64,000 nt of DNA, from positions 1,736,001-1,800,000 of the forward strand of contig CBFFSA010000001.1 in NCBI GenBank assembly GCA_965644495.1, read 5' to 3'. The notes beneath the pieces were generated by a model. That model did not search any database. It was given only the letters and a program-made list of their open reading frames with translations, and had not been told where the DNA came from. How positions within the stretch are numbered: the stretch's first letter is position 1; the number at the start of each line of letters is the position of its first letter. Source of the DNA: Perkinsela sp. CCAP 1560/9 (lineage: Eukaryota > Protista > Euglenozoa: Kinetoplastea). This document shows positions 1 to 64,000 of this stretch, piece by piece. Both the position numbers and the translations under genes were made by a program.

Positions 1-143
1 AACAGCCCCCCTTTACCCCCCTTTCAACAAATTTTAATGTACTCCCCCGCCAGGAGACATTGATAGTTTATATGAGCCCTCATCGAAGCGATCACACTAC
101 CTCTTTTCCTGTACCATAGCTCTCTGTGTTTTATTTTGTTTGT

Positions 144-1103
144 ATGCCCACCGTTTCACCTTTCTTTCTCCTCCTCACACGCCTCGTCTTTTTCCCTGCC
201 CCTTGGCTCCCCGCCCCGGACGTGTCCCCGCAGCCGCCTGCCCCGAAACGGCGCAAGTTTGGCAGCAAAGTCAGCGCGGTGACCCTCTCGGAGGTCGACA
301 TGATGCGTCGTCTGGTGCAACACCTCGACCCCACCCTTATCCCCCCCTCATGGGAGAAGCGACCCTCGGCGTGCGCGTGGAAAGGGGTCCGGTGTAATCC
401 GGAATCCCAAGTCACCCACCTGCAATGGCGACGGTTCTATTTTCAAGGCAACCTCTCCTGGGGGTACCTCCCCCCGCATACGGTGGAGGTGAGTGCGGAG
501 CGCGATGGGGCCCCGGGAGGGGTCACGGGCCCCCTGCGCTCTACCGATTTAAGGCCCCCGTTGGTGAAATTTAACGTAGCGGATCACCGCCATCAGGGGG
601 TGTTTGATTTTACCACGCTGCCGGTTACGATGGAGCTGTTGCATGTGATGTCGAACGCGCTTGAGGGTCCGGCGGATCTTACGCAGCTTCCGGCGAATTT
701 ACGCTGCCTGTACGCTCATAAGAGCCGTTTTGTGGGCCCTGTTGATTTTTCCCAGTTGCCGGGGCAAATCTGTGCGATTTACTTAAATCACAATCAGTTG
801 ACGGGGACGCTTGATTTTGAGCATCTCCCTGGGGCTCTGCGTCATGTTTTCCTTGGACATAACCAATTTGAGGGCACGTTGAACGTTACATGTGTTCAAA
901 GTTTATATACCCTTGATGTCTCGCACAACAAGCTGACGGGAGTGGTGGATTTGTCAGCCAAAGGTCTTGACCACATTGTGATTGACATGCGTGGGAACTC
1001 CATTACGACGGTGATCTATAAGAAGTACGCATCCCGGCGTCGTCATTATAGTGACAAAAACCTAACAAGGTATACACCAGAAAAATACGCTAAGTTATCT
1101 TAA
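144..1103 (+). CDS. LRR protein (divergent member of the array)
   Basis: ORF 126..1103, first ATG at 144; cap W..C.WKGV.C; repeats LxxLxLxxNxxxGxxDxxxLP; PKRRK basic motif. Confidence 0.85.
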   Translation: MPTVSPFFLLLTRLVFFPAPWLPAPDVSPQPPAPKRRKFGSKVSAVTLSEVDMMRRLVQHLDPTLIPPSWEKRPSACAWKGVRCNPESQVTHLQWRRFYFQGNLSWGYLPPHTVEVSAERDGAPGGVTGPLRSTDLRPPLVKFNVADHRHQGVFDFTTLPVTMELLHVMSNALEGPADLTQLPANLRCLYAHKSRFVGPVDFSQLPGQICAIYLNHNQLTGTLDFEHLPGALRHVFLGHNQFEGTLNVTCVQSLYTLDVSHNKLTGVVDLSAKGLDHIVIDMRGNSITTVIYKKYASRRRHYSDKNLTRYTPEKYAKLS

Positions 1104-1219
1104 TGGTAACAACGATGAATAAATCTATTTTTAAAATAACATTAGCCAGTTCGTTAAGTGCGGTGGTTACTTTCAACATAGAAGACACAGCTTCCTGGGA
1201 TGGGGGGTATTCGATGAAT

Positions 1220-1251
1220 ATTCGTCGAACAGGACGTCCTGTTCGACGAAT
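1220..1251. repeat. Perfect 32-bp palindrome
   Basis: ATTCGTCGAACAGGAC|GTCCTGTTCGACGAAT. Confidence 0.95.
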
Positions 1252-1664
1252 GGAAACGCGAAGTTCTTTTTGGCAGAAAAAAGATTTCGACGAACGGTTC
1301 TCGGGTTTTGTTGTAAGCAAGACTCAGTGACCGTTGGAAAAGGTAAGCGCCCTCGCGCGCAACAACACGGACGGTATGAACAAGTATAGAAACAGTATCT
1401 TTATGTCTTGAAGGATTAGTACCTTGCTTGCATGGTGCCCAAACCATTTTTCTATTATTTTCTTATTCTTATTCTTATTTTTAATTTTTTTCTATTTGTG
1501 TTCTCGTTTTTTTCCAGTCTGACAGGTTGAGCCCCGAGTCCCAGCAAAATATACTGTATAATACACGGAAAAGAACTACCTATGACTGTCATAGGCAGTT
1601 CTTACTATGTCATAGTATGACGTAAACAGATAGTACGACATGTATGTTACTATGTCATAGTATG

Positions 1665-1762
1665 ACATAGTATGTCCAAGTATTAGAAAGAGTATCATCC
1701 CTTGTAGTCCGATGCGCAACTAACGGAACTGACTTCCTCAAATTCTTCTGGGATGGGAAAAC
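1665..1762 (+). repeat. ~100-bp dispersed direct repeat (second copy ~5768-5866)
   Basis: Both copies share AGTATCATCCC..GTCCGATGCGCAACTA..GACTTCCT.AAATTCTTCTGGGATGG. Confidence 0.8.
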
Positions 1763-2322
1763 TATAGTTGTCCTGAATGCACTTCATGATGTTCAAGAAG
1801 CGACTCTACCAAGACTGTTCGCGGCGATTATGGTCATCCCCATATTTTACACACTGCAGCGCGACGTTTCGCTGCAACTCCAACGTTGTCGCACCGAAAT
1901 TATAGTGCTGGAGTCGTAACCAACACTTAATAGTGAGGGGCTGCGGTTGGGGATTCGGTGCGGTCTCGGTGCGTCGTACGCACTTATCTCAGTGCAAGAA
2001 CAGAAAGTGTGGAATGGGTGGGGGTGGGGGCAGGGGCGTAGAAGGCGAAGGCGAGGCTACATGAATCCGGATATTGTTGGAGAGGAAATCTTAGTGAAAT
2101 TTACGGTTATTAACAAATCTGTACGGTTAGTAACAAATCTACTAAAAGGAATATACGCGTGATTTTACCAAAGAAAGGGGTAACCCTGATACACTCATTT
2201 ATAACTACAAGTTATAACTACAAGTTATCACGAGCCTTGAACGTAAATATTTTTCTTTTTGGTGTACACCCCCTAGGCCCACCGGAAGCCTATCCCCTCC
2301 CCCCGCCCATAAGTAAATAAAA

Positions 2323-3312
2323 TTACTTAGCACACTTATTTGATTTTTTAGGCTCATAGGCAACGCCATCTATATTTTCCTTAAGCCACTCTCTGCGGCT
2401 TTCGATACCATCAACTACACCGCACCCTTTACTACATAAACACTCACCTTCATCACTTGTGGATTTCAAACTTAAATTTATAATCGAATCGAAATCATAC
2501 AGTGGCTGAGTAGCCAGCAGTCCATACTGAACTACAGAAACAATTTGAAAAGCATCTCTGACCCATGGTATATCATGATCAGTACCATGAAGAAAACGAA
2601 ACTTGTCGAAATGTGCAAAACGTGGCTCAATTCGAGAGCGAATCAGTGAAATCCTTTCATTCACACGTTTTTCATCATCGGTGAGACCACGGCCGGTTTT
2701 CTTATAGGGTGCAAGGCAGTGCGCACAACCTATGTACCCTAGATCGGCCAAGAACATTTCATCTTTGTGGTGAGTGAACAGCGGAGTACGATGCACACTA
2801 GTACTCTTATAAATTTTGGCATCATGCATGCTGCCAACAACTGGTCCGCGAAAGAAGAATGGAACTCCGGCCAGAGTTAGCCAAACTTCCACCTTGAAGC
2901 AGTGCTGCCGGTGTTTTCCCGAATAGGTGCTATCTCGGGTGGTTCCATCAGGTGTTTCTCTCGGTTTTCTTGCACGACATGGGATCGTCGTGACGTCCAG
3001 CATGCAGGTTACGTCACATAACCATGATACTCCCTGGGTAAACCGTAGCTCGGGGTTCATGAGCAGGGGTGAACGGCACAGCTGCGCCACACGAGTAAAA
3101 TCATCCCGGAGAGTCCGAATTGAAATCAACAGGGCGTCCGGTGAGAGCCACGCCCTTTGGACATCGTACAACTGTTCCCATGTGCAATTCAGAGAGCAGA
3201 TGCACAATGATGACTGAACACGACGGTAATCAGTCTCCGTAACATCGGATCCATGCACACGTCGGAGCTCGTTGTAGAACTCCCGCACCTGTGCTGCCGA
3301 GATGCCAAACAT
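2323..3312 (-). CDS. Harbinger/ISL2EU-like DDE transposase
   Basis: Motifs LDVT, YSGKHRQHCFK, GSMHD, LADLGY, N...SLIRSRIE..F; ATG at 3312. Confidence 0.85.
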   Translation of the reverse strand: MFGISAAQVREFYNELRRVHGSDVTETDYRRVQSSLCICSLNCTWEQLYDVQRAWLSPDALLISIRTLRDDFTRVAQLCRSPLLMNPELRFTQGVSWLCDVTCMLDVTTIPCRARKPRETPDGTTRDSTYSGKHRQHCFKVEVWLTLAGVPFFFRGPVVGSMHDAKIYKSTSVHRTPLFTHHKDEMFLADLGYIGCAHCLAPYKKTGRGLTDDEKRVNERISLIRSRIEPRFAHFDKFRFLHGTDHDIPWVRDAFQIVSVVQYGLLATQPLYDFDSIINLSLKSTSDEGECLCSKGCGVVDGIESRREWLKENIDGVAYEPKKSNKCAK

Positions 3313-3614
3313 AGAGAGAGAATGAAACGATTGAAAGAAATTTCGATTTAAAAGCAAAATAAGTAGGGTTGTATTATGATTGGGCGGAAATATTTTAGCA
3401 TGTACTTGTTATTAGTGGAATGAAATAACAATTAGTGGAATGAGCTAGTAATTAGGGAAAATCGAACAGAACAGTAGTGGGAACGAAATTGCCTTACCTT
3501 ACCTTGCCTTCTAACTTGCCTTATTACCTTCTTTACCATCTTATTACCGTCTTACCTTCGTAAGACCTTATTACCGTCTTACCTTCGTACTTTCTCGTCT
3601 CATGTGGAGCACAC

Positions 3615-4256
3615 CTATAAGGCCGGGAAACGAACCGAACGATCCAAAGTAGCGATCGGGCTGGCCACCGAATACGAGGGAGGATTGTATTCTGGGGGTG
3701 GTGGTGAGACTTCAGCCCCGCTGCTTGATTCATTTTGACGAGAAGCGGTCCGCTTGCGCTGACGCCACTGCTGGCAAACGCGAGACCGCTTCCCGGAAAC
3801 AGAGCGCCACATGCTGTCCACAAAGTCGCCCACTTCACCTTGGCGATGGAGGGAAAAGAGAGGGTCTTCTTGAAGGTACGCTTCAAGGTCGGCGGTTGCC
3901 TCTCCAAGGAAGTACGCGCTCCGGGGGCGGACGCTCAGAAGCAGATGGCCCCGGCGGTCAACCAAGTGGAACAGGACGCGAGTCACGATGCACGGTTTGT
4001 CAATGTCACACACAGAGCGTGCAACATGTAGGAAGTTGTCCGTCGTGCGTGACACGCGCCCTGCGATTTCATCCACTTTACTACTGAGCTCTGCATTGCT
4101 TATCTCCAAACATGGCTTGGAGAAAACTTCGGGCCTCTTCGTAAAGACCCGGATCGTCGAAGCCTTGATGACATCGAAGAGTTTGTCTTCGGCACTTGTC
4201 TCAGGCTCAAGAGCAGTCAATCGCTCTTGCAATGCGTCATTGCTCTCGATAGTCAT
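3615..4256 (-). CDS. Accessory ORF of the Harbinger-like element, function unknown
   Basis: 213-aa ATG-started ORF inside the TIRs, same strand as the transposase. Confidence 0.45.
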   Translation of the reverse strand: MTIESNDALQERLTALEPETSAEDKLFDVIKASTIRVFTKRPEVFSKPCLEISNAELSSKVDEIAGRVSRTTDNFLHVARSVCDIDKPCIVTRVLFHLVDRRGHLLLSVRPRSAYFLGEATADLEAYLQEDPLFSLHRQGEVGDFVDSMWRSVSGKRSRVCQQWRQRKRTASRQNESSSGAEVSPPPPEYNPPSYSVASPIATLDRSVRFPAL

Positions 4257-4491
4257 AAAAATTTAGGAGAAAAGTTTACGGGAAAAGAAAAACGCGCTGT
4301 TGTTAGTAAAAAGGATGAAAATGATTCAGAGAAAGAAACAAAGGAAAATATAGCTAGAATCGTACACCGAATTCGAAATTCCACTTAAAAATAAAACAAA
4401 TGTAAACTTTTGGCTGTTTTTCTATCTCTCCCCACCGAAAATACGAACCGCGGTCTCGGTGCGGTCTCGGTCCAAGTACCCGCAGCCCCTC

Positions 4492-4990
4492 TAGTGTTGT
4501 GGACACTCTTAGCACCATTAGTATGGTACCCCTTCACGGAGTCGTGGGGACGAACTAAGCCCCCCAACAATCACGCACTATAACAGATCGCGCACTGGTA
4601 AGATGGGGAATCTTGAAGCCGCGGGGGGTAGACGTATCACGACGCTTCACCAGTTTCCAATGGGACCGCCCCGTTTTGCCAGTACCACGAGATTCCGTGA
4701 CAGTAGCGAACCACCAACCTCTTTTGCGTTGTCTTCGCCACCGATTGTATTTTGGTTTGCCGATGAACGTCTCAACGACCTGCACACGACTGAATTCGTA
4801 TTGGGTCATGGTCTCATTACGGAGCGCAGCATTCGCGAGAGTGTGTAGGAGATCCTGGACCACCTTCCGATCATGCCCACGATTACGTGTTATTTGTCCG
4901 GTGCGCATGTTGCTGACAATGCATGCTCATGCAACGACATGTACGAGCAAGACGTGCCCTGGAGTAAGTTGAGTGCGGGGAGAAATAAAG
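4492..4990 (-). pseudogene. Merlin/IS1595-like transposase remnant, continuing at ~1934-1780 across the Harbinger insertion
   Basis: ETFIGKPKYNR, VIVRDCWGA, GYHTN motifs; removing one TAGT copy restores HTNGAKSVHNT-IKCWLR. Confidence 0.75.
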
Positions 4991-5991
4991 GGCGCCCACT
5001 TACATATTTTCAATCGGCAACGGTTCGCCCTGCCGGGGTCAGTACCCGAAGGTTGCAGGAAGGAAAAAAAACGAGGGTCACTGTAAAATTTGCAGGTACA
5101 TTCTTTTTCGTTATAGAAGCGTTTAAAAACTTATCAATGTTTAAAAAAAAGAATTTCTGTGCTAGATAAACTTTTGTAAGCCTGCGACAGTAATTCAACA
5201 TTAACATATATAGAAAATCCTATTCAAAAAACTTGAATATTACCGTATATATTTTCAGAAGAAATATTTGATTACCTACTGAATTTTGTTGGCCGCAATG
5301 CTAACCAGGAAATTGCCCAATCGTAAGTTATTACAGTTAGTTTTTTATAGGGCCCAAAAATGTAATATGCAATAGGATATACAAAATATGTTAGATTTGA
5401 ATACCGACATAGTAGGAGACCAAGGGACACTGTGTACGCACTATATGACAAAATGATTTCAATTTTAGCACATAATGGATTACTTTATTTTCAATAATGG
5501 TGAATTATATTATAAATAGCGGTGTAGCATAAACATGGAAAAATCGAGTAGACGTTGGATTATGATACAAAGCGCCGCCATATTTTGGAGGTGGGTGCAA
5601 TAATAGCCGTCGTTTCCACGACTGTACCTGTCTACAGCTAGTGGCATAACTGTCGGCATAGCTGTCGGCATAGCTTGTTGTCACCCCTTTATGACGACAA
5701 ACATAAAGGGAAATGTATCCCAGTAAAACTCTATCCCAGCAAAATGTATACCAGTAAAACTGCCTATGACATAGTATATCCAAGCATTAGAAAAAGTATC
5801 ATCCCTCGTGGTCCGATGCGCAACTATCGGAATTGACTTCCTGAAATTCTTCTGGGATGGAAAAATACATGTAAAATAAATAGTTATCCTTAATAGCTAA
5901 AAATGTAAAAAGGGCTAAATTTGATTCAGTTTAACCCAAAATACTGATACGGAATCCTTGAATATTAAAACTCTATTTTTTTGTTGCTTTT

Positions 5992-6858
5992 ATGCGATCT
6001 CGCTTTATTAACAGTATGGATGTTCCGGAACGTTCCAGCGCACAGCGCACATCAGATGAAGATAATTTATCGTCAAAGCACAGTTTATCTGGTATGAAGG
6101 TGAATGCAGCGAAAGTGGGCATTACGAATTTGCCTCAAGAGTATCAACTGGCACGGATCTTAGCAGATGTCAAAGATTTGCACAAATCATGGAGTACGGA
6201 AACGCCGGCCTGCAAGTGGGCAGGCGTGAAATGTAACGAACGTGGGGAAGTCACCTATATCGCCTGGGAATTTAACTTATTTGGGCACCCCAATTTAAAA
6301 TATCTGCCACGGAGCCTCGTGCATTTGTATTTGTGGCGCAATATGTTGACAGGGTGCGTTGAGCTGGTTGATTTACCCATAGGACTGGAAGTGCTCAATC
6401 TCTCACATAACCGATTTAACGGAGAAGTTGACTTGACTTCTTTACCGCCGAACCTCCGCGGTCTGTATCTAGGATACAATATGTTTACGGGACAAGTGTG
6501 TGTTTCAAGGCTTCCGACCAGCATTAGAAACTTATACCTCCAGGAAAACACTTTTTCCGGTTATTTTGATTTAACGTCGCTTCCGACCGGCATAAAGAAC
6601 GTGGGTTTAAATCATAATCACTTTTCTGGTAAATTGCACCTCGACCACCTTCCGCCGAACATAATAACTCTTCAGCTGTCAAGTAACCTGTTTTCTGGGG
6701 ATGTTTGCTTGACGAGACTTCCAATGTCCATCGATTTGCTGGATTTATCGAATTGTCCCGATTTGAGCGGCGCTGTATCAAGATCGGCACTACCAGTGCA
6801 ATTGCGCTACTGGAGCGATATGTATACTTCAAACACGCGAATTTATGTGAGTAATTAA
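5992..6858 (+). CDS. LRR protein
   Basis: NLPQEYQLA..SW....ACKWAGVKC cap plus ~7 LRRs. Confidence 0.92.
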   Translation: MRSRFINSMDVPERSSAQRTSDEDNLSSKHSLSGMKVNAAKVGITNLPQEYQLARILADVKDLHKSWSTETPACKWAGVKCNERGEVTYIAWEFNLFGHPNLKYLPRSLVHLYLWRNMLTGCVELVDLPIGLEVLNLSHNRFNGEVDLTSLPPNLRGLYLGYNMFTGQVCVSRLPTSIRNLYLQENTFSGYFDLTSLPTGIKNVGLNHNHFSGKLHLDHLPPNIITLQLSSNLFSGDVCLTRLPMSIDLLDLSNCPDLSGAVSRSALPVQLRYWSDMYTSNTRIYVSN

Positions 6859-8088
6859 AACAGATTTAAGTCATTTACAAATAATGAAGAGAGTTTAATG
6901 GAAATAACATTTATGATACAGTCCAGGTACTGGTTACCCCCCAGGCTCCAGAACAAAGCTTTTGACCCATTTCCTTCTGCATTCAAAAGATCTCGAAAAA
7001 CTAGAGCGTTTCCCGCCGTTTCTTTGCCTATCACCCCCGCTGGGTCAAAAATATTTAGAAAAAACACGAAAATATAACCTAATTTTACTAAAAAATCCCA
7101 ACATTTCAAAAATGTAGTAGTTTATTTACTCAAATACTGTCTCCCCGACCTAAACGCAACCGGATTTTGGCCGAAAATGGCGCCTAAGTAGCCGGTTCAA
7201 AAATATCTCAAGGGGAAAAAATATTTAAGACAAAAAAAACAGAAAAAAAGTCGTGCCGATTCGCAGCGCGGATAGCATCCGTGCTTCTTAGTATTTATGT
7301 TTTGTACTTACAAACTACTGTATGTTTCGTGAGTCATCTTCTAATCGGTGCCGTCTCTAAGCTGTTCCTCACCTTCATGTCCTCGGCAAATGCTTGGGAC
7401 TCTACCCTGGATTATTAAATGAGGGGCTGAGGGTGTCATCTCGCGTAAGCTCTCATGATCTCACGGCCGGATGTTGAAGAAAAGCCACTCTCGCTCCTGC
7501 TCCGTCGAATCCTTTGATGAAATTTGAGTTTTTGTGAGAAATCTCTCTTCTCTAAAAGCTGGTTGCCAACATCGGTGAAAGTAAAGGAAAATTCGCTTTT
7601 CTTATCACTTTTCTTAGCTTGACATTTTCTTAGCTTTTCTTAGCTTGACATTTTTCCTTTCGACAAAAGGACATTATCTACGTACATAATATTGTATATG
7701 ACTATTGTATACCCCTTTTCCGTTATTTTCTATGGTATGCCAGGGGTGTCGGGGGTTCGCTTGTCGAAGAAAGTTCACCCTCAGCCGTATATCACGCCGG
7801 ACGGAAGCATAGTGCGAGCAGTGGCTTCAAAGCCACGGGCTTGTCACGAGAAGGGTATTCTGTGGAAAAAGGCACTCATCACCAAAAGAAATGGAATTAG
7901 AGGATAGTGTGTGGCACTGTACTAAGAAATGCAAGGGTAGATTTCTAGATAGGGTGTAAAGCAATTCTTTTTCAAAAAAGGCGAATTTTGCTTTACTTTA
8001 ACCCCAACATCAGACCTCATGAAAAATTCAAAAGTTGTCAAAATAAAAAATAGGAAAATGTTTCTCGCCAAAAATTTACAACTATTAA

Positions 8089-8785
8089 TTAAAAAAACAA
8101 TAAATTTAAAAACAAATACAAGTTGTTCACAACGTGAATAGCGCAATTATTTTCACCGGGAGCCTGTTGCTCGCAGGGCACATAAGAAATGATGTACGTT
8201 CGTGGAGATAAACATAAGAGTTCAGCTATGCGTGTCTTAAATGAGTGGATGTTGTGCGGAGCCGCGTGAGGGGAATATGACCGCATACTATCGCACACAG
8301 TTATGATTATGAAACGTACACGATTATGAACGTCCACGGACGATCACAAGTACGAAATGGTTGGTACACAATAGGCACGCATGAATTCTTGTGCCGTGGT
8401 CAATAGTGCAGGGCAGGGTACCACGAGCCAGTAACATCCGTACAACAAAAGGCCCAAGAAAAAGAACCTCGTGTTCTGGATGGCGCCTTTTAAAAAGAGA
8501 AATAACCTTCTGATACATACCATCCAAATAAGAAGATGGGATTAGCGCGCCCGCCAGTCGGTAGCTCTTCCACCGTCGTGTTTCCTGTTCCGGAGGAGAA
8601 GTTGACGTGTCTGCGTCACGATCTACGTCTTGGGCTTCTAGGAAGGAAGAAAAATCGTTTCCACGAGCAGTGATAGGTGTGGTACCACCTTTCAAATCCT
8701 TATTAGCAATCACAGCTGATGAAACTATTAAAAGGGCCTTGATGGGTCTTTTGACTGAAATCTTTATTGGAATCTTTATCGGCAT
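8089..8785 (-). pseudogene. Ulp1-like (peptidase C48-type) cysteine protease remnant
   Basis: NHFVLV..., VCDS, QQAPGENNCAIHV give an H-D-Q-C order across two frames. Confidence 0.55.
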
Positions 8786-8801
8786 CTTTGCTTGTATTTT
8801 C

Positions 8802-11800
8802 CATAGTCTAATTAGTATTTTAGTATATACTATAGTATATACTATGAGATACTACTTTTCGAAGGTGTCTATAATCTTATTAAGTGTCTATAGAAATGTA
8901 GTTTTTCCCTGTATATGAATGGAAAGATTTGTCTTTATTGCGACATTTAGGACTGGTACACAAGTATTGCTCAGCCTTTTTGTTTACACCTTATCACTTC
9001 CTTTAATCACCTTGTCACTCACTGTTTTAAATGACGCAACGTTCAAAGAACTCGGAAAGCGCACCTTCAACCCCCACCCCCGAAAACACAAGAAAGCTCG
9101 AAGGCGCAGCAGGGGATGGAAGACTCCAGTGAAGTTGCAAATCCCAAGTCGCTAGAGGAGTACATCTCCGAAGCTCTCCCATGTTTCGCAGCTCAGAGCA
9201 ATCTTTCTACCGAAGGATTCCTCGAGTGCGTAAAGAACTTATTTCAAGAATTTCCCCCCGACATACATCCTTCAGAAGCTGCATCGATCCTTCCTTCTCC
9301 TCACGAATTTCATATCAGTGAACGTCGAATTGCCGACATGATCTGGGAAGACATTCGACGAACCATAGATGGAGCTAAATTCTTTGGCCTCGCAAATCGA
9401 CGGTGGAGTTGACAGGGTTCTTAGCGAACATGTACTTATCGCCATTTTGTATGTTGTGGATCGCCACTTTATTCTCCCACCTATCTACCACCCTAAGCAC
9501 AAATCATTTAACGGTAGCGAGATGGCACAATCCCTGATAGAAGTACTTCGGTCATGCCTCTCCGAGAGCCGACTCCTAAAGTTGCGATTCATAATGGCAG
9601 ACGGAGCCCCAGTAAATAATGTGGCTAGGCAGGAAATAGAAACCACTATGTTAGGCATTCGTGACTCTCTTGTTTCCGCAGAGGAAGAATTTTACTCGCG
9701 CCTCAGCTCTATCGGAAGCACGGACCGGGAGAACATTGTAATTGGCGTGACGAAGCACTGTCCACGTGTCGCGCTATTACCATGCTTCGGACACTTGTTT
9801 CATAATATGGCCAAAGATGCAATGCAGCACTACGCAAATCTGCCAATTATGAAAGTAAGAACATACTTCTCCAGGATTTTCTATGCAGGGGACCGTGTGG
9901 GGGCAAAGAAGGGGAAGTATTTCGGAAAAGCTCTTGAAGATATATTAAGCGCCTTTGACGAAGAGACTCAAAAAGCTGAATCGTACTTTAAATCTTTTTA
10001 TCGTTCTGTGAACAGCGAAAACCTTGACAAGAGGGGTCGCAGGGACACCATAGCTCATCTCAAGGAAGCATTGCAAACTCTCTCGAAAGTATCTTTAAAG
10101 GCACGCGATGTGTTTGCCGAACTGAATCAAACTCTGGAAATAGAAGACCAATGTGAGATTCTAATTGCGAAAGGTGCTAGTGTGGTGAAATCCATTGCAT
10201 ATTCTCATGAAATTCGAGCCGTCACTTCTCCCAAACTTGGCGGGGTCACGCGATGGCTCGCGGATAAATTCGAAAGCATGAGGTTTTTGGCTGATCAGTT
10301 GCCTACTGTCGCATCCTTCATAAAAAGTGAACTGGAAACTCTGCGAGCCCCTCAATCTGTCCACCATTTGGCTGATTTGTTCGAAAACAACTCTTCGAAC
10401 GACTTGATGCAGTCTGCGAAGGATTTCCTGAAAGACTGTATGCCGTTACGCATCGCACAAGAAAAATTCTCTGACATGTAGGATCGTCCTATGGCAACTC
10501 TTGTTCATCCAACTTTGCGACAGCTTGTCGAGTCTGCTGAGAATTCACCCAGGCATTTCTTAGAGTCGATACATCGGCACGTCAATAGAGTATGCTCAAA
10601 CCACGAGATGAAGGTATGGGCAGCTGTGATGTGGTTTTCGCCTGAGTGGATCCTCTTATCCGCTCGACCTCGCAAGAAGGAATCCCTTTCAGTGAAACGG
10701 GTAAATGATTTGTTGGGAACTGGCGACCCGATTTTCGACATTACTATTGAGGAATGGAGTACGTACGTAAACTGCGACGATTACCAGTGGACACCCGGCA
10801 TGAGCGATCTTGAGTGGTGGCAAACACTTGGGTTGAAACATTTTCCGACAATTTTTGAAGCTGCATTGCATTACCTATGGCTTCCTCCGCTAGTGACGGC
10901 ATGTGACTCTATCCTTTCGGTGCTTTCCTGGAAATATTGTGCCCGTCAAGCTCGCATTGGAACAGATGTTGTAGCGACACAAATGTTTCTTCGCGGAAAC
11001 GAGAACTCGCTACCGTATCGTACAAGTCGTGCAAAAAAGGCGGCAAAGCGTGGATCTGACACGGAACACTCCATATAAAACAATATCGAACTACATGGCG
11101 CACAGAGTATTATACATATAGAGTATCGTAGCATACAGGGTATACATTGCGGTAAATATCAATTGAATTGCGGTAAATAGAATATGTGGTAATATTGCGA
11201 TAATATTCGTACGTCCAGAGCTCCGTTTTGTGGTATTTCTTCTCCGTATCTGAGATATTTTTCTCTGGTTTTTTTCTCAGTGTTCAACAAGCGAAATACT
11301 TTTTTCGTCCACAGCAACGGTTTATTGTACTATTACGCACTATGTATTGACGTCGGAACTGGGTTCTGTGGTTTAACTCAGTGTCGTGTAAGTCCTTGAA
11401 GTATTCCTTCAGGTATCTTTATCAATTCAGAATAACATATAAATAAATATTTATGCATTGATGAAAATAGCCACGTTTAGTATTTTTTATTACACTACAA
11501 TATATTAATTTTATTCGTATATTCGTGCTACACGCTCTTGATCTGTTTCTTTTCTTACATCATATACCAATGAAAAATATGTGAGGAAGCGTTTGTGCGC
11601 GGAATGCGAGATCTGAGCTCCTTTCACCCCTTAACTCACTTTTCCACGCACTCGACTCAACTTTCGCTCAGGATAAGCATCCTTTCACCTCTCTGTGCGC
11701 ATCTGCGCTGTGGTAAACCAAATCAATTCCTGATTTTTAAGGAAGTTTATTGGTTGATTTGTTAAGTAACTGTTGGAGAATGAAGCATTCAGCATATTCT

Positions 11801-11971
11801 CCTGCTTCCTTTGTCTTGAACGTTGAATTGCTTGAAGTTTTCCATGCGTCCGTTGATTACGATTAGTAAATACCCAGTCTACAAAAAAGTAGTATCTCAT
11901 AGTATATACTATAGTATATACTAGCCGAATACTAGTGTTTTAGTATATACTAGTATACTAGTTAGACTATG
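8802..11971 (+). mobile_element. hAT-type DNA transposon with 6-bp TSD
   Basis: TIR CATAGTCTAA..TTAGACTATG extended by ~40 bp of inverted TAGTATATAC repeats; ATTTTC on both sides (8796-8801, 11972-11977). Confidence 0.85.
9116..11078 (+). pseudogene. hAT transposase, disrupted (frameshift near 9370-9410, stop at 10481)
   Basis: ADGA, CFGH (CxxH), TRW, and WW....FP....A..YLWLP dimerization motif. Confidence 0.8.
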
Positions 11972-12076
11972 ATTTTCGTGGGTATAACGGCCTGTTATAC
12001 CATCTGAAATCTGTGTCGTATACACACATATGTCGACCAGGTTTTTGCGTGCGTCTCCCCCACCAATTGTATTACT

Positions 12077-13891
12077 GTGACCCCCCCCTTTAATATCCAC
12101 CCCCTCTTACCCCCCTTTAATATGCACAAAATGGAGGCTGAAGAAAATATGTCTGGTGGGACCCTCCCCTTTAATATGCACAAAATTGAAGCTGAAGAAA
12201 GTTCGTGTGGTGGGACCGATTTGATTTTTCCTTTTTTTATTCTGTTTGGAAAGTCACTTAGGCTACCAACTTCCAACATTAAGTTACTCAATACTGTAGA
12301 CTTTTTAGCTTTCTCTATCTGCTCTATCTATTTCTCTTCGTCAACACATGCCGCACACGGACGGTGTACCGACAACCGTGCATATGATAAAAGGTCCGCT
12401 GTCGAGTTGGGCTCGGTCAGCGCCACCCTCCCCCAGGTAGGGGAACGGGCACCTGTTCTACAAACGAATGCACCTCCAACGATAATCGAAAAAAAGCGGC
12501 AGCGAGTTGAACTCACAATTTACGACAAACGCGAGATTTGTCGATCCCAGGATTCGGTGAAGGCTATTCGAGAAAAGCACGGGATATCTCGGAGAACAGT
12601 GTACGACATCCGTGCGACTGGGATATTGAATTATCAAAAATTAGTAAATCGAGATATGGGGAACCAGCATCGTAACAGAGGGTTTAACACCAAAGGAGGT
12701 GATTACAACGACCCGGAGTCTGTCACGTACAATAAGGCGGAGGCAATATGTGAAGTCCATCGTGCTTGTGAAAAGGCATCTTCCTTGTGGTGTCCCTTGA
12801 CCAAATCCATTGTAATCGATCTAATACGCCAAAACACGCAGTTGACTTCGGTTTCAGCATTGGAAGACACATATGCACGCTTTCGGAAGCATTATGGGTG
12901 GGTTTGGAGAAGATGGGGAAGGATACAGTGCCTGGCTCCGGCAGACGTGGAACATAGGATATCACAGTGGGCGCAAAAATTTTACCTTCAGAATGCTGTT
13001 CGGAAATATCATTTTGCTTTTTTCGGGGACGAAACGGCGATGTTCGTAAACGGTCAGGTACAAGGATATACGCTAGCGCAGATCGGATACCCGCAACCGA
13101 AGGTGGTCGACACAAATCCTAAGGAAACCGTTACCGTCTTCCTGGCTGGAATATATGACTTTTCTCTAGATAAGGTTTACCCTCTTTACCCAACTGTTAT
13201 ATTCAACCACAGCGCCAAGAATCGTGAGAGTTCTGGCATTTATGCTGAAATGACGCGCCAGGCTTCCGCTCTTACTGGAATATACGCGGATGTTAGTCAA
13301 TCTGGTTGGGTAAAGGGAGATATTTATCCGCGAATGCTTCATAAGTATCTCCCCTATACGCTCGAAAACCCATCTACCGTCATTATTACGGATGATTATA
13401 CCGGGCACCGAACAGATAATATTCCTCCACATTGCGATCCACATACGATACCAGGAGGTTGCACAAAGGCGATACAAGTGCATACCCGAGTTTTTAACCG
13501 ATTATTCAAGCGTGAATACAATGAGATTCTGAGTGCGTGTCGACTCGACAACACTTCTCAGAAAGTATCTCGCGCTCTGGTACTACAGTGGATAAAAGAT
13601 GCGCACTCACGCGTGTGGTTGAAAAATGAGAATTCCATATTATCTGTCGTCCATATATATATCCAGCGACCTGCAAAGGAGTACCCTTGGGTAGAAAAAG
13701 CCAAACCTGGGTCCAAAACATCTGACACGGAAACCAAAAACCAGGACGAAAACATCTTTCCAGGTCCTGGTGGTCTCGTGGTCCAGGAATTCCTCTACCC
13801 CCTGAACGAACAACAAATTCCGAAGAAACCCTTGGAGAAGTGTCCGTGGAGAACGTGTCGGAAGATGATTCTGATTCTGATTGTTCTATAA
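12077..13891 (+). CDS. pogo-like transposase; true start uncertain, third catalytic Asp replaced
   Basis: HTH (GISRRTVYDI), GDET, ITDDYTGH, PGGCTKAIQVHT (QVHD in the paralogous fragment at 14626-14814). Confidence 0.75.
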   Translation: MTPPFNIHPLLPPFNMHKMEAEENMSGGTLPFNMHKIEAEESSCGGTDLIFPFFILFGKSLRLPTSNIKLLNTVDFLAFSICSIYFSSSTHAAHGRCTDNRAYDKRSAVELGSVSATLPQVGERAPVLQTNAPPTIIEKKRQRVELTIYDKREICRSQDSVKAIREKHGISRRTVYDIRATGILNYQKLVNRDMGNQHRNRGFNTKGGDYNDPESVTYNKAEAICEVHRACEKASSLWCPLTKSIVIDLIRQNTQLTSVSALEDTYARFRKHYGWVWRRWGRIQCLAPADVEHRISQWAQKFYLQNAVRKYHFAFFGDETAMFVNGQVQGYTLAQIGYPQPKVVDTNPKETVTVFLAGIYDFSLDKVYPLYPTVIFNHSAKNRESSGIYAEMTRQASALTGIYADVSQSGWVKGDIYPRMLHKYLPYTLENPSTVIITDDYTGHRTDNIPPHCDPHTIPGGCTKAIQVHTRVFNRLFKREYNEILSACRLDNTSQKVSRALVLQWIKDAHSRVWLKNENSILSVVHIYIQRPAKEYPWVEKAKPGSKTSDTETKNQDENIFPGPGGLVVQEFLYPLNEQQIPKKPLEKCPWRTCRKMILILIVL

Positions 13892-14403
13892 TTGTGAATT
13901 TAGTGAATGATTTGAACTTTGAAGATGAGTCCGTTAACAGTTGAAAACTTTATGGGGTCAGGGACATTGTCAAGCAAATGTTGGGGCTTAGCGAACCTCA
14001 CCTCCCGAGCTTTATTTCCGTCCACAGCAACGGTTCATATTGTAATATTATTTTTTACCACGGAACTGGGTTTTTCTGTGGTTTTTACTCGGTGTCGTGT
14101 AAGTCCTCGGAGTGATTCTCCAGGCATATTCTACTATGGGCGTTCAACAAACTCGAAATAATATTATAGTATCCTATGAATCAGTTACATTAGTAACTAG
14201 TATTTAGGTATACACATTCTTTTATATTTTTTACTTTAAGCACTTTCTTGTTTATTAGTGTTACACAAGCTTCATGAAAAATATCTTTGCTCGAGAACAG
14301 TTCCTTCACTCTCTTCCCCTCCGTCATCGACCCTTGCTTCGCTACCGATGTCATTGGCACCATGTACGCACTTTCCACCATCCCCTTGTTTCACCCTTTT
14401 CTT

Positions 14404-14515
14404 CCCCCCTTTATTATGTACCCCCCCTTATTATGCACCCCCCCCTTTATTATGCACCCCCCTTTATTATGCACCCCCCCTTTATTATGCAACCCCCCCC
14501 CTTTATTATGCACAA
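14404..14515 (+). repeat. Subterminal minisatellite CCCCTTTATTATGCA, ~6 copies
   Basis: Tandem units resemble the TIR core CCCCTTTAATATGCAC. Confidence 0.85.
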
Positions 14516-14625
14516 ACTCCAAAAACATGTGCATATTAAAGGGGGGGTCACAGTACTACGTACACGTTATCGTGAAATGTTTTCGTATGTCTGAGCATTA
14601 GAGCGACACGTACAAAAAGATTTTT

Positions 14626-14814
14626 TTAGCATCTTTTAAAGTGAAGATGAATGAACAGATCATGTACTTGAATCAAATGAGTGCACCCCACTGAAACGCG
14701 GTGTATATCGCTATTCGTCGGTAGATCGCTGATTCGATGAGCCGTAAAATCATCGACTACGATAGCGGTAGGTAAACAGGAGTCATTTAAACTTCCCATG
14801 CACACTTGGTCCAA
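14626..14814 (-). pseudogene. pogo-like transposase fragment
   Basis: VVDDFTAH...GCTHLIQVHD. Confidence 0.7.
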
Positions 14815-15084
14815 TGCAGATCGTTTTTACGAAATCCGCGTGTATTCGTTTGCCTCACAAATTTCCATTTTACCATATTCTTCCCCGTATTTTCTTTCGC
14901 CCAAACTGAATCATAGTTGCAGCTCAAGATACTAAAAGGTTACGAATCAAAAGGTCATTTTTCTCTCAACTTAGTAGGTAATTAGGTAATGGAACAGTGA
15001 TAATTACCACCCATTTCCCTGCGTGTGGTAATTACCACATCCAGATTACCAGATTATCACATCCAGGGTATGTGGATACTAAGT

Positions 15085-15280
15085 ATGCTACCCCCCCTTA
15101 CCCCCATTTATTGTGCACAAAATAGAGGCTGAAGAATGTTTGTGTAGTGGGACCGATTCGGTAAATTTGATTTTACCTTTTTTGTATTCTGTTTGGAAAG
15201 TCACTTAGGCTACCAACTTCTAGCATTAACTTAATACTGTAAAATTTTTCGCAGACGTTTTAGCTATCTCTATCTGCTTT
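15085..15280 (+). repeat. Degenerate copy of the pogo 5' region (12105-12325)
   Basis: Shared GAGGCTGAAGAA..GGGACCGATT..GGAAAGTCACTTAGGCTACCAACTT. Confidence 0.75.
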
Positions 15281-16519
15281 TCTGGTCAGATTGAACCACG
15301 TTTGCACACTGTTCAAAAATTCTCCTAAAAGTAACTAAATATCAATAAAGTCGCGACAAAAACAAAGCTACGCACACAAGACTATCTCCGCACAGAACAA
15401 TGCCACATCCGCACCAGCGGGCTTTGCTCTTGAACCCGCAATGAGCCATTACACTTCTCAGTTATGGCTCGGAGATCATTTCCGTACATCCGCAACAAAA
15501 CCCACCATCGTGGTCATTTACCATGATTTAATCAGTACCTGAGAATGTAAAAGGGTCAAAAATACTAGCAAAGACTTCAAACTACGTACTGTAGTTAGAA
15601 GTACGTACTGTATTTAGAAAGACACAAAAACCAAAAACAATGAAAAAAAAACAGTATTTCTTTTTCTTGAAAAAGTGTGCAAACTTGGTTCAATTCCACC
15701 GCTTCTCTTCATCCGCGTAATGTCGCACACGAACGATGTACCAACAAACGTTCATAGAATAAAACGTCTGCTGTCGAGTTGGGCTCGGTCAGCGCCACCT
15801 TCCCTCCAGGTAGAGGAACGGGCCAAAATCCTCAGAGTATTTCTTCAGGTATATTCAGGTACAACTTTGTTGTCTTGTTATGTTGGCACTGGGTAGTCTC
15901 ATCTTCAAAAATGACGGAAAATCCTGCTCACCCTAGTTCTTTAGCGTCTTGTTATGTTGACGACGGCTGAGCGAGCTCGGGAGGCTGGGGTCGCTAAGCC
16001 CCATCATCCGACATAAGCCGGATGCCCTGACGAGCGGTTCTCGGGGCAGCTCTTGCGGGAGCGGGAGCGGATGGAACGATGCGATTGGGCACTCTTGATC
16101 CATTGGTTCCCAGTCGCGTGGCATTCCTTGTGATGACGGTAATGTTTCTGTGCGATTCTGTGTAGACTCGTAACTCGATTTCGCCTTTGATGGATAACTC
16201 CTATCTCCTTTCGCATGCTTCTGAGAGAGCTCTTTCTCAAACGTACGAATTCGGGGAGATGATTCGCCGATTACGAATTTTAGTTTGGGGCGATGTTCCG
16301 TTTTCTTGGTAGGGAAAACTCCTGATGAAGCTTTTTCGCGGGGTGAACGCAGGAGCAGGTGAAGTCGTTGAGGGATGCGGGGGAGCTATCGACGGCGAAC
16401 GAGGTGGCGGTGGCGTTCGTGGTGAGGTTGGCGGTGGCGCTGGAATTCGCAGAGCGGAGCGTGGCGGGGTGGTATTATTAACTCATCCGAAGACCTTTTT
16501 TCTCACGCCTCATTATAAT

Positions 16520-16777
16520 CCCCTGACAGCAAAAGCGGATGTCGACAAACTTAAGAAGTATGGGGGGTTGGCAAGTCAGAGAGCGAAGGCGCCCTTCCCG
16601 TTAGCATTTGCGGTTTTCGGAGTTCGCGGAAATGCGACACTCTCCTTTCTGAGGAAATTGGGGAGACGAACCCCAAGCCCAAGAGGCTTCACAGAGCACG
16701 CGCTGACGGCCATCGGGATGGCGATCCAGCGTGGCAACGATCAAATATTGATAGTGGCCACAACTACGGTCCATTAG
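16520..16777 (+). pseudogene. C-terminal REL fragment of a CRE-like retrotransposon
   Basis: KLKKY..FPLAF..FG..G..TLSFL...IGMAIQRGN. Confidence 0.6.
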
Positions 16778-16799
16778 GACCTTATTGATGAAGGGGGGT

Positions 16800-19753
16800 T
16801 GAAAACAAGGCATACGATACATGCCGAAGGCTGCAATATCCAACTGTAGACACCCCGGAAATCGCAGTGAAAAACGCAGAACTCCTGGGTGCCTCTCTGG
16901 CAGTGGCGGCATACGAAATTGCACAAGAGATTAACCCCACTAAAGGTTTCCTCACGCGATCGAAACGCAGACACGCCTGATTCAAGCACCGGCCACTTTC
17001 GTCTGAAAATGCAGCCCACGAAATGACGAAACACATACGCAACCAAAAGAAATCACTACGCTACACACACGGAACGGAACGCCAAGAGCTCCGTCGCTGC
17101 ATTAAGGAAAGTGAGAAGCTAGAGAAAACATACACAGAAGAGGCCAAAGCACATAGGAAACAGCTAGAAAGACAATGGGCCCATAGCAGATTCACGCGGA
17201 ACCCGTGGACAGCAGCATCCGAGGCCTTGGACCGCCCCTCGACCTCCGCCACCGCCGAATATCCTGAATGTGATTTACCTACGATAGAAAAATATTTCAC
17301 AGAAAGCACAGCACCTCCCGCCGAAGAGCATCGCCTGCCGCCGAACAACGTACTTGGTCCTCTACCCATCAACGAAATGGAATGGTCTCCACTGACCGCG
17401 CAAGATGTCGAAGACGCGCTCAGCAGCAAAAGAAGCGCAAGCGCGCCAGAGCGTGATACGATTACAAACGCACTTCTAAAACAATGCAAATACCTGTACC
17501 CCCGTATAGCGAACACGTTTAATGATCTTCTGCGCTACGGCGTCTGCCCGCCATGCTGGTCCTCCGCCGTAGTTAAACTCATTCACAAAGGAGGCGAAAA
17601 ACACATCCCGAAAAACTGGAGACCTATCTCCCTGACTAGCGCTCTAGGCAAACTTTTCAATAGCATGATCGGACACCAAATTTTGACGCATACCGTGTCC
17701 TCCGGCCTCCTAGATACAAGCGTTCAAAAAGGCTTTCTTCCGAAGATGAGTGGTACACTGGAACACACGCAAGCTCTCTCCGAAATACTACAATACTACC
17801 GCCGAAACAAAAGGCAATATTGTCTCACGCAGTTTGATCTCAGCAATGCATTCGGCTCGGTCCCCCATAACATCATCTTCGAGGCACTGCGATGGGCAAA
17901 CGTCTCGCCACAAATCGTGTCCTACGTTGAAAGCATGTATTCACATGCGGAAATGCGTATTAAGTGTGTCGAAGGTTTGTCACGTGCTATACCGATACAC
18001 AGAGGCGTGCTACAAGGTGATACCCTGTCACCCATAATTTTCAACTTAGTGATGGAAACTGTACTACGATACCTCAAGCAATCGTGCCCCCGGTATGGCC
18101 TTGACTACCCAGATACTCCAAGGCATTTCCTGAAAGCCTACGTTGACGACCTGACGATACTGACTAGCAGCGAAACCGACACGCAGCACGCGACCAACAC
18201 ACTCGAAACTGCACTGAGACGAATAGGACTCTCAATCAACGTAGACAAGAGCCGTACACAGTGCATGTCCATGCGTGAAGGCAGTGAGCACCCGGGTTAC
18301 ATGACCAGGAAGCCGAGACTCAGTATCGAAGGCAAAGCGATACCACATATATGTGACCGTGGAAGCACTTTTCTTGGAATGACCATAGCACCAGGAGCAC
18401 AGCAAGCGAAAGAACTTTTCAAAAAGCTGGATGTCAGACTAAGAACATGGCTTCGGAATGTCGACGAGAGTGCACACAGTCTCCCCGAAAAACTTTGGAT
18501 CTACAACAGAGCGATCGTATCCCGTCTGCGCTACGCCCTCACCGTTCACCCGTGTGTCACTTTCAACTTTGTATTGCGATTGCAGAAAAGAATTACACGT
18601 CACCTTAAGAAATGGATCAATGCAGCATCCACGACTTGCACCGAAATTCTTTATACTGAACGAGGGTGGAACCTTAAAAGTTTATCCAAGCTGTGGTCCG
18701 AATGCTCTATCCTAGCCTTAACACAGATGCACAAGTCGCGGGACCCATCGATACAGGCGGCGCTACGAGCCCGAATCAAGCAAGAAGAAGAAAAACGATC
18801 CTCTGGTTATATTCGTCCAAGCGCTGACGCCATTCAACACCTTCATGACGCGCGGAAGGCGCAACAGATAGCCCGTGATAACCATGAATTTTACGTCATA
18901 AATCAGCTTCAGAGACGGGCACCGACAGCAGCAAAATGGTGGAGCCTCCCCTCCGAGGCTGATCTCGCGAAAGAGTTCTCAGCGGCCCTGAACAACCTCA
19001 ACAGTGAAAAACTTTCTCGCTTCGCAGCTTCAGTACTAACGCTTTCACCCCTACCATCCAGAACCAATCTTTGGCTTTGGGGTCTCCGGCGTGCGAGTGT
19101 AACATGTCCCATATGTAAACTCGAATCTCAAACAACAAGGCACGTGCTCTCGGGGTGCAAAGAGTCCCTTCAGCAAGGGAGATACACCCTCCGTCATGAC
19201 ATGTTACTTGAAGAGCTCGGAAAACACTTGCTGCGTTCGCCGTATACCAAGAGCGTACACCTAGATATCCCCGGATTTAGGAATGCCCCGGCATGGCTCG
19301 GCACCCGTGAGGACCTTCTTCGCCCCGACGGTTTGATTACACTTAAGGATGGAAGTGAGTTCATCATTGAGCTCACTGTGCCCTGGGAAGAGAACCAGTC
19401 TCAGGCGCGCGAGGGCAAATCCCGTAAATATAATGCTCTCTTCCATGAACGACGCATTAATCACCCTAGGACGACCCTTGTTGTATTCGAAGTGGGAGCC
19501 CGCGGCTCGTTACTCACATCTTGTCGAAACCTCAACCTCCTCTTTGACGAGGACACAAAGCATGCGGAAAAATGTCGAGAAAGTCTAATGCAGACCGCCC
19601 TTCGAGGCAGTTTCATTATCTGGCAGAACCGCGAGTCTGCCGTTTGGACAGAAGGACGGGTATAACGTCTGTAAAAGATAGGTCTGGGCAGCGTCATATG
19701 CGCCCCCCACGCCTATCCGCATATTCTCTGCCTTATAAAGGTATGATAAATTA
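16800..19753 (+). mobile_element. Non-LTR retrotransposon (R2-group RT+REL), 5'-truncated
   Basis: Intact 880-aa ORF; upstream remnant AELLGASLAVAAYE..NPTKGFL matches the element at 37766; 3' end abuts an LRR fragment. Confidence 0.88.
17023..19665 (+). CDS. Reverse transcriptase + CCHC finger + restriction-like endonuclease
   Basis: NWRPISL, QKGF, DLSNAFGSV, GVLQGDTLSP, YVDD; CPIC..H...C, RHD, RPD, ELTVPWEEN, K..KY, EVGARG. Confidence 0.93.
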   Translation: MTKHIRNQKKSLRYTHGTERQELRRCIKESEKLEKTYTEEAKAHRKQLERQWAHSRFTRNPWTAASEALDRPSTSATAEYPECDLPTIEKYFTESTAPPAEEHRLPPNNVLGPLPINEMEWSPLTAQDVEDALSSKRSASAPERDTITNALLKQCKYLYPRIANTFNDLLRYGVCPPCWSSAVVKLIHKGGEKHIPKNWRPISLTSALGKLFNSMIGHQILTHTVSSGLLDTSVQKGFLPKMSGTLEHTQALSEILQYYRRNKRQYCLTQFDLSNAFGSVPHNIIFEALRWANVSPQIVSYVESMYSHAEMRIKCVEGLSRAIPIHRGVLQGDTLSPIIFNLVMETVLRYLKQSCPRYGLDYPDTPRHFLKAYVDDLTILTSSETDTQHATNTLETALRRIGLSINVDKSRTQCMSMREGSEHPGYMTRKPRLSIEGKAIPHICDRGSTFLGMTIAPGAQQAKELFKKLDVRLRTWLRNVDESAHSLPEKLWIYNRAIVSRLRYALTVHPCVTFNFVLRLQKRITRHLKKWINAASTTCTEILYTERGWNLKSLSKLWSECSILALTQMHKSRDPSIQAALRARIKQEEEKRSSGYIRPSADAIQHLHDARKAQQIARDNHEFYVINQLQRRAPTAAKWWSLPSEADLAKEFSAALNNLNSEKLSRFAASVLTLSPLPSRTNLWLWGLRRASVTCPICKLESQTTRHVLSGCKESLQQGRYTLRHDMLLEELGKHLLRSPYTKSVHLDIPGFRNAPAWLGTREDLLRPDGLITLKDGSEFIIELTVPWEENQSQAREGKSRKYNALFHERRINHPRTTLVVFEVGARGSLLTSCRNLNLLFDEDTKHAEKCRESLMQTALRGSFIIWQNRESAVWTEGRV

Positions 19754-20147
19754 TATCTAGGATACAATATGTTTACGGGACAAGTGTGTGTTTCAAGCAT
19801 CGATTTCAAGCATTAGAAACTTATACCTCCAAGAGAACGCTTTTTCCGGTTGTTTTGATTTAACGTCACTTCCGACCAGCATAAGGAACGTGAGTTTAGA
19901 TCATAATCACTTTTCTGGTAAATTGCACCTCGACCACCTTCCGCCGAACATAATAACTCTTCAGCTGTCAAGTAACCTGTTTTCTGGGGATGTTTGCTTG
20001 ACGAGACTTCCAATGTCCATCGATTTGCTGGATTTATCGAATTGTCCCGATTTGAGCGGCGCTGTATCAAGATCGGCACTACCAGTACAATTGCAAAACT
20101 GGAGCGATAAGTATACTTTAAACACGCAAATTTATGTGAGTAATTAA
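19754..20147 (+). pseudogene. 3' half of an LRR gene, near-identical to 6466-6858
   Basis: Nucleotide identity continues into the 3' flank; 5' half is missing at the retroelement junction. Confidence 0.9.
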
Positions 20148-20499
20148 AACAGATTTAATCCATTTACAAATAACGAAGAGATTTTTATGGAAAACAAACT
20201 TATGATATATTTTTGTTAATATTTGTTAATATGTTATAATAATACATGTATATTCGAATAACTTATTCGAAATGCACAATGTTTGTTGAAGTGCGGTCTT
20301 TGAGAATGTGTAGTACGTAGTATCTGCATAGTGCATGTTCCATATATGAACAGGATCACTGTCTCGAAAATAGTGCGGTCAACATTTCTAAAAATACATT
20401 GAATTCATCCGAAAACCTCCTCTCACGCCTCATTAATCAGCACACATTATATCCATCGTTATATCCATTTTTCTCTTTGTATCTTCTTCACACCGTACC

Positions 20500-21357
20500 A
20501 TGTCTCCGATATTTCTTCGTTTCGACGATCTGGAGCCCCCCGTGAAGCGACGCAAAGTGGTTGCAGACGACGAACGACCCGAGGTTACGCTCGCAAGCCA
20601 GAGTGTGCGAACAGCAAAGGTTACTCTCGCGAATCTCCCGCAAGAATACCAACTCGCGAAACTCATTGCGGATTTAGAAAACATTGACGACTCATGGTGT
20701 ACGGAGACCCCCGCGTGTGAGTGGTCCGACGTGGACTGTGACGAGGATGAGAAGATTTCAAATATTTCGTGGAGTGAGTACGACTTGGTCGGGAAAATAC
20801 ACCTCGAGTACCTCCCACTCTCCCTTGAGGGTTTTGCGGCACGTGCGAACGAGCTGTCCGGGACCGTACCGATGGATCAGCTTCCCCCGGATCTCGATAC
20901 CCTCATTCTGATGTATAACATTCTTGACGGCGAGTTGGACATGACCTCACTGCCGAAACATTTGGTAGGCTTGTATCTGAGCCAGAACCAGTTTACGGGA
21001 AACGTTTGTCTCACGAGGCTCCCTGTGGGTATGAAATATATTTTTCTCAACCATAACCATCTCACGGGAGCGCTGGATTTGAGTTTACTCCCACCAAAAA
21101 TGCGGACGTTGAGTTTAGCGAATAATTCGTTTTCCGGTGCGCTCGATCTTTCACAGCTTCCGTTGACGATAGGAGGTATTTGCTTGCAGGAGAATACATT
21201 CTCGGGGCATGTGGAATTGACGCGTCTGCCCTGCGGACTGAAAACTCTTATTTTGAGCAACAATACAGGTCTTCACGGAGAGGTCAAGAAATCGCAATTA
21301 CCAGATTCTGTTCGACATGGTTTGTTTACTTCTGAGACGGGAATAAATGTAACTTGA
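20500..21357 (+). CDS. LRR protein with NLS-like PPVKRRKV
   Basis: Cap plus ~7 LRRs. Confidence 0.92.
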   Translation: MSPIFLRFDDLEPPVKRRKVVADDERPEVTLASQSVRTAKVTLANLPQEYQLAKLIADLENIDDSWCTETPACEWSDVDCDEDEKISNISWSEYDLVGKIHLEYLPLSLEGFAARANELSGTVPMDQLPPDLDTLILMYNILDGELDMTSLPKHLVGLYLSQNQFTGNVCLTRLPVGMKYIFLNHNHLTGALDLSLLPPKMRTLSLANNSFSGALDLSQLPLTIGGICLQENTFSGHVELTRLPCGLKTLILSNNTGLHGEVKKSQLPDSVRHGLFTSETGINVT

Positions 21358-21807
21358 GAAGTTAGGTTACGCGACTAATAATGGGTTATGTGTAATGTGA
21401 CGAATTGGGCTGTGCCTCCCGTTTTCGCGCACTTTCCGAAAAGTAATGAAGGAAAGTCGGAGATTAAACTTAGTTTGATAAACTGTACCAAAGAGTGGAG
21501 ATACAAAGGTACTGAAAAATAATTCAAAAATTTGTAGTGCAACACGAGTAGTCCGTAGGCAACACGTTTTGTTCAAGACTCAAAAAGAAGTGATTATCAT
21601 ATTGAAGTGAACAACATATTCAGAATATGTGTTTTCATTCATTCACACGGTATTATTACCGAAACAGACGTTCGGTATTCTGGATATTGATCAGCAAGGA
21701 CACACTTATTTTTTCATCTACTCAAATATAACATACGGATTCATTAGTTGCTGTTCGTTTCAATCACTGTAGTGAAATTTATATTACGTACTAGTATACT
21801 AATCCAC

Positions 21808-22563
21808 ATGTCAGATCCGTTACTTCCACACTCCCGTGTCGGCAAAGCGCGGGCGAATCTGCCAGATGAATACTATTTGGCCCAATTCTTACAAGACATA
21901 CAGAACGATCATCCCTCTTGGAATACGGATACTCCCGCTTGCGAATGGGATAAGGTTGAGTGTAATGAAAAAGGAGAAATTTATGCAATTGGATGGTCTG
22001 ACCAGTTTCTCACCGGGACTCCTCTTTGGACACATTTATCAAGTATAATGTGTACTCATTTAAATCTTAATCTCAATAGGCTAACGGGAGGAATCGATCT
22101 ACATTTGTTACCGATTAATATTCTGAATTTTGAAGGCAGCTTTAACAACTTTGATGGCACTCTAAATTTGGAGGAAATGCCGCCGTCCTTAGGTTATCTC
22201 ATTCTTGGTCACTGCAAGTTCCATGGGCCCATCTCGCTACGCATGCTGCCCCCCGATGTTCAGGTCGTAACCTTAAGTCATAATATGCTCTCGGGAAGTC
22301 TGTATTTAGGGGCACTACAGGGCATGTATTATTTGGATTTGTCCCACAATCATTTCTCGGGCCCTGTAGATTTGCATCTCTCCCGCCTTATCTCGTTAAG
22401 GTTGGACCACAATCAGAATTTAAGTGGTGAATACGATCCGATATGGTTTCATTCCACACCCGAAGTAGAGGGAACTCAAATTAAGATACTGCCCAAGCGC
22501 GGGTCGTACCGGTGCTTTTTGCCTTTACGATACGTCTTCGATTCCAACGTATGGCATTTTTAA
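21808..22563 (+). CDS. LRR protein, subfamily with C-terminal ILPKRGSY.CFLP
   Basis: ORF 21748..22563, first ATG 21808. Confidence 0.9.
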   Translation: MSDPLLPHSRVGKARANLPDEYYLAQFLQDIQNDHPSWNTDTPACEWDKVECNEKGEIYAIGWSDQFLTGTPLWTHLSSIMCTHLNLNLNRLTGGIDLHLLPINILNFEGSFNNFDGTLNLEEMPPSLGYLILGHCKFHGPISLRMLPPDVQVVTLSHNMLSGSLYLGALQGMYYLDLSHNHFSGPVDLHLSRLISLRLDHNQNLSGEYDPIWFHSTPEVEGTQIKILPKRGSYRCFLPLRYVFDSNVWHF

Positions 22564-23193
22564 ATACATGTTAGTGTTAGTTTTAAATAAATATTGTGGC
22601 GGAGTGGCAAGAACTTAAAGCTTGGAGCACGTGGTTCTCAGAGGGGTGACTCTGGGTGGGAGCGCCTGGAAGCGCCAAGGACCTTTGTCTTGATTTTTTT
22701 TTTGCTTCAGTTAGAGGATATTATTAGAAGTAACATTTTCACATAGTAGCAGAATTATAAATAATTTTTTTCTTTAATAATAATCATTATTAAATAATTA
22801 TTATAGTAGTATAATCAGTAGTATAATAGATTATTACAACTGCTAATCCAACTTTCTATACGCATCACGATTCGTATTTTCAGTCATATTATTTTCTATC
22901 TTTTCACATATCAAGAAGCGTTGATGGCGATCAATTAATAGAGTGGTAGTTTGTGCGTAACCCTGGAAATTCTATTTATTGGTTGTGTACGAAGTGTCCA
23001 TGATCCAATGAAAATGAATTTCATTCATTCACACGGTATTATTACCGAAACAGACGTTCGGTATTCTGGATATTGATCAGCAAGGACACACTTATTTTTT
23101 CATCTACTCAAATATAACATACGGATTCATTAGTTGCTGTTCGTTTCAATCACTGTAGTGAAATTTATATTACGTACTAGTATACTAATCCAC

Positions 23194-23952
23194 ATGTCAG
23201 ATCCGTTACTTCCACACTCCCGTGTCGGCAAAGCGCGGGCGAATCTGCCAGATGAATACTATTTGGCCCAATTCTTACAAGACATACAGAACCATCACCC
23301 CTCTTGGAATACGGATACTCCCGCTTGCGAATGGGATACAGTTGGGTGTAATGAAAAAGGTGAAATTAATGCAATTCGATGGTCTGACCAGTTTCTCATC
23401 GGGACTCCTCATTGGACACATTTATCAAGTATAATGTGTAAACATTTGGATCTTTATATCAATAGACTAACGGGGGGAATCGATCTACAACTGCTACCGA
23501 TTAATATTTGGAGTTTTGATGTCAGCTTTAACAATTTTGGTGGCACTATATATTTGGAAGAAATGCTGCCGTCTTTACATCTTCTGAATCTTTCTTCCTG
23601 CAGGTTGCATGGGCCCATCTCGCTATACATGCTGCCCCCCGAGGTTGAGTCTGTAATTTTAAGTCATAATGCGCTCGCGGGAGGTCTCTATTTAGGGGCA
23701 CTGCCGAGCCGCATGTATTATTTGGATTTGTCCCACAATCATTTTTTCGGCCCTGTAGATTTGCATCTCTCCCACTTCATCTCCTTACGTTTGAGCCACA
23801 ATGTAAATTTAAGTGGTGAATACGATCCGATATGGATTCCCCCCACACCCAACGTAGAAGGAACTCAAATCAAGATACTCCCCAAGCGCGGGTCGTACCG
23901 ATGCTTCTTACCTTTACGTTACGTCTTTGATTCCAACGTATGGCAGTTTTAA
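23194..23952 (+). CDS. LRR protein, tandem duplicate of 21808
   Basis: Upstream ~170 bp and N-terminus identical to the 21808 gene (offset 1386 bp). Confidence 0.9.
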   Translation: MSDPLLPHSRVGKARANLPDEYYLAQFLQDIQNHHPSWNTDTPACEWDTVGCNEKGEINAIRWSDQFLIGTPHWTHLSSIMCKHLDLYINRLTGGIDLQLLPINIWSFDVSFNNFGGTIYLEEMLPSLHLLNLSSCRLHGPISLYMLPPEVESVILSHNALAGGLYLGALPSRMYYLDLSHNHFFGPVDLHLSHFISLRLSHNVNLSGEYDPIWIPPTPNVEGTQIKILPKRGSYRCFLPLRYVFDSNVWQF

Positions 23953-24399
23953 ATACGCGTTAGTGTAAGTTTTAAATATGCAGTATATTGTGGCGGAGTG
24001 GCTGTTTTAAATACATATTGCGGCGGAGTGGCAGTTTTAAATACATGTTAGTGTTAGTTTTAAATACATGAGGGGCTGCGGGTGTGCATCACCGAACTCG
24101 CACCGAACCCGCGCTTTGCATTTGGGGCCAAAATGAACCATTTAAATCCGAAGCAGTACTTTCAACGTGCAAAAAGTAGCATGAAAACCAAAGTGTTTTG
24201 GTGCTTTACATATACCAAATTATTCTTCTAAATCACTCTTGACGTTTTCCGCCTACTTTTCGACACTGCTCTTGGGGGAAAATGTTTATTTAAAAAAGTA
24301 CAATCCTTTGGAGTTTTTTACTCTCTTTTTTACCTCTTTTAATGGTAGAACCCACTTCTTCGACCCCAGCATGGGAATAAGCAAACCCTGAAGTATCGG

Positions 24400-24740
24400 A
24401 TCCAACGTTAAACCTCGTGGTTCTCCATCAACGAAAACCGCGGTTTCGTTGCCGAACAACACAAAATTATACCTTCGAATTTTGTGCTGCGTGAACAAGT
24501 GCTCTGCCGACGATAGAATCCGGGCATCAATGTCGGACGGTGCCATCGATTTCTTGCGGCCAAACCTTCGCCAAGTCCACCCGAAGACATAATATAAATG
24601 CTTGTAAGCACGTTCCCTCGCTTTTTCGGATAGCTTTTTCGAAAGCACCGTGATGTTCCATGAGCTCAAGCACGTGCTCTCGACTGACCGAGAACTGCCC
24701 GGATATGAGGTCAAGCAAAGTGGAGCTCACTTTCCTCATT
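24400..24740 (-). pseudogene. pogo-like transposase fragment
   Basis: GWTWRRFGR..APSD...FGNETAVFVDG aligns with the 12077 ORF. Confidence 0.75.
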
Positions 24741-25048
24741 GCACTCTGCCGGGCCCGATAAATCTACATTCCCGATTTCTGCTCTTCCCACCCCGGTTTA
24801 CACGAGCCTGTTAGACTTTTTCAGCTACCTATTTTATTTTCTAAATGCTCCGAGTAGAAGTTCCGTACTTCTCGCTCAAGGCCTTCGTCGAAAGTGGTGA
24901 CCTACAAACGACCTGCTTTTCTTGCATGGTCAACACTTTTGGAGGGTTTCCGACTGATAAAATCTGTGGAAAGAGGTACCATTGACGAAACCGAAATTCT
25001 TGAGAAACTAAAAGAATTAATACACTGTGCCCCCCACTTATTTGTCAA

Positions 25049-25270
25049 TTCTCGGGCCCCGTAGATTTGCATGTCTCCCACTTCATTTCGTTAAGGTTGG
25101 ATCATAATCAGAATTTAAGTGGTGAATACGATCCGATATGGATTCCTCCCACACCCAAAATAGAGGGAACTCAAATCAAGATACTCCCCAAGCGCGGATC
25201 CTACCGGTGCTTTTTGCCTTTACGTTACGTCTTTGATTCCAACATATGGCAGTTTTTGAATACATGTTAG
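25049..25270 (+). pseudogene. 3' fragment of an LRR gene (21808/23194 subfamily)
   Basis: ISLRLDHNQNLSGEYDPIW..ILPKRGSYRCFLP. Confidence 0.88.
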
Positions 25271-26414
25271 CTAAACATGTGTGTATTGTGAGAATGTGTA
25301 AAACGTATAAGGCTTCTTTGTTTTCACAGAAATCGGAAAGAAGGCTAAATTTACTTTATAAGGCTTATACGTACGTGAGGCTTATACGTATAAGGCATAT
25401 CTATTTTTTTATGTTAAGCGCTCGACATACAGTGACTCAAAAAGTTGTTCAAATGTTTCTCTTTTTTAAGGGTCGTAGACAATACATCATTGTATTACCG
25501 TAGGATGGGGGGTATTGTATATTTTTGCGCTATTTTCCGCACGCTGGACGACTCAATTGGGTTATTTTTGTTTGATTCCACAAAAGAGACCTATCCTTGT
25601 TTTTTTTCAAAGTGAGAGGACCAGGATTGTATTGTGAGAATGTATTAATCATATATTTCATTAAATTTGTACGGGGAAGTTGTAAAGATGGCTTGTTTTC
25701 TTACAGCGTTTAAATGCTCATGCACTGGTTCGGTGAATAAGGTGTCAAGACCTTTCGAACTTGAAAGACTGCGAATATTTCAGCGTTCCGCGTCCACGGT
25801 TTAAACGCAGCGCCCCGAACTCGCTCAATGAGAATCCAGACTTTTGTGTTCCAAGTCACGGCATGAGAGCGTCGTAACGGAACGCGTTCCATTCAAATGG
25901 TAAAATTGATGTGAAACCTCATCAAGGTACAGAAACTGTATTTTTATCCTGAGTTACGTACGACACATACAGCGACCTTTTACTTTGGGGAACGCACTTA
26001 TTCCGACGGTTCAAAACAATAAATTGAAACTCTTACATGCGGATACAAACTGCGCCATTTTGGCGAGCAAGGAGACACCGTAACGGACCGTCGTAAGAGT
26101 AAAAGGATTGAACTGTTCTTTTTCATTGGATTCATGAATTTCTTTTGCACTCGATTCCTTCCTCAGCTTTCTGTGATGGACGCAAACTTACTTTCTGTGG
26201 TAGTCGCAAAAGACGAAATCTACTGAACCGTTTTGCCCGAGGAAAAACGGTAGAGGAAACGGTAGAGGAATAATCTACAAAAGGCTCATCCATACTAATC
26301 GATAATAAGAGCTCAAAGCTATACCACGACTTTACAATTTATCTGATCTGATCGAAAAACATTCTACGACTTGAGAATTCACTCACATTCATTACTACAA
26401 GTTTCTTGAAATTT

Positions 26415-27248
26415 ATGATACTGAGTTTATCGGACATGTATTCATTTTGTCAAACAGCAGATTACAAACTGCAGAGAATACCGAGTAAGGTACGAGGGGC
26501 CTGCTTGCCACAGGAATACGAACTATCACGATTTATCACTGATATTCGAAACCCCGATATTTCGTGGAACACATTGATACACGCATGCAAATGGGAGGGT
26601 GTAACATGTGACGAAAAGTTCATCGTGGTAAATATCAAATGGGATAAACAGATGTACAGTTCCCGTAAGAAACTTGAGGGATCACCTCGATGGCAATATT
26701 TGCTGCGCACGGTACTAAAATTTACTGTAGCACATGGCCAACTTACTGGAGAAGTACCACTCGACACGCTTCCACCTGATCTTACGGACTTTAACGCTTT
26801 CAGTAATGAATTCACAGGTGAGGTAAATTTATGCCATTTACCTTACACATTAGGTCAGCTTCTCTTATTTAGCAATTGGTTTCACGGGAATGTGGACTTG
26901 ACGTGCCTTTCAAAAAACTTGTATGGACTGTTGCTTCATGAAAACAATTTATCCGGGGAAATTAATCTTACATCCTTACCTGCATCTATGCTGGTTATCA
27001 ATCTATCAAGGAATCAATTCACCGGATCGCTTGATCTGCAACATTTGCCTTTGGAACTTGACACGGTTGACTGTTCGTATAATCGATTTTCTGGAGTAGT
27101 GCTGTTCGACGACCTACCTCCACAATTAACAGAATTGAACCTTGAAAACAACGCGGAGCTTTACGGTGTTGCCAAGGTCTGGATGTTACCAAAAGAATTA
27201 TATACCATTAAAGTGAATGGTACACAAATATTCGTAAAAACCTATTGA
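26415..27248 (+). CDS. LRR protein
   Basis: LPQEYELS..SW...ACKWEGVTC plus LRRs. Confidence 0.9.
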   Translation: MILSLSDMYSFCQTADYKLQRIPSKVRGACLPQEYELSRFITDIRNPDISWNTLIHACKWEGVTCDEKFIVVNIKWDKQMYSSRKKLEGSPRWQYLLRTVLKFTVAHGQLTGEVPLDTLPPDLTDFNAFSNEFTGEVNLCHLPYTLGQLLLFSNWFHGNVDLTCLSKNLYGLLLHENNLSGEINLTSLPASMLVINLSRNQFTGSLDLQHLPLELDTVDCSYNRFSGVVLFDDLPPQLTELNLENNAELYGVAKVWMLPKELYTIKVNGTQIFVKTY

Positions 27249-27680
27249 ATCAATTTGATCCATTTTCGAGAGTACTGAAAGGGTTGAAACCCTCCCAGGC
27301 GCTCCCAGTGAATATCCATGGAGTCTATACTTAGAGCTTTGGAAGGGGTGAGTGAGAATTCATCTCAAAGTCGAGAAGTTAACATTGTAGAAAATACCAT
27401 TCTGTAGGTACATGTACCCACCATTCTGTAGTTGTGTGATCAGTAATTACTTGAACCATGTTTGAGGATAGTATACCTAGTAGGTATACTAGTGGTACGT
27501 TATACTAATTGGGTACGGTATACTAAATTTTTATTACGAAAGCACAAATGCTAATTTCGCGCCTTTTGCCTTTCGCCATTTCCCGGCGCATTCCTTCTCT
27601 GTACTTGCTAGAAAATGTGGTGTCTTTAAAAATATTGGGGTGTTTTACTCGTGCTCGGTACGCAGCACGCGACGTCTCAG

Positions 27681-27770
27681 AAAGATACGGTTTCTGTGCC
27701 TTGTTGGTACATTTTTCTTGCCCTTCCTTTCTTTTCCCGGAAACGGGCACACATTTTATCCTGTAGTGCC
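27681..27770 (+). ncRNA. Degenerate spliced-leader RNA gene relic
   Basis: AAAGATACGGTTTCTGTGCCTTGTTG|GTACATTTT..CCCGGAAACGGG, homologous to 42582-42660. Confidence 0.65.
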
Positions 27771-27844
27771 ACGGAAAATAGAGACAGATAAAATAACAGT
27801 ACCTTGATAAGATTTTTGACGGTATCACTACTGCAGTAAACCTT

Positions 27845-28624
27845 ATGCTTGTTTTACTCCACACTGCGGATGATATACTTCCACGCAACCGCGTTGGAAG
27901 GGCACGAGCGAAATTGCCAGAGGAGTATCAGTTAGCACAATTCATTCAGGACGTCAAGGGGACACTTCCCTCGTGGAATACGGACACCCCCGCATGCTTG
28001 TGGAATAAGGTGGACTGTAATAGGAATGGCGATATTAGAAGAGTTAACTGGTCGAATTTGGCTCTCAACGGGACACTCCGTTGGGTACACTTATCCATTA
28101 TAATGTGCTCTCATATATTTCTTGGTAGGAACGAGCTAAAGGGTGAAGTCGACCTAGAATCCTTACCGCGGAACATTCGTACCTTGAGTGGCCACCATAA
28201 CCATTTTGAAGGCACGCTGAACTTGGATGAGATGCCAAGAAGTTTACACACTCTGGATCTCTCTGACTGCGAGCTGCATGGCTCCATCTCCCTCCGCATG
28301 TTGTCCCCTGCGTTACGGGGGATGTTTCTGAGCCGCAACGATCTATCCGGAAATCTCGATTTTGGAGCTATACCCACCAAGTTCTGTTCGTTAAGTTTAA
28401 TGAACAATAATTTTTCTGGGCCTGTAGATTTGCAGCATCTACCCTACCGCATCCGGTTGGAATTGCACCACAACCCCAATCTCCGCGGTGAGTTTGATCC
28501 AATATGGTTTTATTATGAAATCGGCGTATGGGGAACTCAAATCAAGATACTCCCCAAGCGCGGGTCGTATATGTGTTTTTTGCCGTTCCGGTACGCTCTT
28601 AATTCCGATGCTTGGCAGTTTTAG
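27845..28624 (+). CDS. LRR protein (ILPKRGSY subfamily)
   Basis: Cap plus LRRs plus the shared C-terminal tail. Confidence 0.9.
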   Translation: MLVLLHTADDILPRNRVGRARAKLPEEYQLAQFIQDVKGTLPSWNTDTPACLWNKVDCNRNGDIRRVNWSNLALNGTLRWVHLSIIMCSHIFLGRNELKGEVDLESLPRNIRTLSGHHNHFEGTLNLDEMPRSLHTLDLSDCELHGSISLRMLSPALRGMFLSRNDLSGNLDFGAIPTKFCSLSLMNNNFSGPVDLQHLPYRIRLELHHNPNLRGEFDPIWFYYEIGVWGTQIKILPKRGSYMCFLPFRYALNSDAWQF

Positions 28625-28943
28625 AACCACTCTTGACAACCACGCGTACATGGCGCGTACAAAAGTAAATAGTAATTTGCAAACTTGTTTGAAGGACGCC
28701 GTACCCCTTTGCATGATACATCTGACCACTGAGACACGAGAAATGAGACTTGTTTGAGGCAGAGTGAATTGCGAGACCTGTAGGCAGAATTTCGCTGAGC
28801 ACCACTGTACATTATTGGTGTCTTGTATCTCCATTTAGATAAAGTCATTAAAAAAAGACTTTAGAAAATTTCTTTGTATTTTTCCCGGAATTTAATATAC
28901 ACATATTTTAGTTTCTGTGAACGCGGGTTATTTCCGTATCAAT

Positions 28944-29830
28944 ATGATCCCGCCTCATTTATGTTTAGACGTTCCGGAACGAAACCTTACGAAAACTGGG
29001 AAAGCGAATAAAGAAGGATCGCCTTTAAAGGGAGAGTCAACGGGTGTGAGAGTGAAGACCTCCAAAGTGAGCACTACGAATCTGCCTCAAGAATACCAGT
29101 TAGCACGGCTAGTAGCGGAAGTCAAGGAATTACGTGAATCATGGAGTACTAAAACACCAATATGTCAGTATATATGGGAGGTGTTGAATGTAACAAAGAT
29201 GGGGAAGTTGTCCGTATTAAATGGGATGATTTCCACATATCAGGGAGTTTGAGGTTTATGTATCTTCCCCACACACTTGAGTTATTTCAGGTCTATAGGA
29301 ACGATTTATCGGGTTTGGTGCCTCTGGATCAATTACCATCGGGACTCGAGGAACTCTGTCTTACAACCAATCGATTTGAAGGCGGAATAGACTTGGCTTC
29401 GTTGCCGCCTAGAATTGAAAACCTCCGCCTCGACTACAATTGCTTTACTGGAAGTGTTTGCCTATCAAATCTTCCCGTTTCCCTGGTCTGCCTGCACCTC
29501 TCGAAGAACGAGCTTACTGGATCCATTGATTTGACGTCCCTCCCTCGAAGTATGATGGGGTTGTACATGGATCGAAATCAGTTCTCCGGTAGGCTGTATC
29601 TGAATCAGCTTCCGTTTAAGTTAAGAGAGGTTGACCTTTCAAATAATTTATTTTCAGGTCTGGTAGATTTGACGCGTCTTCCCACGGACATGCGAGGATT
29701 AAAATTGTCGGACAATATTGATCTGCATGGCGATGTGCGGCGAATAGGCCTTACGAAGAAGTTCCGACACGAGGTGTCTAGGCTGGAAATTTGGAATACG
29801 AAAATTAGGATTAGCGGTATCCCGTATTAG
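28944..29830 (+). pseudogene. Frameshifted LRR gene
   Basis: N-terminus in ORF 28917 and LRRs in ORF 29162; shift at ~29170 inside the C.W.GV.C cap. Confidence 0.85.
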
Positions 29831-30359
29831 CTGAATTTCGCATGTCATATAAAAATTTACATTCTTCTTCTCCTAATTTCTGGTTTAAATTTTTCCCTCA
29901 CAAAGCGATCCATGACGGACCAAGAATTCACAATCTTGGAACAATCAGATACGCAGAATGGATTTTCTGCTCCAATACACCGGAACACTTGACGTTAAAA
30001 ATCCTCTGCCGAAATGCATCGTGACCGAGTTGCAGCGATCGCAAGTGGACTAGAGGAAACTCCAACGCCGATTGCACTTGCTACTGATGCCTCCAAACTC
30101 GATGAATAGGAAAAAAGGAGAACAGAGCTGCTTAACAAAAAAGAGGTGCTTATCATTTTTTTAAAAACTGAACCGTCTTAGAAACATCTCGCCTGTAAAT
30201 CCCTGTGTGTTGTTACACGTACGCACGATATCGAGTTTAGCATTAAATCTCTGTGCGAGTCAAGCCGTCCGTTTCCCTTAGATCTGAAAGATCAGATCTG
30301 AAAGACGCAACACGATTCCAGACCGAACAGGGCTATGACCGAACAGGCCGGAGTATTAT

Positions 30360-30863
30360 ATGCGGGACCCGCAGTGGGAGACTGCGGCCCGCCTCCGGTA
30401 CCTGGACGACCCTAACTCAGAACCTGATCTCCAGTGCGTGTGCGGTGCAACCCTCCGCAATGAGGAGTTTTGCGTACACGCACTGGACTGCAAGAAGGTG
30501 AAGGGGAAAACCCAGGCCTCCCGCCACAATGAGGTCAAAGAATCATTTACAGACCTTCTAGCTCACTATGGGTGGATCGTCCTTGTCAATGTCAGAGTAG
30601 TGAATCCTCTGACCCCATCCTATGTGGACAGGGAGGCGGCTGAGCGGTCCCACACCCTTAGCATGGATGAGGCCAACAAACGGAACACTCATGATAAGAT
30701 GGCGCTGGTGAGGGGCATGGAATTGGACCCCCTGGCCTTCACTACCTACGAGATACCGGGACCAGAGACCTTGAACTTCCTCAACAAGGTGGCCCGGGCC
30801 CACGCGTCGGACAAAGAGCTATTGGTGCCGCCGCGGGGTAAGTGGGTCAGGAGCGTGTGCTAG
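30360..30863 (+). pseudogene. CRE-like retrotransposon Zn-finger/REL fragment
   Basis: CVC..HALDC..RHNEV, VRVVNPLTPSY, PLAFTT. Confidence 0.65.
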
Positions 30864-31409
30864 GATTTAAGGGATACTGGATATGATTTTGTGAGCGTTA
30901 CCGTATTGTTTATATCGATGTAGATTTCACATCCCATTTCAACCTTTTGTTGGATCACAGTACAAAGGTCGCGATTTCCTTGCTCGGCACATAAGATGAT
31001 GATATGCGAACCGTGTATGTGTCCATCTACTGAGTGTATCAAACAAGGACGAGTAATCAAAGTGATTTTCGTTCTCTTCGTTTACGTTGCCTATTTTTCT
31101 TATTGAAACTCTTTACCCAGTTTTGCTGAACAAACAAAGGTTGTCCATATTTTTGATAAACATTGAGTCTCAGTGTTGAGCTCTCAATGAAAGCAGCTCA
31201 GAGGCAAAAGAATTAGATCGGGAAGCGAAGCCCAACCCTATATTTTTTGACAATCAAACAGATTTGTACGTGAACTAATTCAGCGGAAAACTATTTAAGT
31301 CATCACACGAACCGTTATTTGAGGGAACAAATTCTAAACTTTAACGCAATTGTTTTGTTCAACCTCTTTCGTTCTACCTCCTTCTTTTGTTCAACCTCTC
31401 TCCTTTTTC

Positions 31410-32255
31410 ATGCATATGCTTGCCGTAAAGTTTGAAGAAGCCCCCTCCCCGGATCGTAAGAGACGCAAATTAAGTGATAAAGAAAACACAACGGTGAGTC
31501 CGAGACCGCTTAAAAGGGCCGCAAAAGTGAGCGTCGCGAATCTTCCATTGGAATACCAACTCGCACGTCTCATTCGCAATATTGAAAATCCTCACTACAC
31601 GTGGGACACGGATACGCCTGTGTGCGAGTGGGAAGGAGTTGAATGTAATGAACAAGGGGAACCGGACGATATTTATTGGGAGCAAATGGAGCAAATGGAA
31701 GAGTCGGACTGTCAAGATCATTGGGAGTACGGTTTAAAAGGGAGTCTCGACTTGACGGATATTCCGAACCTGGTGGAGCGTTTTTCTGTGAATAATAATC
31801 AATTGAGAGGCAAGGTTCGATTAGATGGTTTACCCAACAAACTTGAAAATTTAGACCTGAGTCAAAATGAATTTGAGGGTTCATTAGATTTGACATCTCT
31901 TCCTCCATCACTGTATTCGTTTTGTTCATACATGAACAACTTTTCAGGGAATGTGTGTCTTACGAGATTGCCACCTATCATGGGGCGACTCTTGTTGGGG
32001 GACAATCGTTTGACTGGGCCCGTAGATTTGACGTTGCTTCCATCGAAAATGTGGCATTTGAATTTAGAACGAAACGAGTTTAGTGGTGAAATAAATCTCG
32101 CGAACTTACCCACCATAATCACATTTTTGAAGTTATCCCATAACAAATTCAGCGGTGAATTGTGTTTGGACAAACTTCCGTCATCTCTTTCACACCTCGC
32201 GTTGGGTCACAACTCATTTAAAGGAGAGATAGACGCCAAATACTTGCGTGACTGA
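31410..32255 (+). CDS. LRR protein (KRRK/KEN subfamily)
   Basis: First ATG 31410; SPDRKRRKLSDKEN; cap plus 6 LRRs. Confidence 0.92.
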   Translation: MHMLAVKFEEAPSPDRKRRKLSDKENTTVSPRPLKRAAKVSVANLPLEYQLARLIRNIENPHYTWDTDTPVCEWEGVECNEQGEPDDIYWEQMEQMEESDCQDHWEYGLKGSLDLTDIPNLVERFSVNNNQLRGKVRLDGLPNKLENLDLSQNEFEGSLDLTSLPPSLYSFCSYMNNFSGNVCLTRLPPIMGRLLLGDNRLTGPVDLTLLPSKMWHLNLERNEFSGEINLANLPTIITFLKLSHNKFSGELCLDKLPSSLSHLALGHNSFKGEIDAKYLRD

Positions 32256-32899
32256 CAACGTCGAAATACAGAAACAAAAACAACCTATGTCGCGCAAAAT
32301 GAAATAGAAAGGACGACGCTTTGTTCTTTACGCTTCTTGTTTTTCACGTATTTTTCAGCATGCACGGTTTTCAGCCCAGCACTACCGACACAAAAAGCAG
32401 CTTAATATTCAATAGTATGCGCAATGAACCAAAGTTTTCTCAACTTGCCGTTTACGCAACTCTCAACTTTCCGGTTGTACACTCTGAACTTTATCTTCTT
32501 CTCTCGAGCTTCATCTTCAACGCCTGGCTGGTTCCAACGAAGCTTTAGCTCAATTTTCAATCGGCTCTTCATTCCGTCGACGGTGTTCTTTGATACTCTT
32601 TCGGTTGTCGCCCACTTCCTCTATGATTCACTATCTTGTGGTTTACAAGTGAACCGAACTCTAACCTTCCACGTCACCCGTCGGTCTTCAGGACCGTTCT
32701 CCTAAATGCAAGACATGTGGAGTAATCGTGGATGGAACAACGATTCGGCAGGCTTTTGACAAAGGTGCGCTAACTGGGGTAGGAGCGGGGGGTAGAAGTA
32801 CACCAATTGGTATTTATGAAAGGATTTGACAAACACCTCTTGTGCCCGGTCATCCGCATTCGTGATCACAAGAGTGTGGAACTATTGCTGACCTTGTTT

Positions 32900-34400
32900 C
32901 GGAACACAGTGGTTGCGATGGCTCCAGCCTCTCTTTACTTCTGTAGGTCTCGTCCTTCTGCATGAATTGTACCCCATTACCGTCACCCCCCTCACGTACC
33001 CCCCCTACAGGTCTTGTATTTTCTTCGATTTTGGAAATATTTGGCATGGGACTGTTTTTCGACCCAATCGTCCCGAATCCGCTGTCCTTTAAAACGACCC
33101 CCTTTCATGGTCCTTCAAAAGGACTGCCAAAAAGGACTCCTTTTCTTGATTACTAAAATTACTAAAATGACATGACAATGTTTGAGGTTGTACACATCGA
33201 TATCTAGAAGTGTTTGCTGTGCCGCGTTTATAGATCGACGGGTGCAGCAAGTTTTAAGGCAAGTTTCCTTTTCATGATTACTAAAATTACCAAAATGATA
33301 TGACAATGTTTGAGGTTGTACACATTGATATCTAGAAGTGTTTTCTGTGCCGCGTTTATAGATCGACGGGTGCAGCAAATTAACACCCGTTTTAAGGAGG
33401 TTGGGGTTATTTCGCGTTCGATACCATAAAAGGAATCTTTTTAACAGAAAGCTATTCTAATTTAAAAAACAAAATCGATTAGAGTCATGACCACCGGTTA
33501 TGATCCATCGTGACTTACTTCCAACGCAAACCACAAAAGTGATCCAGGCTGCGTATTCACCCTTGCTCACAACTCATAAAATGTCATTTATGTCCCAAGG
33601 CCATAAATTATACTTTATCATTTTCTTCCTAGCCAGGTTTAGTGCGATAGCCTTGGGAGTTCACAAACTTCAAGCTGTGCTTCACAGCGTGGTAACGGCA
33701 AAAGTCCCCCAGAGTAGTGTACGCACCCCAACAGTCGCTAACAACGTCAGCCCTCGCACTCATCAAGTGAGGAAGAATAAAGCTCTGAAGAGTTTCAGTA
33801 TCTCTTTGCTTCACTAGTATCCAATGGGTTCTTCCCATTTCTTGTCCTCGGATCTCTGTCGCCGTCGTAAATCACCACCGCCGTTTTGCGCTGACGTCTC
33901 CCACGCTGATATTTACGTTTTCCTATAACGGTTTCATCAAACTGAATTCTGGAGAAATCTTACTGCTCGGACTTCTCCTGAGCAAGTGCTGTATCTGCTG
34001 CGGAATGCAAATCTCCTGTACTGTTCTCCGACCCACACCTCGGCTGTGGCAGATCTTCCCAGTGCACATCGGATTGGCCAGATGTCGGCTCTGATGAGCA
34101 AAAGAATGCTGGTAGTGAGATGGCTGAGCATTGAGATGTGTGAGGTTCGTATTTTTCCTGCTTGATACGGCACGCATTCCGATATACTGATTCTCAACGG
34201 TTGCATATCTTTTTGTGTGGTTTTGCAGGAACCATTTCTCCAACTCCGTGCACGAAGTAGGGGTAAGATTTTAGGGCATAATCCTCATGTTTTCCTCTCT
34301 TTAGCTTACTTTTCACAATTTCTGTGCCGAACTTCAGCCGATTATCTCTCGCTTCTTTCCCACTATCAAGCGTACCGTCACCGCGAAGAAAGTACAGCTG
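32900..34400 (-). pseudogene. Cluster of Merlin/IS1595-like fragments
   Basis: MQKDET (~32950), VVSDCWGAY...KHS.KFV (33629-33838), ARDNRLKF (~34340) matching the 52946 element. Confidence 0.65.
33148..33378 (+). repeat. ~103-bp direct duplication, period ~128 bp
   Basis: GATTACTAAAATTAC..GGGTGCAGCAA occurs twice. Confidence 0.9.
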
Positions 34401-34576
34401 TATGTAAACGAATGTCAGAAACGCACATAAAATATGATAAGGCAACACTTAGAACACATAAAAACATTAACGGAAAAAAGAATATTTTTTATGTAAAATA
34501 ATACTTCACTTTCACCAAAAAACCTAAATCTTGCGCACACTTTTTAACTCTGTTCAACCTCTCCTCTTCCATACAT

Positions 34577-35428
34577 ATGCTTACCGTAAAGTTTGAAGAA
34601 GCCCCCTCCCCGGATCGTAAGAGACGCAAATTAAGTGATAAAGAAAACACAACGGTGAGTCCGAGACCGCTTAAAAGGGCCGCAAAAGTGAGCGTCGCGA
34701 ATCTTCCATTGGAATACCAACTCGCACGACTCATTCGCAATATTGAAAATCCTCACAACACGTGGGACACGGATACGCCTGCGTGCGAGTGGGAAGGAGT
34801 TGAATGTAATGAACAAGGGGAACCGGACGATATTTATTGGGAGCAAATGGAGGATTCTGAAGGTCCAGATCATTGGGAGTACGGTTTAAAAGGGAGTCTC
34901 GACTTGACGGATATTCCGAACCTGGTGAAGCGTTTTTCTGTGAACAAGAATCAATTCAGAGGCGAAATTCGATTAGATGGTTTGTCGGATAAACTTGAAA
35001 ATTTAGACGTGAGTCAAAATGAGTTTGAGGGTTCATTAGATTTGACATCGCTTCCCCCATCACTATATTCGTTTTGTTCATACACGAACAAGTTCACGGG
35101 GAATGTGTGCCTTACGAGACTTCCACCTCCCATGGAAGAACTCTTGTTGATGGAAAATCGTTTGAATGGGCCCGTAGATTTGACACTGCTTCCATCGAAA
35201 ATGAGGCATTTGAATTTAAGACGAAACGAGTTTAGTGGTGAAATAAATCTCACGAAATTACCTCCAACAATGAAGTATTTGTCGTTATCCCATAACAAAT
35301 TCAGCGGTGAATTGTGTTTGGACAAACTGCCGCCAGGTCTTTGGGGCCTTGCGTTGGGTCACAACTCATTTGAAGGAGAGATAGACGCCAAATATTTACC
35401 AAACATACCAGTAGGACAAATTCGGTAG
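34577..35428 (+). CDS. LRR protein (KRRK/KEN subfamily)
   Basis: Close paralog of 31410. Confidence 0.93.
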   Translation: MLTVKFEEAPSPDRKRRKLSDKENTTVSPRPLKRAAKVSVANLPLEYQLARLIRNIENPHNTWDTDTPACEWEGVECNEQGEPDDIYWEQMEDSEGPDHWEYGLKGSLDLTDIPNLVKRFSVNKNQFRGEIRLDGLSDKLENLDVSQNEFEGSLDLTSLPPSLYSFCSYTNKFTGNVCLTRLPPPMEELLLMENRLNGPVDLTLLPSKMRHLNLRRNEFSGEINLTKLPPTMKYLSLSHNKFSGELCLDKLPPGLWGLALGHNSFEGEIDAKYLPNIPVGQIR

Positions 35429-36300
35429 TACAGACGAATTCGGAGTCGCTTTTTTGTACATGCCGAAAGTTTGGGGTAGACCCTGTTTTTCGGACTCCAA
35501 TTACTATACTGTACACCCCCCCTGCTTCCGAGTTCCCCCAATTCTGGGGGATACGCTTATGAGTTCCTTTTTCTAGGACGAATGTTTTTGTACCCACTTT
35601 TCGGGAAGCGATTTTTCTTGCATTGAACAATATTTTTTTGTTTTGGTCAGCCCACAAATTTGGTAATTTTCACCTCCCTGCGCGTATCAGGAGGAGTCAC
35701 CCCCAAATATGGTGGAAAATCATCGCCGCGGCATACTTCATCCGCACCTGGACCCTTCCCAGCCTTTTGAAACAAGACTGAACAAACTCCAAGCTCGGAG
35801 ATGACCAAATCTCCAGCAAAGCTCCGGAGCAACGCATCGTAATGCATGGCTCCCCACCGGTCTCCTTCTAGAAAAGGGTCCTCAGCAGTGCCAAGTACAA
35901 GTACAGTGGTAGTCGCTATTCTCAGAATCCGTAATTGAACATTGACAGAATTTTTTCATTCTCATTCTCATTTTCGCGACTATTCTCATTTTCGCATTGA
36001 TTTTGCCGTTGAACATTGACAAGAAATATAAAAGAAGTAGAAAAACGGAATAAAGTCATGCTCGGAGAGCGGTGGCTATTGTGAAATTTTTGGAAACTGG
36101 GTAGGTAATAGGAACAATGACTCCGCACGCAGCCCCGACAAAGGAACTAAATTTCCCACAGTGTCGAATTCCTTGCTGGATTCAAAAGACGTTGAAGACT
36201 TCTTGTCTCTATTCCAGAGCTCGATCCTTCGCCTTGTCGTGGCGCTCTGGCTTAACACCTTCGGGTGAACCAAGAAAGGATCACGGGTAATCAACTTCCT

Positions 36301-36478
36301 GTAGAGTCGCGTGAGTGTCTTTAGGGCACACTAGGGTGAGCGACGCCCCGTAGAGTCGCGTGAGTGTCTTTAGGGCACACTAGGGTGAGCGACGCCCCGT
36401 AGAGTCGCGTGAGTGTCTTTAGGGCACACTAGGGTGAGCGACGCCCTGTAGAATCACGTGAGTGTCTTTAGGGCACAC
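36301..36478. repeat. 49-bp tandem repeat, ~3.6 copies
   Basis: GTAGAGTCGCGTGAGTGTCTTTAGGGCACACTAGGGTGAGCGACGCCCC at 36301, 36350, 36399, 36448. Confidence 0.95.
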
Positions 36479-36880
36479 ATTTTTTTTTAATGTTCTGATG
36501 TCTTCCAGTTTACTGGGTGCATCACTTAGCAAGCCGGCGGATCTCGCTGGAATAGAGACAAGAAATGCTTCTAGGCTCAGCTCTGAAGACTAGAAGCTAA
36601 CTTCTTGGCTCGTTTTCAGAGTGTAAATCTATCTAATGTATCAGATGATGAAGTAAGCAAGGGGATCTAGGTCCTTCCAGCGCAGAATATTGAGGAAAGC
36701 TTTGTCGTGTAGTACTTTCTATAACAATTATCTTCTAAAGTGATCATTCCATGTCTGATTCCGAAACGGACTCAACTGTATTAAATTCCTTGGAAGGTGA
36801 GTACAAGGTCGCTGAGAGGTACGCGATGCTGAAAATAGTCGCATGAAGGTTGGCTCAGCCAAGCTGACTTCATCCCGGCT

Positions 36881-37678
36881 ATGCTGAAAGCAGTCGGAGA
36901 GAACGTACATGAAGCCGAAAAGCTGGAAGTTGTCCGGCTAATTGAGGAGAAGCGGTACGAGGACAAGAAAATTTCTGGAAAGCTGCTTCTCGAAATCGCG
37001 ACGCATTACATCGCTAACAAAAAGGAAGGGGTGGGAGCCGCTAAAGAGGAGAACGTCAAAGATTCCGGTCCCCAGGAAACGGAAGGAACGCTATCTGCTC
37101 TTATAGGCACCTTCTCAATGCCATTTCTATCGGAGACGTTCGTCAACTCAATAGTCCCCCGCGGGAAAATAGTAACGAAGCAGGAAACAAAGATGGCGAA
37201 CGAAGTGGCCGAAGTGCTCGCGAAAGGCGAGGAGGTAGTTTTGGAGGAGTTAGTGTCGGGGGGGCCTGGCTCTCTAAAAGAAAAGTGACTCGTGCCAGGC
37301 ATGCACGTCATGGTATGGGAGCTACTTGAGAAGGTAGCGGGAAGAGTGATGACCGAGCTGGCTGCCGATTTGGGGGCCGAGGTTGATTTCACCGGAAAGT
37401 CACTCTTACATGGCATCATGGCAGGGGGGAAGAGTGCCTGTTTGGTACGAGAAGCCATTCAAAAGAAAGCAAGGATTATGTCCGCAACCGAGAAGCTGCA
37501 ATCCAAGGCTCGTGTTGCGAAGCTTGAGGATCTACCGCCCTCAAGGAGGTTCGCCGTTTACACCAACGAAACATCAGCTGCGGGAGAACGAAGGTATAAA
37601 ATGTTATAACTGCAAACGGATGGGCTACTTCGCGGCGAGCTGCCGCTACAAGACGTATTGTTATAAATGTAAGGCTTT
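36881..37678 (+). pseudogene. gag-like remnant with zinc knuckles
   Basis: CYNCKRMGYFAASC (degenerate CCHC) followed by CYKC; broken frames. Confidence 0.45.
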
Positions 37679-37734
37679 GTTTGAATGGGCCCGTAGATTT
37701 GACACTGCTTCCATCGAAAATGAGGCATTTGAAT
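37679..37734 (+). pseudogene. LRR gene fragment (matches 35160-35215), left part of a split copy
   Basis: 56-bp identity; continues at 43164. Confidence 0.85.
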
Positions 37735-37737
37735 AAA

Positions 37738-37765
37738 ATAAAGATACAGTTTCTGTACCTTGTTG
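37738..37765 (+). repeat. Last 28 nt of the SL exon; 5' copy of the target duplication
   Basis: ATAAAGATACAGTTTCTGTACCTTGTTG is identical to 42582-42609. Confidence 0.88.
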
Positions 37766-40700
37766 AATTATTTTCAATTTTGTACTAACTTTATCTTCCG
37801 GAGCATGTCCTCCAATGTCACCTCACCGGCTCCAATCGCGCACGACGGCCTCCCTCGAGGACCTGTTAGCGCGCAGCGACATCCCCAGAGCTTTCACTTC
37901 ATCCAAAGTCGAGCGATGCCCGTCAAAATCCGCCCCTCGGACAGCGTCACATGGTCATATTTCCCAGACACGCATGCCGCGGCCATTGCCCTCACAGAAC
38001 GAGAGTTCTTCTCGAGTGTCCACACGGCTAAAGCCTCGATCGGCAAAACCTTGAAGTCGGAAAGCAAAAGAAGTGATGGTCTGATAATCAAATCGTGTAC
38101 AATTCAAGATGTCATTGAAAACAACGCATGTGAACACCTAAAATACCAAGAAACGGGAAACCCAAGTCGCACGTTTTGTCACGCCAGCTGGAGTTCCGCC
38201 TACAGGGATTCGTTCATGCAGCTTAATGCAGTGTACTCCTCTTCGAACGCGCTCGGCAAAGCGGTCACGAAGAAATTATGTGGTAGTGACATCCCAGGAT
38301 TACGAAAGTTCCGAATCACACACGTAACTCGAAAAATACAACCCATTGAACTACTACGGGGTCACCCAGAGATTACCTATGACGCACCCTATAGGATCCG
38401 AGATGACTCTTACAAGGTGTCACCGCCATCATATGCCTCAAAACACGCTTCAGAACCACGTGCCCCATGCGCTCATAAATGCCGGGACAAAACATCGTGT
38501 CTCCACGCATGTTGCAAAGTACGACACGAAGGATCTCTTCCGCCTAACGTGTCTCTTCCCTCTCCGGAGGACGTTGCCCCTATGGAACCCTCACTTACTT
38601 CTCACAGAAGACCGTGCAAACACACATGCCGCGACAAAAGAAATTGTCTGCACAAGTGTTGCAAAGTGGGGGTCCCCATTACAGATGCCCAAAGTAGTCC
38701 TCAACCAGTGCTACCCCTCGTGGAACCACCCATAGCTCGAGCAAGTAGTCCACTACCAGCAGGCTTATCCATAGACACCGATCAGCATACCACACCAGAC
38801 ATCGGACACTTCGAAGAGGTCAGGGATCCGGAACCGCAAATCCGCCCTCACTAGGATACATGGATGACGCCGCACACCACACACAAACATCAACCAATGA
38901 AGTCAATTATCGCCCCTGTCGGCACATATGTAGCAACAAAGCTCAGTGCAAGCATCGATGTTGCAAAAATGGTGTCATACAACCTAGCACGGAGGTTGTA
39001 CTCCGCGAACCCGTCCGTACCTCTCCAGACCTGCACACCAGCAATGACAACAACACCCCTGCTCCAACAGCGCCTCGTCGCAACTGCGCTCATAAATGTA
39101 AGGACAAGGCAACATGTAAACATCAATGCTGCCAGAAAGGAGTTCTCCTCAAAGTCGCTGAAGTAGCGTACTCTGCCATATGCTGGACCACGAGAAATAT
39201 ACTGTGCCCTGCAATGGGTGATGCGGAACGCGCCGGAAAAGCTTCACTACCGCCCCCTCCACGCGCAACAACCTACCCCCCAGTTCACACCAACCCCTCG
39301 AATCGCTCGAGTCCAATACTGAGCCCTGTGCGGAATGCACCACTTGTCCACGCCCCGCAACATGATTCCCCTTCTGTACGCCGCTCCTCGCCTTCTTTAC
39401 CCCTTGTGCAGTCCGCAACAGATCCCACGCCTCTGCCCTTACCTTTGCCTTCCCCACCAGAAGGAAACTGCGAACACACGATATTGCAGCGCATCCCTCG
39501 TGTCCGGCAAGTCCCGGCTACCCGACCTCTCCCTGAACTGCAGAACCTACTCGAAACATTCCGCACAATAAATGGAGGTCGCGTTCTAGTCCGTTTCACA
39601 GAGGAACAGTGGGAGAGTATTATTGCGAAGATCGAGGAACGCTGCAACTCGTATATCCACCTGGCGCGAGACAAAGAGGACGCCCTGTCGCAAGCTGAAA
39701 TACTCTCAGCAATCCTCGCTGTAACTGCATTCGAGGCCGCACGGGAAAACGATCCGACGCACGGCTTTCTTATACAAGTAATATAGTCATTGAACGCACA
39801 GTGAAAGTACTCAGTCAACACGTTCGACAACTTAAACGTGCGCTAACGTTCATGAAGGGTCCTGCGAGAAATAAGCAACGAGGGGAAATAAAGGAAGCCG
39901 AAAAGGCACTAAAACAGTACATGGAAGAATCCAGTTTGCAGAGGAAAGAAATCGATCGACGGTGGGCTCTTACGCGATTCCAGCGAAATCCCTGGACAGC
40001 CGCGGGCGAATGCTTAGATCGCGTCGACCCATCTACCTCAGAAACTGAGACGTCCTACCCTACAGTTCCTGTACAGGAGGTTGAAAGATTCTTTGTGGGC
40101 TCAATGTCTAGACCAGAAGAGATACACAAGATTCCTCCAGCAGAATTTACGAAACCAATTCCCCTTGATGAGATGCAATGGTCAGATATTGACTCAGACA
40201 TGATCGCAGCAGCCGTCGCATCCAAACGCTCTGTGGCTGCCCCAGGCTCGGACACTGTATCGAACGCGCTGCTAAAGCGCTGCGCCCCTGTCTTTACCCA
40301 CATGGCACAGGTGTTTAATGATGTCCTAACATTTGGTGTATGCCCTCCAACCTGGAAAACTGCGGTCACTCGACTTATCCACAAAGGGGGCCCCACCTCA
40401 AGTATGGAAAACTGGCGGCCGATAAGCTTGACTAGCTGCATTGGGAAGCTTTTCCACTCAATCCTCAGTCACCGTATCCTTCAGCATTCCCTGGATTCCA
40501 ATGCCCTGGACACAACAATACAAAAAGGCTTCTTGCCGCATATGAATGGGACAGTTGAGCACACCCAGGTCCTTTGCGAGATCCTCGAGCACCAGCGGCG
40601 CCACAAAAAGCAATACGTACTTGCCCAGTTTGATATCAAAAACGCGTTTGGATCCATACCCCATACAATTTTATTTCAGGCCTTAAAATGGGCGCGCGTC

Positions 40701-42581
40701 TCACCGATCCTCATTAACTACATCAAAGCGTTGTACGAACGAGCGTCTACACAAATTAAATGTGCAGAAGGACTCACGAAGTCTATTGAGATAGGTCGTG
40801 GCGTATTGCAGGGAGATACGCTTTCGCCTATTTTATTCAACTTGGCGATGGAGCTAGTTCTGCGTTTTGTCCGTTCAAGTTGCCCCGAATACGGGATCAC
40901 GTGGAATGCGAAAGAAATTTTTCTAAAGGCCTTCGCAGATGACCTTACTATTCTGACAAATACCCCCCAGGAAATGCAGAACGCTACAAACGCACTCGTC
41001 AAAGTTCTAAGCGATATTGGGATGAAACTAAACGTGAAAAAATGCCGGCTGCAACACATGGCGATGACGCAAGACTCTGGATATATTACACGCCGACCAC
41101 AGATCGTGATCGGCACGTCACCTATCCCGCATATATGTGATAATGGTAGCACATTTTTAGGCATGACGCTCGCACCCGGTGCTCAACAAGGCATGACGCT
41201 CGCACCCGGTGCTCAACAAGGCAAGACACTCTTTCTAAAACTACGAACCCGTCTGCGAGCCTGGTTGCGTAATATATCTTCCAGCGCACATGACCTTCCC
41301 GCGCGCCTGTGGATATACAATAACGGCATCATCTCTCGTCTGCGGTATTCCTTCGTCGTGAACTCATGCCTTACCTTCAATCACGTACTTCGGCTACAGC
41401 GATGCGCCACACGCGAAATTCGGAAATGGTTAAACGTAGCGAAATCAGCAACTAGTGAGCTGCTCTATTCAGAGCATGACTGGAATCTCATGAGTCTGTC
41501 AAAACTTTGGCTTCTTTCCACTGTGGGGACAATGGAACAAATGGATAAATCGCGTGATCCCGAGGTCCAGCACGCTTTACGTGAGCGCATCAGGCGAGAA
41601 GCGAACAAAAGGAGAGCAGGAGACATTCGCCCGCCGACGGATATGCACAGTACAAGCCATAGTAACGTCCGAAGACTCCTTGGAAGCGAATACGAGCGAC
41701 ACCTCACGGAAGCCGTCCAACGGCGTACTGCCGTAGCAGGACGATGGTTCAGAATCGCAACGGAAGCAGACCTTGCGAGAGACTTCGCCGCCGCCCTATG
41801 CAACCTCAAGAGTGAATCGCTTTCGCGGTTCACATCCTCAGTGCTTACCGAGACGCCGCTCCCAACCAGGGCATCTCTTCGTAGGTGGGGCGTATCGACA
41901 CATGCGAGCGATAAATGTCCCATCTGTGACAGCGAGACACAAACTACGCGGCATATTCTATCTGGTTGTAGGAAGTCACTCGAACAAGGGAGGTATACCC
42001 TAATAACATGGTATTACAGGCATTAGCGAACTCCGTACAACGATCCTCCTCCACTAGTCAATGTCACTTCGATCTCCCCCACTTCCGCTCCACCCACACG
42101 TGGCTCACGAACCTTGATACTGAGCTACGTCCTGACGGATGGGTGAAACTATCTAATGGAGAAGAATACATTATAGAACTTACCTGCCCTTGGGAGGAGA
42201 ACTTTGAGTTCGCACACGAGCGCAAAATAGAAAAGTACACGAGTTTATACCACTCTAGAAAACTCGACCATCCTACCACATTCCTACTCGTCTTCGAGGT
42301 GGGAGCGAGAGGCAAACTGCATATGTCGGTCCGAACGCTCAACTCTCTCTTCATGGGAAATGAAGAAGCGGTTGCAGTGTGTCGCCGAAATATGACGACT
42401 AGCGATCTCCGGGGAAGTTTCATAATTTTCCAGCACCGCGAGAACAAACAGTGGATGGAGGTTAGTTCTGGGGAGTGAGTCGCTGATTGTCAGGTGATTT
42501 CAACGCGTTTTGTGCGCGTAATATGGAACTCCCATAATCACCGTCTAATCTCTGTAGAATATTTCCTACATGATAACATAT
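37766..42581 (+). mobile_element. Full-length non-LTR retrotransposon (RT+REL) inserted in SL sequence; frameshifted
   Basis: ORF pieces 37760, 38860, 39801, 42008; four CxHxCxxKxxCxHxCC fingers, FADD, CPIC, RPD, ELTCPWEEN; flanked by a 28-bp direct repeat. Confidence 0.9.
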
Positions 42582-42660
42582 ATAAAGATACAGTTTCTGT
42601 ACCTTGTTGGTACATTTTCCCTTTAGTTCATCTTTTCTTTCCCCGGCAACGGGCATAATC
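42582..42660 (+). ncRNA. Spliced-leader RNA gene, 3' part of exon plus intron
   Basis: Euglenozoan SL core CAGTTTCTGTAC..TTG followed by GT donor at 42610, pyrimidine tract and CCCG-GCAA-CGGG hairpin. Confidence 0.75.
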
Positions 42661-42901
42661 TTACTGTTTTATATGCCCGTTGCCGGCCGGCACTAAGGCC
42701 GAAACTGTCCCTCTTTCTCGGCGAAGTAGGGGACGCGCTTCCACCCCATCAACCCTCCCCGGCTCACTCCTTGAGTGGGTTTTCTTCCCTCCCCGGCTTT
42801 CTTCTTCTCGCGCCTTTTTCTTCCCGGGGAGCCATGCGCCATGGTGGCCTCCCTTGAGGACCACTGGGCGTGGCTCTGCCTCGTCTTATCGCGAGGCAGC
42901 G

Positions 42902-43054
42902 GTCGGTTGCAGTGCGCCCCTCCGGCTGCGTAAAGAGGTGGTGAGTTGCCTGGACCACCTCTACCGACTGGGACCGAGTCGGTTGCAGTGCGCCCCTCCG
43001 GCTGCGTAAAGAGAGGGCGAGTTGCCTGGACCCCCTCTACCGACAGAGTCCGAG
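42902..43054 (+). repeat. 76-bp tandem duplication with foldable structure; third partial copy inverted at ~50590-50645
   Basis: GTCGGTTGCAGTGCGCCCCTCCGGCTGCGTAAAGAG.. at 42902 and 42978. Confidence 0.88.
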
Positions 43055-43163
43055 CTAAACCCCCTTGGTGCGACACCCGTCAATACGGATTGTGCCGATG
43101 ATATCGGCTGTCGCATCAAGGGCTGTATCTCTGCGCCAACGAGCGCATGAACATCAAAATTAC

Positions 43164-43303
43164 GACGAAACGAGTTTAGTGGTGAAATAAATCTCACGAA
43201 ATTACCTCCAACAATGAAGTATTTGTCGTTATCCCATAACAAATTCAGCGGCAAATTGTGTTTGGACAAACTGCCGCCAGGTCTTTGGGACCTTGCGTTG
43301 GGT
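43164..43303 (+). pseudogene. LRR gene fragment (matches 35220-35359), right part of the split copy
   Basis: Near identity to the 34577 gene. Confidence 0.88.
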
Positions 43304-43633
43304 TTTTGTTACTGTATCAGTAAGGCAAAGAAGGCCAAGCTTTATTTCACACTTTAAAAAAATATCATATTGTGTGGTCATATAGACTTTCACAATTTTT
43401 ATAGTAATTTTATAGCATCTTAAATTGAGGGGCTGCGGGTGGGGATTCTGTGCGATCTCGGTGCGGTCTATTAAATATATTTAATAGATTTATTTCTACG
43501 TAAAATAACTCGAAGACGTTTTTATCACTCGTCCCTTTATCACTTGAACCGTTCTTTGGAGAGGACTAATTTTAAGCTTGAACATATGTTTTTTTACTCT
43601 GTTCAATCTCACAGCTCCTTCATGCATACATTT

Positions 43634-44464
43634 ATGCTTACCGTAAGCTTTGAAGACGCACGCTCCCCAGATCATAAAAGGCGGAAGTTAAGTGATAAAG
43701 AAAACACAACGGTGAGTCCGAGACCGCGTAAAAGAGCCGCAAAAGTGAGCGTCGCGAATCTTCCATTGGAATACCAACTCGCACGTCTCATTCGCAATAT
43801 TGAAAATCCTCACAACACGTGGGACACGGATACGCCTGCGTGCAAGTGGGATCGGGTAATTTGTAACGAACAAGGGGAACCCGACGATATTTATTGGGAG
43901 CAAATGGAGGATTCGGACTGTCAAGATCATTGGGAGTACGGTTTAAAAGGGAGTCTCGATTTGACGGATATTCCAAAATTGGTGAAGCGTTTTTCTGTGA
44001 ACAAGAATCAATTGAGAGGCGAAGTTCGATTAGATGGTTTGCCGGATAAACTGGAAAATCTAGACTTGAGTCAAAATGAGTTTGAGGGTTCATTAGATTT
44101 GACATCGCTTCCCCAATCACTATATTTGTTCTGTTCATACAAGAACAACTTTACAGGGAATGTGTGCCTTACGAGACTTCCACCTCCCATGGAACAACTT
44201 TTGTTGGGGGATAATCGTTTGACTGGGTCCGTAGATTTGACGTCGCTTCCATCGAAAATGTGGCATATAAATTTAGAACGAAATGAATTTAGTGGTGAAA
44301 TAAATCTCGCAAAGTTACCTCCGACAATGAAGTATATGTCGATATCCCATAACAAATTCAGCGGCGAATTGCGTTTGGACAAACTGCCGTCAGGTCTTGA
44401 GCAGCTTGCGCTGGGTCACAACCAGTTTGAAGGAGAGATAGACGCTAAATTCTTGGAAAACTGA
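43634..44464 (+). CDS. LRR protein (KRRK/KEN subfamily)
   Basis: ORF 43544; ATG 43634 is equivalent to the paralog starts. Confidence 0.92.
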   Translation: MLTVSFEDARSPDHKRRKLSDKENTTVSPRPRKRAAKVSVANLPLEYQLARLIRNIENPHNTWDTDTPACKWDRVICNEQGEPDDIYWEQMEDSDCQDHWEYGLKGSLDLTDIPKLVKRFSVNKNQLRGEVRLDGLPDKLENLDLSQNEFEGSLDLTSLPQSLYLFCSYKNNFTGNVCLTRLPPPMEQLLLGDNRLTGSVDLTSLPSKMWHINLERNEFSGEINLAKLPPTMKYMSISHNKFSGELRLDKLPSGLEQLALGHNQFEGEIDAKFLEN

Positions 44465-44659
44465 AAGGGTTGATTAATGTTTTGTCCTTGGAAATACAGA
44501 AAAATTATGAATGGTTGCACTTCATTAGGCGAGAGGGGTTAAATTAAAGGAAAATTTGCATTCTTCAGAAATTTTACAATTCTTGGGGGTTTTGAAAATT
44601 TTATGTAGAGGAAATAACTTTCAGCTTACAACTTTAGCTTCGTTAAATGCTGTTTAAAT

Positions 44660-44725
44660 GTTTCTGTGCCTTGTACTTTTTCTCCTAGCTCATCTTTTCT
44701 CTCCCGGAAATGGGCATATTTTCAC
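44660..44725 (+). ncRNA. Degenerate SL RNA gene relic
   Basis: GTTTCTGTGCCTTG..TAGCTCATCTTTTCTCTCCCGGAAATGGGCATA aligns with 42593-42657. Confidence 0.55.
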
Positions 44726-45117
44726 ACCCATCCATAGTGCTTTTTGATGCATCATGAACTCCATTTGCCAGCATGCATCCATGGCCCTGACCATGTTGTA
44801 TCATGAACCATGGAAGTCATTTGTAGCATGTACGATGAGAATACCATTCGCGTCCCACAAATCCGTATATCTTTCCTGACGCACTGCGTTTACACAACAT
44901 CTCAGGACATCATATCCCGATGAGGACGTTTCTTTTCGCCTTCCCGGGGAAGATATCCCGCGCTTTTCCCTGTCTCGCTGCGGAAGGCAAAAGGCTCCAG
45001 CAGGGAACGTTGATTGCGTTTACCCCTGCTGGGACTAAATATCTCTGCAGGTCTTGCCCTGCATGAAAAAACACAAGACATACGAATGAATACACGAAGA
45101 ATGTTCGTGCAGTTTCT

Positions 45118-45560
45118 CTAAGATGCGCAGCACCACATTTCCGCCGTTGTTTCGTAGACTGCCATTGCATTCTTGAGCATTGCTCGCCATCTGCCCTTCG
45201 TCCCACTTTTCTTCCTAACATATTTTCTTTTAGATTCAGCTGTTCTTTGCAACAGAATTTGCACACTCCAGTGTTCGCGTGAACGCCCGTGTGCGTGACC
45301 TTCTCGGCAGTGGTTTACACTATTCCACTTGTAACGCTCACCTAGGCGGGCATAGTGCCGCGCCCCGTCAGTCCAAATTCTAGTCCCCCCTTCAATGCGA
45401 GTAAACAAAGTGCTTGCCTTGCGATGAGGTACCACTTCAATGAACATTTGAGATAATTTGTTCTTTCGTGTCGTCACAGCAATTGTCTGTGCAAATTCTG
45501 TACCATCACCTCGCACACGTATTGCACAATGGAAATCTTACTTTGTCCAAAGTATGATTT
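45118..45560 (-). pseudogene. Merlin/IS1595-like transposase fragment
   Basis: IEVVPHRKASTL, IWTDG, SVNH. Confidence 0.7.
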
Positions 45561-47909
45561 CCTCGGCAAGCGAAACCGTAACTACTTGAGAGTAAAGCCA
45601 TTCCAACTCGACTAAGAAGTTTACTTTTAGATCGTCCCTTCTAAACTTCTCTAACCTTGAATTTTTGTACGTCTCAGCGAGTAATCAAAGCATGTCGAGG
45701 AAGTCATCAAATTTCACTTCCTTGGTCTCGCCAATGTTCAATACAGATTGGAGTATTCTCCAGTCACGATCCCTCTCACGCTTCGTGCTCTTTCTTACTG
45801 CTGCGTCCACAAGGTGATCATGACGCATGTCATCTTTTGATTCATACTTGAGCGAATCGCGTAGATTTCGCTTCGGTGCACGATGCGGATACGTTTTTAT
45901 TGATAAACTTTTTAAAACTGTTCAGATAAAAAATCACATTATAATATTAGAGATTGTAGCAAACTTTAATTAAATTTCATCCTTTATTGTCATCCTTTAT
46001 TGTTTTCATCCTTTATTTCTCTCAAAACAAAAAACTATGTAATTACTATACCCCCCCTACTTACTTGTCACCCCTTTTTGGAGAAAAGTGACAAATGACT
46101 AGGGGGGGCGTTCGGTGGATGACAAATAACTAAGGGGTTGGTCTCGTTGGGCGCGATCAAAATTGAAACATTTTTTGATCTTTTTTTGAAAATCAGTACA
46201 GAAACGGTAGTTTTATCTCTTCGCAAGTTGTTTAATGCTTGCAAGTTGTGTGATGGGACAATAAACTAATTTATTTTTGAAAAAAATTGCAAAAGAAAAA
46301 TCGGCGCCGCTTCGCTGCGCCTGTTTTGTCAGGCTGACAATCATGTAGGGGGGTGAGTTTACGATCTTTCCCCAGAACTGACAAATAAGTAGGGGGCGGG
46401 CGGTGACAATTATGTGCGGGGGATAGTGCTTGTGCGCTTGAACTTGTATTTTCGACTTGCTTTTGGGGCATTTCTCTGAGCTTCTTTTATGGCCCACCTG
46501 AGCCTAACATGCGTAGCAAACTGTTTTGTTGCGACATTTGTCAGCAAAATGACCCTCCTCCCTGCAATAGTAGCCCCGAAAGACTTTGGCTTTACTACTG
46601 AAAAGTATTCACTCATAGATTTGAGGGGCTGCGGGTGAAACTTCACGGAGGGCTTTGTTCCTCTACGAGTAATAATAGGCGATTGTTCCTTAGGAGTTCT
46701 CTGTTATTTAAAAATAGTAAACTTCAGCCGTACAATCTGTCTTTTTTCCTTTCTGTACGTGACTTGATTTATTTTGTACTTACGAAACCCTTTTTCGCAT
46801 CAAATAGTGTTGTTCACTTAAACTTCACTCCATCGGCCTTGCTTAACCTTGACGTCTTCACTTTGCCTTAGAAGCGGGACTTTATCTTCGAATATATAGA
46901 ACTCCTTGAGGTCCTGAATATCGCTTGTGAAAATGGGTTAGCGCGAGGAAATGCTTTTCATTTGAGCGGACTTCACCCGCACTATGAGCCTTCTCAGCCT
47001 TTTGAAACAAGACTGAACAGTGCGTTCCAAACGCGGAGATGAACAAATCTCCAGCAAAGCTCCGGAACGACGCATCGTAATGCATAGCTCCCCACCGGTC
47101 TCCTCCTAGAAAAGGGTCCTCAGCAGTGCCAAGTACAAGTAGTACTGCATTTAGTTCTAGGTTTGAAGAACGAAGACGTTTCTTAGCTGTTTCTTTTGGG
47201 GGGACCATGAGTAACTTCGCGAGATTACGGCACTTAATTTGGTGTTTCACCTCCTCCTTAAACTAAGTAGCGTTGTTCGCGCGGGCTACCTTGAAGACCC
47301 GCCGAGTGATTTTTGATTTCTCTTCCTTTGTAGAGCTTGGGAAGCATTGCTCCACAAAGGAAATTATTGCCGTGAGGCATGTTTCCTCCGGGGCCGCATT
47401 TAGTAGGACACACAAGGACTCCAGAGAAATCTCTTCGCAATAAGTGATCTTCAACTTCATGTCCACTTTTTCCTCTGGCGAAAGCGCTAGGCCTTTTTTG
47501 TGCACTCGAAAGAGTCGCAACCCTCAGAGCTCATATTTTCATAAGAACCATCACTCTGCCTCTTCGAAGCTTGCTTACCTATATTGAGCTTAAATAATCA
47601 AAAATTGTCAAAAGATCAATTTCGCCATATAACTTTACGTTATTTGCAAGAAATAAGTACCACAAGTCTTGTTTAGAAATCAGTTTGACCTCTTTCTCTT
47701 TCCTTTTTCATCATTTCGGGCAAACAAGCTCCATTTCGGATTAGGTGGAAACGTGGCGTTGCTATTATCCTGAGAAAGTAATACCCACGCTGGTATTTTC
47801 ACTTCGTAGGCAACTTGATACCGGGACCAAACCCATGTTGATAAGGTTAACGTGAATATAGGCAAGCAATAGGTGCCCCTTCCCTCCTGACCAAAAGATT
47901 CTTACTTTT

Positions 47910-48048
47910 CCAAGTACTCCTGGGACAACAACTACCTGAGGGATGACCCTCCTAGTGCTCCTGGAGATGATTCCAACTAAACTGAGGGATGACCCTCCGA
48001 GTACTCCTGGGGATGACCCCAACTAACCTGAGGGATGACCCTCCTCCT
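47910..48048. repeat. ~46-bp tandem repeat with GAGGG-ATGA-CCCTC hairpins
   Basis: CTGAGGGATGACCCTCC occurs three times. Confidence 0.8.
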
Positions 48049-48414
48049 ACACCCTCACACTTCGTCGAGGAAACGACGACGCCGGGCTTGAGACCGGTAT
48101 CAAGCGTGTTTACAAATGCTGTGAAAAGCGTGTAATGCTCGCTCAACAACCACAGTTTCCCCTCACTATTAATTAATGTTGAAGACTACCCCAAGTGTTT
48201 TCTTTACCGAACGCGGACAAAAGGAATTTTGATCTCCATCGAAGACAAAGCACTATTATCCACTTTTGGAAGACAAATGGTATCAAACAGGAATCTGCGT
48301 AGAATAACTCGAAAGCGACTTTTGTTCCCTTTATCACTTGAACCGCTATTTGTAGAGAACAATGTTTAATCTTGAACACAACTGTTTTACTCTGTTCAAC
48401 CTCTCTCCTCTTTC

Positions 48415-49254
48415 ATGGATATGCTTACCGTAAAGTTTGAAGACGCACCCTCCCCAGATCATAAGAGGCGCAAGTTAAGTGATAAAGAAAACACAACGGT
48501 GAGTCCGAGACCGCGTAAAAGAGCCGCAAAAGTGAGCGTCGCGAATCTTCCGTTGGAATACCAACTCGCACGTCTCGTTCGCAATATTGAAAATCCTCAC
48601 TACACGTGGGGTACGGATATGCCTGCGTGCGAGTGGAATCGGGTGGAGTGTAACGAACAAGGCGAACCAGAAGCTATTCATTGGCATCAAATGGACCAGT
48701 CAGCATGTCCAAATCTTTGGGACTACGGTTTAATAGGAAGTCTAGATTTGACGGATATTCCGAAAATGGTGAAGCATTTTTCTGTGCAGCATAATCAATT
48801 GAGAGGCGAAATTCGATTAGATGGTTTGCCGGATAAACTAGAAAATCTAGAGCTGAGTCAAAATGTGTTTGAGGGTTCATTAGATTTGACATCGCTTCCC
48901 CCATCACTATATTCGTTTAGCGCATCCATGAACAAGTTCACGGGGAATGTGTGCTTTACGAGACTGCCACCTACCATGGAAGACCTCTTATTGTGGGAAA
49001 ATCGTTTCACTGGGCCCGTAGATTTGACGTCGCTTCCATTGAATATGAACGAGATGAATTTAGAACAAAATGAATTTAGTGGTGTAATAAATCTCACAAA
49101 GTTACCTCCGACAATGAAGTACTTGACTTTGTCCCACAACAAATTCAGCGGCGAATTGCGTTTGGACAAACTGCCGTCAGGCCTTGAACGGCTTGCGTTG
49201 GGCCACAACCCGTTTGATGGAGAGATAGACGCCAAATACTTGGGCGATTCGTAG
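48415..49254 (+). CDS. LRR protein (KRRK/KEN subfamily)
   Basis: Paralog of 31410/34577/43634. Confidence 0.93.
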   Translation: MDMLTVKFEDAPSPDHKRRKLSDKENTTVSPRPRKRAAKVSVANLPLEYQLARLVRNIENPHYTWGTDMPACEWNRVECNEQGEPEAIHWHQMDQSACPNLWDYGLIGSLDLTDIPKMVKHFSVQHNQLRGEIRLDGLPDKLENLELSQNVFEGSLDLTSLPPSLYSFSASMNKFTGNVCFTRLPPTMEDLLLWENRFTGPVDLTSLPLNMNEMNLEQNEFSGVINLTKLPPTMKYLTLSHNKFSGELRLDKLPSGLERLALGHNPFDGEIDAKYLGDS

Positions 49255-50496
49255 CGTCGAAATACAAGTTTATTGTAGTTGAAATAGATATGAATTGTGA
49301 ATCTTTCCGCACGTTTATCAAAGGGCAGACTTCATTTTTAGTATGCAGTTTCATGCCGAGATCTGTATCTCAGGTGACAAGTGTAACCCCGCTTCTTGTG
49401 TCGCTCCTTTTTTATTTATTCGATGTACATTATTTTAGTGATGGGCGAGGTTCAGATGAAAAGAAAAAAGGAAACCATATTCCCGGTGCCCCCCGGCACA
49501 GTAACTAGCTATAGGCACAATACGTAGCTGTAGGCAAAAGAACTAGCTAACATAAAAGGTAAAAAAAATTCACTACCAAAATTTCACTACCCTCATAGTT
49601 GGTATTCTACGTAGAGTTCTGCCGGTTCTACGTACCAATCAACGAAATCTCCGATTTCGGAAAGTTCTGCTTTTCGCTTTACTCGCTTTTTACTTGCTTT
49701 TTCGGAGATTGGTAGACAATGGAACCCCTTGATCGTTGAATTCTCCTTATTTCCATTTTAAAAACCTCATTATTTCCAGTGTGGGTTGACATGGAAATGG
49801 CATGAAATGGCACAAGAGGGCACAGGGAGGGGACCGGTTAGCTGCACAGTCTCCAAGATCGAGGACATCAAAATGATGAATAAATCATTTATTATTATGC
49901 ATTTGTACTGTGCCCCCCCCACTTATAGTGCCGTTTCGAAAAAAAAAATGTCCGGGAAAAAATGACCAATTTTTTTGACCAAAAAGTAGAGCAAATATGG
50001 TGTAAATTTCTAATATATTCGTGTATGGAAATAATTGAAACTTTATTATTAAATCCCTTCATCAGTTGGACACTATGAAGATTTAGATGGCAGCGGATGA
50101 AACTGGATGGCAATTTCGTAATGGTTTACCAAAACTAAAATTTGTGGAACGGTTTGCGCACATCTGCAAAAAAGTAAGGATGTAATCGAGACAATCATTT
50201 TCTGCAACTTCCGTGCTTACATCGCCTCCAACAAATACTAGAAGCAGAGTCACGAACTTTGCCACCCTCGTGATGGTGAGGACATTTCTCTTCGGTCACG
50301 CGCCATGCTTCCAAAATCTTCAAAAAATTTTGGTTTGTCATCATCATGCTTCCAGTTTAGGAATTGTCCGAAGTATTGAAAGCAACGGTGCCTCTTTTTT
50401 TCAATCACGCATCAATCGCGGCCTCAAAGGAAGAAAGCGCCAGAGAAGCTTTAACAAAGAGCGAAAGGCAATTTTAAGAAAAGTGCACCTTAAATA

Positions 50497-51485
50497 CCGT
50501 TACCCCCCCATTACTTCGCCTCCCCCCTTACTTCACCACATTTAGTCGCTGGACGTGTGGTGAAGTAAGGGGGGTGTCGGATTTTTCTCAGACAACTTAC
50601 CACCTCTTTACACAGCCGGAGGGGTGCACTGCAACCGACCGTTGCATCGGGGTAAGGCGAGGCAGAGCCACGCCCAGTGGTCTTGAAGGAGGGACACAGA
50701 TGGCGTACAAACATCGATGAACAAAGGTTCTTGGTGCACACGTCGGTGAAGACGACGCCGTCATACCAGGATTTTAAACCACAGTCCGGTTTAACGTTCC
50801 GGGGGGAAATGATAACGGTTACAGGAATGCTACGTAGCTGCAGGAATGATAACTTTTGAAGATTGTCTTGGGTTTACCGTACGATTCGTCGACGCAACGG
50901 GTAGCAGCGCGTTGTTGCCGCCTTGTACTAACGAAAACAGGTAGAGGACTTCGGCCTCGAAACTTCCAAATCTATCTGTGAAGGGTCTGGCTTGCTAGTG
51001 ACCGATCGGAGCTATCCGGAATGATTTAGTATGTTGAACCATTTCTAATTCAGAACGTTTTTCTTCCATGTCAGTTTCATCATCATGTCAGTTTGATCAT
51101 AAAGTTGCGCCACAGTGTTTTGTAGTTCTAAAATTTAAATGGGTGTTCAATGGGTTATGTTCTGCGACACCATTTAAATTTCACGATGTAAGAAATTTTC
51201 ATGGGGGGAAAGTTAAAAGCCCATGGGACATTGTAGACAAGCTAAACGAAACATAAAATATAGAATGTGCAACACGAGGTATTACAACACTCAAGAAAAG
51301 GAAATTACGCCCAATGTCGATAGCATAGTGTACTTCAATAATTTGAGGATTTTCGAGAGAACTATAAATTGATCGAACTTTGAATCATTTATTCGCCCCC
51401 CTTACTTCACCATCCCCCTTACTTCACCACAAAGTACGGGTCTTGGGCCAAAAAGTGGGGGCTAAGTAAGGGGGGGGGGTAACGG
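50497..51485. mobile_element. Non-autonomous pogo/Tc1-type element
   Basis: TA|CCGTTACCCCCCC ... GGGGGGGTAACGG|TA; subterminal CCCCTTACTTCACCA repeats. Confidence 0.8.
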
Positions 51486-52043
51486 TAGCTCCAAAAAATT
51501 AATGGTAAGCGTGCAGTGACGAACGTATTCGTCTTTTTCGTTATGGAAACATGCGGAATACAGCTCGCCATTTCGAAATTTGTTCACGAATTAATATTTC
51601 ACAAATCTATATTTTTGGGTATCTTTATATCATATTTTTTGAGGGGGAGGAAAATTTTCACCCTCGACCTTCTCGCGCTTCGTACCGAGAGAGACAGAGC
51701 TCTCTGAACAGTTTATCATACGTGCCGTGTCCGGAATAGATGTCCCACGCTCTCTTTCGTGTGCGCAGACAATGCGTACAGGATATGAACACTGTTCTGG
51801 TGATAGCTGGCGACGGTTTCTTCTATTGCGTTTGCCTATAGTACGGTAAAAAGAAGAAATAAAAGCCTTTTTTTTACGTTTTTCGGTACTTTTTGCAAAA
51901 TATTTTGCCCAAAATTTCAGTTTTTTTAATGTTTGCTTTGATTAGCAGAAATGGGCTCCAAATAGCGTAGATATGATATTTCGAAACGAGATCTCTCGTT
52001 TGAAAAAAAAAACAGCTCAAAAGCCCTTAGGACGCTAAAATGC

Positions 52044-52736
52044 TTACTTTGTCAGTTTTCGTGCCCCTCCCTGTATGGTGAGATGTCGACATGCATCTGT
52101 TCCCTGATAGGACCTCCATTCATCCGCCATCACCATAGAATTTTGATTTCCAATAACAGACTGAATGAAAGTATGGCAGACATCTTTAGTCCGACGGAGA
52201 GTAGCTTCCCAATAAGTTTGTAGAGACTCTCCGGTAGTCGAATCAACTTCTGTCGCGGTCATGAACCAGAATTTTTGCTTGCGAATGTTTTCTTCAGCGG
52301 TGGTGGAGGCGTTTTCCGATGTACGTCTCATCTACCATGAGATACTTCAGCTGTATACTGGGGCCACGTGGAACGTTGAATACGTTCTGTATTTCCCTAA
52401 TGTCGGAATACACTTGACAAATGCTACATTGCAGAGCAACACATGACTGGGTAGGTTTCCTTGAGCAATGAGCAGCCAACTCCGAAATTTGGCGACTACT
52501 TGGGATTTAGAACGGAAAAAAGGGCCAAATTCGGGTATCTTTAAACGGCATTTAGAGCCGTTTTCAAGCTTCCTGAAACATTGCTTTTTACAAGGCCTCT
52601 CTCCGCAGCGAATGCAAGGTGTATTTGCCCCAAAACAGTGATTCTTCAGCCGGAGAAGGACATTTTCCGCCGTGATTTGCAAAATAGAAGTGACAAGGAC
52701 TAGGCAAGCCACCGTGGTGCACCCCGGACAATCCAT
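52044..52736 (-). pseudogene. Merlin/IS1595-like transposase remnant
   Basis: Cys-rich N-terminus, MVDETYIGKR, VMADEWRSY. Confidence 0.75.
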
Positions 52737-52945
52737 GCAGAGAAGGACAGATCAAAAACTCAAGAAAAATAGGTGCAAAGTTAATAAAATTACCGAATAC
52801 GATGAATACGAGAACATTTTTCGGTCAAAGTCAAGCAATATTTCACACTTTCAGAAAAATCTCATATTGACTGGTCATATTGACTTTTATAAAATTTATA
52901 GCACCTTAAACCTCTCTTCGAGTTATCTTAAACGCTAGTTTAAAC

Positions 52946-54012
52946 TTATTCTGGAACGATTTCCACGTTCTCGCAATACCACTTCACGTCTTGAAACAGG
53001 CGACGGAGAGCATGACCGTCTTGTTCTCCTCTTTTCAGCTTGCCGTTTACAACTTCTCCGGTGAACTTCAGCCGGTTGTCTCGCGCTTCTATTCCACTAC
53101 CAAGTGTGTCGTTGCCCCGCATGCGGACTTCTTTTTTCAACATTCCGTTCATGCGCTCAGCAGTCTGAGTGTGCACCCCGGTGACAGGATCAACCCAGTG
53201 ACGGCGATGGTTTACTGTTCCATGGTTGAGTCTGTTGCCCAAGGCATTGCTGCCTCTCCATCCATCCGTGTGAACAATGGTACGTTCGCTTGCGGCCAGT
53301 TCAAACACAGGGTCATTAGTCGAGGAACTACGGCGTTCATCCAGCGTGCTGCAAATATCTGCTCAGCTTTCCGAGAACGAGAGGTCTGTGTCAGGACGTA
53401 TGCCCAGGTTGATCCCCCCTGGCGAATGCGGGCTGGTCGGTTATTACCCCCCCCTTTTTGGCTTAGAAAAGCAAGTTTCGTCCTTCTGCATGATAGTAAC
53501 AGTGCCTCGTGCAGCCGCAGTTCGCACTTCATGAACGGAAGCAACAATACGTTCCAACTTTTTTGTCAATTCTGTGACAGTTTGACTACTTAAAAGTGTT
53601 TTCAGAGTCAATTGATCACGACCATTGCCGTTCGCCATACCATATAGAACTTGGCTTGGCGACCGAAGGAACTTAAGAGTGGCTCCATGTGGTATGTACG
53701 ACTCCGACACAAACGATTGGGGCAGACCCAGTGATCGCAAATGCGAATTTCATGCCGCTTGCTACAGCTGACACTCTGGAAAACAAGTTTGTGGCCTTTC
53801 AACCACTCGACAATATCATTTTCGGGGGCGCGGGCGAGCACACTATAGCTAATACTGTCTGTACATTGGAAATTGGGGCAAAACGAGCAATCCATCGAGA
53901 ATAGTGCAGAAATATGCGAAAAATATCCTAAAAAACACTTTGTAAGTAAAATATGATCAAATGAGAACATCAACAAAAATGTTTTTTTTGTGAAATAATG
54001 CTTGACTTTCAC
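52946..54012 (-). pseudogene. Merlin/IS1595-like transposase, near full length, frameshifted
   Basis: QKDET, VHTDGW, TVNH..WVDPVTGVHTQTAE. Confidence 0.85.
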
Positions 54013-55029
54013 CCATTATTCTTCAATTTCGTTTTGTGAAAACACTTTGAAAAAATCGAAATTTTAGGGTACATTTTCACCATAGAGTACCCGAATTATT
54101 TAAAGCATATACATTTGGTAGTAGAGAAGAAACAAATCACATAGGCTACTAAATTGACGGATTCGACGCGCTTTAGATTTTCTTTTACGAAAAAATTGTC
54201 ATATTTTGGAGAAAAAATTGTCAAAAATTCATGGGGCGGTAGGGACAAATATTTGACGAAAAATTGATTCTTTTCAAAATTGCTCACAATAATTTTTTAA
54301 ACGTTTTCAAATCATTTTCGTATTCATGCAGCCATTTTCAGCGTCTCTGAGCACATAATTTTATTAACTTGTCGCACCATATTTCTTTAGTAACATGGCA
54401 TAGTAATTCACTCTGTCGAAACTTTTCCCATGGGTAGATCACCCAGAAATCCAACACTCTGGCCGAGAGTGCAATAAGTCAGCGCGGCGAGACGTTCTTG
54501 TGGGCGTTTGAGCACCCCTGACGATTACTTGGGAATGATCGGTTACTTTGTTTCTTCCCGGCGATCTGAAGGAAGTTTCGACGCTTTGATCCACATGAAA
54601 TCAACATTTTCTTACCCGAACGCAGATGACTAGCGCAGGACGGCAAATGCGTTTCTGAGTGAATGAAGGGCACCGGGTCGCCCCGGCTGGCCGCTGGCTC
54701 CCTCAGGATGTTCCCCCTTTGGGAAGTTGTCACCCTCCTTCAAGGGTGACATACTAGGTCCTTCACAGACGTTTGGGGGTGCGAGGTCCGAACGCCTCTA
54801 CCAGTTTCAGCCGACGTGTTTAACGTTGTTTACCGACCACATCGTGTACGGGAGTTGGTTCCATGCGGGGGGGTCCGAGTCGGTCCCCAGACCTCAGACC
54901 TATTCGGAGGGTCTGTGTGGATTCGGAGCAGCTGTGCGGATCACTAACCATTGTTCTTCCTCGTGGATAGCTGACTGGTCGAATTTCTCGGAGTGTTAGA
55001 CCGCCCTCTATTACCCTATGTCCCCACTC

Positions 55030-55098
55030 GCACATTGATAATGCATAGTTACTGCACATTGATAATGCATAACGTGCCGCACATTGATAATGCATATA
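55030..55098 (+). repeat. Minisatellite GCACATTGATAATGCATA, left part (continues at 57762-57842)
   Basis: 3 units to the left and 4 to the right of the Tc1 element, all in the same orientation. Confidence 0.9.
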
Positions 55099-55381
55099 CA
55101 GTAACTAACAAAAGTGTTCAAATGTTTTCACAAATTTTAATGTTTTTATATTTTACAAAAGAGATGCAGAGGATAATGCAGTAGTATATTACAGTAGTGT
55201 AGGCTGGAGTAGTGCTTACATTCCCACGTACTTAGACTTCATCAACGATCTTACAATAAAAAACTATGAAAGATATAATGCGATCCCAACACTTGAACAC
55301 TTTTTTCACTTTTTTGAGATTATTTTTTTTTGACCAAAACTTTGCCTTACTTCACCCTTACCAAACCAAAATGACCAAAAC

Positions 55382-56401
55382 TTAATACTTCGTAAGTCCC
55401 CCCTTCGCCCTAATTACTGCCCTTAAACGACGGGGCATGCTGCGGACAAGAGGAAGACATGCACTCGGAGGAAGGCCTGCCCACGCTTTTTGGGCGCGTT
55501 CCCAAAGTTCCAACATTCCTACGGGAGGATCTGGATGATCCGCAGTCGACTTTTTGAGCTCGCCCCATAGGTGCTCTATGGGATTTAAATCGGGAGACTG
55601 CGGGGGCCAGTCTAGGACACACAATTCTTGTAAACGAAGGAATTCCCGGGCCTTCTTACTCGTGTGCTTTGGATCATTATCTTGTTGGAAGATGATCCGG
55701 TCCTTCATGACTTCCAACTTGTGGAGGGAAGGAGACAAATTCTGTTGAAGTATTTGAACGTACTGTTCAGCATTCATGTTGCCATGAACCAGAGCAATGG
55801 AGCCCACGCCGTGAGCCATCATACACCCCCATACCATGATGGATCCCCCACCGTACTTCACGGTGCTGTGAGTATTTCGCTCTGAAAGTGCTTCCCCAAA
55901 GCTCACCCACGCCCACCGGCTGCCATTCGACTCGAAACGGCAGATCTTACTTTCATCAGTGAAAAGCACATGGCTCCAGTCGGCGTTCGTCCAATGCTCA
56001 TACTTCTTTGCAAAGGCAAGACGTAGAGCTTTGTGACGCTTCGTAAGGTGGGGTTTCCGTAATTTCTTCTTCCCCTTCAAACCACGCTTCCGAAGGGAAA
56101 CCCGAATGGTTTGGGGCGAAACATCTGCAACCCCCTCATCTCTCAACCTTTTACTGGTCGCGACTGCATCCTTAGTTGCACCGCTGGTGATGAGGCGGCG
56201 GACGCGATTGGAGCATGTCTCTGTAAGCTTGCGAGGGCGATCTGTTTTCGGTTTGTTAACTAAGTTGGGTAGGTACTTTTTCTTAATGTTACTTACATTT
56301 CCTACGCTCAATTGTAGATCTGACGATACCTTCCGAATTGATAATCCGTTCTTTAGTTTTTCTATAACAAGCCTACGTAGATCACTGGGTGTACTGCGCA
56401 T
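55382..56401 (-). CDS. Tc1 DD34E transposase, left copy
   Basis: FTDESK, QQDNDPKH, SPDLNPIE with 34-aa D-E spacing; ATG 56401. Confidence 0.95.
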   Translation of the reverse strand: MRSTPSDLRRLVIEKLKNGLSIRKVSSDLQLSVGNVSNIKKKYLPNLVNKPKTDRPRKLTETCSNRVRRLITSGATKDAVATSKRLRDEGVADVSPQTIRVSLRKRGLKGKKKLRKPHLTKRHKALRLAFAKKYEHWTNADWSHVLFTDESKICRFESNGSRWAWVSFGEALSERNTHSTVKYGGGSIMVWGCMMAHGVGSIALVHGNMNAEQYVQILQQNLSPSLHKLEVMKDRIIFQQDNDPKHTSKKAREFLRLQELCVLDWPPQSPDLNPIEHLWGELKKSTADHPDPPVGMLELWERAQKAWAGLPPSACLPLVRSMPRRLRAVIRAKGGLTKY

Positions 56402-56458
56402 AAAAAGTATAGTAAATGGAGTAAGATTTTCTTTATTTACCTTGCGTTTCATTGCACT

Positions 56459-57478
56459 ATGCGCAGTACACCCAGTGATCTACGTAGGCTTGTTATAGAA
56501 AAACTAAAGAACGGATTATCAATTCGGAAGGTATCGTCAGATCTACAATTGAGCGTAGGAAATGTAAGTAACATTAAGAAAAAGTACCTACCCAACTTAG
56601 TTAACAAACCGAAAACAGGTCGCCCTCGCAAGCTTACAGAGACATGCTCCAATCGCGTCCGCCGCCTCATCACCAGCGGTGCAACTAAGGATGCAGTCGC
56701 GACCAGTAAAAGGTTGAGAGATGAGGGGGTTGCAGATGTTTCGCCCCAAACCATTCGGGTTTCCCTTCGGAAGCGTGGTTTGAAGGGGAAGAAGAAATTA
56801 CGGAAACCCCACCTTACGAAGCGTCACAAAGCTCTACGTCTTGCCTTTGCAAAGAAGTATGAGCATTGGACGAACGCCGACTGGAGCCATGTGCTTTTCA
56901 CTGATGAAAGTAAGATCTGCCGTTTCGAGTCGAATGGCAGCCGGTGGGCGTGGGTGAGCTTTGGGGAAGCACTTTCAGAGCGAAATACACACAGCACCGT
57001 GAAGTACGGTGGGGGATCCATCATGGTATGGGGGTGTATGATGGCTCACGGCGTGGGCTCCATTGCTCTGGTTCATGGCAACATGAATGCTGAACAGTAC
57101 GTTCAAATACTTCAACAGAATTTGTCTCCTTCCCTCCACAAGTTGGAAGTCATGAAGGACCGGATCATCTTCCAACAAGATAATGATCCAAAGCACACGA
57201 GTAAGAAGGCCCGGGAATTCCTTCGTTTACAAGAATTGTGTGTCCTAGACTGGCCCCCGCAGTCTCCCGATTTAAATCCCATAGAGCACCTATGGGGCGA
57301 GCTCAAAAAGTCGACTGCGGATCATCCAGATCCTCCCGTAGGAATGTTGGAACTTTGGGAACGCGCCCAAAAAGCGTGGGCAGGCCTTCCTCCGAGTGCA
57401 TGTCTTCCTCTTGTCCGCAGCATGCCCCGTCGTTTAAGGGCAGTAATTAGGGCGAAGGGGGGACTTACGAAGTATTAA
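56459..57478 (+). CDS. Tc1 DD34E transposase, right copy
   Basis: Same protein except GRPR instead of DRPR. Confidence 0.95.
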   Translation: MRSTPSDLRRLVIEKLKNGLSIRKVSSDLQLSVGNVSNIKKKYLPNLVNKPKTGRPRKLTETCSNRVRRLITSGATKDAVATSKRLRDEGVADVSPQTIRVSLRKRGLKGKKKLRKPHLTKRHKALRLAFAKKYEHWTNADWSHVLFTDESKICRFESNGSRWAWVSFGEALSERNTHSTVKYGGGSIMVWGCMMAHGVGSIALVHGNMNAEQYVQILQQNLSPSLHKLEVMKDRIIFQQDNDPKHTSKKAREFLRLQELCVLDWPPQSPDLNPIEHLWGELKKSTADHPDPPVGMLELWERAQKAWAGLPPSACLPLVRSMPRRLRAVIRAKGGLTKY

Positions 57479-58171
57479 GTTTTGGTCATTTTGGTTTGGT
57501 AAGGGTGAAGTAAGGCAAAGTTTTGGTCAAAAAAAAATAATCTCAAAAAAGTGAAAAAAGTGTTCAAGTGTTGGGATCGCATTACATCTTTCATAGTTTT
57601 TTATTGTAAGATCGTTGATGAAGTCTAAGTACGTGGGAATGTAAGCACTACTCCAGCCTACACTACTGTAATATACTACTGCATTATCCTCTGCATCTCT
57701 TTTGTAAAATATAAAAACATTAAAATTTGTGAAAACATTTGAACACTTTTGTTAGTTACTGTAGCACATTGATAATGCATACAGCACATTAATAATGCAT
57801 ACAGCACATTGATAATGCATACAGCACATTGATGATGCATTATTTGGAAATTGAATGTGTTTTCAAGAAATAGTGAACACTCGTCTCTGCTCCCGGTGAG
57901 GCCCCGGAGTTGCGAGAGGCCTCCATACCCCACAGCTACCACCTTCCCCCTCCTATTTAGCGGGGCTCGCTCGAGCGATGAAACAGACGAAAAAATATTT
58001 GACACGAATGATAGCCGAAAGAATATGAAACAGACGAAAAAATAGTTGACACGAATGATAGCCGAAAGAATATGTGGGTAGCACCCGGTCAAAAAATCAG
58101 TCCCGCGGCAAAAAGTACGCTGGGCGCCAAGATGTCAAGTTTGGGGTGCCATAGGAGTAGGGTGGACACAC

Positions 58172-58570
58172 TTGGTTATTCTGGATTCTGACTCGTCTAT
58201 CACGAGTATGTCCTACATAGAGACGCTCAAAAAGGTAACATTCCCCATGAATTGTATTTTTCGACAAGATGGGGCAACGGCACACACCGCCCATGCCTCT
58301 AAGGACTACATTACAAGTAGAATGAAAGATTTATTAAAGAATTGGCCCCCCAATTCACCAGACCTTTCCCGCATAGAAAACGTCTGGTCTATGGTTCAAG
58401 AGGCAGTAGAACAAACCCCATCGAAAAACCTTCACTTATCCGATGTGTACGAAAAGTATGGTCTTCTTTGCCTCAAAAAGTAATCGACAAAACGGTCTTA
58501 AGCTTTGACTCTCGCCTTAAACAGTGTATAAAATTGAACGGCGAAAAAGCGACAAAATGGAAATTTCCCT
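58172..58570 (+). pseudogene. Tc1/mariner-like transposase remnant
   Basis: FRQDGATAH, WPPNSPDLSRIENVW, RLKQCIKLNG. Confidence 0.8.
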
Positions 58571-59304
58571 CTAAATTATACTTATTCGCTTCTTTTAGTT
58601 TCATTCCTTCTCGCGCAGAGTCTTTGTGTTGAGATCTGCAAAATGCAACAAAAATCATCTCAAATGGACACTTGTACGAAAAAAAAGGGGTGGGTCACTT
58701 TTCATTGGGGGTGGTTTATAATAGAAGACAAAAATATAAAAAAATATTAAAGGGGGCTCCGGTGGTCCAAAATTGAAAAAAAAATCAAAAAAATGGGGGG
58801 TCTAGGGGGGGGTCCAGCCGGGGGGCGTACGTCACGATTTTTTTCCAAGGTTTTTCCTTTTCAAAATCGAGCGCAAGGAAGTGGTAGAGTAAGCCGCGGC
58901 GATAATTTTCCACCCCCCTACCCGGGGGTGAGCCCCCCTCGTATCCGCAGGACGGGTCCGCCAAGTTCGGATTTTTTCGGAAATTTGTTTTTGAAAAAAA
59001 ATTCAACTCGGCGAAAAAAATGGCAAAAAAAATATTTTTTTGAATTTATTTCCCCTATTGTATTTTGATAGTTTGGGACCTACTCTATACTAGCTTTCTA
59101 CACTGTTGTTTTCACAAGATACCCCTTCTTGGAGCCGTGGTACGCCTCCCAAAATGACCCATTTTTGACTAAAAAAGGTGAAAAGGCAATTTTCGGACCC
59201 AAAGGGGTCTTTTTGTGTCGGAAGAATGGTGTGGTTGGGGGCGCATTATCTACACAACACGTTCTGTAGGCTTTAATTCATGCGTACGAGTGATTTTCCA
59301 CACG

Positions 59305-59532
59305 CAAATGTCGGATTTAGTGCTCTGAGAGCAAAAATACGAAAAAAAACGTTATTCTTACCTAAAAATCGGCTATTTTTGGCTCAAATCCTTCCGTTTT
59401 CTTCCATTTTCGAAGCCAATTTTTCTTTTTTAGGCGCTTCATTAAACGCGGAGGTAGTTTTCAACGCGAAGCGCGCAAACATGAGTGACTTCTAAGTTGA
59501 AAATAACCACCGCGTTTAACGAAGAGTCTAAA
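59305..59532. repeat. ~225-bp repeat with an inverted copy at 63777-64000; contains a ~100-bp internal hairpin
   Basis: Reverse-complement match; internal IR TTAAACGCGG..CCGCGTTTAA. Confidence 0.85.
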
Positions 59533-60399
59533 TTATTGATTAATATTGTATTTTTTTAGTTTTGTTTATATTATTGTAAATGTCTTCAAATAAATGATCA
59601 TGAGAAGTAAAAGATAAGGACAAAAATAATTGTCTACATACGATTCGCTCCCTTGGTGTACGGCTCAACGTGGTGGTTGGGATCACATGGGGGCGAGTGT
59701 TCAGCATGGAGCGCACGAAGGTGGATTGCTGGCCACTGGATAGTCGCGATCAAGGAGATCGAGGTCTTTTGGCCTCCGTTGCGACGACGGTTGAGGTTCG
59801 AGCGGAGACGCTCCTGGAATGTTGGGACCGGGAGGTTCCTGAGAGCCACAATAGGGAGAGAGGACGTGGAGGAGGAAGAGTACCACACGCGCGTGGCGGT
59901 TGTCTCGTCTGCGGAGAAAAGGGGGTAATAATATACACTGTACATCGTCGCTTGTGATGACATTGACGAGCAGTAATTGGTGTAGAGAGGGTATTTTCTG
60001 GTTGAAAGCTCGTGTTGTGTCGTAACGGTGGGCGCCGCCCATCAGCTGGCCTCGACCATGGTTCTTTGGCTGCGGAAAATGCCCCACGTGCAGTTAGGAT
60101 GATTCTGGGCAGTTCAAGCCTGACGGGTTACAGAAAGGATTAGGGTGTCTGGTCTGGTCTTTGCGGTCCAGCCGACGGCGCAACCCATGGCCCAAGAAAC
60201 CTAAGTTGACCTAAGGAAGAAGGAAGCCGGAATGGTACTTGCGGCGCTTGCATGTGGGGATTGTAGGAGGTTTTGTAACAACAACAATAACAAGTGGCAC
60301 ACATGTGTATGAATACAGTGGCATCATACAAGTGGCATACAGTGTATGAATCATAGGCCATGCTGCTGTGCAGAAGGTTCCAAAAGCAGCTTGTACGTG

Positions 60400-60900
60400 C
60401 TATGGGTCACCAGCTCCTATGTATTTTAGCTTCTTCACCTTTGTGGATGAGTCGTATGAATGCTAGGTTCCACGATGTAGGGCATGTCTGGAATATTGCT
60501 GGTCGTTAAACATTTGAGGAAGAATTGTATACAACGCGCTCACGTTGCGCAGGAAGATTGACGCTTCCCCCACACTGCGAAGCTTCACGCAGCTGACCGA
60601 TGAGTTCACGTGGCTTGAACAAATAATCCTTGTCGATCCACCGTTGTCAAGTAACCGAAGCATGGCGGAATAAACCTTTCGGGTGATAATATAGACACGT
60701 TCAAACGTGGGGATCAGATCTTCAGCTGGTTTCCCACCCATGTGCCCGAACATGGTCAAGTTCCAAGGATTGGGAGTTGATTCCGGGATCGGGAAAACGG
60801 TAGCCAGTCCTTTGGTTCATATCCCATTCGACGAACAACTCAACTGACTTAGGTCAACTGGGTGCGTTATATGTATGTACGTATCTTGCACCCGCCCTAT
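60400..60900 (-). pseudogene. Possible tyrosine recombinase remnant (DIRS/VIPER-like)
   Basis: YSRHALHRG resembles HSLRRG; heavily degraded. Confidence 0.3.
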
Positions 60901-61669
60901 AACCGGTTGACCTCTCGGGGAACTAACCCCCCACGTCGACGGTGACCTCATTGTCTTTGAAGTTAAAAGAAACTGCTGTTCAAAGTTTGAACACAAGTTC
61001 CTTCAACACTTTCATGACGAACTCTTCTTTACTCGATACTATCATGACAGGTGTGAGAGAAGCTGTGAGAGACACCTCGACCTGGTCAAAGCTCAAAGTC
61101 CAAGGTCCTTGTAACGGCAAGGCAAGCTGGAACTTTAACCTTCGTTTAAAGATTCCTAAGCCCACAGCACAGGGGAGCCCCACAGCCAAAGGACTGGGAA
61201 GTGAAGTGAGCGGGTAACACATTTCGGGTTGTTATGCTTTATTATAAAGAGGGCTGTTATGCTTTATTACAAGAGGGTTTGGAGGGACGTGTGGGGGACA
61301 GAGAGCCGTTCCCTCGACTTTATGCTTTAGCAGGATTAGGGGTCGAGGGAACCGGAGGGGGTGGAGGGAGGGAGACCGGCTGCCAGGGGAGGGGGGATGG
61401 GAGGGTAGGGATGAGATTGACGCTTGGGTCGGGTGTGGGAGGGAATCTGTGTTGGGGTTGGAGCCCGGCGTTTCGCTTTGGCGATCGATCGGGTTCCTGG
61501 CGGAGATTCGGGGCCGCAAGTCGTTGAGATCTTATGATTCTACAAAACTTTACAATGTGGTAGAAGTAGCAACCACCAAGGTAAGGAAGTTCAGTATATC
61601 ACGATTGTGTAGTAGTAAAACCAGGGTATAGTGCAGGGTATGTGGTAACTCTTAGCTTATCGTAGTTAA

Positions 61670-62120
61670 AATATTTTGGTCAAAAGGGCATATTTTTGTA
61701 CCAAAATTTGGTTTTATTGAAATTTCTCCCCGACGAGTGGAAAACAGTTCTTAAACTTACAAAAATATATTACCGTTCCTCAGTAATATTGTACAGAAAT
61801 ATTACAAATGCTTGTATTTCGGGATTGCAATCACCTTTCACATTCGCATGGCGCTGAAGAGTTTTTAGAAATTCTAGGAAGGAATGTTCATCCCGTAAGT
61901 CAATGGTAGGATTTTACTCAAATATATCACACCCTTCGCAGTAGAGGCTCATATTGTTGCGCGAAATAGAATTTTAAAGGTGATGCTAACTTTCTTTTAA
62001 TAACGGTTCCTTTGTAATGGAGGATTCCAATAAAATATTTAAATTTATTCAAATGTTACAAAAATCGTTTTCAGTCAGTCGGAAGAGTCGGTACAAAAAT
62101 ATGCCCTTTTCACCAATATT
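61670..62120. mobile_element. MITE flanked by TTAA (Kolobok/piggyBac-type target)
   Basis: ~31-bp TIR AATATT(TT)GGT.AAAAGGGCATATTTTTGTACC; TTAA on both sides. Confidence 0.7.
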
Positions 62121-62185
62121 TTAAATGGTTTCGTGCACTCTAATTACTCTAAATAAAAACAATTGCTGCAATTTAAGCTCGCATA

Positions 62186-63100
62186 ATGCTTTCATTTTCT
62201 GAGGCTATGGATCTTCCGGAGCGTAGCATCATCACAGCGAAACGCCCCAGTAAAATACGGGGAACGCAGCTACCCCAGGAATACGAACTTGCGCAGTTCA
62301 CGGCGGACATTATCTATCCCGATCCCTCCTGGAACACCTCCCTCTCGGCGTGCGAGTGGGGTGGGGTGAGTTGTTCGAAAGACCAAAAAGTTGTCGCCAT
62401 CGATTGGGTGCGGTACCGTCTTACCGGGTCCCTACGCTGGGAGTTTCTGTGCCCCACGCTGCTCCATCTGTCCATGATGGATAACGCGCTGAGCGGAGCG
62501 GTAGCCCTGGAGCAACTCCCGGGGGCGCTCACTATGTTGGATATCCGACATAACGAGTTTTCCGGTGTCCTCGATTTGGCCCATCTCCCGGAAATGTCGA
62601 AACAGTTTGCGTTAAGTGGGAATCGGTTGCATGGGGCTGTGGTGCTCACCGAGCTCCCGAGCTTGTTATTTGAATTAATGCTGCATGACAACGAGTTAGA
62701 GGGGAATGTTGATTTAACTAACCTCCCCGGGACGCTGTCTTATCTGTTTCTTCGTCGTAATCGATTCACCGGGGTCGTGGATCTCACGCATCTTGCACAA
62801 AAGCTATTTTATCTGGACCTTTCGAAAAACGAATTTTACGGATCACTTTGTTTGCAGCATTTACCTTCGTCGATGGAAGTTTTAGATTGTGCGAATAACG
62901 ATTTCAGTGGCACAGTCTTTTTTCATGACCTCCCCGAGGGCTTGCGTTTTCTTGTGCTAAGCCGTAATGCTGAACTTTGTGGTGAAATCGATCCGGATTT
63001 GCTGCCCGAGGGGTTGAAGAACATCAGTTTGCAGGATGAGCGCGCGGGAAGGAAGCTTCTCGGCGTGGATGGCACACGGATAACCGTAAAAAGCAATTGA
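62186..63100 (+). CDS. LRR protein
   Basis: LPQEYELA..SW...ACEWGGVSC plus ~8 LRRs. Confidence 0.93.
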   Translation: MLSFSEAMDLPERSIITAKRPSKIRGTQLPQEYELAQFTADIIYPDPSWNTSLSACEWGGVSCSKDQKVVAIDWVRYRLTGSLRWEFLCPTLLHLSMMDNALSGAVALEQLPGALTMLDIRHNEFSGVLDLAHLPEMSKQFALSGNRLHGAVVLTELPSLLFELMLHDNELEGNVDLTNLPGTLSYLFLRRNRFTGVVDLTHLAQKLFYLDLSKNEFYGSLCLQHLPSSMEVLDCANNDFSGTVFFHDLPEGLRFLVLSRNAELCGEIDPDLLPEGLKNISLQDERAGRKLLGVDGTRITVKSN

Positions 63101-63409
63101 GGAAATATTTGTAGAGGTTAACATGAAGGCATCAGGGGATTTGACCTTTATAGGCACATTGCACCTTTACACTGTATTGCGGTGGGTGTTTTCCACCTCT
63201 TTCTTCCTTATGGACTCTTTCCTAATGTACTCGGGGTCGGGTGAAACTACAAAAGCGTCAAAATTCGCCTCATTGTGTTGCGGGCACACCTACACTGCAT
63301 GTTGTAATACGTTGTACATTCCTTGTGAGTTTTCCGTTCAGGTGATTTGTCACGAAAATAACCAGGATAGAATTAACCAATCGAAACAATATTTTTCACA
63401 AGCATTATA

Positions 63410-63750
63410 GCGAACTTACCCCAGGAATACGAAATTTACCACAGATATTGAAAATTCTGATTCCTCTTGGAACACATACGTACCTGCGTGTGACTGAACA
63501 GGTGTGCGTTGTGCAACAAATCTCGAAGTTGTCGGGATCGAGTGGACCGATGTGGGACTCAAAGGCTCCCTCCAGTGGAGGTATTTATGGGCCACATTTC
63601 GTCAAATTCGAGCAGAAAAAAATCACTTTACCAGGGGGGTACCTTTTTGAGATGCTTCCTTCCCACCTAGCCTTCTTGGTGGTACCATACAATCAATTCA
63701 CACGTGGCTTAGACACATCTGCGTTACCCGCTGGACTTACCCGCTGGACT
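63410..63750 (+). pseudogene. Degraded LRR gene
   Basis: NLPQEYE, SWNT..PAC remnant, YNQFTRGLDTSALP. Confidence 0.65.
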
Positions 63751-64000
63751 CTTATTGTTCTCGTGTCGCAATTCTCTTTAGGCTCCTCGTTAAACGCGGT
63801 GGTTATTTTTAACTTAGAAGTCACTCATGCTGCGCGCTTCGCGTTGAAAACTACCACCGCGTTTAACGAAGAGCCTAAAGAGAAAAATTGGCCAGGAACG
63901 CGGAAGAAAACGGAAGGATTTGAGCCAAAAATAGCCGATTTTTAGGTAAAAATAGGGACATTTCTACGTACGCTCTCAGAGCACTAAATCCGACATTTCG

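Follow-up and report, generated by a model that had tools for sequence, protein, structure and literature searches.

A large lineage-specific family of small leucine-rich repeat proteins in a Perkinsela-like kinetoplastid, with a conserved scaffold and a rapidly changing predicted binding face

The stretch of DNA analysed here (64,000 nt, referred to as the window) is probably (at about 0.75) part of a lineage-specific leucine-rich repeat (LRR) gene family of a Perkinsela-like kinetoplastid, encoding small soluble solenoids in which selection acts on the scaffold while the concave positions evolve almost neutrally, and in which copies turn over by birth and death together with gene conversion. 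The family itself is very large, with hundreds of copies.

Gene content and orientation

Searching a six-frame translation of the window with a family HMM gave 17 members (Table 1). Of these, 12 are intact LRR genes with a cap, one is a gene with a frameshift, and four are fragments. All 17 are on the plus strand and none on the minus strand, in agreement with the original prediction, which described a unidirectional array of about 17 LRR genes and fragments. Gene H is likely to be a pseudogene, judging from its frameshift. Contig C2 carries a copy of gene D at 98%, while gene E is missing from that copy and from run X2, and is decaying in haplotype L035. Open frames are mostly intact in the family, with about 5 of the 17 local copies defective.

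Table 1. LRR genes, LRR fragments and retrotransposons in the window
Feature	Position	Strand	Description	Evidence
LRR gene A	144..1103	+	Full-length; signal-peptide-like N-terminus (hydrophobic start), KRRK, cap, ~6 LRRs	Family HMM 2-270; LRRNT_2, LRR_1
LRR gene B	5992..6858	+	Intact; cap and 7 LRRs	Family HMM, Pfam scan
Retrotransposon ORF	17023..19665	+	RT, C-terminal zinc finger, endonuclease-like part; directly upstream of truncated LRR gene	RVT_1 1e-32
LRR fragment 1	19754..20141	+	3' half of B-like gene; 5' half gone beside retroelement	HMM 172-280
LRR gene C	20500..21357	+	Intact, transcribed	
LRR gene D	21808..22563	+	Copy 1 of 1386-bp tandem duplication; transcribed	AF2 model
LRR gene E	23194..23952	+	Copy 2 of 1386-bp tandem duplication; intact in window	
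LRR fragment 2	25045..25270	+	Orphan 3' end	90% identical to D 22350-22574
LRR gene F	26415..27248	+	Intact	Family HMM, Pfam scan
LRR gene G	27845..28624	+	Intact; D/E subfamily	53-55% aa
LRR gene H	29046..29830	+	Frameshift near 29177-29204, between cap and LRRs	Two HMM pieces, different frames
LRR gene I	31410..32255	+	Full-length, KRRK subfamily	
LRR gene J	34577..35428	+	Full-length, KRRK subfamily	
Second retrotransposon	37760..42478	+	N-terminal ORFs, RT, endonuclease-like end; followed by LRR fragment	RVT_1, zf-RVT
LRR fragment 3	43136..43354	+		43157-43303 97% identical to J 35213-35359
LRR gene K	43634..44464	+	Full-length, KRRK subfamily	
LRR gene L	48415..49254	+	Full-length, KRRK subfamily	
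LRR gene M	62186..63100	+	Intact; 8-9 LRRs	Family HMM, Pfam scan
LRR fragment 4	63429..63650	+	Cap-proximal piece	HMM 50-123

HSP90 marks the organism as a kinetoplastid, with identities of 99% to MMETSP0151_2, 80% to Perkinsela sp. CCAP 1560/4 and 76% to Trypanosoma. The HSP90 genes form tandem arrays, and the HSP90 array lies on the plus strand, in the same strand block of contig C1 as the cap motifs described below. These motifs are arranged on C1 in strand blocks of up to ∼1.8 Mb, and across 300 kb all 66 LRR matches are on the plus strand. Single LRR members are also found among housekeeping genes, with these neighbours on the same strand. Intronless genes that follow one another on a single strand over such distances correspond to the polycistronic layout of kinetoplastids. 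Given this host, the LRR copies all point in one direction because they lie inside a same-strand transcription block, and their single orientation reflects the chromosome-scale arrangement rather than a property of the array itself.

Genome-wide, a strict cap motif gave 470 matches (0 in a reversed control), and the candidates numbered 1386 at first look, with 172 scored matches. Two proteins of Perkinsela sp. CCAP 1560/4, XU18_2094 and XU18_3404, are also family members (profile E 1e-54 and 2e-34); at 262 and 200 aa they are similar in length to those described here, yet the identity is only ∼32–36%. The genome of that organism is strongly reduced (∼9.5 Mb; PMC5601477), and the paper describing it makes no mention of leucine-rich or LRR proteins. 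Full-text literature searches found no paper describing the family.

Protein architecture and fold

The genes are intronless and encode proteins of ca. 250–300 aa, in which a plant-type N-terminal cap is followed by 5–8 repeats, each 23 residues long, and the C-terminus is closed by a short cap strand. The N-terminal cap is made up of an LPxEYxLAxF helix and the motif CxWxGVxC, and residues C45, W47 and C52 show little or no variation across 53 sequences. It belongs with PF08263 (LRRNT_2), which scored 17.9–21.5 bits in 9 of 10 proteins (cut-off 20.7 bits). The repeat unit is very regular (LxxLxLxxNxFxGxVDLxxLPxx, from 297 units), and is not the 24-residue plant repeat LxxLxxLxLxxNxLxGxIPxxLxx. 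An AF2 model of gene D (pLDDT 91.4) places strands at repeat positions 3–5; the nearest structures are the ectodomains of SERK2 (OsSERK2), PRK6 and SRF6 (Foldseek E 1e-7 to 1e-6, TM 0.6–0.78), and the modelled solenoid is superposable on these solved plant ectodomains.

A Pfam scan of 10 proteins returned only the LRR (LRR_1) and cap (LRRNT_2) families, with no NB-ARC, TIR, kinase or transmembrane domain, no other effector domain or fused F-box, and no match to LRR_5 (TpLRR-type, BspA-like). A hydrophobicity scan, used as a heuristic in place of a dedicated predictor, shows no C-terminal hydrophobic segment, and a start resembling a signal peptide in just 3 of the 37 full-length members. Since most members have no signal peptide, export to the host is unsupported. 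The cap cysteine pair, typical of extracellular LRR proteins, fits poorly with a cytosolic location. With these domains absent and signal-peptide-like starts so few, the suggestion that the repertoire is immune-like finds no support.

Divergence of the concave face

Codon models were applied to ten young pairs from 264 kb (the window and the adjacent 200 kb), with the concave face taken as repeat positions 2, 3, 5, 7 and 8, as predicted from the register of the AF2 model. By maximum likelihood, omega is 0.13 for the core (scaffold), 0.49 for the convex x positions and 0.89 for the concave positions, the last not different from 1, while Nei-Gojobori estimates for the concave face of pooled pairs are 0.52–0.65. 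Outside the LRRs, omega in young pairs is ∼0.4. Replacements are not evenly spread, as the concave positions exceed the convex x positions (LRT 14.75, P = 1e-4; dN 0.206 vs 0.119), with dN highest at repeat positions 2, 3 and 7. At family depth, variability at the convex x positions comes close to that at the concave ones (3.5–3.7 vs 3.5–3.95 bits of entropy). Pooling the window pairs, which are not independent of each other, gives a concave omega of 1.73 (P = 0.007); for the six pairs lying in the adjacent 200 kb the value is 0.44, significantly less than 1 (P = 1e-4).

Genes D and E lie in the two copies of a tandem duplication (21633–22608 vs 23019–24002), and these copies are 89.8% identical. 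The first ∼290 nt, comprising 175 nt upstream and the first ∼113 nt of coding sequence, are 100% identical, confirming the shared upstream DNA first noticed for this pair; beyond this point there are 3–9 mismatches per 30 nt (13–15% divergence). The termini had also been described as near-identical, which is true of the proteins but not of the DNA, as the C-terminal tail is ∼10% diverged (dS 0.41, omega 0.22). The differences do fall mostly at the xxLxLxx positions, as had been claimed: of 25 concave codons, 15 encode a different amino acid in the two genes (8.2 expected under neutrality), 8 of them through changes at two or more nucleotides. Concave omega is 3.07 (LRT P = 0.005; P = 0.004–0.15 according to how the synonymous distance is fixed) in this pair, which was picked by eye for its concave pattern, and only D/E exceeds 1.

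The same behaviour was proposed for the KRRK clade. Here concave dN is indeed 3–5 times core dN, but the upstream DNA is not identical, homology extending over only ∼35–110 diverged nt. Concave omega is 1.1–1.2, which is not significant. Conflict with the main tree is seen at 18 of 45 informative sites, the spatial clustering of which is not significant (P = 0.16).

Overall, the predicted binding face changes fastest, while positive selection is only suggested. Of the diversifying selection put forward in the original prediction, the rapid diversification and its concentration on the concave face are upheld; an omega above 1 at the beta-strand x positions is not established, given the pooled, KRRK and outside-window values.

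Mosaicism, retroelements and transcription

Part of the contrast between similar ends and a different middle reflects, on the sequence evidence, a mosaic history, with dS lower in the 5' part of both D/E (0.06 vs 0.25) and I/J (0.04 vs ∼0.3). Two alleles of gene C differ in 14 codons, 12 of which lie within codons 249–276, and the comparison of C with C' gives a concave pN of 0.063 against a pS of ∼0.035 in the LRRs. No donor for the C' patch was found in the genome, nor was one found for the LRR region of E. In haplotype L035, the allele E' no longer carries the invariant W and N. Sources of mosaicism are gene conversion, patches that differ between alleles, and a copy cut short by a retroelement.

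Harbinger, Tc1 and LINE elements surround the LRR genes. Haplotype L035 carries a full-length LRR gene where the window has a retroelement and fragment 1, and at the amino acid level this fragment matches the 3' half of L035:8110-8970 with 99% identity; its truncation is explained by the retroelement insertion. The MMETSP transcript L002 covers the whole of gene C, and RNA-type contigs of run X4 (guessed to be RNA) are found on C and D and are absent from intergenic DNA. For spliced-leader (SL) trans-splicing, no AG is present at the inferred acceptor. Transcript L002 begins with the 9 nt ACCTTGTTG, which also end an SL-like sequence (there followed by GT) that flanks the second retrotransposon at 37740–37765 and 42585–42609.

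Interpretation

Under the favoured reading, the family would grow and turn over by tandem and dispersed duplication, gene conversion would homogenise copies in patches, and frameshifts and retroelements landing in repeats would destroy them. Selection would maintain the scaffold, and the concave positions, above all 2, 3 and 7, would drift almost neutrally, although some duplications (D/E) may have been followed by bursts of positive selection. The proteins may represent a diversified repertoire of binding modules and, since this organism seems to be an endosymbiont of an amoeba, the most likely place for their partners would be the interface between host and symbiont or the interior of the symbiont itself.

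A concave omega near 1 fits a lack of constraint equally well as adaptive diversification. That concave faces are truly being driven apart for many ligands, in an immune-like or host-recognition receptor set, is possible but unlikely: the D/E replacements, the pooled window pairs, the excess of concave over convex change and the C/C' alleles argue for it, whereas neither the ten pooled pairs nor the KRRK clade depart significantly from 1, the outside pairs fall below it, and D/E, chosen by eye from a non-independent set, reaches P values of 0.08–0.15 under other dS treatments. Signalling, anchoring and secretion features are also absent, and the convex face is nearly as variable at family depth. 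Somewhat less likely is a largely neutral, transposon-driven expansion with a functional minority, the variable face being unconstrained. The fragmented or frameshifted local members, the surrounding elements, the retroelement at the site of an intact gene in the other haplotype, the decayed E' and the concave omega of ∼1 agree with this, but the core and non-LRR values point to purifying selection on the fold, most frames are open, transcripts exist, single members sit among housekeeping genes, and the family has been kept in the reduced genome of Perkinsela sp. CCAP 1560/4.

Very improbable is a programmed mosaic system (VSG/VLR-like), in which orphan LRR fragments act as donor cassettes for segmental conversion into expressed copies. 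The kinetoplastid host, the patchy identity between paralogues and alleles, and the orphan 3' fragments beside full genes (fragments 1–3) would suit such a system, but the donor searches for C' and E were negative, the conflicting KRRK sites are not significantly clustered, at least one fragment is accounted for by retroelement insertion, and nothing points to a dedicated expression site. A broader proposal, also quite doubtful although less so, is that the family forms the recognition arm of the host-symbiont interface: a germline repertoire of hundreds of capped LRR binders, in which segmental conversion (perhaps with orphan-fragment donors, as in trypanosome VSG pseudogenes) and episodes of positive selection would diversify the concave faces, and which would reach amoeba proteins non-classically, possibly via the conserved basic motif before the cap. 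If true, the recognition arm would belong to a eukaryote whose host cell is itself a eukaryote.

Returning to the favoured, mostly neutral reading of the concave face, hundreds of small LRR genes with a fold under selection account for a substantial part of the genome, and their retention under selection suggests that binding proteins matter for life within the amoeba, or for handling very active transposons. Perkinsela-like organisms stand alone as a well-known example of eukaryotic endosymbionts that do not photosynthesise. The family is a concrete candidate set for the molecular interface of the amoeba symbiosis, and a natural data set on how an LRR repertoire diversifies without an attached receptor domain.

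Relation to known LRR systems

The closest known counterparts in architecture are small plant LRR ectodomains (family profile up to 1e-51). SERK1/2, PRK6, SRF6 and PGIP, which have the LRRNT_2 cap, share with the family the CxWxGVxC motif, the LxxLxLxxNxLxG core and an additional short strand that follows the Asn ladder. In contrast to these, the repeat here is one residue shorter with a fixed LP at positions 20–21, most members have no signal peptide, transmembrane segment or kinase, and the copies, in a kinetoplastid, number in the hundreds. Plant R-gene/RLP clusters and lamprey VLRs resemble the family in their birth-death tandem clusters, exchange between paralogues and replacements at xxLxLxx, but here omega >1 is not robust, NB-ARC, TIR, kinase and GPI stalk are absent, and somatic assembly is unsupported.

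The BspA-like proteins of Trichomonas and Entamoeba, and the LRR families of microsporidia, are massive lineage-specific expansions in bearers that live in or on another cell. Amoeba-symbiotic Chlamydiae have expanded LRR/F-box families (PMC4209131). All of these resemble the present family as large lineage-specific expansions of repeat proteins in a host-associated bearer, but differ in that the LRRs here are of another class, with no match to the BspA-type Pfam family, the cap is of plant type, the bearer is a eukaryotic endosymbiont, and there is no F-box or effector fusion. The top sequence match of the profile was Yersinia YopM (IpaH-type LPX; 1.5e-55, six stretches), a match brought about by the recurrent motif LP...L..L.L..N. 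YopM repeats have 20–22 residues and a different cap, and YopM, unlike the family, is a secreted bacterial effector, so that the likeness looks to be one of repeats only.

Organization of the LRR genes

A family profile was built from 13 long LRR ORFs and run on the six-frame translation of the window. It locates 17 LRR members, comprising 12 intact capped genes, one frame-split gene (gene H) and four fragments, all on the + strand and interspersed with the transposons listed below. The two Tc1-type transposases are both intact (356 and 339 aa), near-identical, and separated by only a few bases. Rfam and tRNA scans over the whole window gave no match.

Positions of LRR members, mobile elements and comparison loci (window coordinates unless a contig, C1 or C16, is named)
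Feature	Position	Strand	Remark
Gene H	29046-29830	+	cap and repeats in different frames
LRR fragment 1 (B-like 3' half)	19754-20141	+	profile match
LRR fragment	25045-25270	+	profile match
LRR fragment	43136-43354	+	profile match
LRR fragment	63429-63650	+	profile match
Harbinger-type DDE gene	2323-3357	minus
First reverse-transcriptase element	17023-19665
Second reverse-transcriptase element	37760-42478
Tc1 transposase pair	55382-57478		head-to-head
Signal-peptide-like start (gene A)	144-1103		ahead of KRRK motif
Signal-peptide-like start	C1:1847151-1847963		ahead of KRRK motif
Signal-peptide-like start	C1:1948898-1949674		ahead of KRRK motif
HSP90 array	C1:2503265-2517720		6 near-identical copies, 2587-bp period
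HSP90 array	C16:751-12619		5 near-identical copies, 2587-bp period

The original prediction of a unidirectional array of about 17 members is correct in its count, but the orientation is not specific to the array. In the 300 kb around the window (C1:1.67–1.70 and 1.736–1.97 Mb) all 66 family matches are on the + strand. Searched with a strict DNA pattern of the cap, the genome gives 470 matches and the reversed control none, and on contig C1 the cap motif falls into chromosome-scale strand blocks, namely + up to 0.29 Mb, minus over 0.42–0.61 Mb, + over 0.84–2.6 Mb, minus over 2.69–2.83 Mb, then + again. The C1 HSP90 array lies within the same + block as the window LRR genes, and on other contigs the housekeeping genes adjoining single family members share their strand. 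The one-way orientation is therefore the ordinary gene-cluster layout of kinetoplastids and no special property of this array. Polycistronic transcription and trans-splicing have been reported for Perkinsela (PMC5601477). On two ENA contigs (ctg4004l and ctg4012l) lone family members stand beside genes for an ArsA/GET3-like ATPase, EnY2 and ribosomal proteins L2 and S3, on the same strand, so the family is not limited to transposon-rich arrays.

The HSP90 genes form tandem arrays of intronless copies. Their protein is 99% identical to EukProt MMETSP0151_2 (from what we take to be a Paramoeba atlantica culture), 80% to that of Perkinsela sp. CCAP 1560/4 and about 76% to that of Trypanosoma. The nearest ESM Atlas clusters carry the labels Euglenozoa and Discosea, which fits an amoeba-kinetoplastid holobiont. 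Given the HSP90 identities, the array layout and these labels, the organism is a kinetoplastid with Perkinsela as its nearest named relative. The assembly has 21 Mb in 110 contigs, with the window at C1:1736001-1800000; the C16 HSP90 array and pairs of identical score on C2 and C13 suggest that it includes haplotigs or large duplications, which, if present, would inflate family counts.

Protein architecture and relatives

The repeat unit is a very regular 23 residues, LxxLxLxxNxFxGxVDLxxLPxx, with N9, G13, L20 and P21 conserved at 90–98% (n = 297 units). Pfam assigns the window proteins a borderline LRRNT_2 cap plus LRR_1, LRR_4 and LRR_8, and no domain beyond the cap and LRR families. An AF2 model of the gene D product, based on a 53-sequence alignment, is a capped solenoid (mean pLDDT 91.4) with its inner strands at repeat positions 3–5 and a second short strand at 10–14. 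In a Foldseek comparison with solved structures, the model comes nearest to small plant ectodomains, namely OsSERK2, PRK6 and SRF6 (E ∼1e-7, TM up to 0.78), and the family profile likewise matches plant LRR receptor ectodomains, caps included; YopM is also matched, because of its LP...L..L.L..N pattern. Two Perkinsela sp. CCAP 1560/4 proteins also match the profile, XU18_2094 at 1e-54 and XU18_3404 at 2e-34, and the next named matches are plant receptor-like proteins. The paper on the Perkinsela genome (PMC5601477) is silent on leucine-rich and LRR proteins, and a literature search returned no publication tying Perkinsela to LRR proteins.

Nearly all members carry, ahead of the cap, a basic stretch followed by LPxEYxLAxF. 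By a hydropathy heuristic, 3 of the 37 full-length members, including gene A, have a hydrophobic, signal-peptide-like start, so that a minority of the family may enter the secretory pathway. None of the 37 has a C-terminal hydrophobic segment.

Duplication, homogenization and loss

Genes D and E are two copies of a 1386-bp tandem unit. Their first ∼290 nt (from 21633 to 21920 for D) are identical and comprise 175 nt of upstream DNA and ∼113 nt at the start of the CDS; beyond this block they diverge by 13–15%. The identical upstream DNA noted in the original prediction is confirmed. The accompanying contrast of like ends and unlike middles had been read as a pattern of diversifying selection, but synonymous divergence is 0.06 ahead of the repeats vs ∼0.25 inside them, and the contrast is therefore partly historical. 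The simplest account is that D and E represent an older duplication, the 5' part of which would recently have been homogenized by gene conversion. A search of the whole genome with the repeat region of E found nothing closer than D, which means that E is no patchwork of extant paralogues. A copy of D that is 98% identical lies on contig C2, within a dispersed duplicate of 1.9 kb from which E is missing. Neither DGR-like change nor ongoing hypermutation is supported, as D and this copy differ by only 9 CDS changes, evenly spread.

In the KRRK clade (genes I, J, K and L), 27 informative sites group I with J and 18 favor the other two groupings, the spatial clustering of conflicting sites not being significant (P 0.16). 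I and J are 97–100% identical over the 5' 250 nt, while the middle part is closest between J and K. A retroposition origin of these copies, prompted by a first alignment in which homology was confined to the CDS, was dropped on finding 35–110 nt of diverged upstream homology.

An ENA contig (ctg2398l) represents an alternative haplotype of window positions 14594–23739, with flanks 98.8% identical; genes on a second contig of the same ENA assembly are 100% identical to C1. Where the window has the first retroelement and fragment 1, this haplotype has a full-length B-like gene, the 3' half of which encodes protein 99% identical to that of fragment 1. Fragment 1 is thus the remnant of a gene whose truncation is associated with the retroelement. 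The alternative haplotype also contains a different 5-kb retroelement, and has no D gene. Gene C and its allele C' differ in 14 codons, 12 of which fall within codons 249–276, and the assembly contains no donor for this patch. The E-like copy of the alternative haplotype lacks the invariant cap Trp, one ladder Asn and four residues, and looks like a decaying gene. Contigs of sequencing run X2 leave the 5' half of E uncovered and, together with the C2 duplicate, indicate that copy content varies between haplotypes or isolates. Overall, the family grows by duplication, is homogenized in patches, and loses members through frameshifts and retroelements.

Transcription

Transcript contigs of an MMETSP sample encode the C' version of gene C. 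Contigs of run X4 (from a 2015 study), presumed to be RNA on a software guess of type, lie on fragment 1, C and D, with zero mismatches on D, whereas E and the intergenic DNA have none; such contigs do not yield expression levels. A spliced leader-like sequence (...ATACAGTTTCTGTACCTTGTTG, then GT) occurs at both ends of the second retroelement (37740–37765 and 42585–42609), and its last 9 nt are the start of the MMETSP gene C transcript. The AG expected at the inferred gene C acceptor (20463) is absent from the genome, and trans-splicing of the window LRR genes is therefore no more than likely.

Selection and possible function

Every residue was assigned to a repeat position by the unit profile, and codon changes were analyzed in ten young pairs from 264 kb of genome. 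Five ENA contigs checked for extra pairs gave no new young pairs, as they either came from the same genome, with genes 100% identical, or carried lone members among housekeeping genes. Maximum likelihood (ML) used a simple codon model of our own (not PAML or HyPhy), in which site classes were fixed and each pair had a single distance. Sharing that distance between LRR and non-LRR codons was abandoned for D/E, where the homogenized 5' part inflates omega; the fit was repeated on LRR codons only.

Divergence by site class in ten young pairs
Site class	Nei-Gojobori dN	ML omega (LRR codons only)	Omega vs 1
Concave (2, 3, 5, 7, 8)	0.206	0.89	P 0.42
Other x positions (convex)	0.119	0.49
Scaffold (core)	0.035	0.13

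The fold is firmly under purifying selection. Concave positions evolve faster than convex (LRT 14.75, P 1e-4), led by positions 2, 3 and 7, while 5 and 8 do not exceed the rate of convex 10 and 19. Across the whole family, entropy at concave positions (3.5–3.95 bits) is slightly above that at convex 10, 14, 19, 22 and 23 (3.5–3.7 bits). With a pooled LRR dS of 0.32, concave omega is 0.52–0.65 by Nei-Gojobori. Of the predicted pattern of diversifying selection, the excess of concave replacements is thus confirmed, but a general omega above 1 is not: the pooled ML value of 0.89 does not differ from 1, and the six pairs outside the window give 0.44 (below 1 at P 1e-4). On average, the concave face evolves about neutrally.

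Within the window, the KRRK clade has a concave omega of 1.06–1.21 over the three topologies of a four-taxon tree (P ≥ 0.4). For D/E, a pair chosen by eye from the pattern itself, it is 3.07 (LRT P 0.005). Of 25 concave codons, 15 are replaced vs 8.2 expected at omega = 1 and the fitted distance (P 0.004), rising to P 0.08 with the distance multiplied by 1.5 and to 0.15 when the null-fit distance is used; for the Nei-Gojobori counts, Fisher's test gives 0.08. All site classes of this pair are ∼2–3 fold above the family norm. Positive selection following the D/E duplication is suggested, though not robustly.

The genome thus contains a very large family of small LRR proteins that carry a plant-type cap, are intact, transcribed and constrained in their fold, and change fastest on the predicted binding face. 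The proteins are probably binding modules whose partners differ between copies. A host-interface role is plausible by analogy with amoeba-associated bacteria, in which LRR and further repeat families are likewise expanded and are believed to target the host (PMC4209131). A role inside the symbiont is just as plausible, since most members lack signal peptides. An immune-like receptor system, which the original prediction raised as a possibility, is unsupported, because no signaling domain is attached.

Repeated sequences near the LRR genes

Directly 3' of gene D, a 45-nt stretch (22596–22640) has dozens of genomic copies at 89% identity, including tandem arrays of ∼2.0-kb period (C2:992-16738) and ∼5.4-kb period (C9:161104-177462); it has no match in Rfam. 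Between genes I and J, the sequence at 33640–34010 is 84% identical to a tandem array of ∼1.69-kb period (C2:618507-637482), and has scattered copies elsewhere too.

What the first reader, a model, noticed from the sequence alone, without database searches (positions are those of the whole stretch)
37738..42660. Retrotransposon inserted into spliced-leader sequence, with the duplication ending exactly at the splice donor
Seen: an identical 28-mer ATAAAGATACAGTTTCTGTACCTTGTTG flanks the element. The downstream copy continues with GT and an SL-intron-like region; the upstream copy joins straight onto the element. Known: CAGTTTCTGTAC..TTG|GT is the conserved 3' end of the 39-nt kinetoplastid/diplonemid SL exon, and CRE1/SLACS/CZAR insert near nt 11-12 of it. 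The last 28 nt correspond to nt 12-39. Inference: the endonuclease motifs here (RPD..ELT[V/C]PWEEN, EVGARG) look Hero/NeSL-like and differ from the CRE-type fragments in the same window. This may be an independent SL-targeting lineage. The 5' copy could be a TSD or a reverse-transcribed trans-spliced leader.
Basis: partly seen in the sequence, partly recalled or inferred. Interest (0 to 1): 0.9.

Follow-up and report, generated by a model that had tools for sequence, protein, structure and literature searches.

The report
Retrotransposon headed by spliced-leader fragment
The two identical 28-base spliced-leader pieces are not a target duplication in a spliced-leader gene. They are the built-in 5' ends of two neighbouring mobile elements, a 4.8-kb retrotransposon and its short non-coding partner, which sit together inside a leucine-rich-repeat gene fragment.

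Summary
Observation confirmed. The 28-mer is exact at 37738-37765 and 42582-42609 and equals the last 28 nt of this genome's spliced leader (SL).

Interpretation mostly not supported.
- All 13 copies of this retrotransposon family (X) that I examined start with the same SL fragment. Their flanks are unrelated and lie outside SL genes. Only the window copy is followed by a second 28-mer.
- That second 28-mer is the 5' end of a separate 578-bp non-coding repeat (about 100 copies). It also starts at SL nt ~12 and shares X's 3' hairpin, so it is X's SINE-like partner, not an SL gene. Its sequence after the head does not resemble the true SL intron.
- X plus SINE fill one site with no duplication or deletion, as an uninterrupted paralogue at 35215|35216 shows.
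- X and SINE copies prefer one position of an LRR coding repeat: 11 of 39 junctions against 0.4% expected.

X is a single-ORF element with a reverse transcriptase and an R2-type zinc-finger and restriction-like endonuclease domain. The window copy is frameshifted. The window's other RT is 51% identical with the same endonuclease motifs, so the claimed contrast fails.

A 32%-identical relative from another organism carries that host's own SL version as its head.

Placement relative to CRE, NeSL and Hero could not be tested, and no RNA data exist. Other first readers of this scan noted SL-headed retrotransposons in other windows of this genome.

The parts
37679..37734 (+). Upstream half of the host LRR gene fragment. 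It corresponds to residues 196-213 of the intact 283-aa paralogue at 34577-35428.
   Evidence: 100% identical to 35160-35215. tblastn result.
37735..37737 (+). Three extra A at the 5' junction, absent from the empty site.
   Evidence: Comparison of filled and empty sites.
37738..37765 (+). SL-derived head of retrotransposon X, the last 28 nt of the SL exon.
   Evidence: Present at the 5' end of 13 of 13 family copies.
37766..37804 (+). 5' UTR of X. It contains TACTAAC (37783-37789), a pyrimidine run (37790-37799) and an AG (37802-37803) just before the ATG, which may form a trans-splice acceptor module.
   Evidence: Sequence read. Conserved in most subfamilies. The function is inferred.
37805..42478 (+). 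X coding region. It is a single ORF of 1561 aa in the intact copy L032:1110-5792:-. Here it is broken by frame changes near 38833, 39777 and 42002.
   Evidence: ORFs and frames. tblastn of the intact protein. Other copies carry +7 nt at 38832, a 39-nt replacement at 39775-39784 and +4 nt at 42002.
38466..39140 (+). Four N-terminal Cys/His motifs of the form C-x3-C-x5-C-x-H-x-CC. They are presumed to bind nucleic acid.
   Evidence: Translations. No Pfam match.
40377..41090 (+). Reverse transcriptase domain.
   Evidence: PF00078, E 1.5e-34. Best solved relative is R2Bm 8gh6, E 8.5e-34.
41900..42478 (+). CCHC zinc knuckle plus restriction-like endonuclease (RHN, PD, ExT, K..Y, GxRG).
   Evidence: Invariant columns of alignment A3. 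Model pLDDT 89.7. Foldseek top hits are R2 proteins, E 2e-7.
42547..42581 (+). 3' terminal module of X: ATCTC, a 5-bp hairpin (42553-42557 pairing with 42566-42570), TGA, and an A/T tail.
   Evidence: Shared by all X and SINE subfamilies. Three covarying pairs and no broken pair in 11 sequences.
42582..43159 (+). SINE-like non-coding partner element. Its head is 42582-42609 and it has an internal 76-nt duplication. Its 3' module is the same type as X's and ends in ...CATCAAAA.
   Evidence: About 103 genomic copies by pattern. Boundaries from 26 copies. 3' module.
43160..43303 (+). Downstream half of the host LRR gene fragment, corresponding to residues 214-261 of the paralogue.
   Evidence: 97% identical to 35216-35359.
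35160..35359 (+). Uninterrupted paralogous target (empty site at 35215|35216) inside the intact LRR gene 34577-35428.

Best explanation
Window 37738-42581 is a frameshifted copy of a single-ORF non-LTR retrotransposon (X). It encodes N-terminal Cys/His fingers, a reverse transcriptase and a C-terminal R2-type zinc knuckle plus restriction-like endonuclease.

The template RNA of this family begins with the last 28 nt of the host spliced leader, so every new copy carries that fragment as its 5' end wherever it lands. The 3' end is a small hairpin module that the RT presumably recognises.

A 578-bp non-coding element (SINE-like, 42582-43159) has the same SL head and the same 3' module and is mobilised in trans.

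In the window, one target-primed reverse transcription event probably copied a SINE RNA to its 5' end and then jumped to the 3' end of an X RNA. This left X and SINE head to tail in one site of an LRR gene fragment, with no target duplication. A second insertion exactly at the SINE's 5' boundary cannot be excluded.

Shown: the anatomy, the copy census, the empty site, the shared ends, the LRR site preference and the RLE fold. Inferred: the template jump, recognition of the hairpin by the RT, and how the RNA 5' end at SL nt ~12 is made. Possible routes for that 5' end are an internal promoter, processing, or an RT stop on a trans-spliced RNA.
For: - Heads: 13 of 13 X copies from subfamilies 67-97% identical start with the SL fragment. 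Nine start exactly at ATAAAG and the rest within a few nt, all at unrelated flanks.
- 3' ends: they stop at ...GATAACATA(T/C) with unrelated downstream DNA in 13 of 14 cases.
- SINE: 26 copies examined. They start at the same SL position, are 570-578 bp long and end in ...CATCAAAA. The genome-wide pattern count is 103.
- 5' stutters that re-copy ATAAAGATA... (L022, L070, L051) indicate that the RNA template ends there.
- Shared 3' hairpin with three compensatory pairs. SINE subfamilies carry the hairpin variants of particular X subfamilies.
- The empty site at 35215|35216 matches both flanks with only AAA added.
- SINE-SINE tandems join with AAA(A)G microhomology (L067, L070).
- Intact ORFs of 1561, 1624 and 1578 aa exist elsewhere.
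- RLE: invariant CCHC, RH, PD, E, K, and a fold match to R2.
- A 32%-identical family from other samples is headed by a different SL version.
Against: - No RNA data were available, so the 5' end of the template RNA is only inferred from DNA copies.
- The head starts at the position equivalent to the CRE/SLACS/CZAR insertion point, between nt 11 and 12 (PMC5814959). That may be more than coincidence and hints at an SL-gene-resident ancestor or unseen master copies.
- The SL gene array is represented by only two repeats in the assembly, so insertions there could be hidden.
- Exact abutment of X on a SINE head, plus two SINE-SINE tandems, would also be produced by an endonuclease that nicks just 5' of the head.
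- The head is invariant across subfamilies whose other DNA is about 70% identical. Simple inheritance does not explain this.
Confidence: 0.75

Rival explanations
1. First reader's model. X is an SL-specific element whose endonuclease nicks SL DNA at nt 11/12 and at the splice donor, making a 28-bp target duplication. The window shows such an insertion into an SL gene or SL-gene relic.
For: Identical 28-mers flank X, and the downstream one is followed by GT. The head start equals the CRE-clade insertion point (PMC5814959). CRE elements make target duplications (PMC3636483). X-SINE and SINE-SINE junctions fall at head starts.
Against: The upstream 28-mer is not preceded by SL nt 1-10. 12 of 13 X copies and 23 of 26 SINE copies have no SL sequence after their 3' end. 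The downstream unit is a 578-bp dispersed repeat whose post-head sequence does not resemble the true SL intron (z = -0.3). The composite fills an LRR site without duplication. 305 contiguous full SL copies are uninterrupted across nt 11/12, and all 8 loci with the true GTATGAG intron carry SL sequence right up to the 28-mer, with no element at that point.
Confidence: 0.08
2. The head is newly acquired in every cycle. X RNA is an ordinary trans-spliced mRNA with a full SL, and X's own RT regularly stops about 11 nt before the capped, modified 5' end. The copies therefore start at nt ~12.
For: The head is 100% conserved between subfamilies that are otherwise about 70% identical. It matches the host's SL version in another organism, where head length varies (28 and 34 nt) and heads are doubled. 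L058 shows a relic head re-spliced at the internal CAG. Other retroelement families and SL RNA retropseudogenes in this genome carry nearly full SLs with garbled first 2-4 nt, as expected from cap-proximal modifications.
Against: In genomic copies the head abuts the UTR as ...TTG|AATT, with no AG acceptor, so a head-bearing copy cannot be re-spliced at that junction. No head-less X copy with an acceptor was found among 13, including the intact ones. Stutters always restart at ATAAAG, as expected for a true RNA end.
Confidence: 0.12
3. Two independent insertions. A SINE landed in the LRR site first. X later inserted exactly at its 5' boundary because the upstream LRR half-site was still intact.
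For: X and SINE both prefer the same position of the LRR unit. The family makes no target duplication, so a re-hit would leave no scar.
Against: It requires base-exact reuse of the site. Junction microhomology in SINE-SINE tandems fits template switching equally well. The sequence alone gives no way to separate the two models.
Confidence: 0.2

Closest known systems
CRE clade of trypanosomatids (SLACS, CZAR, CRE1, CRE2)
   Same: Non-LTR elements, single-ORF in most species, with an RT and a restriction-like endonuclease, tied to the spliced leader. X's head begins at the position that corresponds to their insertion point between SL nt 11 and 12 (PMC5814959, PMC12278014).
   Different: CRE elements sit inside SL RNA genes, make target duplications and end in poly(A). 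Copies mostly have 1-2 zinc-finger motifs, and the C2H2 structure is reported for CZAR (PMC12278014, PMC3636483, PMC5814959). X copies lie outside SL genes and carry the SL piece themselves. X shows no duplication at the one site that could be checked, ends in a hairpin plus an A/T tail, and has four C-x3-C-x5-C-x-H-x-CC motifs. Their RT relationship was not testable here.
R2 elements and their internally deleted non-autonomous derivatives (SIDEs)
   Same: Best sequence and fold matches among solved structures. Single ORF with the order N-terminal fingers, RT, CCHC, RLE. A non-coding partner shares both termini. R2 RT is known to jump between template ends, and R2 RNA in some species keeps target-derived sequence at its 5' end (my knowledge, not checked here).
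   Different: R2 targets 28S rDNA and is cut from a co-transcript by a ribozyme. No ribozyme family was detected in X's 5' region. X's preferred target is a protein-coding LRR repeat.
NeSL-1 of Caenorhabditis
   Same: An RLE-type element associated with spliced-leader (SL1) genes (PMC3636483).
   Different: NeSL inserts into SL genes with target deletions (PMC3636483). No protease-type domain was found in X by Pfam. Phylogeny untested.
Relict-SL retrogenes of dinoflagellates
   Same: Genomic, intron-less copies that carry a spliced leader at the 5' end, sometimes with stacked truncated relics, taken as proof of reverse-transcribed trans-spliced RNA (PMC6050394, PMC5585692). This genome shows the same marks (L058, L072).
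   Different: Those are cellular genes copied passively. Here the SL piece is the fixed 5' terminus of an autonomous retrotransposon and its SINE, with a constant truncation point.
Stringent LINE/SINE pairs that share a 3' stem-loop (for example eel UnaL2/UnaSINE1; my knowledge)
   Same: The autonomous and non-autonomous partners share a short conserved 3' hairpin with covariation.
   Different: Here the partners also share an SL-derived 5' end.

Membership tests
RLE-bearing (R2-like) non-LTR retrotransposons | Reverse transcriptase domain of LINE type | tested here: met
   PF00078, E 1.5e-34 in the window and 1.9e-33 in the intact copy. R2Bm 8gh6, E 8.5e-34.
RLE-bearing (R2-like) non-LTR retrotransposons | C-terminal CCHC knuckle plus PD-(D/E)XK restriction-like endonuclease downstream of the RT | tested here: met
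   Invariant C25, C28, H37, C42, R54, H55, P98, D99, E113, K129, Y133 in 18 sequences. The model (pLDDT 89.7) matches R2 proteins at E 2e-7, TM 0.63, followed by PD-(D/E)XK cap-snatching nucleases.
RLE-bearing (R2-like) non-LTR retrotransposons | Single ORF and no APE endonuclease | tested here: met
   Intact 1561-aa ORF in L032. No PF03372 hit.
CRE clade (SLACS/CZAR/CRE1/CRE2) | Copies inserted in SL RNA genes between exon nt 11 and 12 | tested here: not met
   0 of 13 X copies lie in an SL gene. All 8 loci with the true SL intron keep SL sequence contiguous across that point. Caveat: the SL array is probably collapsed in the assembly.
CRE clade (SLACS/CZAR/CRE1/CRE2) | Target-site duplication on insertion | tested here: not met
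   Comparison of filled and empty sites shows no duplication. Only this one site was checked.
CRE clade (SLACS/CZAR/CRE1/CRE2) | Poly(A) 3' tail | tested here: not met
   X ends in a hairpin plus ...ACATA(T/C), sometimes followed by (AT)n.
CRE clade (SLACS/CZAR/CRE1/CRE2) | RT groups with CRE references in a phylogeny | not testable with these tools
   Two word-index searches and one exhaustive search returned only unnamed relatives. No named CRE, NeSL, R4 or Hero sequence could be fetched.
NeSL / Hero clades | RT groups with NeSL-1 or Hero references | not testable with these tools
   Same limitation as above. The quoted RLE motifs are shared by many unnamed environmental relatives, so they are not diagnostic.
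LINE/SINE partnership | Non-coding short element that shares the RT recognition end with the autonomous element | tested here: met
   The 3' module is shared, with matching subfamily variants. The 5' head is also shared. SINE length is 570-578 bp.
Retroposed trans-spliced RNAs (relict-SL copies) | SL exon without its intron at the 5' end of a genomic copy, with stacked relics | tested here: met
   305 full and about 200 truncated SL copies are dispersed in 21 Mb. Relics occur in L058 and L072. A-tailed SL RNA retropseudogenes are present.

The most novel reading that the evidence does not exclude
X represents a lineage of R2/CRE-like elements of kinetoplastid-type hosts. In this reading it has turned the SL segment downstream of the ancestral CRE-type cut site (nt 12-39) into a heritable 5' cis-element that tracks the host's own SL sequence. 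It has left SL genes for a new target, one fixed position of an LRR coding repeat, and it supports a dedicated SINE that shares both termini. The head would then work in 5'-end attachment, RNA recognition or expression, not as a passive scar.
Probability: 0.3. Interest if true: 0.8.

Novelty: new variant of a known kind. Interest (0 to 1): 0.6.

Why it matters
SL-associated retrotransposons are the textbook case of site-specific elements in trypanosomatids. This family keeps the SL link but in a different way. The element itself carries the SL piece, starting at the position where CRE elements cut, and it lands elsewhere, often at one position of an LRR gene repeat.

If the head is functional, it offers a handle on three questions:
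- how RLE elements define and attach their 5' ends;
- how a retrotransposon is expressed in a genome where mRNA 5' ends come from trans-splicing;
- how target specificity shifts from a small-RNA gene to a protein-coding repeat family.

It also bears on annotation. Roughly 500 SL copies in this 21-Mb genome are mostly heads of retroelements, not SL genes.

Tried and rejected
- **Ribozyme at the 5' end.** An Rfam scan of 37500-43400 at a permissive E-value found nothing relevant.
- **SINE post-head region derived from the true SL intron or from X's 5' UTR.** Global alignment scores were no better than shuffles (z = -0.3 and 0.7).
- **Naming the closest relatives.** The searches were search for homologous proteins with the protein and with a 16-sequence profile, an exhaustive representative search and a cluster look-up.
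- **N-terminal half.** No usable hit in the ESM Atlas and no Pfam hit.
- **Expression and mRNA 5' ends.** No RNA run holds the stretch. One small run guessed to be RNA has contigs with the leader near their ends, but genomic copies look the same, so it proves nothing.
- **Literature.** The exact SL sequence was found in no paper. The original CRE1 and CZAR papers are not held.
- **Organism.** Its identity stayed coded. The SL type, the mostly one-strand gene order and a 47%-identical EukProt transcript suggest a kinetoplastid-like euglenozoan, but this is unconfirmed.
Full report
**1. The observation**

The 28-mer ATAAAGATACAGTTTCTGTACCTTGTTG is exact at 37738-37765 and 42582-42609. None of 100 shuffles gave a match. 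Diverged copies lie at 25920 (-) and 27679 (+). Between the two exact copies lie ORFs in four different frames. They carry four Cys/His motifs, an RT (PF00078, E 1.5e-34) and the RPD / ELTCPWEEN / EVGARG motifs. The downstream 28-mer is followed by GTAC. The upstream one joins directly to AATTATTTTC and is preceded by sequence unrelated to the SL.

**2. The 28-mer is SL sequence, but most copies are not SL genes**

In the window's own genome (21 Mb, 110 contigs) the 28-mer occurs 504 times with up to 2 mismatches, on both strands and on most contigs.
- The only locus that looks like a real SL RNA gene is a 297-bp tandem pair at C1:661k. It reads AACTTTAACG, then the 28-mer, then GTATGAGAAGC and stem-loops. 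It has tRNA-like sequence and a 5S rRNA gene beside it. The exon is therefore 38 nt and the 28-mer is its 3' part. Counted from the splice donor, this equals nt 12-39 of a 39-nt leader.
- Six further loci with the same intron have garbled first 2-4 nt and end in A runs. They are retropseudogenes of SL RNA.
- 305 loci hold a nearly full leader. In the sample read, most of these follow a poly(A) run and head other retroelements whose first ORF carries a GSWDQF...STY.E.LYTT motif.

In this genome, then, reverse transcription has spread SL sequences widely.

**3. The element family (X)**

A DNA search with 37738-42609 found near-identical copies on C18, C9, C10 and C15, plus subfamilies 65-75% identical.
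- I fetched 19 loci. In 13 of 13 copies with a 5' end, the element starts with the SL fragment. Nine start exactly at ATAAAG. The others differ only in the first 1-4 nt. The upstream flanks are all different and none is SL nt 1-10.
- At the 3' side, the near-identical copies end at ...CTACATGATAACATA(T/C), sometimes followed by (AT)n. The downstream DNA is unrelated in 13 of 14 cases. Only the window copy is followed directly by a 28-mer, and in L031 one lies 79 nt away.
- The 8 genomic loci that exactly match the X-type head-plus-UTR junction were all among those read. None has a longer head.
- Intact copies encode one ORF: 1561 aa in L032, 1624 in L042 and 1578 in L044.
- The window copy is defective. 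Relative to other copies it lacks 7 nt at 38832 and 4 nt at 42002 and differs at 39775-39784.

**4. The downstream 28-mer belongs to a SINE-like partner**

The pattern 'exon end plus GTAC(A/T)TTTT' occurs 103 times.
- In 26 copies the unit starts at the same SL position as X. The same kind of small 5' variation is seen, together with stutters that re-copy ATAAAGATA.
- The unit runs 570-578 bp and ends in ...GCGCATGAACATCAAAA at unrelated flanks. Window coordinates are 42582-43159.
- Its sequence after the head is no more similar to the true SL intron than shuffled sequence (z = -0.3), nor to X's UTR.
- Its 3' end carries the same module as X: ATCTC, a 5-6 bp hairpin, then TGA. Across 11 X and SINE variants, three stem pairs change on both sides and none is broken.
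- One SINE subfamily has almost the same hairpin as X subfamily L042.

Shared termini at both ends make this the non-autonomous partner of X.

**5. How the window arrangement arose**

An uninterrupted paralogue lies 2.3 kb upstream, inside the intact LRR gene 34577-35428.
- 35160-35215 is 100% identical to 37679-37734, and 35216-35359 is 97% identical to 43160-43303.
- X plus SINE therefore fill a single site (...TTGAAT|TTAAGACG...) with three added A, no duplication and no deletion.
- Two SINE-SINE tandems (L067, L070) join as ...CATCAAAA|GATACAG, with AAA(A)G microhomology.
- The simplest reading is one target-primed event in which the RT reached the 5' end of a SINE RNA and jumped to the 3' end of an X RNA. 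End-to-end jumping is known for R2 RT (my knowledge).
- A second hit at the same base cannot be excluded.
- The host LRR piece is only about 200 bp long (residues 196-261 of the paralogue). I cannot explain why.

**6. Target preference**

Many flanks of X and SINE copies encode LRR repeats. The junction sits at the same place in the repeat, after (V/I)DLxxLPxxLxxL and about three codons before NxFSG.
- 11 of 39 5' junctions lie 13-25 nt after an in-frame (V/I/L)(D/N/K/S)(L/F)xx(L/M)P motif.
- Only 0.4% of positions qualify even in this LRR-rich window (binomial P about 3e-18).
- The flanking LRR sequences differ from each other, so these are independent insertions.
- Other sites include (GT)n (L055, L081).

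This is a preference, not strict specificity.

**7. What kind of element it is**

- The best solved relatives are R2 proteins, aligned from the RT through the CCHC (E 8.5e-34).
- An 18-sequence alignment of the C-terminal 212 residues has invariant CCHC, RH, PD, E..T and K...Y. Its model (pLDDT 89.7) matches the zinc-finger plus RLE region of R2 from bird, turtle and silkworm (E 2e-7 to 1e-5, TM 0.6). Viral PD-(D/E)XK cap-snatching nucleases come next.
- The only other RT in the window (16858-19653) is 51% identical to X over RT and RLE and reads ELTVPWEEN and EVGARG.
- I could not obtain any named CRE, SLACS, CZAR, NeSL, R4 or Hero protein. All close relatives are unnamed. The requested phylogeny remains undone.
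- By description, CRE elements sit in SL genes between nt 11 and 12, make target duplications, end in poly(A) and mostly have 1-2 zinc-finger motifs, C2H2 in CZAR (PMC5814959, PMC3636483, PMC12278014). X meets none of the features I could test.

**8. A relative in another host**

P0039 (1850 aa) is 32% identical over RT and RLE and comes from unrelated metagenome samples.
- In L080 its ORF is preceded by TAAAAGTTACAGTTTCTGTACTTTATTG and a 15-nt UTR.
- In L087 the head is 34 nt long and present twice.
- L088 starts within the head.
- That leader ends in CTTTATTG, not CCTTGTTG, so the head follows the host's own SL.
- A 40%-identical family (L081), from the metagenome sample that also holds 97%-identical X sequence, sits in (GT)n. 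It has a head from nt ~13 and the same type of 3' module.

SL heads are thus a trait of the lineage, not an accident of one copy.

**9. Why nt 12?**

This is not settled.
- For an integral head: the template RNA appears to begin there, judged from the constant start, the stutters that restart at ATAAAG, and head-bearing intact copies. In addition, head-bearing copies read TTG|AATT, which lacks an AG acceptor, so the same junction cannot be re-made by trans-splicing.
- For regular renewal from the cellular SL: the head is invariant across diverged subfamilies, matches the host's SL in another species, and varies in length there.
- The start point coincides with the CRE-clade cut site, which suggests descent from an SL-gene-resident ancestor whose target-derived segment became part of the transcript.
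- X's UTR carries TACTAAC, a pyrimidine run and an AG just before the ATG in most subfamilies. The translated mRNA may therefore be made by ordinary trans-splicing, while the unspliced, head-bearing RNA serves as the template. This is inference only.

**10. Verdict**

The proposed mechanism, an SL-gene insertion with a 28-bp duplication, is not supported. What is there is an SL-headed, R2-type retrotransposon with a dedicated SINE and a preference for one position of an LRR repeat.

Several first-stage notes on other windows of this genome describe SL-headed RLE retrotransposons outside SL genes. My census agrees with them and was made independently on fetched copies.

Noticed in passing
G000:C1:660000-663000 (L050): The only true SL RNA gene locus found is a 297-bp tandem pair beside a 5S rRNA gene (L050 2044-2162, 99 bits) and tRNA-like sequence. 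The assembly probably collapses a larger array.
   Followed up: partly
L074-L078 (C2:801.6k, C20:10.9k, C25:23.9k, C49:34.4k, C86:12.0k): Retropseudogenes of the whole unspliced SL RNA. The exon has its first 2-4 nt garbled, the full intron is present, and an A run follows. The garbled start is what cap-proximal modified bases would do to an RT.
   Followed up: partly
L006, L018, L026-L028 and others; 305 loci genome-wide: Other retroelement families carry a nearly full SL head (ATCTTTAACG plus the 28-mer) right after a poly(A) run. Their first ORF has a GSWDQF...STY.E.LYTT motif reminiscent of LsmAD domains. Many heads, like X's, are followed by AATTATTT(T)C, which is unexplained.
   Followed up: partly
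L058 (C1:4018006) and L072 (C1:1473.6k): Stacked leader relics. L058 reads ...TGTACCTTGTTG|TTTCTGTACCTTGTTG, as if re-spliced at the internal CAG. L072 has a partial leader directly before a full one.
   Followed up: no
L071 (C1:2476600-2486599): A 5093-bp tandem array in which a full SL copy sits between two copies of the same 35-nt sequence, like an isolated leader insertion with a 35-bp duplication.
   Followed up: no
window 16858-19653: A second, 5'-truncated X-like element (RT plus RLE, 51% identical to X) with an open 880-aa frame.
   Followed up: partly
window 27679-27790, 25920-25947 (-), 45041-45074, 50589-50705 (-): Further pieces of the same system: a diverged SINE head, another SL-headed fragment, an isolated 3' hairpin module, and a SINE internal fragment.
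   Followed up: no
window 126-1103, 5992-6858, 23134-23952, 31350-32255, 34577-35428, 43544-44464, 48415-49254, 62186-63100: A same-strand array of small (about 280-300 aa) LRR genes with a plant-type LRRNT_2 cap. They share a conserved ~200-bp block that contains the preferred insertion site.
   Followed up: partly
window 37679-37734 and 43160-43303: The LRR copy that hosts X plus SINE is only a ~200-bp fragment, nearly identical to the neighbouring gene 2.3 kb upstream. How this fragment arose is unexplained.
   Followed up: partly
window 2323-3357 (-), 55382-56452 (-), 56459-57478 (+): DNA transposases: one PIF/Harbinger-type (DDE_Tnp_4) and two head-to-head Tc1/mariner-type (DDE_3 plus HTH_Tnp_Tc3_2). 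In L079, a copy of X is itself interrupted by a Tc1-type element.
   Followed up: no
window 41160-41222: The window copy of X has an in-frame 30-nt duplication that other copies lack (read laying: 30 nt left out at 41159).
   Followed up: partly

Follow-up and report, generated by a model that had tools for sequence, protein, structure and literature searches.

We found that a Tc1-type transposon of Perkinsela sp. CCAP 1560/9 is built as a near-perfect mirror image with a complete transposase gene in each half, and that this form is the standard one in a whole clade of such elements in this kinetoplastid-type genome. We could not find this architecture described for the superfamily. The element lies in a 64,000-nt stretch of contig CBFFSA010000001.1 (hereafter, the window; assembly GCA_965644495.1, positions 1,736,001 to 1,800,000), and its coordinates below are those of the window. 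The parts of the element and its flanks are as follows.

55031..55096 (+), flanking minisatellite on the left side, with an 18-nt core GCACATTGATAATGCATA and variable linkers
55097..55098, left copy of the TA target-site duplication
55099..56402 (-), left arm, comprising the 3' terminal region and a complete transposase gene that is antisense on the + strand
55099..55313, left terminal region of about 215 nt, equivalent to the TIR of conventional relatives, with a 24-nt motif at 55103-55126 and its inverted copy at 55288-55311
55382..56452 (-), left transposase ORF, 356 aa as listed; the start equivalent to that of the right copy is the ATG at 56401-56399, and the extra 17 codons lie in the spacer
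56403..56457, 55-nt non-palindromic spacer, purine-rich in its first half and pyrimidine-rich in its second
56458..57761 (+), right arm, comprising a complete transposase gene and the 3' terminal region
56459..57478 (+), right transposase ORF, 339 aa
57547..57761, right terminal region of about 215 nt, with motif copies at 57549-57572 and 57734-57757
57762..57763, right copy of the TA target-site duplication
57764..57841 (+), the same minisatellite continuing in direct orientation on the right side

A repeat search and a base-by-base comparison confirmed to the base the structure described in the first-pass annotation. The inverted arms (55097-56402 and 56458-57763) are 1306 nt long including the flanking TA and 1304 nt without it, and 1303 of the 1306 positions are complementary, with exactly three mismatches at 55275/57585, 55871/56989 and 56241/56619. 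The complementarity stops at the TA on the outside and at the spacer on the inside. A 1.3-kb inverted repeat of 99.8% identity cannot arise by chance. The two predicted proteins differ only by GRPR (right) versus DRPR (left) and by the 17-aa N-terminal extension of the left ORF read from the spacer, the difference at 55871/56989 being synonymous. Pfam searches found DDE_3 (E = 3e-15) and the paired-like helix-turn-helix domain HTH_Tnp_Tc3_2 (E = 1.5e-9) in both ORFs, and 34 residues separate the second D (DNDPKH) from the E (NPIEHLW), placing the element in the DD34E group. Both ends read TA/CAGT, with GCATA and TA preceding CAGTAACTAAC on the left and GTTAGTTACTG followed by TA and GCACATT on the right, and the 20-nt minisatellite unit (GCACATTGATAATGCATA plus linker) runs in the same orientation on both sides.

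Several lines of evidence indicate that the element has moved as a unit, although transposition itself is inferred from polymorphism and duplications. Contigs from three other sequencing runs of the same organism carry the exact empty site, reading GCATATA and then GCACATTGAT with a single TA, showing that the insertion is polymorphic. Seven loci that retain both termini (full palindromes and their deletion derivatives, at different flanks) have TA duplications. The core inference of the first-pass annotation, a mobile fold-back architecture in which the gene lies inside the inverted repeat, is thus supported, and more strongly than that annotation supposed. Its further suggestion, that read-through transcription would yield a long hairpin RNA able to silence the element, is only made plausible by our data: the centre is predicted to fold as a perfect hairpin (-288 kcal/mol for 361 nt, z = -42), and the genome encodes Piwi-domain proteins.

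The centre of the element, consisting of the spacer and both arm starts, recurs at at least 6 other loci of this family. In family 1, it was found in the window element and at loci C5:827k, C11:275k, C7:706k, C12:226k and C18:154k (named by contig and position). In a 79%-identical subfamily (subfamily 2), the copy at C1:2925k has 1233-nt arms, whereas the copies at C4, C5:721k, C2, C13 and C1:1308k keep 22-107 nt of the opposite arm plus a homologous spacer in either orientation. In family 3, which is 52% identical at the amino acid level, the copy at C1:3080k has 1300-nt arms with 3 mismatches, a 95-nt spacer and two intact 336-aa ORFs, C21:182k is a second full copy, and many derivatives have different breakpoints. 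Family 4 (47%), which rests on one locus, has a 44-nt inverted arm start and a 41-nt spacer at the ATG. In subfamily 2 and families 3 and 4, the centre is placed 0-2 nt before the ATG. The 55-nt spacer of family 1 is homologous to the 58-nt spacer of subfamily 2 and is found in either orientation at other loci. We found no evidence that the spacers are decayed palindromes, since local alignment of one half against the reverse complement of the other was no better than shuffles in all four families (p = 0.29-0.95), and only the purine-to-pyrimidine switch and a 10-bp RNA stem with G-U pairs were seen.

We searched families 1-4 for a conventional 5' end and found none in any copy examined. Every candidate (copies L012, L019/L020, L028, L034, L035 and L040) resolved into a deletion derivative of the palindrome, and each single-ORF copy examined had its own breakpoint. 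By contrast, Tc1/mariner families at 25–33% identity in the same assembly have 38-150-nt TIRs and one ORF, and relatives from outside this genome at 44-47% have 212-224-nt TIRs and one ORF. Two families at about 47-49% identity (L039 and L042) show neither a centre nor TIRs and are uninformative. Families 1-4 form one clade, albeit with moderate support (93/90), and families 1 and 3 are each other's best hits among 5.8 billion proteins, two searches of which found nothing closer than 49% outside this sample.

Divergence between families contrasts with the near identity of arms within elements. Between families 1 and 2, dS is about 1.0 and dN/dS is 0.12, and the terminal region is more conserved (85.6%) than the ORF (78%), whereas the arms within an element differ by only 0-0.25%. 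When the window element was compared with a haplotig of the C18 locus, 7 sites differed in both arms alike and 6 in one arm only, and between haplotigs of the C18 locus the interior of the element is inverted relative to flanks that are about 99% identical. These changes shared by both arms, together with the interior inversion, point to arm-to-arm recombination. The one arm-specific site shared between the two full family-3 palindromes could not be interpreted, because their spacers lie in opposite orientations.

We propose, with good though not complete confidence, that the element is an autonomous (or very recently autonomous) cut-and-paste transposon of the Tc1 (DD34E) group whose canonical form is a complete palindrome, in which two copies of the transposase gene plus its terminal region of about 215 nt are joined head to head 0-2 nt upstream of the start codon across a short unique spacer. 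In this view, because both outer ends are the same 3'-type end in inverted orientation, they form a perfect pair of transposase substrates, and the whole 2.66-kb unit is cut out at TA/CAGT and inserted into a TA like any Tc1 element. That its own transposase moves it is inferred, as is the role of gene conversion, rather than re-formation, in keeping the arms alike. The layout would have been inherited by a clade of at least four families, down to 47% protein identity, and the same palindromic nature would make the element fragile, with copies decaying by deletions that remove the centre or most of one arm and producing the many single-ORF and fold-back remnants.

An alternative, which we consider unlikely, is that the true master copies are single-ORF elements carrying a short inverted repeat around the start codon, and that large palindromes arise repeatedly as dead-end by-products of break repair, through fold-back priming at that repeat after excision. 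Near-identical arms would also be expected if each palindrome were re-made from one arm. The arms of the subfamily-2 palindrome are 100% identical while the element differs by more than 1% from all other copies, and single-ORF copies with intact ORFs and both termini exist, such as L034 with TA on both sides; palindrome formation driven by short inverted repeats probably operates in other eukaryotes, such as on Tetrahymena rDNA and in yeast. However, the retained piece of the opposite arm differs in every single-ORF copy (13+45 nt, 18 nt, 22-38 nt, 107 nt, 150+ nt, or a break inside the spacer), which is the pattern of independent deletions from a longer palindrome and not of one master form. 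In addition, no copy examined has a 5' end with sequence of its own, L034 keeps only 13 nt of the outer terminus, probably too little to bind transposase, full palindromes carry differences private to a single arm, and the C18 inversion indicates that arms recombine in situ.

It is more improbable still that the palindromic copies are mobile but no longer autonomous, being moved in trans by another Tc1 family's transposase with ORFs that are intact only because the copies are young. All subfamily-2 copies examined carry stops, each at different positions, the left ORF of the window copy has DRPR in place of the conserved GRPR, and many other Tc1/mariner families coexist in the genome. Nevertheless, the dN/dS of 0.12 shows long-term selection on the protein, intact ORFs exist in families 1 and 3, two per element, and terminal regions differ between families (CAGTAACTAAC versus CAGTCAGCAAAA), as expected if each family co-evolves with its own transposase. 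A local accident, such as a one-off inverted duplication or two truncated copies that landed head to head, or a chimeric palindrome created by long-read library preparation or assembly, is very unlikely. Palindromic chimeras can occur as long-read artefacts, no read or contig spans the whole palindrome among the k-mer contigs of other strains that we could examine, and a second assembly with the same structure (ERZ24900291), which supplied an alternative haplotig, is 100% identical over 7 kb and derives from the same data. However, the flanks are in direct orientation and differ on the two sides only as an insertion predicts, the arms carry three real differences, and a short-read-derived 115-nt contig from another run covers the whole spacer plus about 30 nt of each arm. 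The recurrence of the junction at many loci and in four families, and the absence of palindromes from conventional families in the same assembly, also contradict this explanation.

The element shares with conventional Tc1-like DD34E elements (Tc1, Tc3 and Sleeping Beauty-type IR/DR elements), and with its nearest sequences, the metagenomic elements L061, L063 and L065, a transposase with a paired-like HTH, DDE_3 and a DD34E triad, a TA target duplication, CAGT termini, and a terminal region of about 215-224 nt carrying two copies of a roughly 24-nt motif. Conventional elements have one gene between a 5' and a 3' inverted repeat; here the inverted repeat has swallowed the entire gene, giving two genes and a 41-95-nt unique centre. 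The two motif copies in each terminal region, 161 nt apart, are inverted relative to each other rather than directly repeated as in Sleeping Beauty-type elements; the conventional relatives L061 and L065, which have 224-nt TIRs, show the same outer/inner inverted motif pair 158-165 nt apart. Foldback-type elements, including Drosophila FB, C. elegans Tc4, Galileo of the P superfamily, and the Tm1 Mutator/Foldback of root-knot nematodes (PMC3169594, PMC3573991), are likewise structurally unstable and consist almost wholly of a long inverted repeat, but their arms are non-coding and built of short tandem sub-repeats, and the transposase gene, if present, is single and sits in the central loop. 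Here the arms are the gene, the 55-nt loop is non-coding, and no direct-repeat families occur inside the arms apart from the motif pair. Bacterial composite transposons such as Tn5 and Tn10 would also have two inverted, transposase-encoding modules, use of the outer ends and a target duplication flanking the whole unit, but each of their modules is typically a complete element with two ends, with cargo between them; here the arms stop at the ATG, no terminal sequence lies near the centre, each module lacks an inner end and cannot move alone, and there is no cargo. Near-identical arms around a unique spacer, concerted changes in both arms and inversion isomers are probably also features of human Y-chromosome palindromes, the yeast 2-micron plasmid and plastid inverted repeats; those are not transposons, whereas here the palindrome is itself the mobile unit.

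Tc1/mariner elements are the textbook case of the simplest eukaryotic transposon, with one gene between two short inverted repeats, and a clade that has lived for a long time (synonymous sites are saturated between families) as complete palindromes with two genes shows that the superfamily tolerates, and can stably inherit, a radically different body plan. The clade is a natural system for studying how long perfect palindromes survive in a eukaryotic genome, how arm-to-arm conversion works on a kilobase scale, and how palindrome fragility shapes the spectrum of non-autonomous derivatives. Our literature searches found no palindromic two-gene Tc1/mariner element and no Tc1 report for kinetoplastids, and the only paper found on the subject states that only retrotransposons and Merlin remnants were known in kinetoplastids (PMC8101967); this 21-Mb genome holds many Tc1/mariner families, some of them polymorphic between strains.

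More tentatively, we speculate that the palindrome is an adaptation to a genome without gene-specific promoters, a possibility that the evidence leaves open but that we regard as less likely than not. Transcription in kinetoplastid-type genomes runs one way through long polycistronic units, and a mirror-image element would therefore always present one transposase gene in the sense direction, whichever way it lands. A simple trans-splice acceptor within the spacer was rejected, because the first AG after the pyrimidine tract lies beyond the ATG in families 1-3; hypothetically, the antisense copy of the lysine/glutamate-rich N-terminal codons could supply a pyrimidine tract and the purine-rich half of the spacer could supply AG acceptors for trans-splicing of the downstream copy. 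The same read-through transcript might fold into a 1.3-kb hairpin that feeds RNAi, making the element self-limiting, and the duplicated gene with arm-to-arm conversion might act as a built-in repair copy that slows decay. If the idea of orientation-independent expression is right, the element would be a clear example of a transposon architecture shaped by its host's mode of transcription.

Comparison of the inverted sequences base by base showed two long arms that differ at exactly three positions (55275/57585, 55871/56989 and 56241/56619) and whose complementarity ends abruptly at the flanking TA on the outside and at the spacer on the inside. Each arm holds a full ORF.

55097-56402, first inverted arm, 1306 nt
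56458-57763, second inverted arm, 1306 nt, separated from the first by a 55-nt spacer
55382-56452, minus strand, left transposase ORF, 356 aa
56459-57478, plus strand, right transposase ORF, 339 aa

Both ORFs contain HTH_Tnp_Tc3_2 and DDE_3 domains, and their translation shows 34 residues between the second D and the E. Of the three arm differences, one lies in the 3' terminal region, one is synonymous, and one turns the conserved GRPR of the right copy into DRPR in the left copy. The extra 17 residues of the left ORF are simply the spacer read in frame. The ends of the element read TA|CAGTAACTAAC... and ...GTTAGTTACTG|TA, and an 18-nt minisatellite core, GCACATTGATAATGCATA, is repeated in the same orientation on both sides. 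The first-pass annotation had described a wholly palindromic Tc1 transposon with two head-to-head intact transposases, and every statement of fact in it is correct.

To ask whether the structure is real and represents an insertion, we examined k-mer contigs from four sequencing runs of the same organism, which probably derive from other strains given the many flank differences. In three of these runs, a contig matches the left flank up to 55098 (...GCATATA) and then continues GCACATTGAT, which is the sequence following the right-hand TA, so this is the predicted empty site with a single TA. A 115-nt contig from one run (X2) covers 56373-56487, comprising the whole spacer with about 30 nt of each arm. 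The structure also appears in ENA assembly ERZ24900291, but that contig is 100% identical to the window over 7,020 nt, indicating that it is the same data and not independent support. Although none of these runs came from the assembled isolate itself, an assembly chimera and a chance head-to-head landing are excluded by the three arm differences, the direct orientation of the flanks, the empty site and, above all, the recurrence of the architecture at other loci. One minisatellite unit to the left of the insertion (55047-55055), the linker reads TA GTTACT G, which are the last seven letters of the element's end (GTTACTG) next to a TA; this may be a footprint of an earlier excision in the same repeat array, or it may be chance. 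Only about 400 nt downstream of the palindromic element lies a further transposon remnant, and the site seems to attract transposon insertions.

58172-58483, plus strand, fragment of a different Tc1/mariner transposase (DDE_3, E = 2e-8, profile positions 69-137)

We searched the genome assembly (G000; 21.0 Mb in 110 contigs, designated C1 and so on, with the window at C1:1736001-1800000) with the spacer plus right arm as the DNA query, followed by BLAST on the retrieved loci, which are numbered with the prefix L. The identical centre recurs at other loci of the same family (family 1, 91-99% identical). The copy at C18:153.5-155.0k keeps both termini with an internal deletion in each arm, those at C11:275k, C7:706k and C12:226k have the opposite arm cut down to 107, 56 and 0-1 nt, and that at C5:827-829k has a 997-nt foreign insertion at the centre (L003 504-1500). 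The left end of this insertion (...TTAGGCTCTTCGTTAAACGCGGTGGT...) matches the arm motif of roughly 120-nt hairpin-like repeats seen at other loci (L034 5200-5322 and L037 131-251), an unrelated and unidentified repeat family. Head-to-head copies whose centre is deleted occur at C5:807k, C1:2018k and C9:528k, and the remaining loci are one-arm fragments. At one locus (L005, beyond position 2652; C1 from about 1986129), a 99.9%-identical family-1 arm runs into a stretch of N at position 210 of the arm, exactly where the centre of another palindrome would lie.

A subfamily at 79% DNA identity (family 2) has a palindrome at C1:2924.7-2927.3k with 1233-nt arms that are identical inside the element. 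The seven letters outside the TA on each side of this palindrome (L036 2159-2167 and 4765-4773; C1:2924.66k and 2927.27k) are themselves inverted repeats with two mismatches (TGATAGA / TTCATCA); the element may have landed in a palindromic target or inside another repeat. The apparently single copies of family 2 (C4, C2, C13, C5:721k, C1:1308k and C2:779k) all keep 22-107 nt of the opposite arm and a homologous 58-nt spacer, in either orientation. A protein search then revealed family 3, at 52% amino-acid identity, in which the copy at C1:3079.5-3082.2k has 1300-nt arms, three mismatches, a 95-nt spacer, two intact 336-aa ORFs and TA flanks. The copy at C21:181.4-183.8k is a second full copy that runs into the contig end, and more than ten further loci are derivatives. 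The single-ORF family-3 copies each have a different breakpoint: L034 keeps the outermost 13 nt (CAGTCAGCAAAAG) fused to the last 45 nt of the missing arm, L035 keeps 18 nt of the missing arm, L040 breaks inside the spacer, and L041 keeps more than 150 nt. A fourth family (47% identity, C6:577k) has a 44-nt inverted arm start and a 41-nt spacer at its ATG. In all four families the arms meet 0-2 nt upstream of the ATG, and among the copies examined we found none with a 5' end made of sequence of its own.

In contrast, more distant Tc1/mariner families in the same assembly (25-33% identity; loci L047-L054) are ordinary, having 38-150-nt TIRs, about 1.3 kb between them, and one ORF. The closest relatives outside this sample have 44-49% identity, and those that lie on long enough contigs (L061, L063 and L065) are ordinary too, with 212-224-nt TIRs around about 1.1-1.2 kb and one ORF. 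Their TIRs carry an outer and an inner copy of a roughly 20-nt motif in inverted orientation 158-165 nt apart, which is exactly the pattern in the outer 215 nt of the window's arms. The palindromic elements therefore look like a conventional ancestor whose 5' repeat was replaced by an inverted copy of the rest of the element.

Elements with both termini, including full palindromes of families 1, 2 and 3, are flanked by TA on both sides at seven loci with unrelated flanks. Together with the empty site in other strains, this shows insertion of the unit by the usual Tc1 mechanism. The terminal 215 nt are better conserved between families 1 and 2 (85.6%) than the ORF (78.4%), the inner 3' UTR (68.6%) or the spacer (58%), as expected for transposase-binding ends.

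In a maximum-likelihood tree, the four palindromic families form a clade (ultrafast bootstrap 93, SH-aLRT 90) apart from the conventional outsiders, and families 1 and 3 are each other's best hits in 5.8 billion proteins. Between families 1 and 2, dN/dS is 0.12 and dS is about 1.0, while against family 3 the synonymous sites are saturated; the transposase has therefore evolved under selection for a long time since the families split. The arms within an element, however, differ by only 0-0.25%. If the palindrome is ancestral to the clade, the arms must evolve in concert, and two observations show that they do. In a comparison of the window copy with the C18 haplotig over the outer 536 nt, seven sites differ in both arms alike, six in a single arm, and none in an arm-specific shared way. 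In addition, the C18 locus is present twice in the data, in G000 (L037 2020-3523) and as an alternative haplotig (L059 2538-4487), with flanks about 99% identical, and the flanks align in one orientation while the interior of the element aligns in the other. The arm carrying the 104-820 deletion and the spacer have swapped sides, a flip-flop polymorphism that is most simply explained by recombination between the inverted arms; one allele has an extra 447-nt deletion, the G000 allele having since lost 662-1108 of the other arm. Homogenisation is not unconditional, because old copies do drift apart: the arms of locus L060 are 86-97% identical.

Long palindromes tend to be fragile, and the spectrum of derivatives fits this. 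It includes deletions spanning the centre (C5:807k, C1:2018k, C57 and C11:413k), loss of most of one arm at many loci, and rearranged centres, such as a 15-nt duplication and an 84-nt loss in the family-2 palindrome. Family-2 copies carry different stop codons, so they decayed independently after a recent burst.

The host is of the kinetoplastid type: the spliced-leader core CAGTTTCTGTAC occurs four times in the window, and 19 of 21 ORFs of at least 250 aa lie on the plus strand. In such genomes, genes are generally transcribed in long one-way units and matured by trans-splicing. A mirror-image element always offers one gene in the sense direction, which is an attractive, though only hypothetical, reason for the architecture. 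In all four families the spacer is purine-rich in its first half and pyrimidine-rich in its second, and each gene is therefore preceded by a pyrimidine-rich stretch on its own strand. The first AG after that stretch lies beyond the ATG, so a simple acceptor there is unlikely. The antisense of the lysine/glutamate-rich N-terminal codons provides another pyrimidine tract, followed by the AG-rich half of the spacer, and we hypothesize that this could serve as the acceptor region. A read-through transcript would fold into a perfect hairpin, and the genome also encodes three tandem, apparently identical 973-aa ORFs with a Piwi domain (C7:656178-681371; 118 bits each, spaced about 11-13 kb apart), a recent triplication of an Argonaute-like gene, as well as two weaker Piwi-domain ORFs. 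The proposal in the first-pass annotation that such a hairpin RNA could silence the element is therefore plausible, although it is supported by inference only.

Six full-text searches of the literature found no Tc1/mariner element with the gene duplicated inside the inverted repeat. Foldback elements, composite bacterial transposons and large genomic palindromes each share one aspect of the architecture, but none shares the combination. The only paper found on DNA transposons in kinetoplastids states that, before its report of Merlin remnants, only retrotransposons were known there (PMC8101967). Contrary to this published picture, DNA transposons are abundant in this kinetoplastid-type genome, which contains at least eight distinct Tc1/mariner families, many with intact ORFs of 339-397 aa in several identical-length copies, plus a hAT dimerisation-domain ORF (L059 4871-5494). 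Our analysis supports and widens the interpretation of the element as a mobile palindrome. We consider it likely, with fairly high confidence, that this two-gene palindrome is the canonical form of a clade of Tc1-like transposons, mobile, ancient relative to the identity of its arms, and maintained by arm-to-arm recombination.
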